From assembly GCA_965637545.1 (NCBI GenBank), contig OZ281497.1, forward strand, positions 24,056,001 to 24,120,000: a DNA stretch of 64,000 bases, written 5' to 3'. The notes beneath the pieces were generated by a model. The model was not told the origin of the DNA. It worked only from the letters and a program-made list of their open reading frames with translations, and ran no database searches. Origin of the DNA: Phallusia mammillata (Eukaryota). This document shows, one piece after another, positions 1 to 64,000 of the stretch; within the stretch, counting starts at the first letter, position 1, and every line of letters starts with the position of its first letter. A program made the position numbers and the translations under genes.

Positions 1-1093
1 GTAGTGGTCTCTGGAACATAAGATAAATATACGTTATTTTGGAAGAACCACGTTTTACAATGATTTGTCCGGTTTTTCCATTATTTTGCTAAATTAGTCT
101 CAAAAAACGTTTCTGTTAGGTTTCATTGGATTGGCCTGGATGTTAAAAGTGTTTTTTTAACTGCCCTAAAGAAACCCTACACCAGTGGTTCCCAACCGGG
201 GAGGAATTCCTCCCCAGGGAGGAATTTTATGAGTTCAGGGGAGGAATTTCATAAAAACTGTAAAAAATTAACATTGGAAATGTTACAGAATATTTTTGTT
301 TTTACATTATTATGTCCATTATAATTTGGACCCGGTTCACATTTGGAACCCGTTACAAAATTCTGAAATGGACATCCCTAATTATAAGGTCTATTTCAAA
401 TTGCTATAATATTTATGTTATATTTGTTTTTCCTCTTATGGGGAGGAATGAATAGTTCGAAATGGGCAAAGGGAGGAATGTAACAAAAAAGGTTGGGAAC
501 CACTGCCCTACACAGAAGCAGGTTGAAACAGTGTATACTGTGTGCAGCTTAATCAGCATTTTCTTAACATTTTCGTTATACCTACTTCCTTGAGCTGGAG
601 GTTCATTGTTGTAAATTGAAACAGATTCTATGTCTGCTATTTGGGTTGTGTCTGAAATAACAAGAAAACTGAATTGTTAGTTTCTATGCAGCAGACTGCA
701 AACTCTCATGTCATAATCATAATAAACGTCCCGCTTTTTATGTATATTTGTTTTGCTTACAAACTGTTCAGTTTTGGAAAAGATCGTGTTTAAATGTAAT
801 AAAATCTATTTGAAGAAACGACATACAAGAAGCAAATTTCGACTAAATTTTTGCCAAACCCCAATGAAAATATCTTTGCCAAAAATCACTGCAAAACAAC
901 TAATTGGCACCATTTGGTTGTGATGTTTAATCATATATATTTCTATAATGTAAAGTCAAAGTAAATAACATGTCATTTTACCGTAGATGAACGGGTTTGT
1001 CGTGGCCAAATCGTCATTCTCATTTTCCGATGAAGTATTTCCCATATATCTACAGGTATGTAAAATCAAAACCACAAAAAATGTCAACTTTAT
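1..1093 (-). pseudogene. S0: partial chimeric membrane-protein gene (S-type exon 1 and stalk exon joined to L-type exon 3), continuing beyond the left edge; start codon appears mutated to ATA
   Basis: Exon 982-1093 reads (I)KLTFFVVLILHTCRYMGNTSSENENDDLATTNPFIY with G|gtaaaa donor and aligns with S exon 1 MKLAICVVIILH; the position of the S ATG is ATA (1091-1093) and an in-frame ATG lies at 1045. Exon 586-651 (ttatttcag|..TTQIADIESVSIYNNEPPAQG..|gtagg) matches the S stalk exon. An exon starting at 10 (tgttccag|AGACCACT) matches L exon 3. Confidence 0.6.
183..505. mobile_element. hAT-type MITE, 323 bp
   Basis: Perfect 15-bp TIR CAGTGGTTCCCAACC / GGTTGGGAACCACTG; 8-bp TSD CCCTACAC at 175-182 and 506-513. 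Confidence 0.9.
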
Positions 1094-2041
1094 TTTGCAT
1101 CCAATACTTCAAAGATAAAACTTGACATTTACGCAATGTACAACAAACTTATAAATGAACACAGAAAACTATACACTGAACATTTTCGTCAACAAGATTG
1201 TCAACCTTGCGTCTGCGCACTCAAATAAATCCGTGAAACGATTTTGTAACACAGTTAAGAATCTATCACAGGCTACAAAGAATATGCTTGGTTTCACTAT
1301 CCTGGTCGCTTACAATACAGTTTACATGATGTAGATCTTTTCATTGTCACTTTGAGGAAATTTCTGCCGAAAATAGCATCTCAGTAGCATCTTTGCTTTT
1401 CATTGTTCCAACAATAATTGCTACTATCCATGACTCAACTGCCCGCATGTGTACATTTAAAATACTTTTTCTAAACGCTTCTTGTATTGTACATAAGAGT
1501 CCATTTAAATGGTTTTAAATCGTGGGTTAAACAAAGATCAGTCACTGTGTGTATGACTTTTGCTTGTTTTCAAAGCAATTGTCACACTATAAATTTGGTT
1601 GTCTAGTTTGTTAACAAAAAAAATCTATCATAATTGACTAAACCTTTCTGTTTATTTTTTGTGTTAAAAATAAAAAATAAAAAAAAATTCCTACACACCC
1701 ATTGTTCGTCACAGTAATTGTTTATTCACAGAAGTGCATTAAATACAAAAATACATTCATTAACTGTATTGTTTAATAACAACGAATCAAAAACGAAAGG
1801 CAAACACTAGAATAGTTTAAAAGCCCAAGTTGGCCGAGTCGCAAACACAACCGTTTGTGTTTACGACTCGTTTACGAGGTTGTAGGTTCTCAACAAAATT
1901 TCTGTCACTCGTGTTTCCTGACCTAAAACTTACGACGCTCTTATAACGCAAAGAAACTTATGGCATGAGCTGCATTATTCCCCGTAACTCGAAACAAATA
2001 CATAAAAAAACACTAATTCTATGTAATAACGATTGAAAACT

Positions 2042-4284
2042 CTATATCGGTATAGGGGCTGGTGGGCGGTCATATTGGCAAATTTCATCAGGATTATGTC
2101 TTGTTTCGTTGCTAGTTTTCATTGGAATTTCATACACCGATGGGCAAATTTCATTAGGATTAGGTTTTGTTTCGTTGCTAGTTTTCATTGGAATTTCATA
2201 CACCGACTCTTCAACTGCATTCGGCTTGGTCTGATTTATATCTGCGACTTTGTTTAGTTGTTTGTTGGACCTGCAAATGCAAAAAACCTGCTTGAGATAT
2301 TTTTTAAATAAAAATTGAATATTCTTTACAAAACATTGTATGAGCTGCATCTCATAAGTGCGAATTGGTGACAGGTTCTGAAAGGTCGATATGGAAACGT
2401 TGGTTAAAGAGCAACGGTGTAATTGTATATTTAATCTAAATTCTACACCAGGGCTTTATATCCAATATAGAGTATATTTAAAATAAATCAATGCATTTTG
2501 CAAGCAATTCCCCACCAAAATAAAAAATAACAAAATAGTTCGTTGTAGATTTTGGTTGAAGTTTTCTATTTTACCTTTTCCTGTCCCAGTAAAACACAAC
2601 AATCAGGAAAACAAGAACCAGAAAGAAAAATCCTGCCACGGCGCTTGGAACTGCAACTGCTACCAATCGGTATTCATTTGCTAAAACCAAGTGTTGTAAT
2701 GTTAGCTGGAATTGTTAATCATTAAGTAGATGTGCCCTATGTGGAGACCGTCTTATGCCACAGGGACTATATGCAATGTTATTGGTATTATTTTTTAGAG
2801 ACATGCAGGATTTTAAAGTAGACTATACTATAGTTTAGGCGTGCTACCAAATTCAGTCATGCTATTGTTTCAATAGAAAATTTGCCACCATAAAAAATTC
2901 CCGTGCTACCAACGTCAATCATGCTATTGTTTCAATCGAAAGTTTGCCTCTATTCAAAGATTCCAATTAAAGAATGAAGTTAACTAATAAATAGCACTCG
3001 AAGCTTGCTGTAAACAATGCACCATAAGATCAACAAACTGGAACACCATAGCCCGGCTACAAAGCCCACATGGTTAAAGTCTTGTCATTATCTGCATTTA
3101 TGAGACCGTATATTTGCTACAGCAGGTTAGCCTACATGAGTGTAACTTAATTCTTTGTTATTGTTATTGCTTTGTACTTAAATTGTTTAAATGATTACTG
3201 TTACTTACTTGCTTTGGTTGGAGTTGGATTGTTATGAGTTGAAATGGTTCCTGTTTTCATTGTTTTCGTGCCTTGCGTAAAACAAAGTCAAGCGTCAATC
3301 TTATGTAGCAGCACAAAATCAATGGGTGTAAAATAGTGATTATTTACATTTAAAACTATAACCAGTATAAATTCAGTTTGGGTCTCTAACTTCTTGACTC
3401 TTACATCTCGGGGTGTTATCAGTAAAACAATGACCTACATAAACTTAAAAAGCTTTTTTTTAATTTTGAATGCTTCTGCAAACCCCTGTTTTATTATCAC
3501 TAACTAATTAAAAAGTTTAAATTGATTATGTCATTGTTTTTGGTCATCGTTTTCCTCGCAAACTTTTAAATGGTCATTTGTAAACAGTTTTGTGTTTAAA
3601 ACTAAGGTATGCGCTCAGTGCACGAATAATTCCTGCAACCTACTTTCTTTAGCCAGGAGAGGATTGTTAGCAGTTGAAACGAATCCTGTTTCCATTATTT
3701 AGTTTGTGCCTTCTGTGGTTTCTGAAATAACAAACAATGTCGATCTTTATAGGCACACAAAAACTAAATGCTTAAAATAGTGATTATTATTCATTTTTGA
3801 AAACAATACAGTTCAGGTCGATGTTTGTGTCTGAATTTCTTGACAATTACGAGTCCAAATTTGTTCACAAGCCTTTGTACTCTAAATAATGTCCCAGATT
3901 TTACAACTTTTGAAAATATTTTTTTAAACGGTTATTTAAAACTAACAAAATCTACATTAGAAAAGCATACAAGAAACAAACATCAGATAATGTTTGTAAA
4001 ACCTTGCTTAATGTTGTTGTTTTTTCCCCAAAAACCGTTGCTATAAAATCCATTTACATCATCGATCTTTATCTGCGATAGTTTCATTGTTATTGTTGCT
4101 ATTACGTCAAGCAATATGAATGTCAAACTAAAAAAATATATTTCTTTTTACCATAATAGTCGTAATAGTTGTTGTCTCCGGGTTCATCATCAAACTCGTA
4201 ATTTCCAGATCCTACCCCAGAGTAATAAACAGCCACAGATGAGGAAATATGCAAAATTATAGCAACACAGATAGCCAACTTCAT
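2042..4284 (-). pseudogene. S1: small Tyr-rich single-pass membrane protein; nonsense codon in skippable stalk exon 2a, duplicated YEIP motif
   Basis: Exons 4152-4284 (MKLAICVAIILHISSSVAVYYSGVGSGNYEFDDEPGDNNYYDYY), 3644-3721 (TAA at 3699-3701 where S2-S5 have CAA), 3209-3271 (TKTMKTGTISTHNNPTPTKA), 2575-2680 (TM: NEYRLVAVAVPSAVAGFFFLVLVFLIVVFYWDRK), 2042-2270 (tail). All GT-AG. Exon 2a is phase 1-1, so skipping it restores the frame. Confidence 0.75.
2077..2208 (-). repeat. 66-bp in-frame tandem duplication in S1 cytoplasmic exon
   Basis: Two copies of SVYEIPMKTSNET(K/R)(P/H)NP(N/D)EIC(P/Q); ggcaaatttc at 2077 and 2143. Confidence 0.95.
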
Positions 4285-5727
4285 TTTGTGTTCAGTAGGC
4301 AATATGCAAAAACCACTTTCTGAAGAAAATTAGGTCCAAAAAAGGTTATGAAACACTAAGCAGGAGCCCAAAAACGCGCTTCAAAACTATAACTAATATA
4401 TAGTTAGTTTCCTTTAAGGTTTAATCTATCCTTTAATTAAATCAAAACCTTTAAAACGGTGTAGCTGCAGCGTGTTTAGGAATTATCCCCAATTCTGTCC
4501 TTAACTATTTTTGCACACCATAAGATTTCAACTTTGCGCAGCTGTTTCTAGGCGATGGTTAAGTGCAATTTTGTAGCTATGTGTTCTTTCACCAAGCGAA
4601 CTATAAGGCTATGAACAATATGTTTTGTTTTTCTATGCTTGACGCTTACAAAAAATGCTTATACGTTTCATAACGTTAAACTTTCCATATTAACTGTGTG
4701 AAAATTGCTCTTTCCGGCTATACTGAAAGCGACAACTTCTAACTATATCATCCATGCAACAATATTTGCCAGTTTTCATCACCCAATAAAGCTGGATTGT
4801 GCGCTAACAGTTTGCCGAAACTATTTATTGTACTTTATGATGACTCAAGTCAATTCATGTAGTTTCGAAACTTGACAGGTTAATTTTTCATTAGACACAG
4901 TGTATGACCTTTGTCTGTTTTCAAAGGAAGTCTCGACTTACTTTTGGTACAACCTACCAACCTCATAAATATTTTTAATATCACAGTAAAACTGCCAGGA
5001 AAACGGTCAATTTTGTCTACAAGTTTATTATTTATTGCAAATTTTAAAATATGTGTAAAAATTGCAAGGTCTTGTAAGTTGCACAAGAATATCACTAACT
5101 TTTAGCGTTTGTATAAAGTGACTGTGGTTTATAATTCCCGCACAACCTCTTTTGTTAATGGAAATAAAAAGACTCATTGTTAAACCATAATTTGTTTCTT
5201 TTTTACACTGCATAAAAAACGAATATAACAAAACAAAAATGAAACATTTAGCATACACAAGTAAAGCTTTAACCCCTTTTTGTTTAAATATAAAAATAAA
5301 CTTACATATAGCCTATCAATAGTTTTCAATAGAAATTTGTCGTACGCAAGCGTAGCGGTACAAAGCCTTCACCCATGCAAAGAACAAACAATTGCTTAAG
5401 GCTAAACGTTGGAAAGCGCAATTCTGTAATGGTACACAGTTTATGGATCAAAGAGGAAATACATCTATAATAATCACTGCGTTACATTAGGACCCATTAA
5501 AGTGTAAGGGCCCATAAAGCCATATAGACTGACGAATATTTCCATTAAAAACAAGCTAGGTATAACTAATAGAAGACTCCATTCTAGCTTTAATTGAAAA
5601 ATGTTGCTGCTCATTGTCATATGACTTATATTTTTTTGACAAATTTAGAGTTCACAAGGAGGCTACAAAGTTTCTTTATCAGCAGTATTTTATCTCCAAT
5701 TAGGCCCCGCGGATAAATAGATTGCAT

Positions 5728-8700
5728 TTAACATGGACCGCCGACGCTGGATGGAACTTTTGGAAGGGGAAAAGCAGGTCTGTCAAATGGACAAGTTTGT
5801 TCAGTGTCAGGTCCATTGTGGTAGCGTTTTTTCTCAAACACCGGAACTTCGTAAATTGGTTCTTCAGTTTCGGCTGGAGCTTCAGCTCTTGCGTTATTTA
5901 CAGGCCATGGGTTTCTCCTGTAACGTTCCATGTTGGCACTGCAAATTAAAAAAAAATGATTGCAACCGTGAATAAACCCTAAACCTAAAATTACATTAAT
6001 GACACTTCTTTGTGTTACATAGTTTCCTTTTGGTGACGTTTGCCATGAAATGTGAAAAGGTGGTTAGACAGAATATCAATTTTGGTTATTTTATATAAGC
6101 CTCAAAATAGTGATTTTTAACCTGTGGTAACCTTGTAAAATCAGTAACTAAGTTATATAGTTCTCAAATCCCTTTCATTATAGTTAATGATTTCGCATCT
6201 CGTCACCCCTTACATTGGTTCCTCGGCAAATTGTGGGATGGCGTGAACTTGAGGTGCTAAGTTGAAGACTGGTACCGGGTCTGTGCTATTGGGTGCTCTA
6301 TTCGCCCTGCAAATGCAATACATGTGTGAAAAGGAAATTTTTAAAGCCATACATCTCACCCAAATTGTTTGTACAAGTTGTATTAAAAATTGTGTTGGTT
6401 GCAATGCAATTTCACAAATCCTAAATGAGAGTTTCTAACTTTTGTCTATACGCTCTTAAGCCAACGATCACAACATCGACTGCAAAGGCGCGCAAAAATT
6501 CCATCATTGGTTACTGAGTTAGGGACATGAAAAGTTACAAAATGTGACAAAAAACTCCCTTTCGGCCAAAAATCACGTTTTGTAGCGGGCGATAGAGAAG
6601 TCCAATTGGGCTCTAAATGTGCACATGCGTTAAAGTTGATTATATCAGTTATCCTAATCTTGCTGTGCGTACGGTCAGCAGTTCTTATTCCTTAAACGTG
6701 CAAATGTTTGGAGCACCCGATAGCAGCAGGTACGTTTCTGGTTTAAGTAAAGTTCTTCAGAACATCTGGCCTAGTTTAACTACAACGTAATCACCCAACT
6801 GTTTTCGTTGTTGGTTACCATTCCTTTTAGCAAAGTTTGCTTTTTTACCTTCTTCTCTTCCGGCAAAGCACAACGATTACGATCACAAGAACAATGAGAA
6901 GGATTCCTCCCACGGAACATGAGATTGCAATTATCAACGTCTGGTCATCTATTAAAGTTGAAACGTTCGTTAGTGATTACAATTGATAAATTTAAGGAAA
7001 AAGGCACAATCTGAATAGAGCAGGGCAATGTCATTTCAATACCAAGGACAAGTCGCAGACACATGACACGTAAATTTGAAAACGTTTTGTATTATTAGTA
7101 TTTTTTACTGCTTACTAGTTTGAGGAGCTCTTACGGTGGTCTCTGGAACATGAGAAAATAAATGTTATTTTAGAACAGTGGTCGGCAACCGCAGATCCGC
7201 GGCCCACTGCGACGAGTTCGTTACCGGGCTGTATAATTTTTCGGGTTAAATGCTTTAAAACATTTTGCCCATATATCTCAGGATGATAAACTAATAAAAT
7301 TTTACTTTCAAAAGCGGCCGGCAGAGCAAAAAAGGTTGCCACACCTTGTTTTAGAAGAACCGCGTTTATTAATGATTTTTTTGTTTTTCCATTTTTTTTG
7401 CTAAGTTTGTCTCAAAAACGATTTTGCTACGTTTCATTGGATAGACCTTGACGTTGAAAGTGTTTTTTTGACAACTGCTTTCAAAAAATTTCAGTTTACC
7501 ACGTTTTTCAAATACAAACCAAATCTTGTTCGTTTCATTGGACTGCGTCTAAACCAGTGGTTCTTAACCGGTGGGAAATTTAATGTTTTCAGAGGGAAAT
7601 TATGTAAGTCAGGTAACCAAACTCGGGGCCCAAGGATCGAACCCGGCTTTGAATTAGTCGTTGAAAGTTACTTTCCTAAAAAATTTTCCGAAACAACATG
7701 TTAGATTAATTTTTAACCTAGTTTTACAAGACGCCTAAAAATACAAGGCCGTTTGTTACATCACATACATGTCTGATAGTATCAATGACTGTGCTATTGC
7801 GCGCGAATAAAGGCCTTTTCTTTGTTGATTGTGATGCAATAAATGACTATTGCAAGCAGAGGAAACTCTATAATATTCCATAAGCTTTATTCTCTCATAG
7901 AAGCACTATTTAAACTGAATAAGATTGTAGTATATAACTTTGGGGTTCCAGACCAAATCGCTTCACAAAATTATTTCATTTAAAGAATATTTTTTTTGTT
8001 AACGGCACAAAACATCATTATAAAAATAACAAAGGGAAAAATTCAAACTTGGTGATTGACTTTAGTGGGAAACCACACCAAAGAGGTTAAGAACCACTGG
8101 GATAGACCTTGATACTGAAAGTGTTTTTTTTTTCACAACTGTTTTTAAAAAATTTCAGTTTACCACGTGTTTCAAATACAAACCAAATATGATATTGCTC
8201 GGAGTCTAGCAAACGACTTTTTGTTTTTTAAACAAAATTGTATGAATTTTTTTTTAGTATGAATCCGTAATTACCTTTAGAGTCCGTGGTTGTCCCTGGA
8301 GTAGTAAATGTGTTTGGACGAATATTTCAAAAACATAGAGGAAAAACAATGATTGATATTCAATGATGTTTTTGCAACAACACTTATGGAATTATGTGAG
8401 ACAGTTAACACATTGAAAGCCATTTCGTAGCAAGACACAGTTTTTTTTTAAGTTTTTTTTTTAAGGTTTCGATTTTCAAATACGGTTTTGTTAATGTCAA
8501 TCTTAACCCATATGTAAAAACAAACGATATAAGCAAGAAAAGGGAAAAAATGTTATGCAAATCTGTTTTACCTTTAAGAGTTCTTTGGCAGATATATCTA
8601 GCACTTGATGGACATAACGATGCGCTTATCTCCGAATAACTAGTGGGAGATGATTTCGAAATTTTGCTGCAATAGTTATTCCCAGTTCGAACATAAAACT

Positions 8701-9629
8701 CTTTTTCTGTAAGCACAAGTTTGTGGGTTTGAACAATACGATATGCACCAAAGTTGTAACAGGTAATAAACCTGGATATCAGACAAACCCAGCCCACATC
8801 CGTTTTCTACAAAACATGAATTGCTCTCATAGCTTTAATGTAAACAAAATAATAATAATAACTCGGTTGGTTTAGAGTTGGATGAGGGTGGAACTTATGG
8901 GCCACAACTCGAAGGCACAAGTCTGAAACCCGTGTAGTTTTGCAAAACCCAAACCATATCCAATTTGGCGGACACAACCTGTTCAACCACAATCAAAAAA
9001 GTAATTGTGGCAGAGTATGAGTTCAGACCCGGTAATTGAGAAACATTAAGCCGAAAATTAAACCACAGGTTCGAATTCTGCAACTCCCAGAACATCTAAA
9101 AACCGTTTTTTAGTTGACCCACATTATTTTTCACCTCTATTTGAGGCTGGCACAAAATTTGACAAACATAATTCTTTTAATAACTATTTGTTAGCCCCCA
9201 GCAAAAATAACTTAATTTATGAGAACGAAACCGGAATTTATGAGAACAAAAAATTAGCTAAATTAGCTGAATAGGATTTGCGTTTACAAACTGGTAACAG
9301 TTTAAACTTTGAAAAATCTCATAGCTGCACAATTGCATTAATTTCACCAAACCGGAACCAGCAAATAAAGGTTACTTACTGGAAGAAAAAATAAAAAGAA
9401 ATGTTGATGGCTTTGGAAGAAACCCTTGAAGAAAGTGAAGAAGGCGAGTTGATTGTACACTCGCTATCTTTGCATTTAGCTTTGAGCATTCTTTCTCAGC
9501 TTGATTATACGAATAGACTTCGTCGGACCCAATATAATATTCGTTTCCATCAAATGAATGCCAATTTTGGGCGGAACATGAATGACAAATTCCAACCACG
9601 AAAAGCATTAGGTGTATATTGTTTGCCAT
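5728..9629 (-). CDS. L1: type-I transmembrane C-type lectin-like receptor, 271 aa, 6 exons
   Basis: Exons 9380-9629 (MANNIHLMLFVVGICHSCSA signal; WHSFDGNEYYI..YNQAEKECSKLNAKIASV), 8572-8706 (YCSKI..LCPSSARYICQR), 7116-7142 (ETTVRAPQT), 6849-6948 (TM DQTLIIAISCSVGGILLIVLVIVIVVLCRKRR), 6214-6306, 5728-5938 (EEPIYEVP..DRPAFPLPK..GGPC*). Total 816 nt, open, all GT-AG with consistent phases 1,1,1,2,2. Confidence 0.85.
7176..7348. mobile_element. hAT-type MITE (~173 bp) in L intron 2
   Basis: Imperfect TIR CAGTGGTCGGCAACC / GGTTGCCACACCTTG; 8-bp TSD TTTTAGAA. Same-site copies at 19607-19779, 31448-31620, 43467-43639 and ~63406-63585; site empty in L5 (~52515) and S0 (~35). Confidence 0.8.
7555..8099. 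mobile_element. hAT-type MITE (~545 bp) in L intron 2
   Basis: Perfect TIR CAGTGGTTCTTAACC / GGTTAAGAACCACTG; TSD degenerate. Copies at 19991-20513, 31832-32354, 43851-44373 and 63795 to window end; absent in L5. Confidence 0.8.
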
Positions 9630-10192
9630 ATGTACAGTGTCGAATTTTAAGCTGTAAAACACGCGAAAATGCATAGGATTTTCGACCAATATCAGCAACT
9701 ACCTATAACTTGTTTTTTTCAAGTGGTTTGTGTAACAATGTTCAAGGAGTAGAGATTTTCGTTTTTGTGCTGATCCGAGCCGTCGCAGCTTTATGAACGT
9801 TTTTATCGTTAAGAGAGTTGTCAGCGGTCCTTAAGTTGCGTTCTGGACCCAAAAGTGCAAGCCGGCAACCCGACTCGCACTCGATTATAAAAAATACAAA
9901 GTTGGAACCAGGCCTGAAATTTGGTAAAAATGCGGCTAAAATGCCGAATGTAAACACAGGTCCAAATCAAGATCGTTTTATTACAACTTATGTCTGAACT
10001 CAACCCAAATGCGTAAATCCTGGCCCGACTTACAACTCTGCTTTATTTAAATTTGACAAGTTAGTTATTTTAAGTGTGCTGTTTTATCAACAATATTTCT
10101 GTTATCTCCTTCGTACCATGCACCATCGACTTGTCTAAATAGCAAAGCTTCCCGTTCGTAAACATAACTGAATTAAATATATTGATCTAAAG

Positions 10193-10899
10193 CAGGGGCG
10201 GGCAACTTGTCCAGTCGGCGGGCCTGATATGGAAAAATGAAGTACTTGGCGGGCCGGATTCGTGAATCGATACATTAATCGCGTATTTCTCCAGTGATTT
10301 AAAACGGATTTTTGACCACATAAAATTATTCACCACAGCAAATTTAATGCATACACCACAGACTTAGATACTGGTGAAACACTAACTAGGCTAGTAAGGC
10401 TACACGTGTGGAAACAAAGGAAGCCGTGAAAGCAGGCCACACACAAGGTTGGCAGTTATGTCGTAACAATGGATGTATGGTGCAATGGTAACAACGGCGG
10501 GAAAGTTCTTTTGTTCTCGGGGAGCGTTACTGTTTGTTACAACCAGGTTTTTTTTTAAGGTTTGGTTTGGGTGACCGCTAAGTAGTTTTAAGAGACCGCA
10601 AGTGTTTCATTTAAATACCAAAAAATAGCCATATTTGCTTAAACGAATTATTTATTAGGCTACTGGCAAATTTTGGGAAACCGCTGGAGAAATTTGGGGG
10701 ACCGTTTCGGTCCCCCAAAACACCTTAAAAAAACACTGGTTACAACTATAATTTGACGTAGTAAGCAAGTAGTGGGGGATTCGGCAGACTGTGGCCGCGG
10801 GCCACGTTATATCATGTAAGACCAGAAACTGTCTGCGGGCCGCTCAAAATCCCGTCGCGGGCCGGATCCGGCCCGCGGGCCGTATGTTGCCCGCCCCTG
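10193..10899. mobile_element. hAT-type non-autonomous element, 707 bp, unique to the L1 upstream region
   Basis: 14-bp TIR CAGGGGCGGGCAAC / GTTGCCCGCCCCTG; perfect TSD ATCTAAAG at 10185-10192 and 10900-10907; empty site (single atctaaag) upstream of L2, L3 and L4. Confidence 0.92.
10544..10738. mobile_element. 195-bp hAT-type MITE nested in the 707-bp element
   Basis: TIR CAGGTTTTTTTTTAAGG / CCTTAAAAAAACACTG; perfect TSD GTTACAAC at 10536-10543 and 10739-10746. Confidence 0.88.
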
Positions 10900-11537
10900 A
10901 TCTAAAGTAACGGTATCTCAGAATAAGCCCTTCAAGTGCAATACAAAAAACAACAACCTTGCAATCAAGTCCAAATCTTGTTTCAAATATAATTATTTTA
11001 TGTACATAAGATTTCAATAATTCTGTAAGCAAATGCTAAACTAATTCTTTATTTAATACTCTTTCTGTGTTGCTAAGATGAGAAAAAATCTAAAATAAAG
11101 TCTAATTGCTTGGTCTCTACTTTACACACAATAAACACTTACTTGCTCATTTTCGACGCTAAAACAATAAACGGATATAACGTGTACATGGCGTAAATCA
11201 TTTTATAGCGAAACTTTCTTGTTCCTGCTTTACCGAAAGCAATACCACAATAGGTGTGAACTTTTGTTGTTGCCAGTTAATATTGACCTGACATGAGGTT
11301 AATACACTAAATATATGTCGGACATGCGTCTTGCATTTTGTATGACTGGTAATTCTCTATTCAAAAGCTTAGGAAACGTGACAGGTAATTTTTTTATCAG
11401 TCACTCAGTATCAATTGCTTCTGAAGAGAATCTTATCTATTATTGCAAAGCATGGCATTTCAGCCAGTAAGTTTATAATAACCTGAAGTTCCCTACCTTG
11501 TCTATTAGCCTGTTTATGCCCATTATATTGTTGCCCA

Positions 11538-11927
11538 CTGCACTGATATGACTGTACAGGTCGAAACACTGTGTCAAGTTTTCTGGTTCGCTGTGTGATC
11601 TATTTCACACAATGGCATCGAACCTCCACTACACTATCCTTATCAAAATCGGTGTATAGTTGCTTAACGACATCTTGTAAATCTGTGACAATCTTTGGTA
11701 GATTTTCCCTGGCAGCCATATTTAGATGATGCCACTCATCAGAAGTTTACTTACAAACCCTCAGTGCTCATTAGAGAAGTAATTATCTGGTGGACAGCTA
11801 ATACAGGATTACATACCAACTGCACTTTATACATAGCTTCAATAGCTCACAACACCAAACAGCAAATGCCTTGTCGCCAGATGCACTAATAAGACCGTTT
11901 CGGTCGAAGTAGTGGTCACTGCCTGCA
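11538..11927 (+). ncRNA. Two degenerate type-I hammerhead ribozyme motifs ~345 bp apart (Penelope-like/retrozyme remnant)
   Basis: ctgca-CTGATATG-ACTGTACAGGT-CGAAAC-ACTGTGTC at 11538-11575 and tgca-CTAATAA-GACCG-TTT-CGGTC-GAAG-TAGTGGTCACTG-CC-TGCA at 11882-11927. Stems retained, cores mutated. Paralogous copies upstream of L2, L3, L4; best preserved upstream of L5 at 56134-56180. Confidence 0.6.
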
Positions 11928-13326
11928 ACCAACCTATTATTCTACTGAGGCGTTGCTTTTATTCTACGTTAATTGTTTCCATATATTAGACCTGCAACAC
12001 GACGTATACGTAAAGTTTAAAAATTTTAACACTGTTTTAGAAACCAATTCACTTATCTATTGTGTTTTTGTGTTTTAGATAAGTTTTGAAACTTTCAATT
12101 ATGTTCTCAAATATGTTCAATCAAAATACCTAATCTGTTAAATTTTTGAATTAAGTTTTCTGGTATGCGATCAATTAGTATTGGATCAGTAAAACGGAGA
12201 TTATGGTCATCAGTGTCGAAAGTACAATATTATCGATGAGTTTTCCAGTTCCACAACGTAAGCTCATTTTCTTGGCGTAATGTGCTGCCACCTAACGACA
12301 AACACAATAAATCTTTACGTGGTATCAATGAGTATAAAACTCAAATTCTCTTTTATAAAAAAATCTCTTTTATAAAAACCTGTGGGTATTTGTAACCATG
12401 AGCGATGACTTTCAGATGATTTAATACTGCGTTAAACAATTTTACAATGCGTGAGCCAAAGAACTTTTTTATAAAGAATACACCATGCAGACCCGTCAAT
12501 AATCACTGTAGCAGGTTGTCCATCGAGCTATAGAACACGGTATATAAAGCACTTAAACGGTCAAAAAACGGTGAATGCCAGGTGTGTTAAGTGATGTCAC
12601 ACGGAATTGGCCAGTAGAAATGTTGCGTTGACAAAAGATAAAACCGGAGATGTTTGTCAGGTGTACGACAGATGAATATTAATGATTATCATTAAAACTT
12701 AAGGGGAAACTGCTTAAGTTTGGAGTGAATAAACAGATTTTGCATTTTGTAGTTGTATTCTAAGTCCTAAGAAACAGTGACACAACCGGGTAAGATATGT
12801 ATCAAATGTATGTTAAAGGTCAGCAAACGCTTGTGTACGGCAATGCGACAAGGTGAAGTAATATTGTTTGTTTCATTTTTATCTTCGCTTGAATGTGTTA
12901 TGCTCACAGTAAAACCGCCCCGCATCTGGCTGCCTGTTTTATTGCAAGTCCGTTCAATAACATGTTAATTGATTTTTTTACTAAGGCAGTTGGTGACGTC
13001 AATTTAGTTTGGAACCACTGGGTACATGGCGGTTCCGCTTATCACTCGGCCAACTTGGCAATGTAATTATTACATATATCTATGTGTATCATATGAGACA
13101 TGGTGAGGCAATTTAATCACCATAGTTACTTACCGCATCATTAAGATTGACATCACCTTCGAACCAGAAAACCATCGCAGGTTCTCCGACTGGTACAATC
13201 TTCAAATCATCTGGATAAAGTTGCTCACATGTATGACTGAGGCGAAAACCTCATTAAACAAACATTTGTATCTGTAATTTGTAAAACAGATATAAGTTAC
13301 TGTTTTAGTTGTTAACATGCATGAAT

Positions 13327-13560
13327 GGGATGACACAGCGGTTAGTGTAGGGTGCTTGCGACCATGAGGTTCACGAATTAAATCCCGTCATAACTGCTGT
13401 GTCAAACATAAAAAATGTTGTTCATCTTTCAAGAAAATAAACTTTAGGTTAAGACTGTGGCTGAAACAGACAGAAACCTAGAAATATAAACTGAGCCACA
13501 GCAAAGTCTGAACCAAAAGATTGCGGACACGTGTTAAGAAGCACACCACCGCCACTGGTC
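13327..13560 (+). mobile_element. Probable tRNA-derived SINE
   Basis: Degenerate A-box (GACACAGCGG) and B-box (GAATTAAATCCC) at tRNA-like spacing followed by a body conserved in each unit (~25215, ~37060; 3' part at ~48595). Confidence 0.45.
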
Positions 13561-13570
13561 GGCAGACAAT

Positions 13571-13620
13571 TGAGATTCGAACCCACGACTGAAAAGGCTC
13601 AGTCGTGGGTTCGAATCTCA
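13571..13620. repeat. Perfect 22-bp inverted repeat (6-nt loop) formed from a SINE B-box
   Basis: TGAGATTCGAACCCACGACTGA-aaaggc-TCAGTCGTGGGTTCGAATCTCA; copies at 25457-25506 and 37302-37351. Confidence 0.95.
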
Positions 13621-14109
13621 CCGCAGGCTAGATTTTTCTACTCTACTCCTCGCCGCAAGGGAATGCTTGGCAGATAGGCTTGTATAGGTACGACCCCATC
13701 AATAGGCCTGACGTAGTTTGAATGCTAGGCTTTACAAATTGACTTAATTTTTAAACTAGTATATTGTATACTATACAATATACAATTTATAGTATACCCA
13801 ATTGTGTTTGCATGTGTAATCATCCTTGCAATTGTTAAACCAAGCTTCACAGGCATCAAGTGACAATGGAACGTTACGATACCGTTCAGTTCTGTACGAA
13901 TTCGGTTTCTAGATGAAATCCACTCAGTGTCAGAATAATTTATTGTTTCTCAACTTTGTTAGGTTTCAAACTGGTTTTAGCTTTTGTTAATAATTTGTGG
14001 ATTCGATAAAAGTATGAGTTAAATTGAACATTATTCAGTTGAAATCTACTTTTGTTTGGTGCTTCAAGAAATTTGGTTTCAATGTTTTATTCATTATTAT
14101 TGTTATGAT

Positions 14110-14560
14110 GTAAGTCAAAGTATACGACATAACCAAAGGAGTTGAAAGGGTTGATCATGTCCAAAACGCATTTCCCTAATCCCCAATCCAAAAGATAAGA
14201 CATCCCATATGTGCAGATGTGTGAAATCGAAAGCACTCTGTCAACTTTATTTTTTATCCAATAACTTACTTCAAAGATAGTTACGCAATTTAAATACAAA
14301 ATTTAGTAAAAATCTGTAGGCTACAATATATATTCCTGGTTTCACTACTCTCGATGCTTGGTTGCAAAAAAATTATGTGGAAATTACGTTTACATAATGT
14401 AGATCTTTTCTTGTCACTTTGAGAGAATTTCTCCCGAAAATAGCATCTGAGTGGCATGTTTGTTTTTCATTGTTCCAAAAAATTGTTAGTTTCCATGACT
14501 CAACTGTTCATAAATCAAAAATGTTTCGAAACTGTTTTGTACATAAGAGTCTATTCAAAA
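14110..14560 (-). pseudogene. Degenerate S0-type exon 1 plus its upstream region, stranded ~4.5 kb upstream of L exon 1
   Basis: Aligns with ~980-1500 (ataaagttgaca.., gtagatctttt..gtcactttgag..gaaaatagcatct.., ccatgactcaactg); the S0 frame has an in-frame TAG. Copies at ~25995-26445, ~37840-38290 and ~56950-57540. Confidence 0.65.
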
Positions 14561-15253
14561 GGTTGCCAATCGTGGAAGGTTAACTGTTGATCAGCCACTG
14601 TGGGTAGGAGTTTTGCTTGTTTTTGAAGCAATTGTCTATGTCGAAGTACTTGAATGTTTGGCTGAAAATTAAAAGATTGGCCTAAAATCCTTGACAGACT
14701 TTCCAACAAAAACTTAATCTTAGTTCTTATTAGGTATAAGTCTGCTTTCAAACCACTGATCAAAACTGCTTAATAATTATTTTCTGCATGGTTTGGCGGA
14801 CCAACGATCTGTGCGTTTACTAATACAAAAGTATGTGGTAACTAACAAAACCTTACTGTTAATTTTTTTGTTCAAACAAATTCAAAATTCAAAACGCAAT
14901 ATTCGTCACAGAAATTGTTTATTCACAGGTTTTGAAGAACTGCAATTAATACAACAATACATTAATTAACTGTATTTTACAATACCAATGAAACACAAGG
15001 AAAAGTGCAAACACTAGAACAGTTTCAAAGGCCAAGTGGCCGAGTCACAAAGCACATCTTCGCTATTGACACGTTTTTTACATAAAAAAAAATACATAAA
15101 AAATACATAAAAAAACGCAATGAAAAATCCGATCCAACGGTAAAGCCTAACTGCGGAGTCATTGTGAGCATAACAGTTTAAGCATTTCCCGCCTAACCAG
15201 TATAAAAATAAACAAACAAAATGTTCAGAAATCTTATAGTGTTTTAGTGCAAT

Positions 15254-16803
15254 TTAAAAACTCTTTCTTGGTATAGGGGCGGGTGGGCGATCATATTGGC
15301 AAATTTCCTCAGGATTAGATCTTGTTTCGTGGCTAGTTTTCATTGGAATTTCATACACCGACTCTTCAACTGCATTCGGATTGGTCTGATTTATATCTGT
15401 GGCTTGGTTAGGTTGTTTGTTGGACCTGCAAATGCAAAAAAACTCTTTGAGATTTTTTTTTTGAAACTGAAAACTGAATATTCTTTACAAAACATTGTAT
15501 GAGCTGCATCTCATGACTGCGAAATCGTATCGGGTTCTGAAAAGTCGATATGGAAACGTTGGTTAAACAGCAACGGTGCAATTGTTTATTTAAAGTAAAA
15601 CTTCAGGCCAGGGCTTTATATTCACCATAAAGTATATTCAAAATGAATCAACGCATTTTGCAGGCAATTTCCCACCAAAATAATAAAAATAAAACAACAA
15701 CAAAGTAGTTCGTTGTAGATTTTGGTTGAAGTTTGCTAGTTTACCTTTTCCTGTCCCAGTAAAACACAGCAATAAGGACAACAAGAACCAGAAAGAAAAA
15801 TCCTGCCAAGGCGCTTGGAACTGCAACTGCTACCAATCGGTATTCATCTGCTGAAACGTGTGGTGATGTAGCTAGGAATTGTTAATAATTGAATGTTCCC
15901 TATGTGGAAAACGTCTTAACCCCTGGGGATGAATACAGTGCCATTGGAATTATACTTTTGTTAACATGCAGGATTTTAAAGTAGACTATAATAAAGTTTA
16001 GGCGTGCTACCAACGTCAATCATGCTATTGTTTCAATCGAAAATTTGCCTGCATGAAAAGATTCCATTTAAAGACTGACGTTGACTAATAAATGGCAGTC
16101 GAGGTTAGCTGCCAACAATGCTCTATCAGATGGATAACAGTAGATAGGCTGCAAAACCCATATGGTCACAGTCTTGTTACTAGCTGCACTTATGATACCT
16201 TATAGGCTACAGAAGGTTACCCTACATGATTGTAGCCTAATTCTTTATTATTGTTATTGCACTGTAATCAAATTGTTTATTAAACGATTACTGTTACCTA
16301 CTTGCTTTGCTGGGAGTGGGATTGTGATGAGCTGAAACGAATCCTGTTTCCATTATTTGGTTTGTGCCTTCTGTGGTTTCTGAAATAACAAACAAAGTCG
16401 ATCTTTGCAGGCACACAAAAACTGAGTGCTTAAAATAGTGATCAAGTCTTTTTTTAAACGGCTTTGTATTTAAAACTAACAAAATCTATATTAGAAAAAT
16501 GTCACGAAGCAAACATTGGATATTTTTTGCAAAAACTTGTTTACATTTTTTTGCTATCAAAAAACATTGCTATAAAACCCATGCAGATCAATATTTAATT
16601 GTGGTAGTTTCTTTGCTATTATTGCTTTTACGATAAGCAACATGAATGTCAAACTACATAAAATATTTCTGTTTACCATAATAGTAGTTGATGTCTCCGG
16701 GTTCATCATCAAACTCGTAATTTACAAATCCTACCCCAGAGTAATAAACAGCCACAGATGTGGAAATATGCAAAATTATAACAACACAAATAGCCAACTT
16801 CAT
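15254..16803 (-). CDS. S2: small Tyr-rich single-pass membrane protein, 160 aa, 4 exons
   Basis: Exons 16677-16803, 16302-16379, 15745-15850, 15254-15425 give MKLAICVVIILHISTSVA-VYYSGVGFVNYEFDDEPGDINYYYETTEGTNQIMETGFVSAHHNPTPSKATDEYR-LVAVAVPSALAGFFFLVLVVLIAVFYW-DRKRSNKQPNQATDINQTNPNAVEESVYEIPMKTSHETRSNPEEICQYDRPPAPIPRKSF*; 483 nt, open. Confidence 0.85.
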
Positions 16804-18150
16804 TTTGTGTTCAGTAGGCAATATGCAAAAACCACTTTCTGAAGAAAAATAGGTCCAAAAAAGGTTGTGAAACACTAAGCAGGAGCCCCAAAACGCGCTT
16901 CAAAACTATAACTAATATGTAGTTAGTTTCTTTTTTAAGGTTTAATTTGTAGTTTAATTAAATCAAAACCTTTAAAACGGTGTAGCTGCAGCGTGTTTAG
17001 GAATTATCCTCAATTCTGTCCTTAACTATTTTTGCACACCATAAGATTTCAACTTTGCGCAGCTGTTTCTAGGCGATGGTTCAGTGCAATTTTGTAGCTA
17101 TGTGTTCTTTCACCAAGCGAACTATAAGGCTATGAACAATATGTTTTGTTTTTCTATGCTTGACGCTTACAAAAAATGCTTATACGTTTTATAACGTAAA
17201 ACTTTCTATAATAACTGTGTGAAAATTGCTTTTTTCGGCTATACTGAAAGCGACAACTTCTAACTATATCATCCATGCAACACTATTTGCCAGTTTTCAT
17301 CACCCAATAAAGCTGGATTGTGCGCTCACAGTTTGCCGAAACTATTTATTGTACTTTATGATGACTCAAGTCAATTCATGTAGTTTCGAAACTTGACAGG
17401 TTAATTGTTCATTATACACTGTGTATGACCTTAGTCTGTTTTCAAAGGAAGTCTCGACTTACTTTTTGTACATCCCACCAACCTCATAAATATTTTTAAT
17501 ATCACAGTAAAACTGCCAGGAAAACGTTTAATTTTGTCTAGAAGTTATTTATTGCAAATTTTAAAATATGTGTAAAAATTGCAAGGTCATGTAAGTTGCA
17601 CAAGAATATCACTAACTTTTTGCGTTTGTAAAAAGTGACTGTGGTTTATAATTCCCGCACAGCTTCTTTTGTTAATACACCACATAAAAAACGAAGGTAA
17701 CAAAAACAAAAATGAAACATTTAGCATACAAAAAGTAATGCTTATGCCACTTTTGTTTGAACCAAAAATACATCTCTCAACAGTTTTCGATGGGAATATG
17801 TCATACTCAAACGCAGCGGAACTGTACACAAAGCATTCACACATGCAAAAAAACAACAACAATTGCTTAGGGCTAAAACGTTGGAAAGAGCAATTCAGTA
17901 AAGGTACCCAGTTTATGGATGAAAGAGGAAATACATTTATAATAATTATTGGGTTAGACTAGGACCCTTTGAAGTGTAAGGGCCCACACAAAACCATGGG
18001 ACTGACGAATATTACCATTTCAAAAAGAAGCTAGGCAACTAATAGAAGACTCCATTGTGGCTTTAGTTGAAAAATATTGCTGCTCATTGTCACATGATTT
18101 CATTTTTTTGACAAATTTAGAGTTCACAAGAAGGCTAGTTTCGACTGCAA

Positions 18151-21100
18151 TTAACATACACCACCGACACTGGATGCAACTTTTGGAAGAGGAAAAGCAG
18201 GTCGGTCAAAAGGATAAGTTTGTTCAGTATCAAGTCCATTGTGGTAGCGTTTTTTCTCAAACACCGGAACTTCGTAAATTGGTTCTTCAGTTTCGGCCGA
18301 AGCTGCAGCTCTTGCGTTGTTTATTGGCCATGGGTTTCTCCTATAATGTTCCTTGTTGGCACTGCAAATTAAAAAAATAACTGTAACCTTGAATGAACCC
18401 TAACCTTAAAAGTGCATGAACTACATTTGTTTGCATTACACATATGTCATAAAATGAAAAAAAGGTGGTTAAACAAAATATCGGTCATGGTTATTCAATA
18501 TATTCTACAAATCATTGTTTTTGACCCTTTGGCAACCTTTTTAAATAAGTCACTGGTTGTCATATCCTGAGTTTTAGCATATTTAAGTATGCTTATCCAT
18601 TAACGCTAATCATTTTAGCATCCCAGTAGCACCCCTTACATTGGTTCCTCGGCAAATTGTGGGATGGCGTGAACTTGAGGTGTTAAGTTGAAGACGGGTA
18701 CCGGTTCTGTGCTATTGGGTGCTCTATTCGCCCTGCAAATGCAAAACATGTGTGAAACGATTTTTTTTAAACACTATAAAATTCACCCTAATTGTTTGTA
18801 TAAGTTGCATTAAGTTAAAAATCGTGTTGGTTGCAATGCAATTTCACAAATCCTAAATGAGAGTTTCTAACTTTTGTCAATACGCTCTTAAGCCAACGAT
18901 GACAATGTCGACTGCAAAGGCGCGCAAAATTTCCATCATTGGTTACTGAGTTAGGGACATGAAAAGTTACAAAATGTGACAAAACACTCCCTTTCGGCCG
19001 AAAATCACGTTTTGTAGCGGGCGATAGAGAAGTCCAATTGGGCTCTAAATGTGCACATGCGTTAAAGTTGATTATATCAGTTATCCTAATCTTGCTGTGC
19101 GTACGGTCAGCAGTTCTTATTCCTTAAACGTACAAATTTTTGGAGCACCAGATAGCAGCAGGTACATTTCTGGTTTAAGCAAAGTTCTTCAGAATATCTG
19201 ACCTTGTTTAACTGCAACATAATCACCCAACTGTTTTCGTTGTTGGTTACCCTTCCTTTTAGCAAAGTTTGCTTTTTTACCTTCTTCTTTTTCGGCAAAG
19301 CACAACGATTACGATCACAAGAACAATGAGAACGATTCCTCCCACGGAACATGAGATTGCAATTATCAACGTCTGGTCATCTATTAAAGTTGAAACGTTC
19401 GTTAGTGATTACAATTGATAAATTTAAGCAAAAAGACATAATATGTATTAAGCAGGACAATGCCATTTCAATACCAAAGACAAGCCGCAGAAACATAACA
19501 CGCAAATTTAAAAACTTTTGTATTGTTAGTATTTTTTACTGCTTACTAGTTTGAGGAGCCTTTACAGTGGTCTCTGGAACATAAGAAAATAAATGTTATT
19601 TTAGAACAGTGTTCGGCAACCGCAGATCCGCGGCCCACTGCGACGAGTTCGTTAACGGGCTGTATAATTTTTCGGGTTAAATGCTTTAAAACATTTTGCC
19701 CATATATCTCAGGATGATAAACTAATAAAATTTCACTTTCAAAAGCGGCCCGCAGAGCAAAAAAGGTTGCCACACCTTGTTTTAGAAGAACCGCGTTTAT
19801 TAATGATTTTTCTGTTTTTCCATTTTTTTGCTAAGTTTGTCTCAAAAACGATTTTGCTACGTTTCATTGGATAGACGTTGATGTTGAAAGTGTTTTTTTG
19901 ACAACTGCTTTCAAAAAAATTCAGTTTACCACGTTTTTCAAATACAAAGAAAAAAATAATATTGCTCGTTTCATTGGACTGCGTCTAAACCAGTGGTTCT
20001 TAACCGGTGGGAAATTTAATGTTTTCAGAGGGAAATTATGTAAGTCAGGTAACCAAACTCGGGGCCCAAGGGTCGAACCGGGGTTTGAATAAGTCGTTGA
20101 AAGTTACTTTCCTAAAAATTTTTCCGCAACAACATGTTAGATTAATTTTTAACCTAGTTTTACAAGACGCCTAAAAATACAAGGCCGTTTGTTACATCAC
20201 ATACATGTCTGATAGTATCAATGACTGTGCTATTGTGCGCGAATAAAGGCCTTTCCTTTGTTGATTGTGATGCAATAAATGACTATTGCAAGCAGAGGAA
20301 ACTCTATAATATTCCATAAGCTTTATTCTCTCATAGAAGCACTATTTAAACTGAATAAGATTGTAGTATATAACTTTGGGGTTCCAGACCAAATCGCTTC
20401 ACAAAATTATTTCATTTAAAGAATATTTTTTTTGTAAAAATAACAAAGGGAAAAATTCAAACTTGGTGATTGACTTTAGTGGGAAACCACACCAAAGAGG
20501 TTAAGAACCACTGGGATAGACCTTGATACTGAAAGTTTTTTTTTTTTCACAACTGTTTTTAAAAATTTTCAGTTTACCACGTGTTTCAAATACAAACCAA
20601 ATATGATATTGCTCGGAATATAGCAAACGACTTTTTGTTTTTTAAACAAAATTGTATGAAATGTTTTTTTAGTATGAATCCGTAATTACCTTTTGAGTCC
20701 GTGGTTGTCCCTGGAGTAGGAAATGTGTTTGGACGAATATTTCAAAGACATAGAGGAAAAACAATGATTGATATTCAATGATGTTTTTGCAACAACACTT
20801 ATGGTATTAAGTGAGACAGTTAACGCATTGAAAGCCATTTCGTAGCAAGACACAGGTTTTTTTTAAGGTTCGGTTTGGGTGACCGCTAAGTAGTTTTAAG
20901 ATACCGCAAGTGTTTCATTTAAATACCAAAAATAGCCATATATGCCTAAACAAATTATTGTAGTTGCAAGTCCAAATTTTGGGAAACCGCTGGAGAAATT
21001 AAAAACACGTTAAAAAAACACTGGCAAGACCTATGCGTTTTTGTTTTGACACAAAAAACAAAACGATTTTCAAATACGGTTTGTCAATGTCAATCTTAAC

Positions 21101-22224
21101 CCATATGTAAAAACAAACGATATAAGCAAGAAAAGGAAAAAAAAACGTTATGCAAATCCGTTTTACCTTTAAGAGTTCTTTGGCAGATATATCTAGCACT
21201 TGATGGACATAACGATGCGCTTATCTCCGAATAACTAGTGGGAGATGATTTCGAAATTTTGCTGCAATAGTTATTCCCAGTTCGAACATAAAACTCTTTT
21301 TCTGTAAGCACAAGTTTGTGGGTTTGAACAATACGATATGCACCAAAGTTGTAACAGGTAATAAACCTGGATATCAGACAAACCCAGCCCACATCCGTTT
21401 TCTACAAAACATGAATTGCTCTCAAAGCTTTAATGTAATCAAAATAATAATAATAAAAACTCGGTTGGTTTAGAGTTGGATGAGGGTGGAACTTATGGGC
21501 CACAACTCGAAGGCACAAGCTTGAAACCCGTGTAGTTTTGCAAAACCCAAACCATATCCAATTTGGCGGACACAACCTGTTCAACCACAATCAAAAAAGT
21601 AATTGTGGCAGAGTATGAGTTCAGACCCGGTAATTGAGAAACATTAAGCCGAAAATTAAACCACAGGTTCGAATTCTGCAACTCCCAGAACATCTAAAAA
21701 CCGTTTTTTAGTTGACCCACATTATTTTTCACCACTATTTGAGGCTGGCACAAAATTTGACAAACATATTTTTTTTATTAAATATTTGTTAGCACGCATC
21801 AAAAATAACTTAATTTATGAGAACGAAACCGGAATTTATGAGAACAAAAAATTAGCTAAATTAGCTGAATAGGATTTGCGTTTACAAACTGGTAACAGTT
21901 TAAATTTTGAAAAGTCTCATAGCTGCACAATTGCATTAATTTCACCAAACCGGAACCAGTAAATAAAGGTTACTTACTGGAAGAAAAAATAAAAATAAGT
22001 GTTGGCTTTGGAAGAAACCCTTGAAGAAAGTGAAGAAGGCGATTTGATTGTACACTCGCTATCTTTGCATTTAGCTTTGAGCATTCTTTCTCAGCTTGAT
22101 TATACGAATAGACTTCGTCGGACCCAATATAATACTCGTTTCCATCAAAAGAATGCCAAGTTTGGGCGGAACATGAATGACAAATTCCAACCACGAAAAG
22201 CATTAGGTGTATATTGTTTGCCAT
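18151..22224 (-). CDS. L2: type-I transmembrane C-type lectin-like receptor, 270 aa, 6 exons
   Basis: Exons 21978-22224, 21167-21301, 19547-19573, 19281-19380, 18640-18732, 18151-18361; open frame, tail ends EEPIYEVP..EQTYPFDRPAFPLPKVASSVGGVC*. Confidence 0.85.
20853..21023. mobile_element. hAT-type MITE (same family as 10544-10738) in intron 2 of L2-L4
   Basis: TIR CAGGTTTTTTTTAAGG / TTAAAAAAACACTG; TSD GCAAGACA/GCAAGACC; copies at 32694-32864 and 44713-44883; only a left-end stub in L1 (~8437-8470); empty site in L5 (~53390). Confidence 0.85.
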
Positions 22225-25200
22225 ATGTACAGTGTCGAATATTAAGCTGTAAAAAACGCATAAATGCATAGGTTTTCGACGAATATCAGCAACTACCTAT
22301 AACTTGTTTTTCAAGTGGTTTGTGTAACAATGTTCAAGGAGTAGAGATTTTCGTTTTTGTGCTGATCCGAGCCGTCGCAGCGTTATGAACGTTTTTATCG
22401 TTAAGAGAGTTGTCAGCGGTCCTTAAGTTGCGTTCTGGACCCGAAAGTGCAAGCCAGCAACCCGACTCGCACTCGATTTAAAAAAATACTAGGCCTGAAA
22501 AGTTGGAACCAGGCCTGAAATTTGGTGAAAATGCGGCTAAAATGCCGAATGTAAACACAGGTCCAAATCAAGATCGTTTTATTACAACTTATGTCTGAAC
22601 TCAACCCAAATGCGTAAATCCTGGCCCGACTTACAACTCTGCTTTATTTAAATTTGACAAGTTAGTTATTTTAAGTGTGCTGTTTTATCAACAATATTTC
22701 TGTTATCTCCTTCGTACCATGCACCATCGACTTGTCTAAATAGCAAAGCTTCCCGTTCGTAAACATAACTGAATTAAATATATTGATCTAAAGTAACGGT
22801 ATCTCAGAATAAGCCCTTCAAGTGCAATACAAAAAACAACAACCTTGCAATCAAGTCCAAATCTTGTTTCAAATATAATTATTTTATGTACATAAGATTT
22901 CAATAATTCTGTAAGCAAATGCTAAACTAATTCTTTATTTAATACTCTTTCTGTGTTGCTAAGATGAGAAAAAATCTAAAATAAAGTCTAATTGCTTGGT
23001 CTCTACTTTACACACAATAAACACTTACTTGCTCATTTTCGACGCTAAAACAATAAACGGATATAACGTGTACATGGCGTAAATCATTTTATAGCGAAAC
23101 TTTCTTGTTCCTGCTTTACCGAAAGCAATACCACAATAGGTGTGAACTTTTGTTGTTGCCAGTTAATATTGACCTGACATGAGGTTAATACACTAAATAT
23201 ATGTCGGACATGCGTCTTGCATTTTGTATGACTGGTAATTCTCTATTCAAAAGCTTAGGAAACGTGACAGGTAATTTTTTTATCAGTCACTCAGTATCAA
23301 TTGCTTCTGAAGAGAATCTTATCTATTATTGCAAAGCATGGCATTTCAGCCAGTAAGTTTATAATAACCTGAAGTTCCCTACCTTGTCTATTAGCCTGTT
23401 TATGCCCATTATATTGTTGCCCACTGCACTGATATGACTGTACAGGTCGAAACACTGTGTCAAGTTTTCTGGTTCGCTGTGTGATCTATTTCACACAATG
23501 GCATCGAACCTCCACTACACTATCCTTATCAAAATCGGTGTATAGTTGCTTAACGACATCTTGTAAATCTGTGACAATCTTTGGTAGATTTTCCCTGGCA
23601 GCCATATTTAGATGATGCCACTCATCAGAAGTTTACTTACAAACCCTCAGTGCTCATTAGAGAAGTAATTATCTGGTGGACAGCTAATACAGGATTACAT
23701 ACCAACTGCACTTTATACATAGCTTCAATAGCTCACAACACCAAACAGCAAATGCCTTGTCGCCAGATGCACTAATAAGACCGTTTCGGTCGAAGCAGTG
23801 GTCACTGCCTGCAACCAACCTATTATTCTACTGAGGCGTTGCTTTTATTCTACGTTAATTGTTTCCATATATTAGACCTGCAACACGACGTATACGTAAA
23901 GTTTAAAAATTTTAACACTGTTTTAGAAACCAATTCACTTATCTATTGTGTTTTTGTGTTTTAGATAAGTTTTGAAACTTTCAATTATGTTCTCAAATAT
24001 GTTCAATCAAAATACCTAATCTGTTAAATTTTTGAATTAAGTTTTCTGGTATGCGATCAATTAGTATTGGATCAGTAAAACGGAGATTATGGTCATCAGT
24101 GTCGAAAGTACAATATTATCGATGAGTTTTCCAGTTCCACAACGTAAGCTCATTTTCTTGGCGTAATGTGCTGCCACCTAACGACAAAAACAATAAAGCT
24201 TTACGTGGTATCAATGAGTATAAAACTCAAATTCTCTTTTATAAAAAAATCTCTTTTATAAAAACCTGTGGGTATTTGTAACCATGAGCGATGACTTTCA
24301 GATGATTTAATACTGCGTTAAACAATTTTACAATGCGTGAGCCAAAGAACTTTTTTATAAAGAATACACCATGCAGACCCGTCAATAATCACTGTAGCAG
24401 GTTGTCCATCGAGCTATAGAACACGGTATATAAAGCACTTAAACGGTCAAAAAACGGTGAATGCCAGGTGTGTTAAGTGATGTCACACGGAATTGGCCAG
24501 TAGAAATGTTGCGTTGACAAAAGATAAAACCGGAGATGTTTGTCAGGTGTACGACAGATGAATATTAATGATTATCATTAAAACTTAAGGGGAAACTGCT
24601 TAAGTTTGGAGTGAATAAACAGATTTTGCATTTTGTAGTTGTATTCTAAGTCCTAAGAAACAGTGACACAACCGGGTAACATATGTATCAAATGTATGTT
24701 AAAGGTCAGCAAACGCTTGTGTACGGCAATGCGACAAGGTGAAGTAATATTGTTTGTTTCATTTTTATCTTCGCTTGAATGTGTTATGCTCACAGTAAAA
24801 CCGCCCCGCATCTGGCTGCCTGTTTTATTGCAAGTCCGTTCAATAACATGTTAATTGATTTTTTTACTAAGGCAGTTGGTGACGTCAATTTAGTTTGGAA
24901 CCACTGGGTACATGGCGGTTCCGCTTATCACTCGGCCAACTTGGCAATGTAATTATTACATATATCTATGTGTATCATATGAGACATGGTGAGGCAATTT
25001 AATCACCATAGTTACTTACCGCATCATTAAGATTGACATCACCTTCGAACCAGAAAACCATCGCAGGTTCTCCGACTGGTACAATCTTCAAATCATCTGG
25101 ATAAAGTTGCTCACATGTATGACTGAGGCGAAAACCTCATTAAACAAACATTTGTATCTGTAATTTGTAAAACAGATATAAGTTACTGTTTTAGTTGTTA

Positions 25201-27138
25201 ACATGCATGAATGGGATGACACAGCGGTTAGTGTAGGGTGCTTGCGACCATGAGGTTCACGAATTAAATCCCGTCATAACTGCTGTGTCAAACATAAAAA
25301 ATGTTGTTCATCTTTCAAGAAAATAAACTTTAGGTTAAGACTGTGGCTGAAACAGACAGAAACCTAGAAATATAAACTGAGCCACAGCAAAGTCTGAACC
25401 AAAAGATTGCGGACACGTGTTAAGAAGCACACCACCGCCACTGGTCGGCAGACAATTGAGATTCGAACCCACGACTGAAAAGGCTCAGTCGTGGGTTCGA
25501 ATCTCACCGCAGGCTAGATTTTTCTACTCTACTCCTCGCCGCAAGGGAATGCTTGGCAGATAGGCTTGTATAGGTACGACCCCATCAATAGGCCTGACGT
25601 AGTTTGAATGCTAGGCTTTACAAATTGACTTAATTTTTAAACTAGTATATTGTATACTATACAATATACAATTTATAGTATACCCAATTGTGTTTGCATG
25701 TGTAATCATCCTTGCAATTGTTAAACCAAGCTTCACAGGCATCAAGTGACAATGGAACGTTACGATACCGTTCAGTTCTGTACGAATTCGGTTTCTAGAT
25801 GAAATCCACTCAGTGTCAGAATAATTTATTGTTTCTCAACTTTGTTAGGTTTCAAACTGGTTTTAGCTTTTGTTAATAATTTGTGGATTCGATAAAAGTA
25901 TGAGTTAAATTGAACATTATTCAGTTGAAATCTACTTTTGTTTGGTGCTTCAAGAAATTTGGTTTCAATGTTTTATTCATTATTATTGTTATGATGTAAG
26001 TCAAAGTATACGACATAACCAAAGGAGTTGAAAGGGTTGATCATGTCCAAAACGCATTTCCCTAATCCCCAATCCAAAAGATAAGACATCCCATATGTGC
26101 AGATGTGTGAAATCGAAAGCACTCTGTCAACTTTATTTTTTATCCAATAACTTACTTCAAAGATAGTTACGCAATTTAAATACAAAATTTAGTAAAAATC
26201 TGTAGGCTACAATATATATTCCTGGTTTCACTACTCTCGATGCTTGGTTGCAAAAAAATTATGTGGAAATTACGTTTACATAATGTAGATCTTTTCTTGT
26301 CACTTTGAGAGAATTTCTCCCGAAAATAGCATCTGAGTGGCATGTTTGTTTTTCATTGTTCCAAAAAATTGTTAGTTTCCATGACTCAACTGTTCATAAA
26401 TCAAAAATGTTTCGAAACTGTTTTGTACATAAGAGTCTATTCAAAAGGTTGCCAATCGTGGAAGGTTAACTGTTGATCAGCCACTGTGGGTAGGAGTTTT
26501 GCTTGTTTTTGAAGCAATTGTCTATGTCGAAGTACTTGAATGTTTGGCTGAAAATTAAAAGATTGGCCTAAAATCCTTGACAGACTTTCCAACAAAAACT
26601 TAATCTTAGTTCTTATTAGGTATAAGTCTGCTTTCAAACCACTGATCAAAACTGCTTAATAATTATTTTCTGCATGGTTTGGCGGACCAACGATCTGTGC
26701 GTTTACTAATACAAAAGTATGTGGTAACTAACAAAACCTTACTGTTAATTTTTTTGTTCAAACAAATTCAAAATTCAAAACGCAATATTCGTCACAGAAA
26801 TTGTTTATTCACAGGTTTTGAAGAACTGCAATTAATACAACAATACATTAATTAACTGTATTTTACAATACCAATGAAACACAAGGAAAAGTGCAAACAC
26901 TAGAACAGTTTCAAAGGCCAAGTGGCCGAGTCACAAAGCACATCTTCGCTATTGACACGTTTTTTACATAAAAAAAATACATAAAAAATACATAAAAAAA
27001 CGCAATGAAAAATCCGATCCAACGGTAAAGCCTAACTGCGGAGTCATTGTGAGCATAACAGTTTAAGCATTTCCCGCCTAACCAGTATAAAAATAAACAA
27101 ACAAAATGTTCAGAAATCTTATAGTGTTTTAGTGCAAT

Positions 27139-28678
27139 TTAAAAACTCTTTCTTGGTATAGGGGCGGGTGGGCGATCATATTGGCAAATTTCCTCAGGAT
27201 TAGATCTTGTTTCGTGGCTAGTTTTCATTGGAATTTCATACACCGACTCTTCAACTGCATTCGGATTGGTCTGATTTATATCTGTGGCTTGGTTAGGTTG
27301 TTTGTTGGACCTGCAAATGCAAAAAAACTCTTTGAGATTTTTTTTTTCAAACTGAAAACTGAATATTCTTTACAAAACATTGTATGAGCTGCATCTCATG
27401 ACTGCGAAATCGTATCGGGTTCTGAAAAGTCGATATGGAAACGTTGGTTAAACAGCAACGGTGCAATTGTTTATTTAAAGTAAAACTTCAGGCCAGGGCT
27501 TTATATTCACCATAAAGTATATTCAAAATGAATCAACGCATTTTGCAGGCAATTTCCCACCAAAATAATAAAAATAAAACAACAACAAAGTAGTTCGTTG
27601 TAGATTTTGGTTGAAGTTTGCTAGTTTACCTTTTCCTGTCCCAGTAAAACACAGCAATAAGGACAACAAGAACCAGAAAGAAAAATCCTGCCAAGGCGCT
27701 TGGAACTGCAACTGCTACCAATCGGTATTCATCTGCTGAAACGTGTGGTGATGTAGCTAGGAATTGTTAATAATTGAATGTTCCCTATGTGGAAAACGTC
27801 TTAACCCCTGGGGATGAATACAGTGCCATTGGAATTATACTTTTGTTAACATGCAGGATTTTAAAGTAGACTATAATAAAGTTTAGGCGTGCTACCAACG
27901 TCAATCATGCTATTGTTTCAATCGAAAATTTGCCTGCATGAAAAGATTCCATTTAAAGACTGACGTTGACTAATAAATGGCAGTCGAGGTTAGCTGCCAA
28001 CAATGCTCTATAAGATGGATAACAGTAGATAGGCTGCAAAACCCATATGGTCACAGTCTTGTTACTAGCTGCACTTATGATACCTTATAGGCTACAGAAG
28101 GTTACCCTACATGATTGTAGCCTAATTCTTTATTATTGTTATTGCACTGTAATCAAATTGTTTATTAAACGATTACTGTTACCTACTTGCTTTGCTGGGA
28201 GTGGGATTGTGATGAGCTGAAACGAATCCTGTTTCCATTATTTGGTTTGTGCCTTCTGTGGTTTCTGAAATAACAAACAAAGCAGGCACACAAAAACTGA
28301 GTGCTTAAAATAGTGATCAAGTCTTTTTTTAAACGGCTTTGTATTTAAAACTAACAAAATCTATATTAGAAAAATGTCACGAAGCAAACATTGGATATTT
28401 TTTGCAAAAACTTGTTTACATTTTTTTGCTATCAAAAAACATTGCTATAAAACCCATGCAGATCAATATTTAATTGTGGTAGTTTCTTTGCTATTATTGC
28501 TTTTACGATAAGCAACATGAATGTCAAACTACATAAAATATTTCTGTTTACCATAATAGTAGTTGATGTCTCCGGGTTCATCATCAAACTCGTAATTTAC
28601 AAATCCTACCCCAGAGTAATAAACAGCCACAGATGTGGAAATATGCAAAATTATAACAACACAAATAGCCAACTTCAT
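27139..28678 (-). CDS. S3: small Tyr-rich single-pass membrane protein, 160 aa
   Basis: Exons 28552-28678, 28187-28264, 27630-27735, 27139-27310; essentially identical to S2. 10-bp intronic deletion just upstream of the exon 2 acceptor (~28282). Confidence 0.83.
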
Positions 28679-30025
28679 TTTGTGTTCAGTAGGCAATATG
28701 CAAAAACCACTTTCTGAAGAAAAATAGGTCCAAAAAAGGTTGTGAAACACTAAGCAGGAGCCCCAAAACGCGCTTCAAAACTATAACTAATATGTAGTTA
28801 GTTTCTTTTTTAAGGTTTAATTTGTACTTTAATTAAATCAAAACCTTTAAAACGGTGTAGCTGCAGCGTGTTTAGGAATTATCCTCAATTCTGTCCTTAA
28901 CTATTTTTGCACACCATAAGATTTCAACTTTGCGCAGCTGTTTCTAGGCGATGGTTCAGTGCAATTTTGTAGCTATGTGTTCTTTCACCAAGCGAACTAT
29001 AAGGCTATGAACAATATGTTTTGTTTTTCTATGCTTGACGCTTACAAAAAATGCTTATACGTTTTATAACGTAAAACTTTCTATAATAACTGTGTGAAAA
29101 TTGCTTTTTTCGGCTATACTGAAAGCGACAACTTCTAACTATATCATCCATGCAACACTATTTGCCAGTTTTCATCACCCAATAAAGCTGGATTGTGCGC
29201 TCACAGTTTGCCGAAACTATTTATTGTACTTTATGATGACTCAAGTCAATTCATGTAGTTTCGAAACTTGACAGGTTAATTGTTCATTATACACTGTGTA
29301 TGACCTTAGTCTGTTTTCAAAGGAAGTCTCGACTTACTTTTTGTACATCCCACTAACCTCATAAATATTTTTAATATCACAGTAAAACTGCCAGGAAAAC
29401 GTTTAATTTTGTCTAGAAGTTATTTATTGCAAATTTTAAAATATGTGTAAAAATTGCAAGGTCATGTAAGTTGCACAAGAATATCACTAACTTTTTGCGT
29501 TTGTAAAAAGTGACTGTGGTTTATAATTCCCGCACAGCTTCTTTTGTTAATACACCACATAAAAATCGAAGGTAACAAAAACAAAAATGAAACATTTAGC
29601 ATACAAAAAGTAATGCTTATGCCACTTTTGTTTGAACCAAAAATACACCTCTCAACAGTTTTCGATGGGAATATGTCATACTCAAACGCAGCGGAACTGT
29701 ACACAAAGCATTCACACATGCAAAAAAACAACAACAATTGCTTAGGGCTAAAACGTTGGAAAGAGCAATTCAGTAAAGGTACCCAGTTTATGGATGAAAG
29801 AGGAAATACATTTATAATAATTATTGGGTTAGACTAGGACCCTTTGAAGTGTAAGGGCCCACACAAAACCATGGGACTGACGAATATTACCATTTCAAAA
29901 AGAAGCTAGGCAACTAATAGAAGACTCCATTGTGGCTTTAGTTGAAAAATATTGCTGCTCATTGTCACATGATTTCATTTTTTTGACAAATTTAGAGTTC
30001 ACAAGAAGGCTAGTTTCGACTGCAA

Positions 30026-33000
30026 TTAACATACACCACCGACACTGGATGCAACTTTTGGAAGAGGAAAAGCAGGTCGGTCAAAAGGATAAGTTTGTTC
30101 AGTATCAAGTCCATTGTGGTAGCGTTTTTTCTCAAACACCGGAACTTCGTAAATTGGTTCTTCAGTTTCGGCCGAAGCTGCAGCTCTTGCGTTGTTTATT
30201 GGCCATGGGTTTCTCCTATAATGTTCCTTGTTGGCACTGCAAATTAAAAAAATAACTGTAACCTTGAATGAACCCTAACCTTAAAAGTGCATGAACTACA
30301 TTTGTTTGCATTACACATATGTCATAAAATGAAAAAAAGGTGGTTAAACAAAATATCGGTCATGGTTATTCAATATATTCTACAAATCATTGTTTTTGAC
30401 CCTTTGGCAACCTTTTTAAATAAGTCACTGGTTCTCATATCCTGAGTTTTAGCATATTTAAGTATGCTTATCCATTAACGCTAATCATTTTAGCATCCCA
30501 GTAGCACCCCTTACATTGGTTCCTCGGCAAATTGTGGGATGGCGTGAACTTGAGGTGTTAAGTTGAAGACGGGTACCGGTTCTGTGCTATTGGGTGCTCT
30601 ATTCGCCCTGCAAATGCAAAACATGTGTGAAAAGATTTTTTTTAAACACTATAAAATTCACCCTAATTGTTTGTATAAGTTGCATTAAGTTAAAAATCGT
30701 GTTGGTTGCAATGCAATTTCACAAATCCTAAATGAGAGTTTCTAACTTTTGTCAATACGCTCTTAAGCCAACGATGACAATGTCGACTGCAAAGGCGCGC
30801 AAAATTTCCATCATTGGTTACTGAGTTAGGGACATGAAAAGTTACAAAATGTGACAAAAAACTCCCTTTCGGCCAAAAATCACGTTTTGTAGCGGGCGAT
30901 AGAGAAGTCCAATTGGGCTCTAAATGTGCACATGCGTTAAAGTTGATTATATCAGTTATCCTAATCTTGCTGTGCGTACGGTCAGCAGTTCTTATTCCTT
31001 AAACGTACAAATTTTTGGAGCACCAGATAGCAGCAGGTACATTTCTGGTTTAAGCAAAGTTCTTCAGAATATCTGACCTTGTTTAACTGCAACATAATCA
31101 CCCAACTGTTTTCGTTGTTGGTTACCCTTCCTTTTAGCAAAGTTTGCTTTTTTACCTTCTTCTTTTTCGGCAAAGCACAACGATTACGATCATGAGATTG
31201 CAATTATCAACGTCTGGTCATCTATTAAAGTTGAAACGTTCGTTAGTGATTACAATTGATAAATTTAAGCAAAAAGACATAATATGTATTAAGCAGGACA
31301 ATGCCATTTCAATACCAAAGACAAGCCGCAGAAACATAACACGCAAATTTAAAAACTTTTGTATTGTTAGTATTTTTTACTGCTTACTAGTTTGAGGAGC
31401 CTTTACAGTGGTCTCTGGAACATAAGAAAATAAATGTTATTTTAGAACAGTGTTCGGCAACCGCAGATCCGCGGCCCACTGCGACGAGTTCGTTAACGGG
31501 CTGTATAATTTTTCGGGTTAAATGCTTTAAAACATTTTGCCCATATATCTCAGGATGATAAACTAATAAAATTTCACTTTCAAAAGCGGCCCGCAGAGCA
31601 AAAAAGGTTGCCACACCTTGTTTTAGAAGAACCGCGTTTATTAATGATTTTTCTGTTTTTCCATTTTTTTGCTAAGTTTGTCTCAAAAACGATTTTGCTA
31701 CGTTTCATTGGATAGACGTTGATGTTAAAAGTGTTATTTTGACAACTGCTTTCAAAAAAATTCAGTTTACCACGTTTTTCAAATACAAAGAAAAAAATAA
31801 TATTGCTCGTTTCATTGGACTGCGTCTAAACCAGTGGTTCTTAACCGGTGGGAAATTTAATGTTTTCAGAGGGAAATTATGTAAGTCAGGTAACCAAACT
31901 CGGGGCCCAAGGGTCGAACCGGGGTTTGAATAAGTCGTTGAAAGTTACTTTCCTAAAAAATTTTCCGCAACAACATGTTAGATTAATTTTTAACCTAGTT
32001 TTACAAGACGCCTAAAAATACAAGGCCGTTTGTTACATCACATACATGTCTGATAGTATCAATGACTGTGCTATTGTGCGCGAATAAAGGCCTTTCCTTT
32101 GTTGATTGTGATGCAATAAATGACTATTGCAAGCAGAGGAAACTCTATAATATTCCATAAGCTTTATTCTCTCATAGAAGCACTATTTAAACTGAATAAG
32201 ATTGTAGTATATAACTTTGGGGTTCCAGACCAAATCGCTTCACAAAATTATTTCATTTAAAGAATATTTTTTTTGTAAAAATAACAAAGGGAAAAATTCA
32301 AACTTGGTGATTGACTTTAGTGGGAAACCACACCAAAGAGGTTAAGAACCACTGGGATAGACCTTGATACTGAAAGTGTTTTTTTTTTCACAACTGTTTT
32401 TAAAAATTTTCAGTTTACCACGTGTTTCAAATACAAACCAAATATGATATTGCTCGGAATATAGCAAACGACTTTTTGTTTTTTAAACAAAATTGTATGA
32501 AATGTTTTTTTAGTATGAATCCGTAATTACCTTTTGAGTCCGTGGTTGTCCCTGGAGTAGGAAATGTGTTTGGACGAATATTTCAAAGACATAGAGGAAA
32601 AACAATGATTGACATTCAATGATGTTTTTGCAACAACACTTATGGTATTAAGTGAGACAGTTAACGCATTGAAAGCCATTTCGTAGCAAGACACAGGTTT
32701 TTTTTAAGGTTCGGTTTGGGTGACCGCTAAGTAGTTTTAAGATACCGCAAGTGTTTCATTTAAATACCAAAAATAGCCATATATGCCTAAACAAATTATT
32801 GTAGTTGCAAGTCCAAATTTTGGGAAACCGCTGGAGAAATTAAAAACACCTTAAAAAAACACTGGCAAGACCTATGCGTTTTTGTTTTGACACAAAAAAC
32901 AAAACGATTTTCAAATACGGTTTGTCAATGTCAATCTTAACCCATATGTAAAAACAAACGATATAAGCAAGAAAAGGAAAAAAAAAACGTTTTGCAAATC

Positions 33001-34066
33001 CGTTTTACCTTTAAGAGTTCTTTGGCAGATATATCTAGCACTTGATGGACATAACGATGCGCTTATCTCCGAATAACTAGTGGGAGATGATTTCGAAATT
33101 TTGCTGCAATAGTTATTCCCAGTTCGAACATAAAACTCTTTTTCTGTAAGCACAAGTTTGTGGGTTTGAACAATACGATATGCACCAAAGTTGTAACAGG
33201 TAATAAACCTGGATATCAGACAAACCCAGCCCACATCCGTTTTCTACAAAACATGAATTGCTCTCAAAGCTTTAATGTAATCAAAATAATAATAATAAAA
33301 ACTCGGTTGGTTTAGAGTTGGATGAGGGTGGAACTTATGGGCCACAACTCGAAGGCACAAGCTTGAAACCCGTGTAGTTTTGCAAAACCCAAACCATATC
33401 CAATTTGGCGGACACAACCTGTTCAACCACAATCAAAAAAGTAATTGTGGCAGAGTATGAGTTCAGACCCGGTAATTGAGAAACATTAAGCCGAAAATTA
33501 AACCACAGGTTCGAATTCTGCAACTCCCAGAACATCTAAAAACCGTTTTTTAGTTGACCCACATTATTTTTCACCACTATTTGAGGCTGGCACAAAATTT
33601 GACAAACATATTTTTTTTATTAAATATTTGTTAGCACGCATCAAAAATAACTTAATTTATGAGAACGAAACCGGAATTTATGAGAACAAAAAATTAGCTA
33701 AATTAGCTGAATAGGATTTGCGTTTACAAACTGGTAACAGTTTAAATTTTGAAAAGTCTCATAGCTGCACAATTGCATTAATTTCACCAAACCGGAACCA
33801 GTAAATAAAGGTTACTTACTGGAAGAAAAAATAAAAATAAGTGTTGGCTTTGGAAGAAACCCTTGAAGAAAGTGAAGAAGGCGATTTGATTGTACACTCG
33901 CTATCTTTGCATTTAGCTTTGAGCATTCTTTCTCAGCTTGATTATACGAATAGACTTCGTCGGACCCAATATAATACTCGTTTCCATCAAAAGAATGCCA
34001 AGTTTGGGCGGAACATGAATGACAAATTCCAACCACGAAAAGCATTAGGTGTATATTGTTTGCCAT
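30026..34066 (-). pseudogene. L3: lectin-like gene with 34-bp deletion in the TM exon causing a premature stop (possible soluble form)
   Basis: Exons 33820-34066, 33009-33143 and 31388-31414 intact; exon 4 (31156-31221) is 66 nt instead of 100 and reads NDQTLIIAIS* (TGA at 31190-31192). Confidence 0.85.
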
Positions 34067-37000
34067 ATGTACAGTGTCGAATATTAAGCTGTAAAAAACG
34101 CATAAATGCATAGGTTTTCGACGAATATCAGCAACTACCTATAACTTGTTTTTCAAGTGGTTTGTGTAACAATGTTCAAGGAGTAGAGATTTTCGTTTTT
34201 GTGCTGATCCGAGCCGTCGCAGCGTTATGAACGTTTTTATCGTTAAGAGAGTTGTCAGCGGTCCTTAAGTTGCGTTCTGGACCCGAAAGTGCAAGCCAGC
34301 AACCCGACTCGCACTCGATTTAAAAAAATACTAGGCCTGAAAAGTTGGAACCAGGCCTGAAATTTGGTGAAAATGCGGCTAAAATGCCGAATGTAAACAC
34401 AGGTCCAAATCAAGATCGTTTTATTACAACTTATGTCTGAACTCAACCCAAATGCGTAAATCCTGGCCCGACTTACAACTCTGCTTTATTTAAATTTGAC
34501 AAGTTAGTTATTTTAAGTGTGCTGTTTTATCAACAATATTTCTGTTATCTCCTTCGTACCATGCACCATCGACTTGTCTAAATAGCAAAGCTTCCCGTTC
34601 GTAAACATAACTGAATTAAATATATTGATCTAAAGTAACGGTATCTCAGAATAAGCCCTTCAAGTGCAATACAAAAAACAACAACCTTGCAATCAAGTCC
34701 AAATCTTGTTTCAAATATAATTATTTTATGTACATAGAATTTAAATAATTCTGTAAGCAAATGCTAAACTAATTCTTTATTTAATACTCTTTCTGTGTTG
34801 CTAAGATGAGAAAAAGTCTAAAATAAAGTCTAATTGCTTGGTCTCTACTTTACACACAATAAACGCTTACTTGCTCATTTTCGACGCTAAAACAATAAAC
34901 GGATATAACGTGTACATGGCGTAAATCATTTTATAGCGAAACTTTCTTGTTCCTGCTTTACCGAAAGCAATACCACAATAGGTGTGAACTTTTGTTGTTG
35001 CCAGTTAATATTGACCTGACATGAGGTTAATACACTAAATATATGTCGGACATGCGTCTTGCATTTTGTATGACTGGTAATTCTCTATTCAAAAGCTTAG
35101 GAAACGTGACAGGTAATTTTTTTTATCAGTCACTCAGTATCAATTGCTTCTGAAGAGAATCTTATCTATTATTGCAAAGCATGGCATTTCAGCCAGTAAG
35201 TTTATAATAACCTGAAGTTCCCTACCTTGTCTATTAGCCTGTTTATGCCCATTATATTGTTGCCCACTGCACTGATATGACTGTACAGGTCGAAACACTG
35301 TGTCAAGTTTTCTGGTTCGCTGTGTGATCTATTTCACACAATGGCATCGAACCTCCACTACACTATCCTTATCAAAATCGGTGTATAGTTGCTTAACGAC
35401 ATCTTGTAAATCTGTGACAATCTTTGGTAGATTTTCCCTGGCAGCCATATTTAGATTATGCCACACATCAAAAGTTGCTTACAAACCCTCAGTGCTCATT
35501 AGAGAAGTAATTATCTGGTGGACAGCTAATACAGGATTACATACCAACTGCACTTTATACATAGCTTCAATAGCTCACAACACCAAACAGCAAATGCCTT
35601 GTCGCCAGATGCACTAATAAGACCGTTTCGGTCGAAGCAGTGGTCACTGTCTACAACCAACCTATTATTCTACTGAGGCATTGCTTTTATTCTACGTTAA
35701 TTGTTTCCATATATTAGGCCTGCAACACGACGTATACGTAAAGTTTAAAAATTTTAACACTGTTTTAGAAACCAATTCACTTATCTATTGTGTTTTTGTG
35801 TTTTAGATAAGTTTTGAAACTTTCAATTATGTTCTCAAATATGTTCAATCAAAATACCTAATCTGTTAAATTTTTGAATTAAGTTTTCTGGTATGCGATC
35901 AATTAGTATTGGATCAGTAAAACGGAGATTATGGTCATCAGTGTCGAAAGTACAATATTATCGATGAGTTTTCCAGTTCCACAACGTAAGCTCATTTTCT
36001 TGGCGTAATGTGCTGCCACCTAACGACAAAAACAATAAAGCTTTACGTGGTATCAATGAGTATAAAACTTAAATTCTCTTTTATAAAAAAATCTCTTTTA
36101 TAAAAAACCTGTGGGTATTTGTAACCATGAGCGATGACTTTCAGATGATTTAATACTGCGTTAAACAATTTTACAATGCGTGAGCCAAAGAACTTTTTTA
36201 TAAAGAATACACCATGCAGACCCGTCAATAATCACTGAAGCAGGTTGTCCATCGAGCTATAGAACACGGTATATAAAGCACTTAAACGGTCAAAAAACGG
36301 TGAATGCCAGGTGTGTTAAGTGATGTCACACGGAATTGGCCAGTAGAAATGTTGCGTTGACAAAAGATAAAACCGGAGATGTTTGTCAGGTGTACGACAG
36401 ATGAATATTAATGATTATCATTAAAACTTAAGGGGAAACTGCTTAAGTTTGGAGTGAATAAACAGATTTTGCATTTTGTAGTTGTATTCTAAGTCCTAAG
36501 AAACAGTGACACAACCGGGTAACATATGTATCAAATGTATGTTAAAGGTCAGCAAACGCTTGTGTACGGCAATGCGACAAGGTGAAGTAATATTGTTTTG
36601 GTTTCATTTTTATCTTCGCTTGAATGTGTTATGCTCACAGTAAAACCGCCCCGCATCTGGCTGCCTGTTTTATTGCAAGTCCGTTCAATAACATGTTAAT
36701 TGATTTTTTTACTAAGGCAGTTGGTGACGTCAATTTAGTTTGGAACCACTGGGTACATGGCGGTTCCGCTTATCACTCGGCCAACTTGGCAATGTAATTA
36801 TTACATATATCTATGTGTATCATATGAGACATGGTGAGGCAATTTAATCACCATAGTTACTTACCGCATCATTAAGATTGACATCACCTTCGAACCAGAA
36901 AACCATCGCAGGTTCTCCGACTGGTACAATCTTCAAATCATCTGGATAAAGTTGCTCACATGTATGACTGAGGCGAAAACCTCATTAAACAAACATTTGT

Positions 37001-38983
37001 ATCTGTAATTTGTAAAACAGATATAAGTTACTGTTTTAGTTGTTAACATGCATGAATGGGATGACACAGCGGTTAGTGTAGGGTGCTTGCGACCATGAGG
37101 TTCACGAATTAAATCCCGTCATAACTGCTGTGTCAAACATAAAAAATGTTGTTCATCTTTCAAGAAAATAAACTTTAGGTTAAGACTGTGGCTGAAACAG
37201 ACAGAAACCTAGAAATATAAACTGAGCCACAGCAAAGTCTGAACCAAAAGATTGCGGACACGTGTTAAGAAGCACAGCACCGCCACTGGTCGGCAGACAA
37301 TTGAGATTCGAACCCACGACTGAAAAGGCTCAGTCGTGGGTTCGAATCTCACCGCAGGCTAGATTTTTCTACTCTACTCCTCGCCGCAAGGGAATGCTTG
37401 GCAGATAGGCTTGTATAGGTACGACCCCATCAATAGGCCTGACGTAGTTTGAATGCTAGGCTTTACAAATTGACTTAATTTTTAAACTAGTATATTGTAT
37501 ACTATACAATATACAATTTATAGTATACCCAATTGTGTTTGCATGTGTAATCATCCTTGCAATTGTTAAACCAAGCTTCACAGGCATCAAGTGACAATGG
37601 AACGTTACGATACCGTTCAGTTCTGTACGAATTCGGTTTCTAGATGAAATCCACTCAGTGTCAGAATAATTTATTGTTTCTCAACTTTGTTAGGTTTCAA
37701 ACTGGTTTTAGCTTTTGTTAATAATTTGTGGATTCGATAAAAGTATGAGTTAAATTGAACATTATTCAGTTGAAATCTACTTTTGTTTGGTGCTTCAAGA
37801 AATTTGGTTTCAATGTTTTATTCATTATTATTGTTATGATGTAAGTCAAAGTATACGACATAACCAAAGGAGTTGAAAGGGTTGATCATGTCCAAAACGC
37901 ATTTCCCTAATCCCCAATCCAAAAGATAAGACATCCCATATGTGCAGATGTGTGAAATCGAAAGCACTCTGTCAACTTTATTTTTTATCCAATAACTTAC
38001 TTCAAAGATAGTTACGCAATTTAAATACAAAATTTAGTAAAAATCTGTAGGCTACAATATATATTCCTGGTTTCACTACTCTCGATGCTTGGTTGCAAAA
38101 AAATTATGTGGAAATTACGTTTACATAATGTAGATCTTTTCTTGTCACTTTGAGAGAATTTCTCCCGAAAATAGCATCTGAGTGGCATGTTTGTTTTTCA
38201 TTGTTCCAAAAAATTGTTAGTTTCCATGACTCAACTGTTCATAAATCAAAAATGTTTCGAAACTGTTTTGTACATAAGAGTCTATTCAAAAGGTTGCCAA
38301 TCGTGGAAGGTTAACTGTTGATCAGCCACTGTGGGTAGGAGTTTTGCTTGTTTTTGAAGCAATTGTCTATGTCGAAGTACTTGAATGTTTGGCTGAAAAT
38401 TAAAAGATTGGCCTAAAATCCTTGACAGACTTTCCAACAAAAACTTAATCTTAGTTCTTATTAGGTATAAGTCTGCTTTCAAACCACTGATCAAAACTGC
38501 TTAATAATTATTTTCTGCATGGTTTGGCGGACCAACGATCTGTGCGTTTACTAATACAAAAGTATGTGGTAACTAACAAAACCTTACTGTTAATTTTTTT
38601 GTTCAAACAAATTCAAAATTCAAAACGCAATATTCGTCACAGAAATTGTTTATTCACAGGTTTTGAAGAACTGCAATTAATACAACAATACATTAATTAA
38701 CTGTATTTTACAATACCAATGAAACACAAGGAAAAGTGCAAACACTAGAACAGTTTCAAAGGCCAAGTGGCCGAGTCACAAAGCACATCTTCGCTATTGA
38801 CACGTTTTTTACATAAAAAAAATACATAAAAAATACATAAAAAAACGCAATGAAAAATCCGATCCAACGGTAAAGCCTAACTGCGGAGTCATTGTGAGCA
38901 TAACAGTTTAAGCATTTCCCGCCTAACCAGTATAAAAATAAACAAACAAAATGTTCAGAAATCTTATAGTGTTTTAGTGCAAT

Positions 38984-40533
38984 TTAAAAACTCTTTCTTG
39001 GTATAGGGGCGGGTGGGCGATCATATTGGCAAATTTCCTCAGGATTAGATCTTGTTTCGTGGCTAGTTTTCATTGGAATTTCATACACCGACTCTTCAAC
39101 TGCATTCGGATTGGTCTGATTTATATCTGTGGCTTGGTTAGGTTGTTTGTTGGACCTGCAAATGCAAAAAAACTCTTTGAGATTTTTTTTTTCAAACTGA
39201 AAACTGAATATTCTTTACAAAACATTGTATGAGCTGCATCTCATGACTGCGAAATCGTATCGGGTTCTGAAAAGTCGATATGGAAACGTTGGTTAAACAG
39301 CAACGGTGCAATTGTTTATTTAAAGTAAAACTTCAGGCCAGGGCTTTATATTCACCATAAAGTATATTCAAAATGAATCAACGCATTTTGCAGGCAATTT
39401 CCCACCAAAATAATAAAAATAAAACAACAACAAAGTAGTTCGTTGTAGATTTTGGTTGAAGTTTGCTAGTTTACCTTTTCCTGTCCCAGTAAAACACAGC
39501 AATAAGGACAACAAGAACCAGAAAGAAAAATCCTGCCAAGGCGCTTGGAACTGCAACTGCTACCAATCGGTATTCATCTGCTGAAACGTGTGGTGATGTA
39601 GCTAGGAATTGTTAATAATTGAATGTTCCCTATGTGGAAAACGTCTTAACCCCTGGGGATGAATACAGTGCCATTGGAATTATACTTTTGTTAACATGCA
39701 GGATTTTAAAGTAGACTATAATAAAGTTTAGGCGTGCTACCAACGTCAATCATGCTATTGTTTCAATCGAAAATTTGCCTGCATGAAAAGATTCCATTTA
39801 AAGACTGACGTTGACTAATAAATGGCAGTCGAAGTTAGCTGCCAACAATGCTCTATAAGATGGATAACAGTAGATAGGCTGCAAAACCCATATGGTCACA
39901 GTCTTGTTACTAGCTGCACTTATGATACCTTATAGGCTACAGAAGGTTACCCTACATGATTGTAGCCTAATTCTTTATTATTGTTATTGCACTGTAATCA
40001 AATTGTTTATTAAACGATTACTGTTACCTACTTGCTTTGCTGGGAGTGGGATTGTGATGAGCTGAAACGAATCCTGTTTCCATTATTTGGTTTGTGCCTT
40101 CTGTGGTTTCTGAAATAACAAACAAAGTCGATCTTTGCAGGCACACAAAAACTGAGTGCTTAAAATAGTGATCAAGTCTTTTTTTAAACGGCTTTGTATT
40201 TAAAACTAACAAAATCTATATTAGAAAAATGTCACGAAGCAAACATTGGATATTTTTTGCAAAAACTTGTTTACATTTTTTTGCTATCAAAAAACATTGC
40301 TATAAAACCCATGCAGATCAATATTTAATTGTGGTAGTTTCTTTGCTATTATTGCTTTTACGATAAGCAACATGAATGTCAAACTACATAAAATATTTCT
40401 GTTTACCATAATAGTAGTTGATGTCTCCGGGTTCATCATCAAACTCGTAATTTACAAATCCTACCCCAGAGTAATAAACAGCCACAGATGTGGAAATATG
40501 CAAAATTATAACAACACAAATAGCCAACTTCAT
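38984..40533 (-). CDS. S4: small Tyr-rich single-pass membrane protein, 160 aa
   Basis: Exons 40407-40533, 40032-40109, 39475-39580, 38984-39155; essentially identical to S2/S3. Confidence 0.83.
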
Positions 40534-41084
40534 TTTGTGTTCAGTAGGCAATATGCAAAAACCACTTTCTGAAGAAAAATAGGTCCAAAAAAGGTTGTGA
40601 AACACTAAGCAGGAGCCCCAAAACGCGCTTCAAAACTATAACTAATATGTAGTTAGTTTCTTTTTTAAGGTTTAATTTATACTTTAATTAAATCAAAACC
40701 TTTAAAACGGTGTAGCTGCAGCGTGTTTAGGAATTATCCTCAATTCTGTCCTTAACTATTTTTGCACACCATAAGATTTCAACTTTGCGCAGCTGTTTCT
40801 AGGCGATGGTTCAGTGCAATTTTGTAGCTATGTGTTCTTTCACCAAGCGAACTATAAGGCTATGAACAATATGTTTTGTTTTTCTATGCTTGACGCTTAC
40901 AAAAAATGCTTATACGTTTTATAACGTAAAACTTTCTATAATAACTGTGTGAAAATTGCTTTTTTCGGCTATACTGAAAGCGACAACTTCTAACTATATC
41001 ATCCATGCAACACTATTTGCCAGTTTTCATCACCCAATAAAGCTGGATTGTGCGCTCACGGTTTGCCGAAACTATTTATTGTAC

Positions 41085-41208
41085 AAACCTATGAGCCAAT
41101 AAATGATAAGCTGCAGACAGTGCACACTGTTTCGACCTATAAGGTCTCATCAGTGCAGCACTGATGAGACCTTATAGGTCGAAACAGTGTGCACTGTCTG
41201 CAGCTTAT
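41085..41208. mobile_element. 124-bp palindromic insertion containing back-to-back hammerhead ribozymes (Penelope-like/retrozyme fragment)
   Basis: 12-bp TSD TATTTATTGTAC at 41073-41084 and 41209-41220; absent from the equivalent site in the other four S upstream regions; 59-bp arms (41098-41156, 41158-41216) with one mismatch. Confidence 0.9.
41110..41159 (-). ncRNA. Intact type-I hammerhead ribozyme
   Basis: Minus strand: GCTGCA-CTGATGA-GACCT-TAT-AGGTC-GAA-ACAGT-GTGC-ACTGT-C/TGCAGC; canonical CUGAUGA and GAAA core, three fully paired stems, GUC cleavage triplet (cut between 41116 and 41115). Confidence 0.88.
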
Positions 41209-42017
41209 TATTTATTGTACTTTATGATGACTCAAGTCAATTCATGTAGTTTCGAAACTTGACAGGTTAATTGTTCATTATACACTGTGTATGACCTTAG
41301 TCTGTTTTCAAAGGAAGTCTCGACTTACTTTTTGTACATCCCACCAACCTCATAAATATTTTTAATATCACAGTAAAACTGCCAGGAAAACGTTTAATTT
41401 TGTCTATTATGTGATTTATTGCAAATTTTAAAATATGTGTAAAAATTGCAAGGTCATGTAAGTTGCACAAGAATATCACTAACTTTTTGCGTTTGTAAAA
41501 AGTGACTGTGGTTTATAATTCCCGCACAGCCTCTTTTGTTAATACACCACATAAAAATCGAAGGTAACAAAAACAAAAATGAAACATTTAGCATACAAAA
41601 AGTAATGCTTATGCCACTTTTGTTTGAACCAAAAATACATCTCTCAACAGTTTTCGATGGGAATATGTCATACTCAAACGCAGCGGAACTGTACACAAAG
41701 CATTCACGCATGCAAAAAAACAACAACAATTGCTTAGGGCTAAAACGTTGGAAAGAGCAATTCAGTAAAGGTACCCAGTTTATGGATGAAAGAGGAAATA
41801 CATTTATAATAATTATTGGGTTAGACTAGGACCCTTTGAAGTGTAAGGGCCCACACAAAACCACGGGACTGACGAATATTACCATTTCAAAAAGAAGCTA
41901 GGCAACTAATAGAAGACTCCATTGTGGCTTTAGTTGAAAAATATTGCTGCTCATTGTCACATGATTTCATTTTTTTGACAAATTTAGAGTTCACAAGAAG
42001 GCTAGTTTCGACTGCAA

Positions 42018-45000
42018 TTAACATACACCACCGACACTGGATGCAACTTTTGGAAGAGGAAAAGCAGGTCGGTCAAAAGGATAAGTTTGTTCAGTATCAA
42101 GTCCATTGTGGTAGCGTTTTTTCTCAAACACCGGAACTTCGTAAATTGGTTCTTCAGTTTCGGCCGAAGCTGCAGCTCTTGCGTTGTTTATTGGCCATGG
42201 GTTTCTCCTATAATGTTCCTTGTTGGCACTGCAAATTAAAAAAATAACTGTAACCTTGAATGAACCCTAACCTTAAAAGTGCATGAACTACATTTGTTTG
42301 CATTACACATATGTCATAAAATGAAAAAAAGGTGGTTAAACAAAATATCGGTCATGGTTATTCAATATATTCTACAAATCATTGTTTTTGACCCTTTGGC
42401 AACCTTTTTAAATAAGTCACTGGTTCTCATATCCTGAGTTTTAGCATATTTAAGTATGCTTATCCATTAACGCTAATCATTTTAGCATCCCAGTAGCACC
42501 CCTTTTCCTCGGCAAATTGTGGGATGGCGTGAACTTGAGGTGTTAAGTTGAAGACGGGTACCGGTTCTGTGCTATTGGGTGCTCTATTCGCCCTGCAAAT
42601 GCAAAACATGTGTGAAAAGATTTTTTTTAAACACTATAAAATTCACCCTAATTGTTTGTATAAGTTGCATTAAGTTAAAAATCGTGTTGGTTGCAATGCA
42701 ATTTCACAAATCCTAAATGAGAGTTTCTAACTTTTGTCAATACGCTCTTAAGCCAACGATGACAATGTCGACTGCAAAGGCGCGCAAAATTTCCATCATT
42801 GGTTACTGAGTTAGGGACATGAAAAGTTACAAAATGTGACAAAAAACTCCCTTTCGGCCGAAAATCACGTTTTGTAGCGGGCGATAGAGAAGTCCAATTG
42901 GGCTCTAAATGTGCACATGCGTTAAAGTTGATTATATCAGTTATCCTAATCTTGCTGTGCGTACGGTCAGCAGTTCTTATTCCTTAAACGTACAAATTTT
43001 TGGAGCACCAGATAGCAGCAGGTACATTTCTGGTTTAAGCAAAGTTCTTCAGAATATCTGACCTTGTTTAACTGCAACATAATCACCCAACTGTTTTCGT
43101 TGTTGGTTACCCTTCCTTTTAGCAAAGTTTGCTTTTTTACCTTCTTCTTTTTCGGCAAAGCACAACGATTACGATCACAAGAACAATGAGAACGATTCCT
43201 CCCACGGAACATGAGATTGCAATTATCAACGTCTGGTCATCTATTAAAGTTGAAACGTTCGTTAGTGATTACAATTGATAAATTTAAGCAAAAAGACATA
43301 ATATGTATTAAGCAGGACAATGCCATTTCAATACCAAAGACAAGCCGCAGAAACATAACACGCAAATTTAAAAACTTTTGTATTGTTAGTATTTTTTACT
43401 GCTTACTAGTTTGAGGAGCCTTTACAGTGGTCTCTGGAACATAAGAAAATAAATGTTATTTTAGAACAGTGTTCGGCAACCGCAGATCCGCGGCCCACTG
43501 CGACGAGTTCGTTAACGGGCTGTATAATTTTTCGGGTTAAATGCTTTAAAACATTTTGCCCATATATCTCAGGATGATAAACTAATAAAATTTCACTTTC
43601 AAAAGCGGCCCGCAGAGCAAAAAAGGTTGCCACACCTTGTTTTAGAAGAACCGCGTTTATTAATGATTTTTCTGTTTTTCCATTTTTTTGCTAAGTTTGT
43701 CTCAAAAACGATTTTGCTACGTTTCATTGGATAGACGTTGATGTTGAAAGTGTTTTTTTGACAACTGCTTTCAAAAAAATTCAGTTTACCACGTTTTTCA
43801 AATACAAAGAAAAAAATAATATTGCTCGTTTCATTGGACTGCGTCTAAACCAGTGGTTCTTAACCGGTGGGAAATTTAATGTTTTCAGAGGGAAATTATG
43901 TAAGTCAGGTAACCAAACTCGGGGCCCAAGGGTCGAACCGGGGTTTGAATAAGTCGTTGAAAGTTACTTTCCTAAAAAATTTTCCGCAACAACATGTTAG
44001 ATTAATTTTTAACCTAGTTTTACAAGACGCCTAAAAATACAAGGCCGTTTGTTACATCACATACATGTCTGATAGTATCAATGACTGTGCTATTGTGCGC
44101 GAATAAAGGCCTTTCCTTTGTTGATTGTGATGCAATAAATGACTATTGCAAGCAGAGGAAACTCTATAATATTCCATAAGCTTTATTCTCTCATAGAAGC
44201 ACTATTTAAACTGAATAAGATTGTAGTATATAACTTTGGGGTTCCAGACCAAATCGCTTCACAAAATTATTTCATTTAAAGAATATTTTTTTTGTAAAAA
44301 TAACAAAGGGAAAAATTCAAACTTGGTGATTGACTTTAGTGGGAAACCACACCAAAGAGGTTAAGAACCACTGGGATAGACCTTGATACTGAAAGTGTTT
44401 TTTTTTTCACAACTGTTTTTAAAAATTTTCAGTTTACCACGTGTTTCAAATACAAACCAAATATGATATTGCTCGGAATATAGCAAACGACTTTTTGTTT
44501 TTTAAACAAAATTGTATGAAATGTTTTTTTAGTATGAATCCGTAATTACCTTTTGAGTCCGTGGTTGTCCCTGGAGTAGGAAATGTGTTTGGACGAATAT
44601 TTCAAAAACATAGAGGAAAAACAATGATTGATATTCAATGATGTTTTTGCAACAACACTTATGGTATTAAGTGAGACAGTTAACGCATTGAAAGCCATTT
44701 CGTAGCAAGACACAGGTTTTTTTTAAGGTTCGGTTTGGGTGACCGCTAAGTAGTTTTAAGATACCGCAAGTGTTTCATTTAAATACCAAAAATAGCCATA
44801 TATGCTTAAACAAATTATTGTAGTTGCAAGTCCAAATTTTGGGAAACCGCTGGAGAAATTAAAAACACGTTAAAAAAACACTGGCAAGACCTATGCGTTT
44901 TTGTTTTGACACAAAAAACAAAACGATTTTCAAATAGGGTTTGTCAATGTCAATCTTAACCCATACGTAAAAACAAACGATATAAGCAAAAAAAGGAAAA

Positions 45001-45895
45001 AAAAACGTTATGCAAATCCGTTTTACCTTTAAGAGTTCTTTGGCAGATATATCTAGCACTTGATGGACATAACGATGCGCTTATCTCCGAATAACTAGTG
45101 GGAGATGATTTCGAAATTTTGCTGCAATAGTTATTCCCAGTTCGAACATAAAACTCTTTTTCTGTAAGCACAAGTTTGTGGGTTTGAACAATACGATATG
45201 CACCAAAGTTGTAACAGGTAATAAACCTGGATATCAGACAAACCCAGCCCACATCCGTTTTCTACAAAACATGAATTGCTCTCAAAGCTTTAATGTAATC
45301 AAAATAATAATAATAAAAACTCGGTTGGTTTAGAGTTGGATGAGGGTGGAACTTATGGGCCACAACTCGAAGGCACAAGCTTGAAACCCGTGTAGTTTTG
45401 CAAAACTGAAACCATATCCAATTTGGCGGACATAACCTGTTCAACCACAATCAAAAAAGTAATTGTGGCAGAGTATGAGTTCAGACCCGGTAATTGAGAA
45501 ACATTAAGCCAAACATTAAACCACAGGTTCGAATTCTGAATAGGATTTGCGTTTACAAACTGGTAACAGTTTAAACTTTGAAAAGTCTCATAGCTGCACA
45601 ATTGCATTAATTTCACCAAACCGGAACCAGTAAATAAAGGTTACTTACTGGAAGAAAAAATAAAAATAAGTGTTGGCTTTGGAAGAAACCCTTGAAGAAA
45701 GTGAAGAAGGCGATTTGATTGTACACTCGCTATCTTTGCATTTAGCTTTGAGCATTCTTTCTCAGCTTGATTATACGAATAGACTTCGTCGGACCCAATA
45801 TAATACTCGTTTCCATCAAAAGATTGCCAAGTTTGGGCGGAACATGAATGCCAAATTCCAACCACGAAAAGCATTAGGTGTATATTGTTTGCCAT
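42018..45895 (-). CDS. L4: C-type lectin-like receptor; exon 5 splice donor deleted (in frame if exon 5 is skipped)
   Basis: Exons 45649-45895, 45027-45161, 43407-43433, 43141-43240 and 42018-42228 intact; 7-bp deletion (acattgg) at ~42504 removes the exon 5 GT donor. Intron 1 also lacks ~270 bp at ~45538. Confidence 0.7.
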
Positions 45896-48800
45896 ATGTA
45901 CAGTGTCGAATATTAAGCTGTAAAAAACGCATAAATGCATAGGTTTTTCGACGAATATCAGCAACTACCTATAACTTGTTTTTCAAGTGGTTTGTGTAAC
46001 AATGTTCAAGGAGTAGAGATTTTCGTTTTTGTGCTGATCCGAGCCGTCGCAGCTTTATGAACGTTTTTATCGTTAAGAGAGTTGTCAGCGGTCCTTAAGT
46101 TGCGTTCTGGACCCGAAAGTACAAGCCAGCAACCCGACTCGCACTCGATTTTTAAAAAAATACAAAGTTGGAACTAGGCCTGAAATTTGGTGAAAATGCG
46201 GCTAAAATGATGCCGAATATAAAGTCAGGTTCAAATCAAGATCGTTTTATTACAACTTATGTCTGAACTCAACCCAAATGCGTAAATCCTGGCCCGACTT
46301 ACAACTCTGCTTTATTTAAATTTGACAAGTTAGTTATTTTAAGCGTGCTGTTTTATCAAACAGTATTTCTGTTATCCCCTTCGTACCATGCACCATCGAC
46401 TAGTCTAAATAGCAAAGCTTCCCGTTCGTAAACATAACTGAATTAAATATATTGATCTAAAGTAACGGTATCTCAGAATAAGCCCTTCAAGCGCAGTACA
46501 AAAAACAACAACCTTGCAATCAAGTCTAAATCTTCTTTCAAATATAATAATTTTATGTACATAGAATTTAAATAATTCTGTAAGCAAATGCTAAACTAAT
46601 TCTTTATTTAAAACTCTTTCTGTGTTGCTAAGATGAGAAAAAATCTAAAATTAAAGCATAATTGCTTGGTCTCTACTTTACACACAATAAACACTTACTT
46701 GCTCGTTTTCGACGCTAAAACAATAAACGGATATAACGTGTACATGGCGTAAATCATTTTATAGCGAAACTTTCTTGTTCCTGCCTTACCAAAAGCAATA
46801 CCACAATAGGTGTGAACTTTTATTGTTGCCAGTTTATATTAACCTGACATGAGGTTAATACACTAAATATATGTCGGACATGCGTCTTGCATTTTGTATG
46901 ACTGGTAATTCTCTATTCAAAAGCTTAGGAAACGTGACAGGTAAATTTTTTATCAGTCACTGAGTATGAATTGCTTCTGAAGAGAATCGTATATATTAGT
47001 TGCAAAGCATGGCATTTCAGCCTGTAAGACCTAAAAACCTGAAGGTCCGTACCTTGGCTATTAGCCTGTTTATGCCCATTATATTGTTGCCAGCTGCAGC
47101 TGCACTGATATGGCTGTACAGGTCTAACACTGTACATTGTCAAGTTTTCTGGTTCGCTGTGTGATCTATTTCACACAATTGCATCGAACCTCCACTACAC
47201 TATCCTTACAAACTCGGTGTATATTCGCTTGACGACATCTTGTAAATCTGTGACAGTCTTTGTTAGATTTTCCCTGGCAGCCATATTTAGAAGATGCCAC
47301 ACATCAGAAGTTTACTTACAAACCCTCAGTGCTCATTAGAGAAGTAATTATCTGGTGGACAGCTAATACAAGATTACATACCAACTGCACTTTATACATA
47401 GCTTTAATAGCTCACAACACCAAACAGCAAATGTCTTGTCGCCAGCTGCACTAATAAGACCGTTTTGGTCGAAACGGTGGTCACTGCCTGCAACCAACCT
47501 ATTATTCTACTGAGGCGTTGCTTTTATTCTACGTTAATTGTTTCCATATATTAGGCCTGCAACACGACGTATACGTAAAGTTTAAAAATTTAAACACTGT
47601 TTCAAAAAACAATTCACTTATCTATTGAGTTTTAGTGTTTTAGATAAGTTTTGAAACTTTCAATTATGTTCTCAAATATGTTCAATCAAAAGACCTAATC
47701 TGTTAAATTTTTAAATTAAGTTTTCTGGTATGCGATCAATTAGTATTGGATCAGTAAAACGGAGGTTATGGTCATCAGTGTCGTAAGTACAATATTATCG
47801 ATGAGTTTTCCAGCTCCACAAGGTAATTTCATTTTCTTGGCGTAATGTGCTGCCACCTAACGACAAAACAATGAAGCTTTACGTGGTATCAATGAGTATA
47901 AAACTCAAATTCTCTTTTATAAAAAAAATCTCTTTTATAAAAACCTGTGGGAATTTGTAACCATGAGCGATGACTTTCAGATGATTTAATACTGCGTTAA
48001 CCAATTTTACAATGCGTGAGCCAAAGAACTTTTTTATAGAGAAAACACCATGCAGACGCGTCAGTAATCATTGAAGCAGGTTGTCCATCGAGCTATAGAA
48101 CACGGCATATAAAACACTTAAACGGTGAAAAAAACGATCAATGCCAGGTGTGTTAAGTGATGTCTGACGGAATTGGCGATTAGAAATGTTGCGTTGACAA
48201 AAAATAAGAACCGGAGATGTTTGTCAGCTATATGACAGATGTAAGGGCATGGAAACTGTGTCAATGTTGAGCTTGGGGTCGTGCTTGTTAATAGAAAGCG
48301 ATTCGACAAACAACAGTCTGATGCAGTCTTGGCTAAAGGGACTCGTATGCAAAATGTGTATGTTGGCCATTTACTTGGTTTTGGTCTCCCTAAATGAATA
48401 TTAATGATTATCATTAAAACTTAAGGGGAAACTGCTTAAGTTTGGAGTGAATAAACAGATTTTGCATTTTGTAGTTGTATTCTAAGTCCTAAGAAACAGT
48501 GACACAACCGGTAAGATATGTATCAAATGTATGTTAAAGGTCAGCAAACGCTTATGTACGACAAGGTGAAGTAATAATGTTTGTTTCATTTTGTTGCGAC
48601 CATGAGCTTCACGAATTAAATCCCGTCGTAACTGCTTTGTCAAACTTAAAAATTTGTTGTTCACCTTTCAAGCAAATAAACTTTAGGTTAAGACTGTGGC
48701 TGAAACAGACAGAAACCTAGAAATATAAACTGAGCCACAGCAAAGTCTGAACCAAAAGATTGCGGACACGTGTTAAGAAGCACACCACCGCCACTAGTGG

Positions 48801-48939
48801 GCAGACAATTGTTTATCCATCACCAACCTAACTTAAAATGTGCAGTTAATCAGAAGTAATGAACACAAAACAACGACATGGCCAAGAAATCCACAACATT
48901 TGATATTTTTTCTAAACAAGACAAACAGGCAGCTTTACA

Positions 48940-49070
48940 GTCTATGTAGTTCGATAGAGCGCGAGTCCCGGAAAGGCTCCTGTCGTGGGTTCGAATCTCA
49001 CCGCAGGCTAGATTTTTCTACTCTACGCCTTGCCGCAAGGGAATGCTTGGGAGATAGGCTTGTATACGTT
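48940..49070 (+). mobile_element. tRNA-derived SINE head (longer version of the element seen as a foldback in the three units)
   Basis: A-box-like TAGTTCGATAG, B-box GGTTCGAATC, then the same body (ctcaccgcaggctagatttttctactctac..gccgcaagggaatgcttgg) as 13615-13685. Confidence 0.6.
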
Positions 49071-49288
49071 CAACCCTGTAGCGACCCCTGTCGCTTATGT
49101 ATTTCTTACGAAGCGTTACGTTTGCCTTTTTCCTATTGTGCGTGTGTTTTGCCTTTTTCGTTTGGTGCGCACGTTTGCTATGCGTTTGGTTTGACGCGTC
49201 ATTCTATTATTTGCGATTGAAATAAACGGACGCTACATTTGGTGACCCCAAATCCAGAAACGACTTTTCTGGAGTTCATTAAATAAGC

Positions 49289-49971
49289 ATGTCAACCGAC
49301 GGAGACACCCAGCATGCTGTTGCGATCAAACTTCCGACTTTCTGGTCAGCAGAACCACGTGTTTGGTTCCAACAAATTGAGGCACAATTTGCATTAAAAA
49401 ACATAGTTGCAGACCAAACAAAGTTTTATTATATAGTGTCCGCACTTGATGAAGATACAGCAAAGCGTATAATCGATTTATTGGAAGATCCTCCAGCAGA
49501 AAACAAGTTCGCATCAATTAAACAAAGACTGCTGGATTCTTTTGATTTATCAAATCAAGAAAGAGCAGCACGCCTGCTAAACATGGCACCTCTCGGTGAC
49601 AGAAAACCTTCTGAACTTATGGACGAATGCTAGCCCTAATGGGAAAACACCAGTCTTGCTTTCTATTCCAACATTTGTTTTTACAACATATGCCGGAAGA
49701 TATTCGTATTGTCCTCGTTTAAAAAGATTTGGAAAACCCTCGCGATTTGGCAAAACAGGCGGATAGGTTATGGCTTGTTCGGACGAGCAACACAGACTAC
49801 ACCATTGCCAAATTAAGAAAGCAGAGGCAAGCTAAATCTACAACACTTTTCAACAGCAACGACAGTAGTCAGTATTGTTTTTACCACCGGCGTTTTAAAC
49901 AAGATGCACGACAATGTCGTCCACCATGTGCTGCACAACAGGGAAACGCCAAGGCCGGTTGTCCACAATGA
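49289..49971 (+). pseudogene. gag: Gypsy gag, frameshifted
   Basis: KLPTFWSAEPRVWFQQIEAQF..TKFYYIVSALD gag signature; frameshift near 49628 and a nonsense codon near 49720; C-terminal CFYHRRFKQDARQCRPPC Cys/His motif. Confidence 0.88.
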
Positions 49972-50886
49972 ATGGGACAACCGGCAAATCACACAACTTA
50001 TTTTTCGTGTGGGATCGAACCTCTGGTTGCAACTTTCTCGTGGACACTGGTGCTGAAATCAGTGCCTTCTGGCTATGAAAGGAGAATGATCCACAAGGGA
50101 CAAAATCTCACAGCAGCTAACGGCAGCAATATAACAACCTACGGTTCCAAGTTAATTTCTCTTGATATTCCTTCCGGCAAGTTTGAATGGAAGTTTGTGC
50201 CCGCCGACGTATCTAGGCCACTACTTGGAGCAGATTTCCTTCGAGCGCACGGTTTACTTGTTGATGTTAAACGGCAATGTCTGGTACATGCTCAGTCGTT
50301 AACTAGCATGACCATAGGCAAGACAAACCAAGCGGCTCCTCGCCTAAACGCAATTAGCAACGCACAATCAAGTTATGTCAAACATTTACAAAGTTTCCGG
50401 ACATAACAACGCCACATTTTTCTGCAGTAATGCCAAAACATGGTGTGGAACATCACATTCCCACCAGCGGCCTACCAGTGCACTCTCGGGCAAGACGACT
50501 TCCACCCGAAAAACTAGTCATTGCAAAGGCAAAATTTAGTAAAATGATGGAACTGGGAATAGTCCGCCGTTCATCCAGTCGATGGTCGTCTCCACTTCAT
50601 ATGGTTCCCAAAACATCAGGTGGATGGCGCCCCTGTGGCGATTACAGGCGGCAGGAACTTGGCCGAACGGTCTGGCGCGCCTGACCCATATACAGACATA
50701 AAAAAACTGATCGGGATTCGTCCCCGGGAGAGTCCTGGGTTCGAACCCCGTGAAAAAAAAAAACAACCAGACCGTTACTCGATCCCACATATCCAGGATT
50801 TTACAACACGACTGGCAGGGGCTAAGATTTTTTCTAAAATCGATCTGGTTCGAGGATATCACCAGGTACCCGTTACGCCAGCGTAG
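49972..50886 (+). pseudogene. pol: Gypsy pol fragment (aspartic protease + N-terminal reverse transcriptase)
   Basis: FLVDTGAEIS active site in an alternate frame (~50033-50062), LTAANGS and PLLGADFL protease motifs; RT motifs [41 protein letters not shown]; stops before YxDD. Confidence 0.9.
50650..50763 (+). mobile_element. Short tRNA-derived retroposon inserted in the RT coding region
   Basis: Perfect A-box TGGCCGAACGG, B-box GGTTCGAACCC, A-tail; interrupts DYRR..PDRYS; second copy at 62161-62270. Confidence 0.85.
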
Positions 50887-51365
50887 GACTGGTAATTAGC
50901 ATTGTATATGGTTTATTATTGTAAAAGTAGTTGTGTGTAAGTTAACTACAGTGGATTAGAGTGTACTAGTTGATGTATGGATAATTTAAATGTGTGTGGT
51001 TATCTGACCATGCTAGTCGTGTATACTTTTTATACTTTTTCTCGTGTTAGTAGCTTAACTAAACTCTGTATTTAGTATTTCTATTTGAATAAGACACTAA
51101 GCAATGTAAATCTGTGTGGGAGCTGCTAACGCAGTAATCTGCTCTGTTGTAGACTGTTCTGCCCTGTTGTAGACTGTTCTGTTCTGTTGTGACTGTCTTG
51201 ATTGATTCTGATATGTCTTGTTTGTCCTGACTATCTGCTCTGTCTTGACTAATCTGTACTGTTATGAACTGTCCAGTTTCGTTGTACTGTGGTACTCGGT
51301 ATTGGAATACAGTCTTCGTTTTATTGTTGCAACGTATCAGTGTGACAGACAGCATTTGGCGGTGC
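50883..51365 (+). other. Unassigned insertion, possibly the LTR plus PBS of a second element
   Basis: Starts where RT homology ends, is not found elsewhere in the array, contains ctgtt-rich micro-repeats and ends ..CA-TTTGGCG, like the first LTR/PBS junction. No TG start and no second copy. Confidence 0.3.
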
Positions 51366-51848
51366 AAGTAACCCACACAGTGGCCAGTTAGAAAGCTAGC
51401 TGGGACGTGGAATCAGAACCAAAGAGTTTTGTATTCTACAATAGTAATTTGTCGCACTCAACGGAAGCGGAACTGTACACAAAGCATTCACCCATGCAAA
51501 AAAAAAAAAAATTGCTTAAGGCTAAAACATTGAAAAGCGCAATTTAGTAATGGTACACAGTTTATGGATCAAAGAGGAAATACATCTATAATAATCATTG
51601 CGTTACATTAGGACCCACTGAAGTGCAAGGGCCCATACATAGCCATGGGTTGACAAATATTACCATTTGAAAAACAAGCTAGGCAACAAATAGAAGACTC
51701 CATTGTGGCTTTAGTTGAAAAATATTGCTGCTCATTGTCATATGACTTATATTATTTTGACAAATTTAGAGTTCACAAGGAGGCTAAAAAGTTTCTTTAT
51801 CAGCAATATTTTATCTCCAGTAAGGCCCCGCGGATAAATAGACTGCAT

Positions 51849-54800
51849 TTAACATGGACCGCCGACGCTGGATGGAACTTTTGGAAGGGGAAAAGCAGGT
51901 CGGTCAAATGGACAAGTATGTTCAGTATCAGGTACATTGTGGTAGGGCTTTTTCTCAAACACCGGAACTTCGTAAATCGGTTCTTCAGTTTCGGCTGGAG
52001 CTGCAGCTCTTACGTTGTTCACAGGCGATGGGTTTCTCCTATAACGTTCCGTGTTGGTACTTCAAATTAAAAAAATGATGATTGTAATTGTGAATAAACC
52101 CTAAACATAAAACTACATTAGTCGGTTTTCGTTGCTGTCGGTTTTCAGCCAACTGTTTTCGTTGTTGGTTACACTCCCTTTTAGCAAAGATTGCTTTTTA
52201 CCTTCTTCTCTTTCGCCAAAGCAATACAATTACGATCACAAGAACAATAAGATGGAATCCTCCCAACGAACATAAGATTGCAATTGGCAACGTCTGGTCA
52301 TCTAGTAAAGTTGAAACGTTAGTGTTAATTGATAAATTTAAGCATAAAGGCACGATCTGTATAGAGCAGTACAATGTCATGTCAATACCAATGACAAGCC
52401 GCAGAAACATAACATGTAAATTTAAAACCTTTCTGCATTTTTTAATACTTTTTCACTACGTACTGGTTTGATTAGCTCTTGCAGTGGTCTCTTGAACATA
52501 AGATAAATATACGCTATTTTGGCAGAACCACTTTTTGCAATAACTTTTCTGGTTTTCCAATTATTTTGCTAAATTCGTTTTAAAAAAGTTTGTGCTATGT
52601 TTCATTGATTTGACCTGGGTGTTAAAAGTGTTTTCACAACTTTTTTTAATTAGTTTACAACGTTTTTTTTTCAAATCCAAACCTATGATATTGCTCGGAA
52701 TATAGAAAACTTGTTTTTTTACACAATAGTATAAAATGTTTCTCTAATATGAATCCGTCATTACCTTTAGAGCCATTGGTTGTCGACCCTGGAGTAGTAA
52801 ATGTATATAATCGAATACCTTAAAAACATAGAGGAAGACCCTATAAGTTATTTTTTGTTTTTTAAACAAAATTTTACAAAATGTTTTTCTAATATGAATC
52901 CGTAATTACCTTTAGAGCCCTTGGTTGTCGACTCTGGAATAGTAAATGTATATAATCGAATACCTTAAAAACATAGAGGAAAAACACTATAAGTTATTTT
53001 TTGTTTTTTTACACAATTGTATAAAATGTTTCTCTAATATGAATCCGTAATTACCTTTAGACCCCTTGGTTGTCGACTCTGGAATAGTAAATGTATTTAA
53101 ACGAAAACCTGAAAAACATAGAGGAAAAATACTACATTTTTTGTTTTTCAAACAAAATTGTAAGAAATGTTTTGATTTTTTGAAACATAATTCCGTACTT
53201 ACGTCTGGAGGTTGTGGTTGTTTCTGGAGTAATAAATGTGTTTGGAACAATATCTTTAAAAAATTAAAGAGAAAAAAAAACACTTTATCCAGTGATTTTT
53301 TTGCTTTTTTATTGTTTTGCGACAAGACTTTGAAACGTTGACGCATGGAATTAAATGAGACAGTTAATACATCTAAAGCGGTTTCATAGCAAGACATGCG
53401 TTTTTTTATATATAAACAAAGGTGAAAATCAAAAAAAAGTTTGAGCAAATCGGTTTTACCTTTAGGGATTCTTTGGCAGATATATCTAGCAGTTGATGAA
53501 CAAGTGGCTTCTTCCCAATGCCAACTGCAACTAAACCAGGAACTCGTTATCTTGCTGCAATAGTAACCCTCAGTATGAACAAAATACCCTGGAAGCACAA
53601 AGTATGTAGATTGCAACAATCCGCAATATGCAACATATTTCTAACGGGTAATAAATCTGAGAATCAGCTAAACCCCAAAATACAGATCCAAAACACAATT
53701 GTTTTCCACAAAAAACGAATTTGGCCTTAAAGCTAAAGCTAACAAAATAAAACCATTGCGAAATGGGCACACAGTTGTAGTTTTACTTATCTCAAATTAG
53801 GTGTGATAGTCTAATATTCCGAATGAAGCAATTGGGAGGAAAGTCCTACACGAAGTTCACAAGTTGTACACAAAAATCATACCACCTGTGCGTATGCATA
53901 TTTATCCAACAGAAAATAAAAACGTAAGTGTGGTAAAGTGGGAATTTAGGAAATTTAGGGAACCTAGGCCTCTACTTTTAAAAATGTCGAAATATGGCCT
54001 GGAACGGGGGTCGGCAACGTTTTTTGCACTGCGAACCGTTTTTGAAAGTAAAATTTTATCGGGGATCGGTCTTCTCCGGTATACATGCTGAAATCGTTTC
54101 TTAGCATTTAACCGGAAAAATGATACGGCCCGGTAACGAACTCCTGGCGGCCCGTTACCGGGCCACGGACCGCGGTCGGTTGCCGACCACTGGCCTGAAA
54201 AACTCAAGTCCGACTTCTACAACTTCCTCCAGTATATTTAAAAACGATTTTAAATTTACAACCTTATCGAACTTTGCACATTATTTTCAAAGCAGAATTA
54301 GCTGACTGGGTTTTACCATTATACCAGCTGTCGATAGTTTCAACTATTTTGCGCTAGATTATTCATTGGGTTACAAATCACATTAGGCCGCTCTGGCTAA
54401 AACAGTGGTTCTCAATTTTTTTCCGGATCGCGTACCATCTGACAACATATTAGGAATCACAGAGATCTACTCGCGTACCACCTGAAAAGTTCAGGCGTAC
54501 CACTAATGGAACGCATACCACAGTTTGAGAACCATTGGACTAAAAGAATATTTCACACTCCAAAGACGTCAAACGATTTTCAGTAAATCCGCGATCGCTT
54601 TACGAAATAATATTTTCAGATCCAATTTTCACTTGTTTATTTCACGCTTTCACTACGCATGTGATGGGTAAACGCTAAACTAGTCTAGAGTAGTTCGCCA
54701 AGTCCGTTACCAAAAAGCTTTTTTCACAGAAAACAAAAGTAAGCTGCAGAACTGCACGCTATAATACTATTCGATAACTTACCATAATACCATTCCGACC

Positions 54801-55029
54801 AAGTACAGTCTGAAAGAATGCTGTTGAGAAATGCAAGAAGGCGAGATGAAGGTTTCACATTCGCTAGTCTCGCATTTAGCTTTGAGCATGCTTTCTCAGC
54901 TTGACCATACGAACTGACTTTGTAGGATCCAATATAATACTCGTTTCCATTAAAAGAATGCCAAGTTCGGGCGGAACATGAATGCGAAATTGCAAACACG
55001 AAAAGCATTAGGTGTATATTGTTTGCCAT
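51849..55029 (-). CDS. L5: divergent C-type lectin-like receptor, 237 aa, 5 exons (exon 5 absent)
   Basis: Exons 54783-55029, 53460-53588, 52464-52490, 52202-52301, 51849-52059; 714 nt, open; TM DQTLPIAILCSLGGFHLIVLVIVIVLLWRKRR; tail EEPIYEVP. Two acceptors are AAG rather than YAG. Confidence 0.8.
52700..53260. repeat. 145-bp tandem repeat in L5 intron 2 (three copies plus a degenerate fourth)
   Basis: aatatgaatccgt at 52746, 52891 and 53036; single copy in L1-L4 (~8255). Confidence 0.9.
54005..54192. mobile_element. hAT-type MITE in L5 intron 1 (related to the 7176-7348 family, opposite orientation)
   Basis: TIR CGGGGGTCGGCAACG / GGTTGCCGACCACTG; TSD GCCTGGAA/GCCTGAAA. Confidence 0.75.
54403..54537. 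mobile_element. 135-bp hAT-type MITE in L5 intron 1
   Basis: TIR CAGTGGTTCTCAA / TTGAGAACCATTG; TSD GGCTAAAA/GACTAAAA. Confidence 0.8.
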
Positions 55030-58000
55030 ATGTACAGTGTTGAATATGAAGCTGTAAAAACGCAAAAATGCTTTTTTTTACCAATAACATCAATTACCTA
55101 CAAGTCTTCAACTTTTTTTAGGTGGTTGATACAACAAGGTTTCAAGGAATAGTGTTTAACTATTTGTTGCTGACCCTAGCCGTTGCAGCATCATTGAAGT
55201 TTTTATCTCAGAGTTGTGAGCGGGCCTGAAAGTGCCTTCTGGACCCGACTCGCACTCGATGTTCTAACAATACAAAGCCCGAACCAGTTCCCGTTCGTAA
55301 ACATAACTGAATCAAATGTATTGTTTCAAAGGTAACAGTAACTCAGAATAACAATTAAGCCATTCAAGCGCAAAAAGCGACAAAACTTGGCTACACGCCA
55401 TAAACGGGTTCTATTTGCCTTGCCATTGCTATCCGGGCTGCGCCATCGTTGTCTAAATCTTGTTTCAAATACAAATCAAGTATAAATCGTGTTTAAATAT
55501 ATTTTTTCTATTTAAATAAGATTTCAATAATTCTTTAAGAAAGTGCTAATCTACTTCATTCTTTAAATCTGTCTATGTTGCAAAGATGATAAAAAATCCA
55601 AAAAAATGATACAAAACTTGCTTGGTCTCTCACAACAAACACTTGCTTGCTTGCTTATTTTCGACGCTAACAATAGACGGATAACGTGTACATGGCCTGA
55701 ACAATTCATAGCGACATGTGAAACTTTCTTGTTCCTGTCTTTGTTGCTAGTTTAAATTAACCAGACATAATAGGCTAAAACACTGAATATATATCGAAAT
55801 ATACTTCATGCGATTTTTATGACTGCTGGTTAATTCTCTATTCAAAGGCTTATGAAACCTGACAAGTTAATATTTTATCAGTCACTGAGTATGAAATGCT
55901 TCTGAAGAGAATCTTGTCTATTGGCTGTGATGCATGGCATTTTAGCCTTAGTTGGATTTTCAACTTATGTCCTGTAGCTTGGCTATTAGCCTGTTTATGC
56001 CCAATATAATGTTACCTACTGCAATGGTGAGATCGTACACTGTGCAGGTTTTAACACTGTGCATTGTTAAGTTTTCTGGATCGTTGTGTGATCTATTTCA
56101 CCACATTGCATTACACTCATTACACTACACGACCTGCACTGATAAGACCGTACAGGTCGAAACAGTGGTCACTGTCTACAAACAACTTATTGTTGTACTT
56201 GGCTGTTGCTTTTATTCTACATTGATTGTTTTCAAATATTATGCTGGTAACACGATGGCTAGTTCATCTTTTCACAATCATACATTGTGTCCAGCAAGAA
56301 AATAAATAACAAAAGCTCAAAAAACAACAACAACTTACTCATCTATTGCAGTAAGTGTTTGCAGGAATAATACATTTTGAACTTATTTTGAAAATATTTA
56401 TGTCTCAAAAATACTCAAGCAAAACACTTCTGCCAAAGTTTTCTGTTATGCAATCAATAGTATTGGAACAGTGCAACGGAGTCTATGACCACCAGTATCG
56501 TAAGTGCAATATTGTCGATGAGTTTTCAAGCTCCACAACGCAAGTTCATTTCCTGTGCGTAATTTTTAATCTAGTATATTGTATACTATACAATATGCAA
56601 TTTACAGTATACCTGTAGACCAGTCCCATCCCACAGCCCAATTGTGTTAACATGTGCAATCATCCTTACAATCGGTAAACCATGCTTCACAGGCATCAAG
56701 TGACAATGGAACGTTACGATACCGTTCAGTTCTGTACGAATTCGGTTTCTAGATGAAATCCACTCAGTGTTAGATTAATTTATTGTTTCTCAACTTTGTT
56801 AGGTTTTTTTTTTGGCTTTTGTTAGTAATTTGTGGATTCGATAAAAGTATGAGTTAAATTGAACATTATTCAGTTGAAATCTACTTTTTGTTTGGTGCTT
56901 CAAGAAATTTGGTTTCAATGTTTTAATCATTATTATTGTTATGATGTAAGTCACAGTATACGACATAACCAAAGAAGTTGAAAGGGTGGATCACGTCAAA
57001 ACGCAATTCCTCAATCCCCAATCCCAAAGATAAGATATCCTATATGTGCAGATGTGTGAAATCGAAAGCACAAAATCTGTCAACTTTAGTTTTTATCCAA
57101 TAACTTACTTAAATGATAAAACCTGATAGTTACGCAATGTACAACAAAGTTATAATTGAAAACAGAAAACTACACTGAACATTTTCGTCAACAAGATTGT
57201 CAACCTTGCCTCTGCGGACTCAAATAAAATATATGCATTTATATAAACAGTTTTGCATCTTTAAATAAAAATTTAGTAAAAATCTATAGGCTACAATATA
57301 TATTCCTGATTTCACTACTCTCGATGCTTGGTTACAATAAAGTTATGTGGAAGTTACGTTTACATAATGTAGGTCTTTTCTTGTCACTTTGAGAAAATTG
57401 CTACCGAAAATAGCATCTGAGTGGCATCTTTGTTTTTTCATTGTTCAAAAATAATTGCTAGTTTCCATTACCCAACTGTTCATAAATCAAAAATGTTTCG
57501 AAACTGTTTCTTGTATTGTGCATAAGAGTCTATTCAAATGGTTTCAAATCGTGAGCGGTCTAGTCTGTTGTATGTAGTATACTGCACGTAGTACATTTTG
57601 ATTTGAAATATTCGCATTTGGTTATTTGAGGGTTTTCGGTATATATATATATATATGCGCACTAACTTTGATGCGCCGTGAAAAAATTCTTCCCACCTAA
57701 TTGCCTTACTTCAATAAAGACATGTTTAAATAGGTTTGATGTGATTTTATTGTCCTTGCCGCCTTTATTTCAGCTGTGTTATATAAGGTGGTCGTTTTGA
57801 TCCAAAATGGTAACTTAGGACAGACTTATGAGAAGATCGTTTATCGAATTAAGCAAATGTTTGACTGGAAATTAAAAAAATGGCTCAATCCTTGACACAT
57901 CCACGGACAAAACCTTGAACTGAATTCTTTAAAGTCTGCATTCAAACTAATAAAAAAGAAAATTAAAGTATTATTTGTTTTTTGCTTATTTTTATTCACA

Positions 58001-58437
58001 GGTTTGAAGAACTGCAATTAATACAACAATACATTCATTAACTGTTATTTATAACAACAATAAAACAACAGAGAATGTACAACCACTATAACAGTTTCAA
58101 AGGTCAAGTGGCCCAGTCAAAAAGAACATCTTCCTTGTTGTCACAGGGTTTTGGGTTCTAATACAATTTCTGTCATTTATGTTCCCTACGCAAAAACTTA
58201 CAACGCTCCTACAAAGCAAAGAGACTTAAGGCATGAGCTGCATTATTTCCCCTAACTCGAAACAATACATAAAAAAACACTAATGCTATATAAAAAATTA
58301 TATGCAAAAACGATCCAACGGAAAAGCTAGGGACTCATTGTGAACATAACGATTAAGCGTTGCATGCCCAACGAAGACAAAAATAAATAAACAAACAAAC
58401 ATAATGTTCAGAAATCTTATAGTAGAATTTAAAACCT

Positions 58438-60534
58438 CTATATTGGTATTGGGGCTGGTGGACGGTCATATTGGCAACTTTCATTAGGATTAGGTCTTGT
58501 TTCGTGGCTAATTTTCATTGGAATTTCATACACTGACTCTTTAACTGCATCCGGCTTGTTCTGATTTATATCTGCGACTTTGTTTGGTTGTTTGTTGGAC
58601 CTGCAAATGCAAAAAACCTGCTTGAGATTTAAAAAAAAATGAATATTCTTTGCAAAATATTATATGAGCTGCATCTCTTAGCTGCCAATTGGTATCAGGT
58701 TTTGAAAAGTCGATATGGAAACGTTGGTTAAACAGCAACGGTGCAATTGTCTATTTAATGCAAAACTCTAGGCCAGGGCTGTATATTCGAAATAAATCAA
58801 TACATTTTGCAGGCAATTCCCCACCAAAAAGAAAAAAGAAAAAAAAAATAGTTTGTTGTAGATTTTTGTTGAAGTTTGCTAGTTTACCTTTTCCTGTCCC
58901 AGTAAAACACGGCAATAAGGACAACAAGAACCAGAAAGAAAAATCCTGCCACGGCGCTTGGAACTGCAACTGCTACCAATCGGTATTCATTTGCTAAAAC
59001 CAAGTGTTGTAATGTTAGCTAGGAATTGTTCATCATTAAGTAAATGTGCCCTATGTGGAGACCGTCTGATGCTACAGGGACTATACGCAATGTTATTGCT
59101 ATTATTTTTTAGAAACATGCAGGATTTTAAAGTAGACTGTACTATAGTTCATAGGCGTGCTACCAAATTCAGTCATGCTATTGTTTCAATAGAAAATTTG
59201 CCTCCATAAAAAATTCGCGTGCTACCAACGTCAATCATGATATTGTTTCAATCGAAAATTTGCCTCTATTCAAAGATTCGGATTAAAGAATGAAGTTGGC
59301 TAATAAATAGCACTCGAAGCTTGCTGTAAACAATGCACCATAAGATCAACAAACTGGAACACCATAGCCCGGCTACAAAGCCCACTTGGTTAAAGTCTTG
59401 TCAATATCTGCATTTATGAAACCGTATATATGCTACAGCAGGTTAGCCTACATGAGTGTAGCTTAATTCTTTGTTATTGTTATTGCTTTGTACTCAACTT
59501 GTTTAATTGATTACTGTTACTTACTTGCTTTGGTGGGAGTTGGATTGCTAGGAGCAGAAATGATTCCTGTTTTCTTTGTTATCGTGCCTTGCGTAAAACA
59601 AAGTCAAGCGTTAATCTCAAGTAGCAACATAAAATCAGTGCGTGTAGAATAGTGATTATTTACATTTAAAAATATCCAGTATAAATTCAGTTTGGGACTC
59701 TAACATTTTGACTCTTACATCTCAGGGTGTTGTCAGTAAAACAATGACCAACTAAACGCAAAAAGCCACTTTTTTAATTTTGAATCCTTCTGCAAACGCC
59801 TGATTTTGTCATTGTGTTTGGTCATTGGTTTTCTCCAAAACTTTTAAATGGTCATTTATAAAACCAAGTTTAAAATTAAGGTATGTGCTCATTGTACGAA
59901 TAATTTCTGCAACCTACTTTCTTTAGCCTTGTTAAAAGTTGAAACGGATTCTGTTTTCATTATTTGATTTGTGCCTTCTGTGGTTCCTGAAACAACAAAC
60001 TAAATTACAGGCACACAAAAAGTGAGTGCTTAAAATAGTGATTATTCATTTTTCATAAAAAGGTCCAGTTAAGGCCGATATTTGGGTCACAATTTCTTGA
60101 CAATTACTACCTAAATTTGTATACAAGCCCTATTGGTGAACAATATCCCACATTAAAAAAACGTTTAAAAGTCTTTTTTAAAACGGTTTGTATTTAAAAC
60201 TAACAAAATCTACATTCGAAAAATATACACGAAGCAAACATTGAATATTTTTGCAAAACCTTGTTTAAATTTTTTGGTATAAGAAAAACCATTGCTTTAA
60301 AATCCATGCACATTATCATTTAATTGTGGTAGTTTCATTGTTATTATTGCTATTACGTCAAGCAACATGATTGTCAAACCACATAAAATATTTCTGTTTA
60401 CCAGAATAGTCGTAATAGTTGTTGTCTCCAGGTTCATCATCCAACCCGTAATTTCCAAATCCTACCCCAGAGTAATAAACAGCCACAGATGTGGAAATAT
60501 GCAAAATTAAAACAACACAAATAGCCAACTTCAT
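58438..60534 (-). CDS. S5: small Tyr-rich single-pass membrane protein, 177 aa, 5 exons (two stalk exons)
   Basis: Exons 60402-60534 (..VYYSGVGFGNYGLDDEPGDNNYYDYS), 59918-59986, 59525-59587, 58888-58993 (TM), 58438-58600 (..KESVYEIPM..CQYDRPPAPIPI*); 534 nt, open. Confidence 0.82.
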
Positions 60535-61868
60535 TTTGTGTTCAGTACGCAATATGCAAAAACTACTTTCTGAAGAAAAATAGGTCCAAAAAAGGTTATG
60601 AAACACTAAGCAGGAGCCCCAAACCGCGCTTCAAAACTATAACTAATATATAGTTAGTTTCCTTTTTAAAGTTTAATCTATCCTTTAATTAAATCAAAAC
60701 CTTTAAAACGGTGTAGTTGCAGCGTGTTTAGGAATTATCGCCTATTCAACCCGTAACAGTTTTTTGCACACCATAAGATTTAAACTCTGCGCAGCTGTTT
60801 CTAGGTGATGGTTCAGTGCAATTTTGTAGCTATGTGTTCTTTCACTAAGCGAACTATAAGGCTATGAACAATATGTTTTGTTTTTCTATGTTTGACGCTT
60901 ACAAAAAATGCTTATACGTTTCATAACGTAAAACTTTCTATAATAACTGTGTAAAAATTGCTTTTTCCGTCTTTACTGAAAGCGACAACTTCTAACTATA
61001 TCATCCATGCAACAATATTTGCCAGTTTTCATCACCCAATAAAGCTGGATTGTGCGCTCACACTTTGCCGAAACTATTTATTGTACTTTATGATGACTCA
61101 AGTCAATTCATGTAGTTTCGAAACTTGACAGGTAAATTTTTCATTAGACACAGTGTATGACCTTAGTCTGTTATCAAAGGAAGTCTCGACTTACTTTTAG
61201 TACAACCTATCAACCTCATAAATATTTTTAATATCACAGTAAAACTGCCAAGAAAACGTTCAATTTTGTCTACAAGTTTATTATGTATTGCAAATTTTAA
61301 AATATGTGTAAAAATTGCAAGGTCATGTAAGTTGCACAAGAATATATCACTGACTTTTAGCGTTTGTATAAAGTGACTGTGGTTTATAATTCCCGCACAG
61401 CCTCTTTTGTTAATGGAAATATAACGACTAATTGTTGAACCATAATATTGTTTTTTTTCTTTTTTTTACACCACATAAAAAACGAATGTAACAAAAACAA
61501 AAATGAAACATTTAGCATACAAAACATAAAGCTTATACCACGTTTGTTTGAAACAAAAATAAATCTCTCAACAGTTTTCATTGGGAATATGTCATACTCA
61601 AAGGCAGCGGAACTGTACACAAAGCATCCACCCATGCAAAAAAACAAAAACAATGGCTTAAGGCTAAAACGTTGGAAAGTGCAATTCAGTAATGGTACAC
61701 AATTTATGGATCAAAGAGGAAATACATTTATAATAATCATTGCGATCGACTAGGACCCTTTGAAGTGTAAGGACCCATACAAAGCCATGGACTGACGAAT
61801 ATTACCATAACCCTTTTTTTCAGCCCTTTTTTTCTCTCCAGTTAGGCCTCGTGGATAAATAACTGCAT

Positions 61869-64000
61869 TTAACATGCTCCGCCGACGCTGGACAGAACTG
61901 TTGGAAGGGGAAAAGCAGGTCGGTCAGATGGACAAGTTTGTTCAGTATCAGGTCCATTGTGGTAGCGTTTTTTCTCAAACACCGGAACTTCGTAAATTGG
62001 TTCTCCAGTTTCGGATGGAACTTCAGCTCTTGCGTTGTTTACTGGCCATGGGTTTCTCCTGTAACGTTCCCTGTTGGCACTGCAAAGTAAAAAAATAACT
62101 GTAACCTTGAATGAACCCTAAACTTAAAAGTGCATGAACTACATTTGTTTGCATTACACAGGCAGGAGCTTGGCCGAACGGTCTGGCGCGCCTGACCCAT
62201 ACACAGACATAAACAACCCTGATCGGGATTCGTCCCCGGGAGAGTCCTGGGTTCGAACCCCGTAAAAAAATGAAAAAAGGTGGTTAAACGTAATATCGGA
62301 TTTGGTTATTCAATATATTCTACAAATCATTGTTTTTGACCCTTTGGCAACCTTTTTAAATAAGTCACTGGTTCTCATATCCTGGTTTTTAGCATATTTA
62401 ATTATGCTAACGCTAATCATTTTAGCATCCCAGCACCCCTTACATTGGTTCCTCGGCAAATTGTGGGATGGAGTGAACTTGAGGTGTTAAGTTGAAGACT
62501 GGTACCGGGTCTGTGCTATTGGGTGCTCTATTCGCCCTGCAAATACAAAACATGTGTGAAATAGAAATTTGTAAAGCCATACATCTCACCCAAATTGTTT
62601 GTACAAGTTGTATTAAAAATTGTGTTGGTTGCAATGCAATTTCACAAATCCTAAATGAGAGTTTCTAACTTTTGTCTTTACGCTCTTAAGCCAACGATGA
62701 CAATGTCGACTGCAAAGGCGCGCAAAATTTCCATCATTGGTTACTGAGTTAGGGACATGAAAAGTTACAAAATGTGACAAAAAACTCCCTTTCGGCCGAA
62801 AATCACGTTTTGTAGCGGGCTATAGAGAAGTCCAATTGGCCTCTAAATGTGCACATGCGTTAAAGTTGATTATATCAGTTATCCTAATCTTGCTGTGCGT
62901 ACGGTCAGCAGTTCTTATTCCTTAAACGTGCAAATTTTTGGAGCACCAGATAGCAGCAGGTGCATTTCTGGTTTAAGCAAAGTTCTTCAGAACATCTGGC
63001 CTAGTTTAACTACAACGTAATCACCCAACTGTTTTCGTTGTTGGTTACCATTCCTTTTAGCAAAGTTTGCTTTTTTACTTTCTTCTCTTCCGGCAAAGCA
63101 CAACGATTACGATCACAAGAACAATGAGAAGGATTTCTCCCACGGAACATGAGATTGCAATTATCAACGTCTGGTCATCTATTAAAGTTGAAACGTTCGT
63201 TAGTGATTACAATTGATAAATTTAAGGAAAAAGGCACAATCTGAATAGAACAGGGCAATGTCATTTCAATACCAAGGACAAGTCGCAGACACATGACACG
63301 TAAATTTGAAAAAGTTTTGTATTATTAGTATTTTTTACTGCTTACTAGTTTGAGGAGCCTTTACAGTGGTCTCTGGAACATAAGAAAATAAATGTTATTT
63401 TAGAGCAGGCAACCGCAGTCGGCAACCGCAGATCCGCGGCCCACTGCGACGAGTTCGTTACCATGCTGTATAATTTTTCGGGTTAAATGCTTTAAAACAT
63501 TTTGCCCATATATCACAGGATAATAAACTAATAAAATTTCACTTTCAAAAGCGGTCCGCAGAGCAAAAAAGGTTGCCACACCTTGTTTTAGAAAAACCGC
63601 GTTTATTGATGATTTTTCTGTTTTTCCATTTTTTTGCTAAGTTTGTCTCAAAAACGATTTTGCTACGTTTCATTGGATAGACGTTGATGTTGAAAGTGTT
63701 TTTTGACAACTGCTTTCAAAAAATTTCAGTTTACCACGTTTTTAAAATACAAACCAAATATAATATTGCTCGTTTCATTGGACTGCGTCTAATCCAGTGG
63801 TTCTTAACCGGTGGGAAATTTAATGTTTTCAGAGGGAAATTATGTAAGTCAGGTAACCAAACTTTTGGCCCAAGGGTCGAACCCGGCTTTGAATTAGTCG
63901 TTGAAAGTTACTTTCCTAAAATTTTTCCGCAACAACATGTTAGATTAATTTTTAACCTAGTTTTACAAGACGCCTAAAAATACAAGGCCGTTTGTTACAT
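61869..64000 (-). CDS. L6: partial C-type lectin-like receptor (exons 3-6; exons 1-2 beyond right edge)
   Basis: Exons 63346-63372, 63079-63178 (TM ..SVGEILLIVLVIV..), 62444-62536, 61869-62079 (GEPIYEVP..GGAC*); open. Confidence 0.8.
62161..62270 (+). mobile_element. Short tRNA-derived retroposon in L6 intron 5
   Basis: Near-identical to 50650-50763; replaces ~8 bp (tatgtcat) present at this site in L2-L4; no TSD. Confidence 0.85.

What the first reader, a model, noticed from the sequence alone, without database searches (positions are those of the whole stretch)
2042..64000. Cryptic two-gene receptor cassette: a lectin-like receptor and a small Tyr-rich membrane protein with homologous phosphotyrosine tails, amplified as a pair
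Seen: splicing the fragments by hand gives two alternating type-I membrane genes (minus-strand order L6-S5-L5-gap-L4-S4-L3-S3-L2-S2-L1-S1-S0). Their ectodomains are unrelated but their tails align: L EEPIYEVPVFEKKRYHNGPDTEQTCPFDRPAFPLPK vs S EESVYEIPMKTSHETRSNPEEICQYDRPPAPIPRK. Both TM exons end in phase 2 after basic residues, and the following exon begins at the same gcatttgcag|G acceptor. Established: acidic-x-(I/V)-Y is a Src/Abl-type substrate, pYxxP is bound by Crk/Nck/Abl-type SH2 domains, and PxxP is an SH3 ligand. The motif fits neither ITIM nor ITAM. Inference: a co-duplicating, copy-number-variable receptor/co-receptor (or receptor/ligand) pair typical of immune or self/non-self recognition loci, conceptually like the linked NKRP1-Clr genes. 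I do not recognise either protein as a named gene.
Basis: partly seen in the sequence, partly recalled or inferred. Interest (0 to 1): 0.9.

Follow-up and report, generated by a model that had tools for sequence, protein, structure and literature searches.

The report
Lectin-like and small membrane gene pairs
A probable sea-squirt genome carries a repeated pair of unannotated membrane-protein genes, one with a shortened lectin-type outer domain and one with a short acidic tyrosine-rich one, that share an inherited membrane-anchor-plus-tail cassette; the layout is real, but no RNA, partner or function has been shown.

Summary
On the minus strand, six L genes (one cut by the window end) alternate with five S genes. 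Every exon has GT-AG splice sites.

L1, L2 and L5 are intact (278, 277 and 268 aa). S2, S3 and S4 are identical (160 aa), and S5 is intact (177 aa). L3 has a frameshift, L4 has lost a splice donor, and S1 has a stop codon.

L has a signal peptide and a C-type-lectin-like domain. The N-terminal half matches solved CTLDs (profile E 3.6e-6). The WIGL strand, long loop and calcium/sugar-binding motifs are missing.

The L and S tails are homologous (alignment score 79-80 against 27±5 for shuffles). The membrane-anchor exons also match at DNA level, into the downstream intron. So the two genes share an inherited cassette and differ in their outer parts.

Only the first tyrosine motif (E-x-[IV]-Y-E-[IV]-P) is common to both.

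No RNA contigs covered any exon in three likely embryonic runs. A tail profile found no relative among 1.84 billion proteins. Signalling through phosphotyrosine, and any receptor-ligand pairing, remain inference.

The scan has already noted other lectin-type receptor clusters with tyrosine tails in this genome.

The parts
10898..46453 (.). Three tandem ~11.9-kb units (10898-22784, 22784-34626, 34626-46453). Each holds one L and one S gene.
   Evidence: Self-blast gives 99.3-99.7% identity between units. Unit-specific indels show that the copies are distinct.
5728..9629 (-). L1, an intact 7-exon gene of 278 aa: signal peptide, compact CTLD, two Thr-rich stalk mini-exons, TM exon and two tail exons.
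   Evidence: Spliced ORF with GT-AG at every junction.
18151..22224 (-). L2, intact, 277 aa. Exons: 22224-21978, 21301-21167, 20710-20690, 19573-19547, 19380-19281 (TM), 18732-18640 (tail exon 1) and 18361-18151 (tail exon 2).
   Evidence: Gene model. Exon 1 matches Pfam Lectin_C at 21.7 bits and solved CTLDs in the PDB.
30026..34066 (-). L3. A 34-nt deletion in the TM exon (junction near 31193) causes a frameshift and a stop after ...NDQTLIIAIS. The product would be a truncated, possibly secreted form, or the copy is a pseudogene.
42018..45895 (-). L4. A 7-nt deletion removes the GT donor of tail exon 1 (near 42505). The frame would survive only if that 93-nt phase 2-2 exon is skipped.
51849..55029 (-). 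L5, intact, 268 aa. It has a divergent CTLD with an extra Cys pair, five stalk mini-exons and no tail exon 1.
   Evidence: CTLD dN/dS against L1 and L2 is 0.94 and 1.10; tail dN/dS is 0.28 and 0.48.
61869..64000 (-). L6, the 3' part only (one stalk exon, the TM exon and both tail exons). It is open as far as the window reaches.
2042..4284 (-). S1. Signal and acidic exon, then two mucin-like exons (the first has a TAA at 3699-3701), a TM exon, and a tail exon with an internal 22-aa duplication that gives two YEIP motifs.
15254..16803 (-). S2, intact, 160 aa. Exons: 16803-16677, 16379-16302, 15850-15745 (TM) and 15425-15254 (tail).
27139..28678 (-). S3, intact, with a protein identical to S2.
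38984..40533 (-). S4, intact, with a protein identical to S2.
58438..60534 (-). S5, intact, 177 aa, five exons. It has two mucin-like exons where S2-S4 have one fused exon.
18265..18288 (-). The shared tyrosine motif in L2 (EEPIYEVP). The S2 counterpart EESVYEIP lies at 15344-15367.
   Evidence: E, Y, E and P are invariant in the alignment of 7 tails.
18181..18210 (-). The shared C-terminal motif [FY]-D-R-P-x-x-P-x-P-[KR] in L2 (FDRPAFPLPK). The S2 counterpart begins with YDRP at 15284-15295.
   Evidence: D, R, P, P and P are invariant.
33209..33243 (-). A 35-nt exon-like remnant in L intron 1 that reads ..GLGLSDIQ (like the WIGL strand of a CTLD). Including it breaks the reading frame. Both its splice sites are lost in L5.
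49289..49630 (+). A transposon fragment in the stretch between L5 and L4 where an S gene is missing.
   Evidence: Pfam DUF7041, E 9.7e-24.

Best explanation
This is a lineage-specific, birth-and-death tandem array of two paralogous type-I membrane-protein genes. The animal is probably an ascidian.

Both genes end in the same inherited cassette:
- a TM exon (phase 1 in, phase 2 out, ending in basic residues);
- a tail exon carrying an acidic E-x-[IV]-Y-E-[IV]-P site;
- a C-terminal C-x-[FY]-D-R-P-x-x-P-x-P-[KR] proline-rich site.

Different phase 1-1 ectodomain exons sit in front of the cassette.
- L has a signal peptide and a shortened C-type-lectin-like domain. It keeps the four core cysteines but lacks the WIGL strand, the long loop and the Ca/sugar-binding motifs. 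It would therefore bind protein or another non-calcium ligand, if it binds anything. A short Thr-rich stalk of variable length follows.
- S has a signal peptide, about 25 residues rich in Tyr, Asp and Glu, and a Ser/Thr-rich segment.

Shown here: the gene structures, the homology of the cassette, the CTLD nature of the N-terminal half of L, and co-duplication of L and S as a unit.

Inferred: clustering of either ectodomain leads to phosphorylation of the Y-E-[IV]-P tyrosine by Src- or Abl-type kinases. This recruits a Crk/Nck/Abl-type SH2 adaptor, and the proline-rich end serves as an SH3-type ligand. On this reading L and S are two inputs into one pathway, probably in adult blood or epithelial cells, rather than a demonstrated receptor-ligand pair.
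For: Gene models: all junctions are GT-AG with consistent phases. ORFs are intact in L1, L2, L5, S2-S5 and the visible part of L6.

ORF retention: L5's CTLD exons differ from L1's at about 20% of bases yet stay open. In simulation, random substitution at 20-30% of sites leaves no stop in only 0.7-2% of trials. The four core cysteines are kept in all copies.

CTLD:
- Pfam Lectin_C E 3.5e-4 on exon 1.
- phmmer against the PDB gives 58 hits, nearly all CTLDs.
- The divergent L5 exon 1 also hits only CTLDs.
- A profile of four exon-1 peptides gives CLEC4F at 3.6e-6, and all 11 hits at E<=0.01 are CTLDs.
- L5's last CTLD exon aligns weakly with the langerin C-terminus, W-x-[DE]-A-x-C...[FY]-I-C-[KQ]-R.

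Cassette homology:
- Protein alignment score 79-80 against 27 +/- 5.4 for shuffles, 0 of 5000 reaching it.
- tblastn E 2e-7 to 3e-4.
- TM-exon DNA score 34 against 8.6 +/- 1.3. The alignment runs through the donor into the intron.
- The acceptor context TTTTGCATTTGCAGG is identical in both genes.

The motif cores are invariant between L and S although the tails are only 23-25% identical overall. S1 duplicated exactly the YEIP-containing segment.

dN/dS is 0.28 for L1/L2 overall and for the L1/L5 tail.

CRK/CRKL SH2 domains bind pYxxP, and Src and Abl family kinases target YxxP. Type-I 'scaffolding receptors' (DCBLD1/2) work this way (PMC6029619).
Against: There is no transcript evidence. Three probable RNA contig sets of the same species label cover only intronic dispersed repeats and no L or S exon. 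No RNA run holds the stretch.

No relative of the tail was found among 1.84 billion representative proteins. None was found for exon 1 in the length range searched, and none in metagenome contigs. Conservation outside this array is therefore untested.

Constraint is weak in places:
- CTLD dN/dS is about 1 between L5 and L1/L2.
- S2/S5 dN/dS is 0.65.
- Variable sites in the L tail exon show no third-position excess (7/15/15).

Three of eleven copies are damaged.

The C-terminal half of the lectin-like domain is not detected significantly by sequence. I could not fold the spliced domain.

Phosphorylation and adaptor binding rest on motif resemblance only.
Confidence: 0.6

Rival explanations
1. 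L and S form a genetically linked receptor-ligand (or receptor/co-receptor) pair. The lectin-like L ectodomain binds the acidic, tyrosine-rich (possibly sulfated) and O-glycosylated S ectodomain, in cis or in trans. The two are kept together and co-amplified because they co-evolve, as in NKR-P1/Clr, selectin/PSGL-1 or CLEC-2/podoplanin.
For: Strict alternation and co-duplication of L and S. The S N-terminus is Tyr/Asp/Glu-rich and is followed by Thr/Ser. The L domain lacks the Ca/sugar site, as do the protein-binding CTLDs of NK-type receptors. The L5 ectodomain evolves fast, with dN/dS about 1.
Against: There is no interaction data of any kind. One 12-kb duplication unit is enough to explain the co-duplication. 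The shared TM and tail cassette shows that L and S are paralogs, which needs no binding between them. S2-S4 are identical while L2-L4 differ by lesions, and L5 has no S partner. Selectin-type binding needs the Ca site that L lacks.
Confidence: 0.12
2. The array is a decaying or silent cluster. The ORFs are recent duplicates of a once-functional gene pair that have not yet had time to break, and nothing here is expressed or functional today.
For: No RNA coverage of any exon. Lesions in L3, L4 and S1. Near-neutral evolution in parts. No homologues in the databases searched.
Against: Old copies are still open. L5 against L1 has dS about 0.3-0.4, which gives an estimated 1-2% chance of staying open under random substitution. 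Every splice site is kept in the intact copies. The core cysteines and the tail motif cores are invariant across the deep L/S split. The RNA sets sampled are small and probably embryonic, where blood-cell or adult genes would be absent.
Confidence: 0.2
3. The three near-identical units are an assembly artefact, with alleles or reads stacked in tandem. On this reading the true locus holds fewer copies.
For: The units are 99.3-99.7% identical. From my own knowledge, not tested here, that is closer than typical allelic divergence in ascidians.
Against: Three copies cannot be two alleles. Each unit has private indels: the 34-nt deletion in L3, the 7-nt deletion in L4, and a 136-bp palindromic insertion in unit 4 only. 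The older copies L1/S1, L5 and L6/S5 are clearly separate loci. Contigs from an independent DNA run cover the whole stretch.
Confidence: 0.08

Closest known systems
Type-I single-CTLD membrane receptors of vertebrates (CD302, layilin, chondrolectin)
   Same: The architecture is the same: signal peptide, one C-type-lectin-like domain, short stalk, one TM helix, and a short cytoplasmic tail with tyrosine or adaptor motifs. This comparison rests on my own knowledge of those proteins and was not tested here.
   Different: L's domain is about 105 residues and lacks the WIGL strand and the long loop. No orthology was detected. The tail is unrelated by sequence search.
Ascidian CD94/NKR-P1-like receptors (BsCD94-1, CiCD94-1)
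   Same: They are CTLD receptors of sea-squirt blood cells, and the CTLD is thought not to bind sugar (PMC5465252).
   Different: Those are type II proteins and single genes. L is type I, sits in a tandem array, is paired with S, and has not been shown to be expressed.
DCBLD1/DCBLD2 YxxP scaffolding receptors
   Same: They are type-I membrane proteins whose tails carry YxxP sites. Src and Abl kinases phosphorylate these sites, which then recruit the CRK/CRKL SH2 domain (PMC6029619). This is the mechanism proposed for the L/S tail.
   Different: DCBLD tails have seven or eight YxxP sites and a CUB-LCCL-discoidin ectodomain. L and S have one conserved Y-E-[IV]-P site (two in S1). There is no sequence homology, and nothing here has been tested biochemically.
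NKR-P1/Clr linked receptor-ligand genes of the rodent NK complex
   Same: Two gene types are interspersed in one cluster and duplicate together.
   Different: Both NKR-P1 and Clr are type II CTLD proteins that bind each other. Here only L is lectin-like, both genes are type I, they share a tail by descent, and binding is unknown.
Selectin/PSGL-1 and CLEC-2/podoplanin pairs
   Same: A lectin-type domain on one side, and a small acidic mucin-like type-I protein on the other that is tyrosine-rich or O-glycosylated.
   Different: Those partners are unlinked and unrelated in their tails. Selectins need the Ca site that L lacks. The resemblance of S is in composition only.

Membership tests
C-type lectin-like domain (CTLD, Pfam PF00059) | N-terminal half: the W-x-x-F...Y-Y-F/I-S beta strand, helix 1 with the first core Cys, and the L/I-A-S-I/V-x-S motif | tested here: met
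   A profile of four exon-1 peptides against the PDB gives CLEC4F at E 3.6e-6, and all 11 hits at E<=0.01 are CTLDs. Single sequences give 58 and 9 hits, almost all CTLDs.
C-type lectin-like domain (CTLD, Pfam PF00059) | Pfam Lectin_C match above the curated cut-off | tested here: inconclusive
   Exon 1 alone scores 21.7 bits against a cut-off of 22.6, covering profile positions 3-37 of 107. The last exon has no hit. The spliced domain could not be submitted because it has no reference.
C-type lectin-like domain (CTLD, Pfam PF00059) | WIGL strand and long loop region between helix 2 and strand 3 | tested here: not met
   In the spliced product only about 13 residues separate the end of exon 1 from the N-Y-C of strand 3. 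A WIGL-like remnant (GLGLSDIQ) survives only as a frame-breaking 35-nt pseudo-exon in intron 1. The domain would be a compact or truncated CTLD.
C-type lectin-like domain (CTLD, Pfam PF00059) | Four core cysteines in the order C1 (helix 1), C2 (strand 3), C3, C4 (F/Y-I-C) | tested here: met
   Present in L1-L5 at conserved positions despite about 50% amino-acid divergence of L5. Disulfide pairing is not testable here.
Calcium-dependent C-type lectins proper | EPN or QPD motif, and a WND motif with its calcium ligands | tested here: not met
   Neither motif occurs in any spliced L ectodomain. L5 has only W-E-E at the WND position.
ITIM / ITSM / ITAM / hemITAM immunoreceptor tails | [ILVS]-x-Y-x-x-[LVI]; T-x-Y-x-x-[VI]; two Y-x-x-[LI] motifs 6-12 residues apart; D-E-D-G-Y-x-x-L | tested here: not met
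   Inspection of all L and S tails. The conserved tyrosine has Pro at position +3. No second Y-x-x-[LI] is present.
YxxP docking sites for Crk/Nck/Abl-type SH2 domains | Cytoplasmic Y-x-x-P, preceded by acidic residues and an aliphatic residue at -1, and conserved among paralogs | tested here: met
   E-E-[PS]-[IV]-Y-E-[IV]-P is conserved in all L and S tails (E, Y, E and P invariant; L6 and S5 change only the first Glu) and is duplicated in S1. The motif definition is taken from PMC6029619.
YxxP docking sites for Crk/Nck/Abl-type SH2 domains | Tyrosine phosphorylation and phosphorylation-dependent SH2 binding | not testable with these tools
   This needs biochemistry.
Linked receptor-ligand gene pairs (NKR-P1/Clr type) | The two gene types are interspersed and duplicate together | tested here: met
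Linked receptor-ligand gene pairs (NKR-P1/Clr type) | The two products bind each other | not testable with these tools
   No data. The shared tail cassette explains the linkage without any binding.

The most novel reading that the evidence does not exclude
L and S are a co-evolving, genetically linked recognition pair of sea squirts. A calcium-independent compact lectin-like receptor binds a sulfotyrosine/mucin-type partner. Both are wired to the same Crk/Abl-type docking cassette and are used by blood cells or gametes for self/non-self or cell-cell recognition. Copy number and ectodomain sequence would vary between individuals.
Probability: 0.1. Interest if true: 0.75.

Novelty: new variant of a known kind. 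Interest (0 to 1): 0.4.

Why it matters
Sea squirts are the closest invertebrate relatives of vertebrates, and they lack the vertebrate NK-receptor and MHC systems. How they build recognition receptors is still open.

This locus is a clear example of receptor families being assembled by exon shuffling. One TM-plus-tail signalling cassette, traceable at DNA level into an intron, sits behind two unrelated ectodomains, and the pair has then been amplified and partly degraded.

The tail cassette found no relative at E<=0.001 among 1.84 billion representative proteins, and its conserved Y-E-x-P and proline-rich cores give direct hypotheses to test. If the genes are expressed in adult blood cells, they would add a type-I, calcium-independent, truncated CTLD receptor class to tunicate immunity.

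The value is limited for now by the lack of any expression or orthology evidence. Similar lectin-plus-tyrosine-tail clusters have also been noted elsewhere in this genome by this scan.

Tried and rejected
1. A three-exon CTLD that includes the 35-nt 'WIGL-like' exon (33243-33209). Rejected: it breaks the frame, and both its splice sites are mutated in L5. Exon 1 joins the last CTLD exon directly in phase 1 in every copy.

2. RNA support. Two run searches found no RNA holder. Laying three probable RNA contig sets on 28100-34099 gave coverage only on intronic high-copy repeats. This does not prove silence.

3. A profile of seven tails against 1.84 billion representative proteins. The single hit (E 4e-5) is a 1096-aa bacterial-type tandem-repeat protein and is spurious.

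4. A word-indexed homologue search with L exon 1. No candidate was found, but only proteins of 45-143 aa could be seen.

5. A metagenome contig scan with the tail alignment found nothing.

6. Pfam on the tails, the S exon 1 and both CTLD exons of L5 found nothing. The last CTLD exon against the PDB gave only chance-level hits (thaumatin, antibodies) and a weak langerin C-terminal match.

7. Homology of the L stalk exon with the S mucin exon, and of the two signal-peptide exons, is not significant.

8. tblastn with L/S exon peptides found no further L- or S-like exon elsewhere in the window.

9. Rfam over the whole window at gathering thresholds found nothing.

10. Not done: structure prediction, Pfam and full-length homologue searches with the spliced L and S proteins. 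A spliced sequence has no reference, and I did not type long sequences.

11. The species name (Phallusia mammillata) comes from other agents' notes. I did not verify it.

Full report
**What the window is.** The window is AT-rich eukaryotic DNA (33-43% GC) with no N runs. Notes from other agents of this scan call the genome a sea squirt, Phallusia mammillata. I did not verify this. It is consistent with the compact genes and with DNA runs of about 200 Mb of contigs.

**Repeat structure.** A self-comparison shows an ~11.9-kb unit present three times at 99.3-99.7% identity (10898-22784, 22784-34626, 34626-46453). Older copies flank it:
- 2140-10192, 86-96% identical to the other copies;
- 51400-55250, about 80-89%;
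- 56600-64000, 82-95%.

**L gene models.** All genes lie on the minus strand. I rebuilt them from the sequence and transferred each exon to every copy by alignment. L has seven exons in L1 to L4:
- Exon 1: 247-250 nt, ATG plus signal peptide plus the N-terminal half of the lectin-like domain, ending in phase 1.
- A 135-nt phase 1-1 exon with the C-terminal half of the domain.
- Two Thr-rich stalk mini-exons of 21 and 27 nt, both phase 1-1.
- A 100-nt TM exon, phase 1 in and phase 2 out, ending RKRRR.
- A 93-nt tail exon 1, phase 2-2.
- A 211-nt tail exon 2 with the stop codon.

Every junction is GT-AG. A 35-nt exon-like piece in intron 1 reads GLGLSDIQ, like the WIGL strand of a CTLD, but it cannot be part of the mRNA. 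It breaks the frame, and both its splice sites are lost in L5.

**S gene models.** S has four exons in S2 to S4: signal peptide plus an acidic Tyr-rich segment, a Thr/Ser-rich exon, the TM exon, and the tail exon. S1 and S5 have five exons, with two mucin-like exons.

**State of the copies.**
- L1 (278 aa), L2 (277 aa) and L5 (268 aa) are intact.
- L5 lacks tail exon 1 and has five stalk mini-exons.
- L6 is open as far as the window goes.
- L3 has a 34-nt deletion inside the TM exon that shifts the frame.
- L4 has a 7-nt deletion that removes the donor of tail exon 1. The frame would survive only by skipping that symmetric exon.
- S2, S3 and S4 encode identical 160-aa proteins, and S5 encodes 177 aa.
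- S1 has a TAA in its second exon, and an internal duplication in the tail that doubles the YEIP segment.
- Between L5 and L4 there is no S gene. A transposon fragment (DUF7041, E 9.7e-24) lies there instead.

**Is L lectin-like?** Exon 1 of L2 matches Pfam Lectin_C at E 3.5e-4 and 21.7 bits, just under the 22.6-bit cut-off. The match covers profile positions 3-37 of 107. The PDB searches gave:
- Exon 1 of L2: 58 hits up to E 10, almost all CTLDs (CLEC4F at 5.7e-4, then DCIR, LOX-1, mannose receptor, DC-SIGN, NKG2A, CD69 and others).
- Exon 1 of the divergent L5: only CTLDs.
- A profile of four exon-1 peptides: CLEC4F at 3.6e-6. All 11 hits at E<=0.01 are CTLDs, and the LOX-1 alignments reach the end of the exon.

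The C-terminal exon is not detected significantly. L5's aligns weakly with the langerin C-terminus at the expected place, W-x-[DE]-A-x-C…[FY]-I-C-[KQ]-R.

The spliced domain keeps the four core cysteines in all copies. Only about 13 residues stand where a canonical CTLD has the WIGL strand and the long loop, and there is no EPN/QPD or WND motif. I read it as a truncated, compact CTLD that cannot be a calcium-dependent sugar binder.

I could not fold it. The spliced sequence has no reference, and I did not type long sequences.

- Seven tails align over their full length with invariant N2, E26, Y29, E30, P32, K36, D52, R53, P54, P57 and P59.
- Smith-Waterman scores for L1 against S2 and S5 are 79-80, against 27 +/- 5.4 for composition-preserving shuffles. 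None of 5000 shuffles reached the observed score.
- tblastn of the S tail finds the L tails at E 2e-7 to 3e-4.
- At DNA level the TM exons of L2 and S2 align over 98 nt (score 34 against 8.6 +/- 1.3). The alignment runs through the donor into the first 14 or so intron bases.
- The acceptor context TTTTGCATTTGCAG|G is identical in L tail exon 1 and in the S tail exon.

This is common descent of a TM-plus-tail cassette, not convergence. The signal-peptide exons and the stalk or mucin exons show no significant similarity.

Tail exon 1 of L starts like a tail exon (acceptor plus A-N-x-x-P-N), is absent from L5 and is crippled in L4. It looks like a partial internal duplicate.

Only the first tyrosine site is shared. 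At the second site, S has Y-D-R-P, L1-L5 have F-D-R-P and L6 has S-D-R-P.

**Selection.**
- L1 against L2: dN/dS 0.28 overall. Exons are 4.3% divergent and introns 5.9%. Exons have one in-frame codon indel against 263 gap columns in the introns.
- L1 and L2 against L5: in the lectin-like domain dN is about 0.40-0.41 and dS about 0.37-0.43, giving ratios of 0.94 and 1.10. For the tail the ratios are 0.28 and 0.48.
- The L5 domain is still open. Random substitution at 20-30% of sites leaves no stop in only 0.7-2% of simulations.
- Constraint is otherwise modest. S2/S5 dN/dS is 0.65, and the L tail exon shows no third-position excess.

The strongest sign of function is that the two motif cores survived the old L/S split while the rest of the tail drifted to 23-25% identity.

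**Expression and relatives.** No RNA run holds the stretch. Contigs of three probable RNA runs of the same species label, laid on 28100-34099, cover only intronic dispersed repeats. They leave every L and S exon at zero, while a DNA run from another study covers all bins. These RNA sets are small and probably embryonic, so this is absence of evidence.

The other searches also came back empty:
- The tail profile found no true relative among 1.84 billion representative proteins.
- L exon 1 found no candidate in the word-indexed search, but only proteins of 45-143 aa were visible to it.
- Metagenome contigs gave nothing.

The genes appear unannotated and have no relative in any database I could search.

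**Mechanism.**
- Shown: two type-I membrane genes share an inherited TM/tail cassette behind unrelated phase 1-1 ectodomain exons, and they are amplified as a unit.
- Inferred: the conserved E-x-[IV]-Y-E-[IV]-P site is a Src- or Abl-type substrate and a pYxxP docking site for Crk/Nck/Abl-type SH2 domains. PMC6029619 establishes this logic for CRK/CRKL and the DCBLD scaffolding receptors. The D-R-P-x-x-P-x-P-[KR] end would be an SH3-type ligand.

The tail fits none of ITIM, ITSM, ITAM or hemITAM. I favour 'two ectodomains feeding one adaptor pathway' (confidence 0.6) over a receptor-ligand pair (0.12), a silent decaying cluster (0.2) or an assembly artefact (0.08).

**Comparison with known systems.** In architecture, L resembles the type-I single-CTLD receptors CD302 and layilin. 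In phylogenetic context, it resembles the ascidian CD94-like CTLD receptors, but those are type II (PMC5465252).

The NKR-P1/Clr analogy holds only for linkage. The scan has already noted several other lectin-type receptor clusters with tyrosine-motif tails in this genome. This one differs in having a non-lectin partner gene that shares the tail.

**Verdict.** The locus is real, well structured and previously unannotated, and it illustrates cassette shuffling well. Its function and its immune or recognition role remain hypotheses. Interest 0.4; new variant of a known kind.

Noticed in passing
window 41085-41220: A 136-bp palindromic insertion is present only in unit 4. Rfam finds nothing at gathering thresholds over the whole window. 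On a local scan Hammerhead_3 scores only 33 bits (gathering score 48.5), equally on both strands, alongside many generic hairpin (miRNA) models. It is a long palindrome, not a secure ribozyme call.
   Followed up: partly
window 30700-31100, 31500-32900 (and the same places in the other units): L introns hold very high-copy dispersed repeats. Summed contig depth in a DNA run is about 7,700-211,000, against about 30-80 for unique sequence. These repeats are the only parts of the stretch seen in the probable RNA contig sets.
   Followed up: no
window 48000-51400: A GC-richer block (41-43% GC) lies between L5 and L4. It holds a DUF7041 ORF on the plus strand (49289-49630, E 9.7e-24), probably a retrotransposon gag-like fragment. 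It sits where an S gene would be expected.
   Followed up: partly
window 52765-53223: L5's stalk is built from four tandemly duplicated mini-exons of 21-24 nt, each with its flanking intron (period about 145 bp). Each encodes x-S/T-T-T-x-G-S-K. Stalk length therefore varies between copies through exon duplication.
   Followed up: partly
window 22225-22250, 16804-16845 (and equivalents in all copies): Conserved acceptor-like sequences lie 22 nt upstream of every L ATG (ttttacag) and 36 nt upstream of every S ATG (ttttcttcag). L5 and S5 have them too. They may be 5'UTR-intron acceptors or spliced-leader trans-splice acceptors.
   Followed up: no
window 400-1150: A further S-like gene ('S0') at the window edge has a different first exon and a different tyrosine-containing tail piece (..ESVSIYNNEPP..). 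It lies outside this finding's coordinates and I did not analyse it.
   Followed up: no
window 33247-33432: A frame in L intron 1 reads ..CPPNWIWFGFCKTT.., which is reminiscent of the start of a CTLD (C-P-x-x-W-x-x-F-x-x-x-C). It could be a second fossil exon or chance.
   Followed up: no

What the first reader, a model, noticed from the sequence alone, without database searches (positions are those of the whole stretch)
16302..16803. S ectodomain looks like a PSGL-1-style sulfotyrosine/mucin ligand encoded next to a C-type lectin-like gene
Seen: after an 18-aa signal peptide the mature N-terminus is VYYSGVG(F/S)(V/G)NYEFDDEPGD(I/N)NYY(D)Y(Y/S), six or seven Tyr around an acidic patch with no Cys. 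A Thr/Ser/Pro-rich stalk and a TM follow, for ~55 aa of ectodomain in S2. This peptide differs among S1, S2-4 and S5. Established: Tyr in acidic context is the tyrosylprotein sulfotransferase substrate, Ser-Gly is a glycosaminoglycan attachment motif, and PSGL-1 uses N-terminal sulfotyrosines on a mucin stalk to bind the lectin domain of P-selectin. Inference: S may be the genetically linked ligand of L, or a sulfopeptide decoy or co-receptor.
Basis: partly seen in the sequence, partly recalled or inferred. Interest (0 to 1): 0.75.

Follow-up and report, generated by a model that had tools for sequence, protein, structure and literature searches.

The report
Small tyrosine-rich membrane protein beside lectin genes
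A sea-squirt gene array repeats a small membrane-protein gene whose exposed tip is a tyrosine-rich acidic peptide of the kind cells usually sulfate; the gene looks real, but nothing here shows that it is expressed, sulfated or bound by the lectin-like receptor next door.

Summary
On the minus strand, five copies of a 4-5-exon gene (S1-S5) sit in a ~12-kb tandem unit. Each encodes a signal peptide, a Cys-free tip (S2-4: VYYSGVGFVNYEFDDEPGDINYYY), a short Thr/Ser/Pro stalk, one membrane span and a ~57-aa tail.

- **The patch is not chance:** only these five stretches in the six-frame translation meet the Tyr/acid criteria, and none of 40 simulated windows does.
- **Sulfation context:** four or five Tyr per copy fit the sulfotransferase context. 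Y2 and Y3 do not.
- **Coding constraint:** all introns are GT-AG, exons are more conserved than introns, and all five exon indels keep the frame.
- **Weak points:** dN/dS is 0.5-1.2. S1 has an in-frame TAA. No RNA data set holds S, and three protein searches found no relatives.
- **Relation to L:** S and L share the tail motifs and exon layout, so they are paralogues.
- **Lectin fit:** L has no EPN/QPD/WND sugar-site motifs. L5 has no S downstream. S1 differs from S2-4 although the readable lectin exons of L1-L4 are 98-100% identical.

A sulfopeptide and mucin-like display protein is plausible (about 0.5). S as L's ligand is untested and unsupported (about 0.1).

The parts
16677..16803 (-). 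S2 exon 1: ATG, 18-aa signal peptide, 24-aa Tyr/acidic mature tip; ends in phase 1
   Evidence: Read directly. Model with a GT donor. Tyr context table.
16302..16379 (-). S2 exon 2: 26-codon stalk exon (ETTEGTNQIMETGFVSAHHNPTPSKA). It is a hybrid of the two stalk exons seen in S1 and S5.
   Evidence: AG/GT borders. Alignment shows a deletion joining e2a and e2b in frame.
15745..15850 (-). S2 exon 3: juxtamembrane TDEYR, membrane span and the DRK stop-transfer residues
   Evidence: AG/GT borders. Kyte-Doolittle mean up to 2.7 over residues 72-103.
15254..15425 (-). S2 exon 4: cytoplasmic tail with SVYEIP and CQYDRPPAPIP, then the stop codon
   Evidence: Motifs kept in S1 and S5 and shared with L tails.
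27139..28678 (-). S3 gene. Its four exons (28678-28552, 28264-28187, 27735-27630, 27310-27139) are identical to those of S2.
   Evidence: A 10-nt intron deletion lies just upstream of exon 2.
38984..40533 (-). S4 gene. Its four exons (40533-40407, 40109-40032, 39580-39475, 39155-38984) are identical to those of S2.
2042..4284 (-). S1 gene, five exons (4284-4152, 3721-3644, 3271-3209, 2680-2575, 2270-2042). Tip is VYYSGVGSGNYEFDDEPGDNNYYDYY. In-frame TAA at 3699-3701. A 66-nt in-frame duplication in the tail doubles SVYEIPMKTSNET.
58438..60534 (-). S5 gene, five exons (60534-60402, 59986-59918, 59587-59525, 58993-58888, 58600-58438), intact, 177 aa. Tip is VYYSGVGFGNYGLDDEPGDNNYYDYS.
586..1093 (-). 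S0: older relative. Exon 1 (1093-982) has ATA where S1-S5 have ATG. Its tip is acidic (SENENDD) with only two Tyr. Stalk exon at 651-586. The gene runs off the window.
   Evidence: Read.
21978..22224 (-). L2 exon 1: signal peptide and the N-terminal third of a C-type lectin-like domain
   Evidence: Pfam Lectin_C E=6.5e-4, profile positions 3-37, below the gathering score. PDB CLEC4F E=5.7e-4 and other lectin-like chains.
21170..21401 (-). L2 open frame for the C-terminal half of the lectin-like domain, ending in RYICQR. It is identical in L1-L4 and diverged in L5.
   Evidence: No Pfam hit on this piece. Its join to exon 1 is not resolved.
18154..19408 (-). L2 membrane-span exon (about 19408-19280) and two tail exons (about 18773-18639 and 18291-18154), with PIYEVP and FDRPAFPLP

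Best explanation
S1-S5 are copies of a lineage-restricted gene for a small type I membrane protein: 160 aa in S2-4 and 177 aa in S5.

After signal-peptide removal the protein exposes a flexible tip with no Cys and no N-glycan site. Its Tyr at positions 11 and 22-26 lie in the acidic, turn-rich context that Golgi tyrosylprotein sulfotransferase accepts. The tip is followed directly by Thr residues that could carry O-glycans.

The tip sits on a stalk built from one or two copies of a phase-1 exon. Recombination between these exon copies changes the stalk length.

The membrane span and the tail (SVYEIP, YDRPPAPIP) are shared by descent with the neighbouring lectin-like receptor L. S is therefore a lectin-less sister of L that keeps the same tail and carries an anionic peptide handle in place of a folded domain.

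Most likely it displays a sulfated, lightly glycosylated peptide to a partner that is not yet known, and signals through tyrosine phosphorylation of its tail.

Shown: gene structure, composition, coding constraint, paralogy with L. Inferred: sulfation, glycosylation, any binding, any signalling.
For: - Canonical GT-AG introns and kept frames in all five copies.
- Exon identity of 92-93% against intron identity of 83-88%.
- All five exon indels are in frame (6, 9, 9 and 66 nt, plus the exon fusion). Only about 30% of intron indels are multiples of three.
- The Tyr/acid patch is unique to the five S tips in the window and absent from 40 simulations.
- Four or five Tyr per copy have 2-4 Asp/Glu within 5 positions and no basic residue. 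There are no Cys and no N-x-S/T sequons.
- Context rules come from PMC6272617. The same paper lists CCR8 VTDYYYPDI as a sulfotransferase substrate.
- CCR5 is sulfated at adjacent Y14/Y15, next to O-glycosylated T16/S17 (PMC13731920).
- Cionin in a sea squirt carries two adjacent sulfotyrosines (PMC8149874).
- The DDEPGD core and 5 of the 6 tip Tyr of S2-4 are unchanged in S1 and S5; only the last is Ser in S5.
- Tail homology with L: BLASTP E=9e-6 and 5e-7, with ten invariant columns in the alignment.
- The same S variants are present in DNA contigs of three independent studies.
Against: - No RNA evidence. No RNA run holds words of the gene, and the one RNA-labelled run laid showed only a 34-nt repeat piece.
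- dN/dS is 0.63-1.19 for the ectodomain and 0.48-0.71 for the span and tail. Constraint is weak and there is no sign of diversifying selection.
- S1 has a premature stop, and S0 lacks its start codon.
- No relatives were found by two word searches or by a profile search of 1.84 billion proteins. Conservation of the Tyr patch outside this array is therefore unknown.
- S0, the only older relative seen, keeps the acidic patch but only two Tyr.
- No prediction tool or experiment for sulfation was available.
Confidence: 0.45

Rival explanations
1. S is a young by-product of birth-and-death evolution in the L family. It would be a lectin-less copy, or the ancestral tail gene, drifting towards loss. 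Its Tyr-rich tip would have no specific role.
For: - dN/dS is near 1 in the ectodomain.
- S1 has a nonsense codon, S0 has lost its start codon, and L3 has a broken membrane-span exon in the same array.
- No RNA support and no relatives.
- S2-4 are too recent to have decayed, at 99.3-100% identity.
Against: - All five exon indels keep the frame, and exons are 5-10 points more conserved than introns.
- The tail motifs and the DDEPGD/Tyr core are unchanged across S types that differ by 9-14% at synonymous sites.
- S5 is intact.
Confidence: 0.25
2. One reading: S is the genetically linked ligand, decoy or co-receptor of L. Its sulfated tip would bind L's lectin-like domain in the PSGL-1/P-selectin manner.
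For: - Tight linkage on the same strand, 1.35 kb apart.
- The Tyr cluster followed by Thr resembles the PSGL-1 tip, given as ATEYEYLDYDFL in PMC6272617.
- If S is paired with the L downstream of it, S5 lies next to the diverged L5 and S2-4 lie next to the near-identical L1-L3.
Against: - No EPN, QPD or WND motif in any frame of any L lectin region.
- L1-L4 have identical C-terminal lectin frames and 98-100% identical exon 1, yet S1 differs from S2-4.
- L5 has no S downstream.
- Linkage and block-wise similarity follow from tandem duplication of paralogues.
- There are only two independent contrasts, so no statistical power.
Confidence: 0.12
3. S is a signalling subunit that pairs through the membrane with L or another receptor, like the short-ectodomain adaptor chains of vertebrate immune receptors.
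For: A very short ectodomain and a tail with two conserved tyrosine motifs plus a proline-rich stretch. It is encoded next to a receptor.
Against: - No charged residue in the membrane span of S or L, and no ectodomain Cys for a disulfide-linked dimer.
- L carries the same tail itself, so it needs no adaptor.
- The tail motifs are YEIP and YDRP, not YxxL/I pairs.
Confidence: 0.08
4. The Tyr cluster is a substrate for oxidative chemistry known from sea-squirt blood cells and tunic (DOPA formation, dityrosine cross-links, halogenation) rather than for sulfation.
For: Only general knowledge that ascidians make DOPA-rich and halogenated Tyr peptides. Another note of this scan mentions a brominated blood-cell peptide (unchecked).
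Against: The acidic, turn-rich context is the sulfotransferase context (PMC6272617). The protein is membrane-anchored with a signalling tail, unlike secreted adhesive or tunic proteins.
Confidence: 0.05

Closest known systems
PSGL-1 (SELPLG), the P-selectin ligand
   Same: Type I membrane protein. It has a mature N-terminal cluster of Tyr among acidic residues with a Thr close by, on an extended Ser/Thr/Pro stalk whose length varies by repeat number.
   Different: No sequence homology found. The S stalk is 26-47 aa, not a long mucin domain. S has no ectodomain Cys. S has a longer tail with YEIP/YDRP motifs. The neighbouring lectin-like domain lacks the Ca2+/sugar motifs that selectins use.
Podoplanin, ligand of the lectin-like receptor CLEC-2
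   Same: A small mucin-like type I surface glycoprotein (PMC6386838) of about the same size, with an acidic motif next to O-glycosylated Thr. It is bound by a lectin-like domain that, from my own knowledge, lacks a canonical sugar site.
   Different: No Pfam podoplanin match on any S exon. No EDxxVTPG motif. Podoplanin is not known to rely on sulfotyrosine. Podoplanin and CLEC-2 are neither paralogues nor neighbours.
Sulfated N-termini of chemokine receptors (CCR5, CCR8)
   Same: Runs of adjacent Tyr after Asp/Asn: S2 has DINYYYE, and CCR8 has VTDYYYPDI (PMC6272617). CCR5 is sulfated at Y14/Y15, followed by glycosylated Thr/Ser (PMC13731920).
   Different: Those are tips of seven-span receptors that bind chemokines. 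S is a single-span protein. The likeness is compositional only.
Lectin-type receptors with dual-tyrosine tails noted elsewhere in this genome (s1-392393, s1-375385)
   Same: The theme of one family wired to different outer or inner modules, with short tails carrying two tyrosine motifs, in tandem arrays.
   Different: Those notes describe lectin-FN3 ectodomains paired with phosphatase or tail forms. Here the variant has lost the folded ectodomain altogether. Homology between those tails and this one was not tested.

Membership tests
Tyrosylprotein sulfotransferase substrates (functional class) | Asp/Glu within 5 positions of the Tyr, and no basic residue at -1 | tested here: met
   Y11 and Y22-Y24 (to Y26 in S1) have 2-4 acidic and 0 basic neighbours. 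Y2 and Y3 have none. The juxtamembrane DEY has Arg at +1. Rule from PMC6272617.
Tyrosylprotein sulfotransferase substrates (functional class) | Secretory-pathway exposure, with no nearby disulfide or N-glycan | tested here: met
   An N-terminal hydrophobic signal and one membrane span. The ectodomain has no Cys and no N-x-S/T.
Tyrosylprotein sulfotransferase substrates (functional class) | Sulfate actually present on the Tyr | not testable with these tools
   Needs mass spectrometry or an anti-sulfotyrosine antibody.
PSGL-1 / selectin-ligand type | Sequence homology to SELPLG | tested here: not met
   No Pfam family on any S exon. No relatives in the protein searches.
PSGL-1 / selectin-ligand type | Long, heavily O-glycosylated mucin repeat domain | tested here: not met
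   The stalk is one or two exons of 21-26 codons, with 38% Ser/Thr/Pro in S2. Glycosylation itself is untestable here.
PSGL-1 / selectin-ligand type | Partner lectin with a Ca2+/fucose site (EPN and WND motifs) | tested here: not met
   No EPN, QPD, EPD, EPS, QPN or WND in any minus-strand frame of the L1-L5 lectin regions. The L gene model is incomplete.
Podoplanin (Pfam PF05808) | Profile match and a PLAG motif (EDxxVTPG) | tested here: not met
   No Pfam hit at E up to 1. The motif is absent from the S proteins.
C-type lectin-like domain (for the neighbour L) | Match to the Lectin_C profile or to solved lectin-like domains | tested here: inconclusive
   Exon 1 matches profile positions 3-37 at E=6.5e-4, which is 20.8 bits against a 22.6-bit cut-off. 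It also matches CLEC4F, CLEC4A and LOX-1 chains. The C-terminal frame has the Cys spacing and RYICQR ending but no Pfam hit.
ITAM / ITIM-bearing immune receptor tails | YxxL/I pairs, or (S/I/V/L)xYxx(I/V/L) | tested here: not met
   The tail motifs are SVYEIP and QYDRPP, with Pro at +3.

The most novel reading that the evidence does not exclude
S and L form a cis-encoded pair. A lectin-like receptor and its own lectin-less sister, whose sulfated tip it binds, are duplicated together as a unit and use the same tail on both sides. This would give sea-squirt blood cells a private, expandable self-recognition or adhesion code.
Probability: 0.1. Interest if true: 0.75.

Novelty: new variant of a known kind. 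Interest (0 to 1): 0.4.

Why it matters
Sulfotyrosine peptides on short mucin stalks are a recurrent way to make high-affinity surface ligands in vertebrates. None is known from a tunicate membrane protein.

If S is expressed and sulfated, three things follow:
- This design would reach back to the sister group of vertebrates.
- It would show a folded lectin-like ectodomain and a bare anionic peptide exchanged on one signalling tail.
- It would offer a compact, testable candidate for a receptor-ligand or recognition pair in a gene array that is still duplicating.

If S is not expressed, the locus is an ordinary birth-and-death array with a compositional curiosity.

Tried and rejected
- **S exon 1 as a remnant of L exon 1** (YY-x-G resemblance to the first lectin strand). 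Local DNA and protein alignments were no better than shuffles: 161 of 500, 335 of 2000 and 1716 of 2000 shuffles reached the score. Rejected.
- **Relatives of S.** A word search with the S1 tail frame found none among proteins of about 75-240 aa. A word search with the exon 1 frame found none among proteins of about 40-128 aa. A profile of six S and L tails found none at E up to 0.001 in 1.84 billion proteins. The queries are short, so power is low. The full spliced protein could not be sent because it has no reference.
- **Pfam.** All S exons gave nothing meaningful. Ten frames of the L lectin region also gave nothing.
- **Rfam.** Nothing at gathering score in the whole window.
- **RNA evidence.** None of the listed RNA-labelled runs holds words of S. 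The one that was laid (X10) gave nothing.
- **Positive selection on the tip.** Not shown: dN/dS is 0.63-1.19 on 7-17 nonsynonymous changes.
- **A complete L gene model.** The phase at the end of L exon 1 does not fit the conserved frame of the next lectin-like piece, and L5 lacks the AG and GT sites used in L2. Left unresolved.
- **Earlier notes by sequence.** The look-up was blank.

Full report
**What the window is.** The DNA is about 35% G+C and intron-bearing. It is organised as a tandem repeat of about 12 kb, with start-to-start spacings of about 12.4-12.5, 11.9, 11.9-12.0 and 20 kb. Units 2-4 are 99.3-100% identical. Units 1 and 5 are mosaics of blocks ranging from 66% to 99.9% identity. 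Other agents of this scan call the genome a sea squirt, Phallusia mammillata. I did not verify that.

**The observation.**
- The finding's coordinates are exon 1, intron 1 and exon 2 of a minus-strand gene, S2.
- I built models for all five copies from the sequence. Every intron is GT-AG and every copy keeps its frame.
- S2, S3 and S4 have identical exons and encode 160 aa. The parts are an 18-aa signal peptide, the tip VYYSGVGFVNYEFDDEPGDINYYY, a 26-aa stalk exon, TDEYR plus a membrane span, and a 57-aa tail.
- Hydropathy shows only the two expected hydrophobic segments.
- The S1 tip is VYYSGVGSGNYEFDDEPGDNNYYDYY. The S5 tip is VYYSGVGFGNYGLDDEPGDNNYYDYS.
- The patch is not a composition accident. 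In the six-frame translation of the window, the only stop-free 24-aa windows with at least 6 Tyr, at least 5 Asp/Glu and no Lys, Arg or Cys are the five S tips. Forty Markov-simulated windows gave none.

- S1 and S5 have two stalk exons, both phase 1-1. In S2-4 a 384-435-nt deletion between homologous parts of those exons left one in-frame hybrid exon.
- S1 has CAA changed to TAA in its first stalk exon, at 3699-3701. It is truncated unless that exon is skipped, which the phases would allow.
- The S1 tail has a 66-nt in-frame duplication that doubles the SVYEIP motif.
- An older relative, S0, lies at the window's start. It has ATA in place of ATG, an acidic tip (SENENDD) with only two Tyr, and a homologous stalk exon.

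**Is it a gene?**
- *For:* Exons are 92-93% identical between S types, against 83-88% for introns. All five exon indels preserve the frame, while about 30% of intron indels are multiples of three. The tail motifs and the DDEPGD core are invariant. DNA contigs from three independent studies carry the same S variants, including the 6-nt YD insertion and the F-to-S, V-to-G and I-to-N changes. The types are therefore real features of the species.
- *Against:* dN/dS is 0.63-1.19 in the ectodomain and 0.48-0.71 in the span and tail. No listed RNA run holds words of the gene, and the one laid gave nothing. No relatives were found by two word searches or by a profile search of 1.84 billion proteins. 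Those queries were single exons, because a spliced protein has no reference here.

**Sulfation and glycosylation.**
- Published rules ask for acidic residues within 5 positions and no basic residue at -1 (PMC6272617).
- Y11 and Y22-24 (to Y26 in S1) have 2-4 acidic and no basic neighbours, plus many turn-forming residues. Y2 and Y3 have no acidic neighbour. The juxtamembrane DEY is followed by Arg.
- There is no Cys and no N-glycan sequon. SGVG fits the SGxG glycosaminoglycan motif (my own knowledge) but has no acidic residue close by.
- Precedents: CCR8 VTDYYYPDI is a sulfotransferase substrate (PMC6272617). CCR5 is sulfated at adjacent Y14/Y15, next to glycosylated T16/S17 (PMC13731920). The sea-squirt peptide cionin carries two adjacent sulfotyrosines (PMC8149874).
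- Sulfation is therefore plausible but unproven.

**Relation to L.**
- L lies 1.35 kb upstream of S on the same strand.
- Its first exon is the N-terminal third of a C-type lectin-like domain (Pfam E=6.5e-4; CLEC4F and others).
- A conserved frame ending in RYICQR supplies the C-terminal half. I could not join the two pieces in frame.
- The L tail shares with S the motifs (S/P)(V/I)YE(I/V)P and DRPxxPxP, the phase-2 end of the membrane-span exon, and the acceptor sequence of the next exon. S and L are therefore paralogues over the span and tail, which by itself explains their linkage. S exon 1 is not detectably related to L exon 1.

**Test of the ligand idea.**
- No EPN, QPD or WND motif occurs in any frame of any L lectin region. 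A selectin-type Ca2+/sugar site is absent. A protein-binding lectin-like domain, as in CLEC-2 with podoplanin, remains possible.
- L1-L4 have identical C-terminal lectin frames and 98-100% identical exon 1, yet S1 differs from S2-4.
- L5 has no S downstream.
- Pairing each S with the L downstream of it gives a congruent pattern: S5 with the diverged L5, and S2-4 with L1-L3. That is two contrasts, and it is what block duplication predicts anyway.
- Several copies are damaged: the S1 stop codon, and a 34-nt deletion in the L3 membrane-span exon.

**Verdict.** S is most likely a real, fast-evolving, lineage-restricted small membrane protein with a probable sulfotyrosine tip and the same tail as its lectin-like neighbour. 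The PSGL-1 analogy describes its layout, not its ancestry. The proposed S-L binding has no support here and some features against it.

Noticed in passing
window 31155-31249: The L3 membrane-span exon lacks 34 nt present in L2 and L4 (ttccgtggg...cttgtg). This shifts the frame and removes half of the span, so L3 looks broken.
   Followed up: partly
window 3699-3701: S1 has an in-frame TAA (CAA in S2 and S5) in its first stalk exon. All stalk exons are phase 1-1, so skipping that exon would restore the frame.
   Followed up: partly
window 2042-2270: The S1 tail exon carries a 66-nt in-frame tandem duplication that doubles the SVYEIPMKTSNET motif.
   Followed up: yes
window 982-1093: S0 exon 1 has ATA where S1-S5 have the start ATG. 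The nearest upstream ATG is out of frame and runs into a stop after 16 codons.
   Followed up: partly
window 8455-8470 and 10192-10898: Unit 1 lacks 193 nt that units 2-4 have (20871-21063). It carries a ~700-nt insert upstream of L1 exon 1 that includes a copy of 20853-21000.
   Followed up: no
window 48600-51450: Between L5 and L4 there is no S gene. Instead there is a stretch of 41-43% G+C, unlike the 33-37% elsewhere, which is probably an insertion. It accounts for much of the 20-kb spacing of unit 4.
   Followed up: no
window 16804-16850 (and the same place in all copies): A pyrimidine tract followed by AG (tttttcttcag) lies about 37 nt upstream of the S start codon in all five copies. 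It is a candidate acceptor for a 5' UTR intron or for trans-splicing.
   Followed up: no
window 15740-15867 and 15292-15419: In DNA contigs of three studies, the summed contig depth over S exons 3 and 4 is several times that of the flanks. This hints at more family members elsewhere in the genome. The tool warns that this depth is not a copy number.
   Followed up: no
window 21368-21402 vs 53640-53700: L5 lacks both the AG acceptor and the GT donor that border the short lectin exon reading in L2. The phase at the end of L2 exon 1 also does not fit the conserved RYICQR frame. The L gene model is unresolved.
   Followed up: partly
window 16765: A synonymous variant (att to atc in the signal peptide) is seen in contigs of all three DNA studies but in none of the five S copies of the window. 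It is either an allele or a further paralogue.
   Followed up: no
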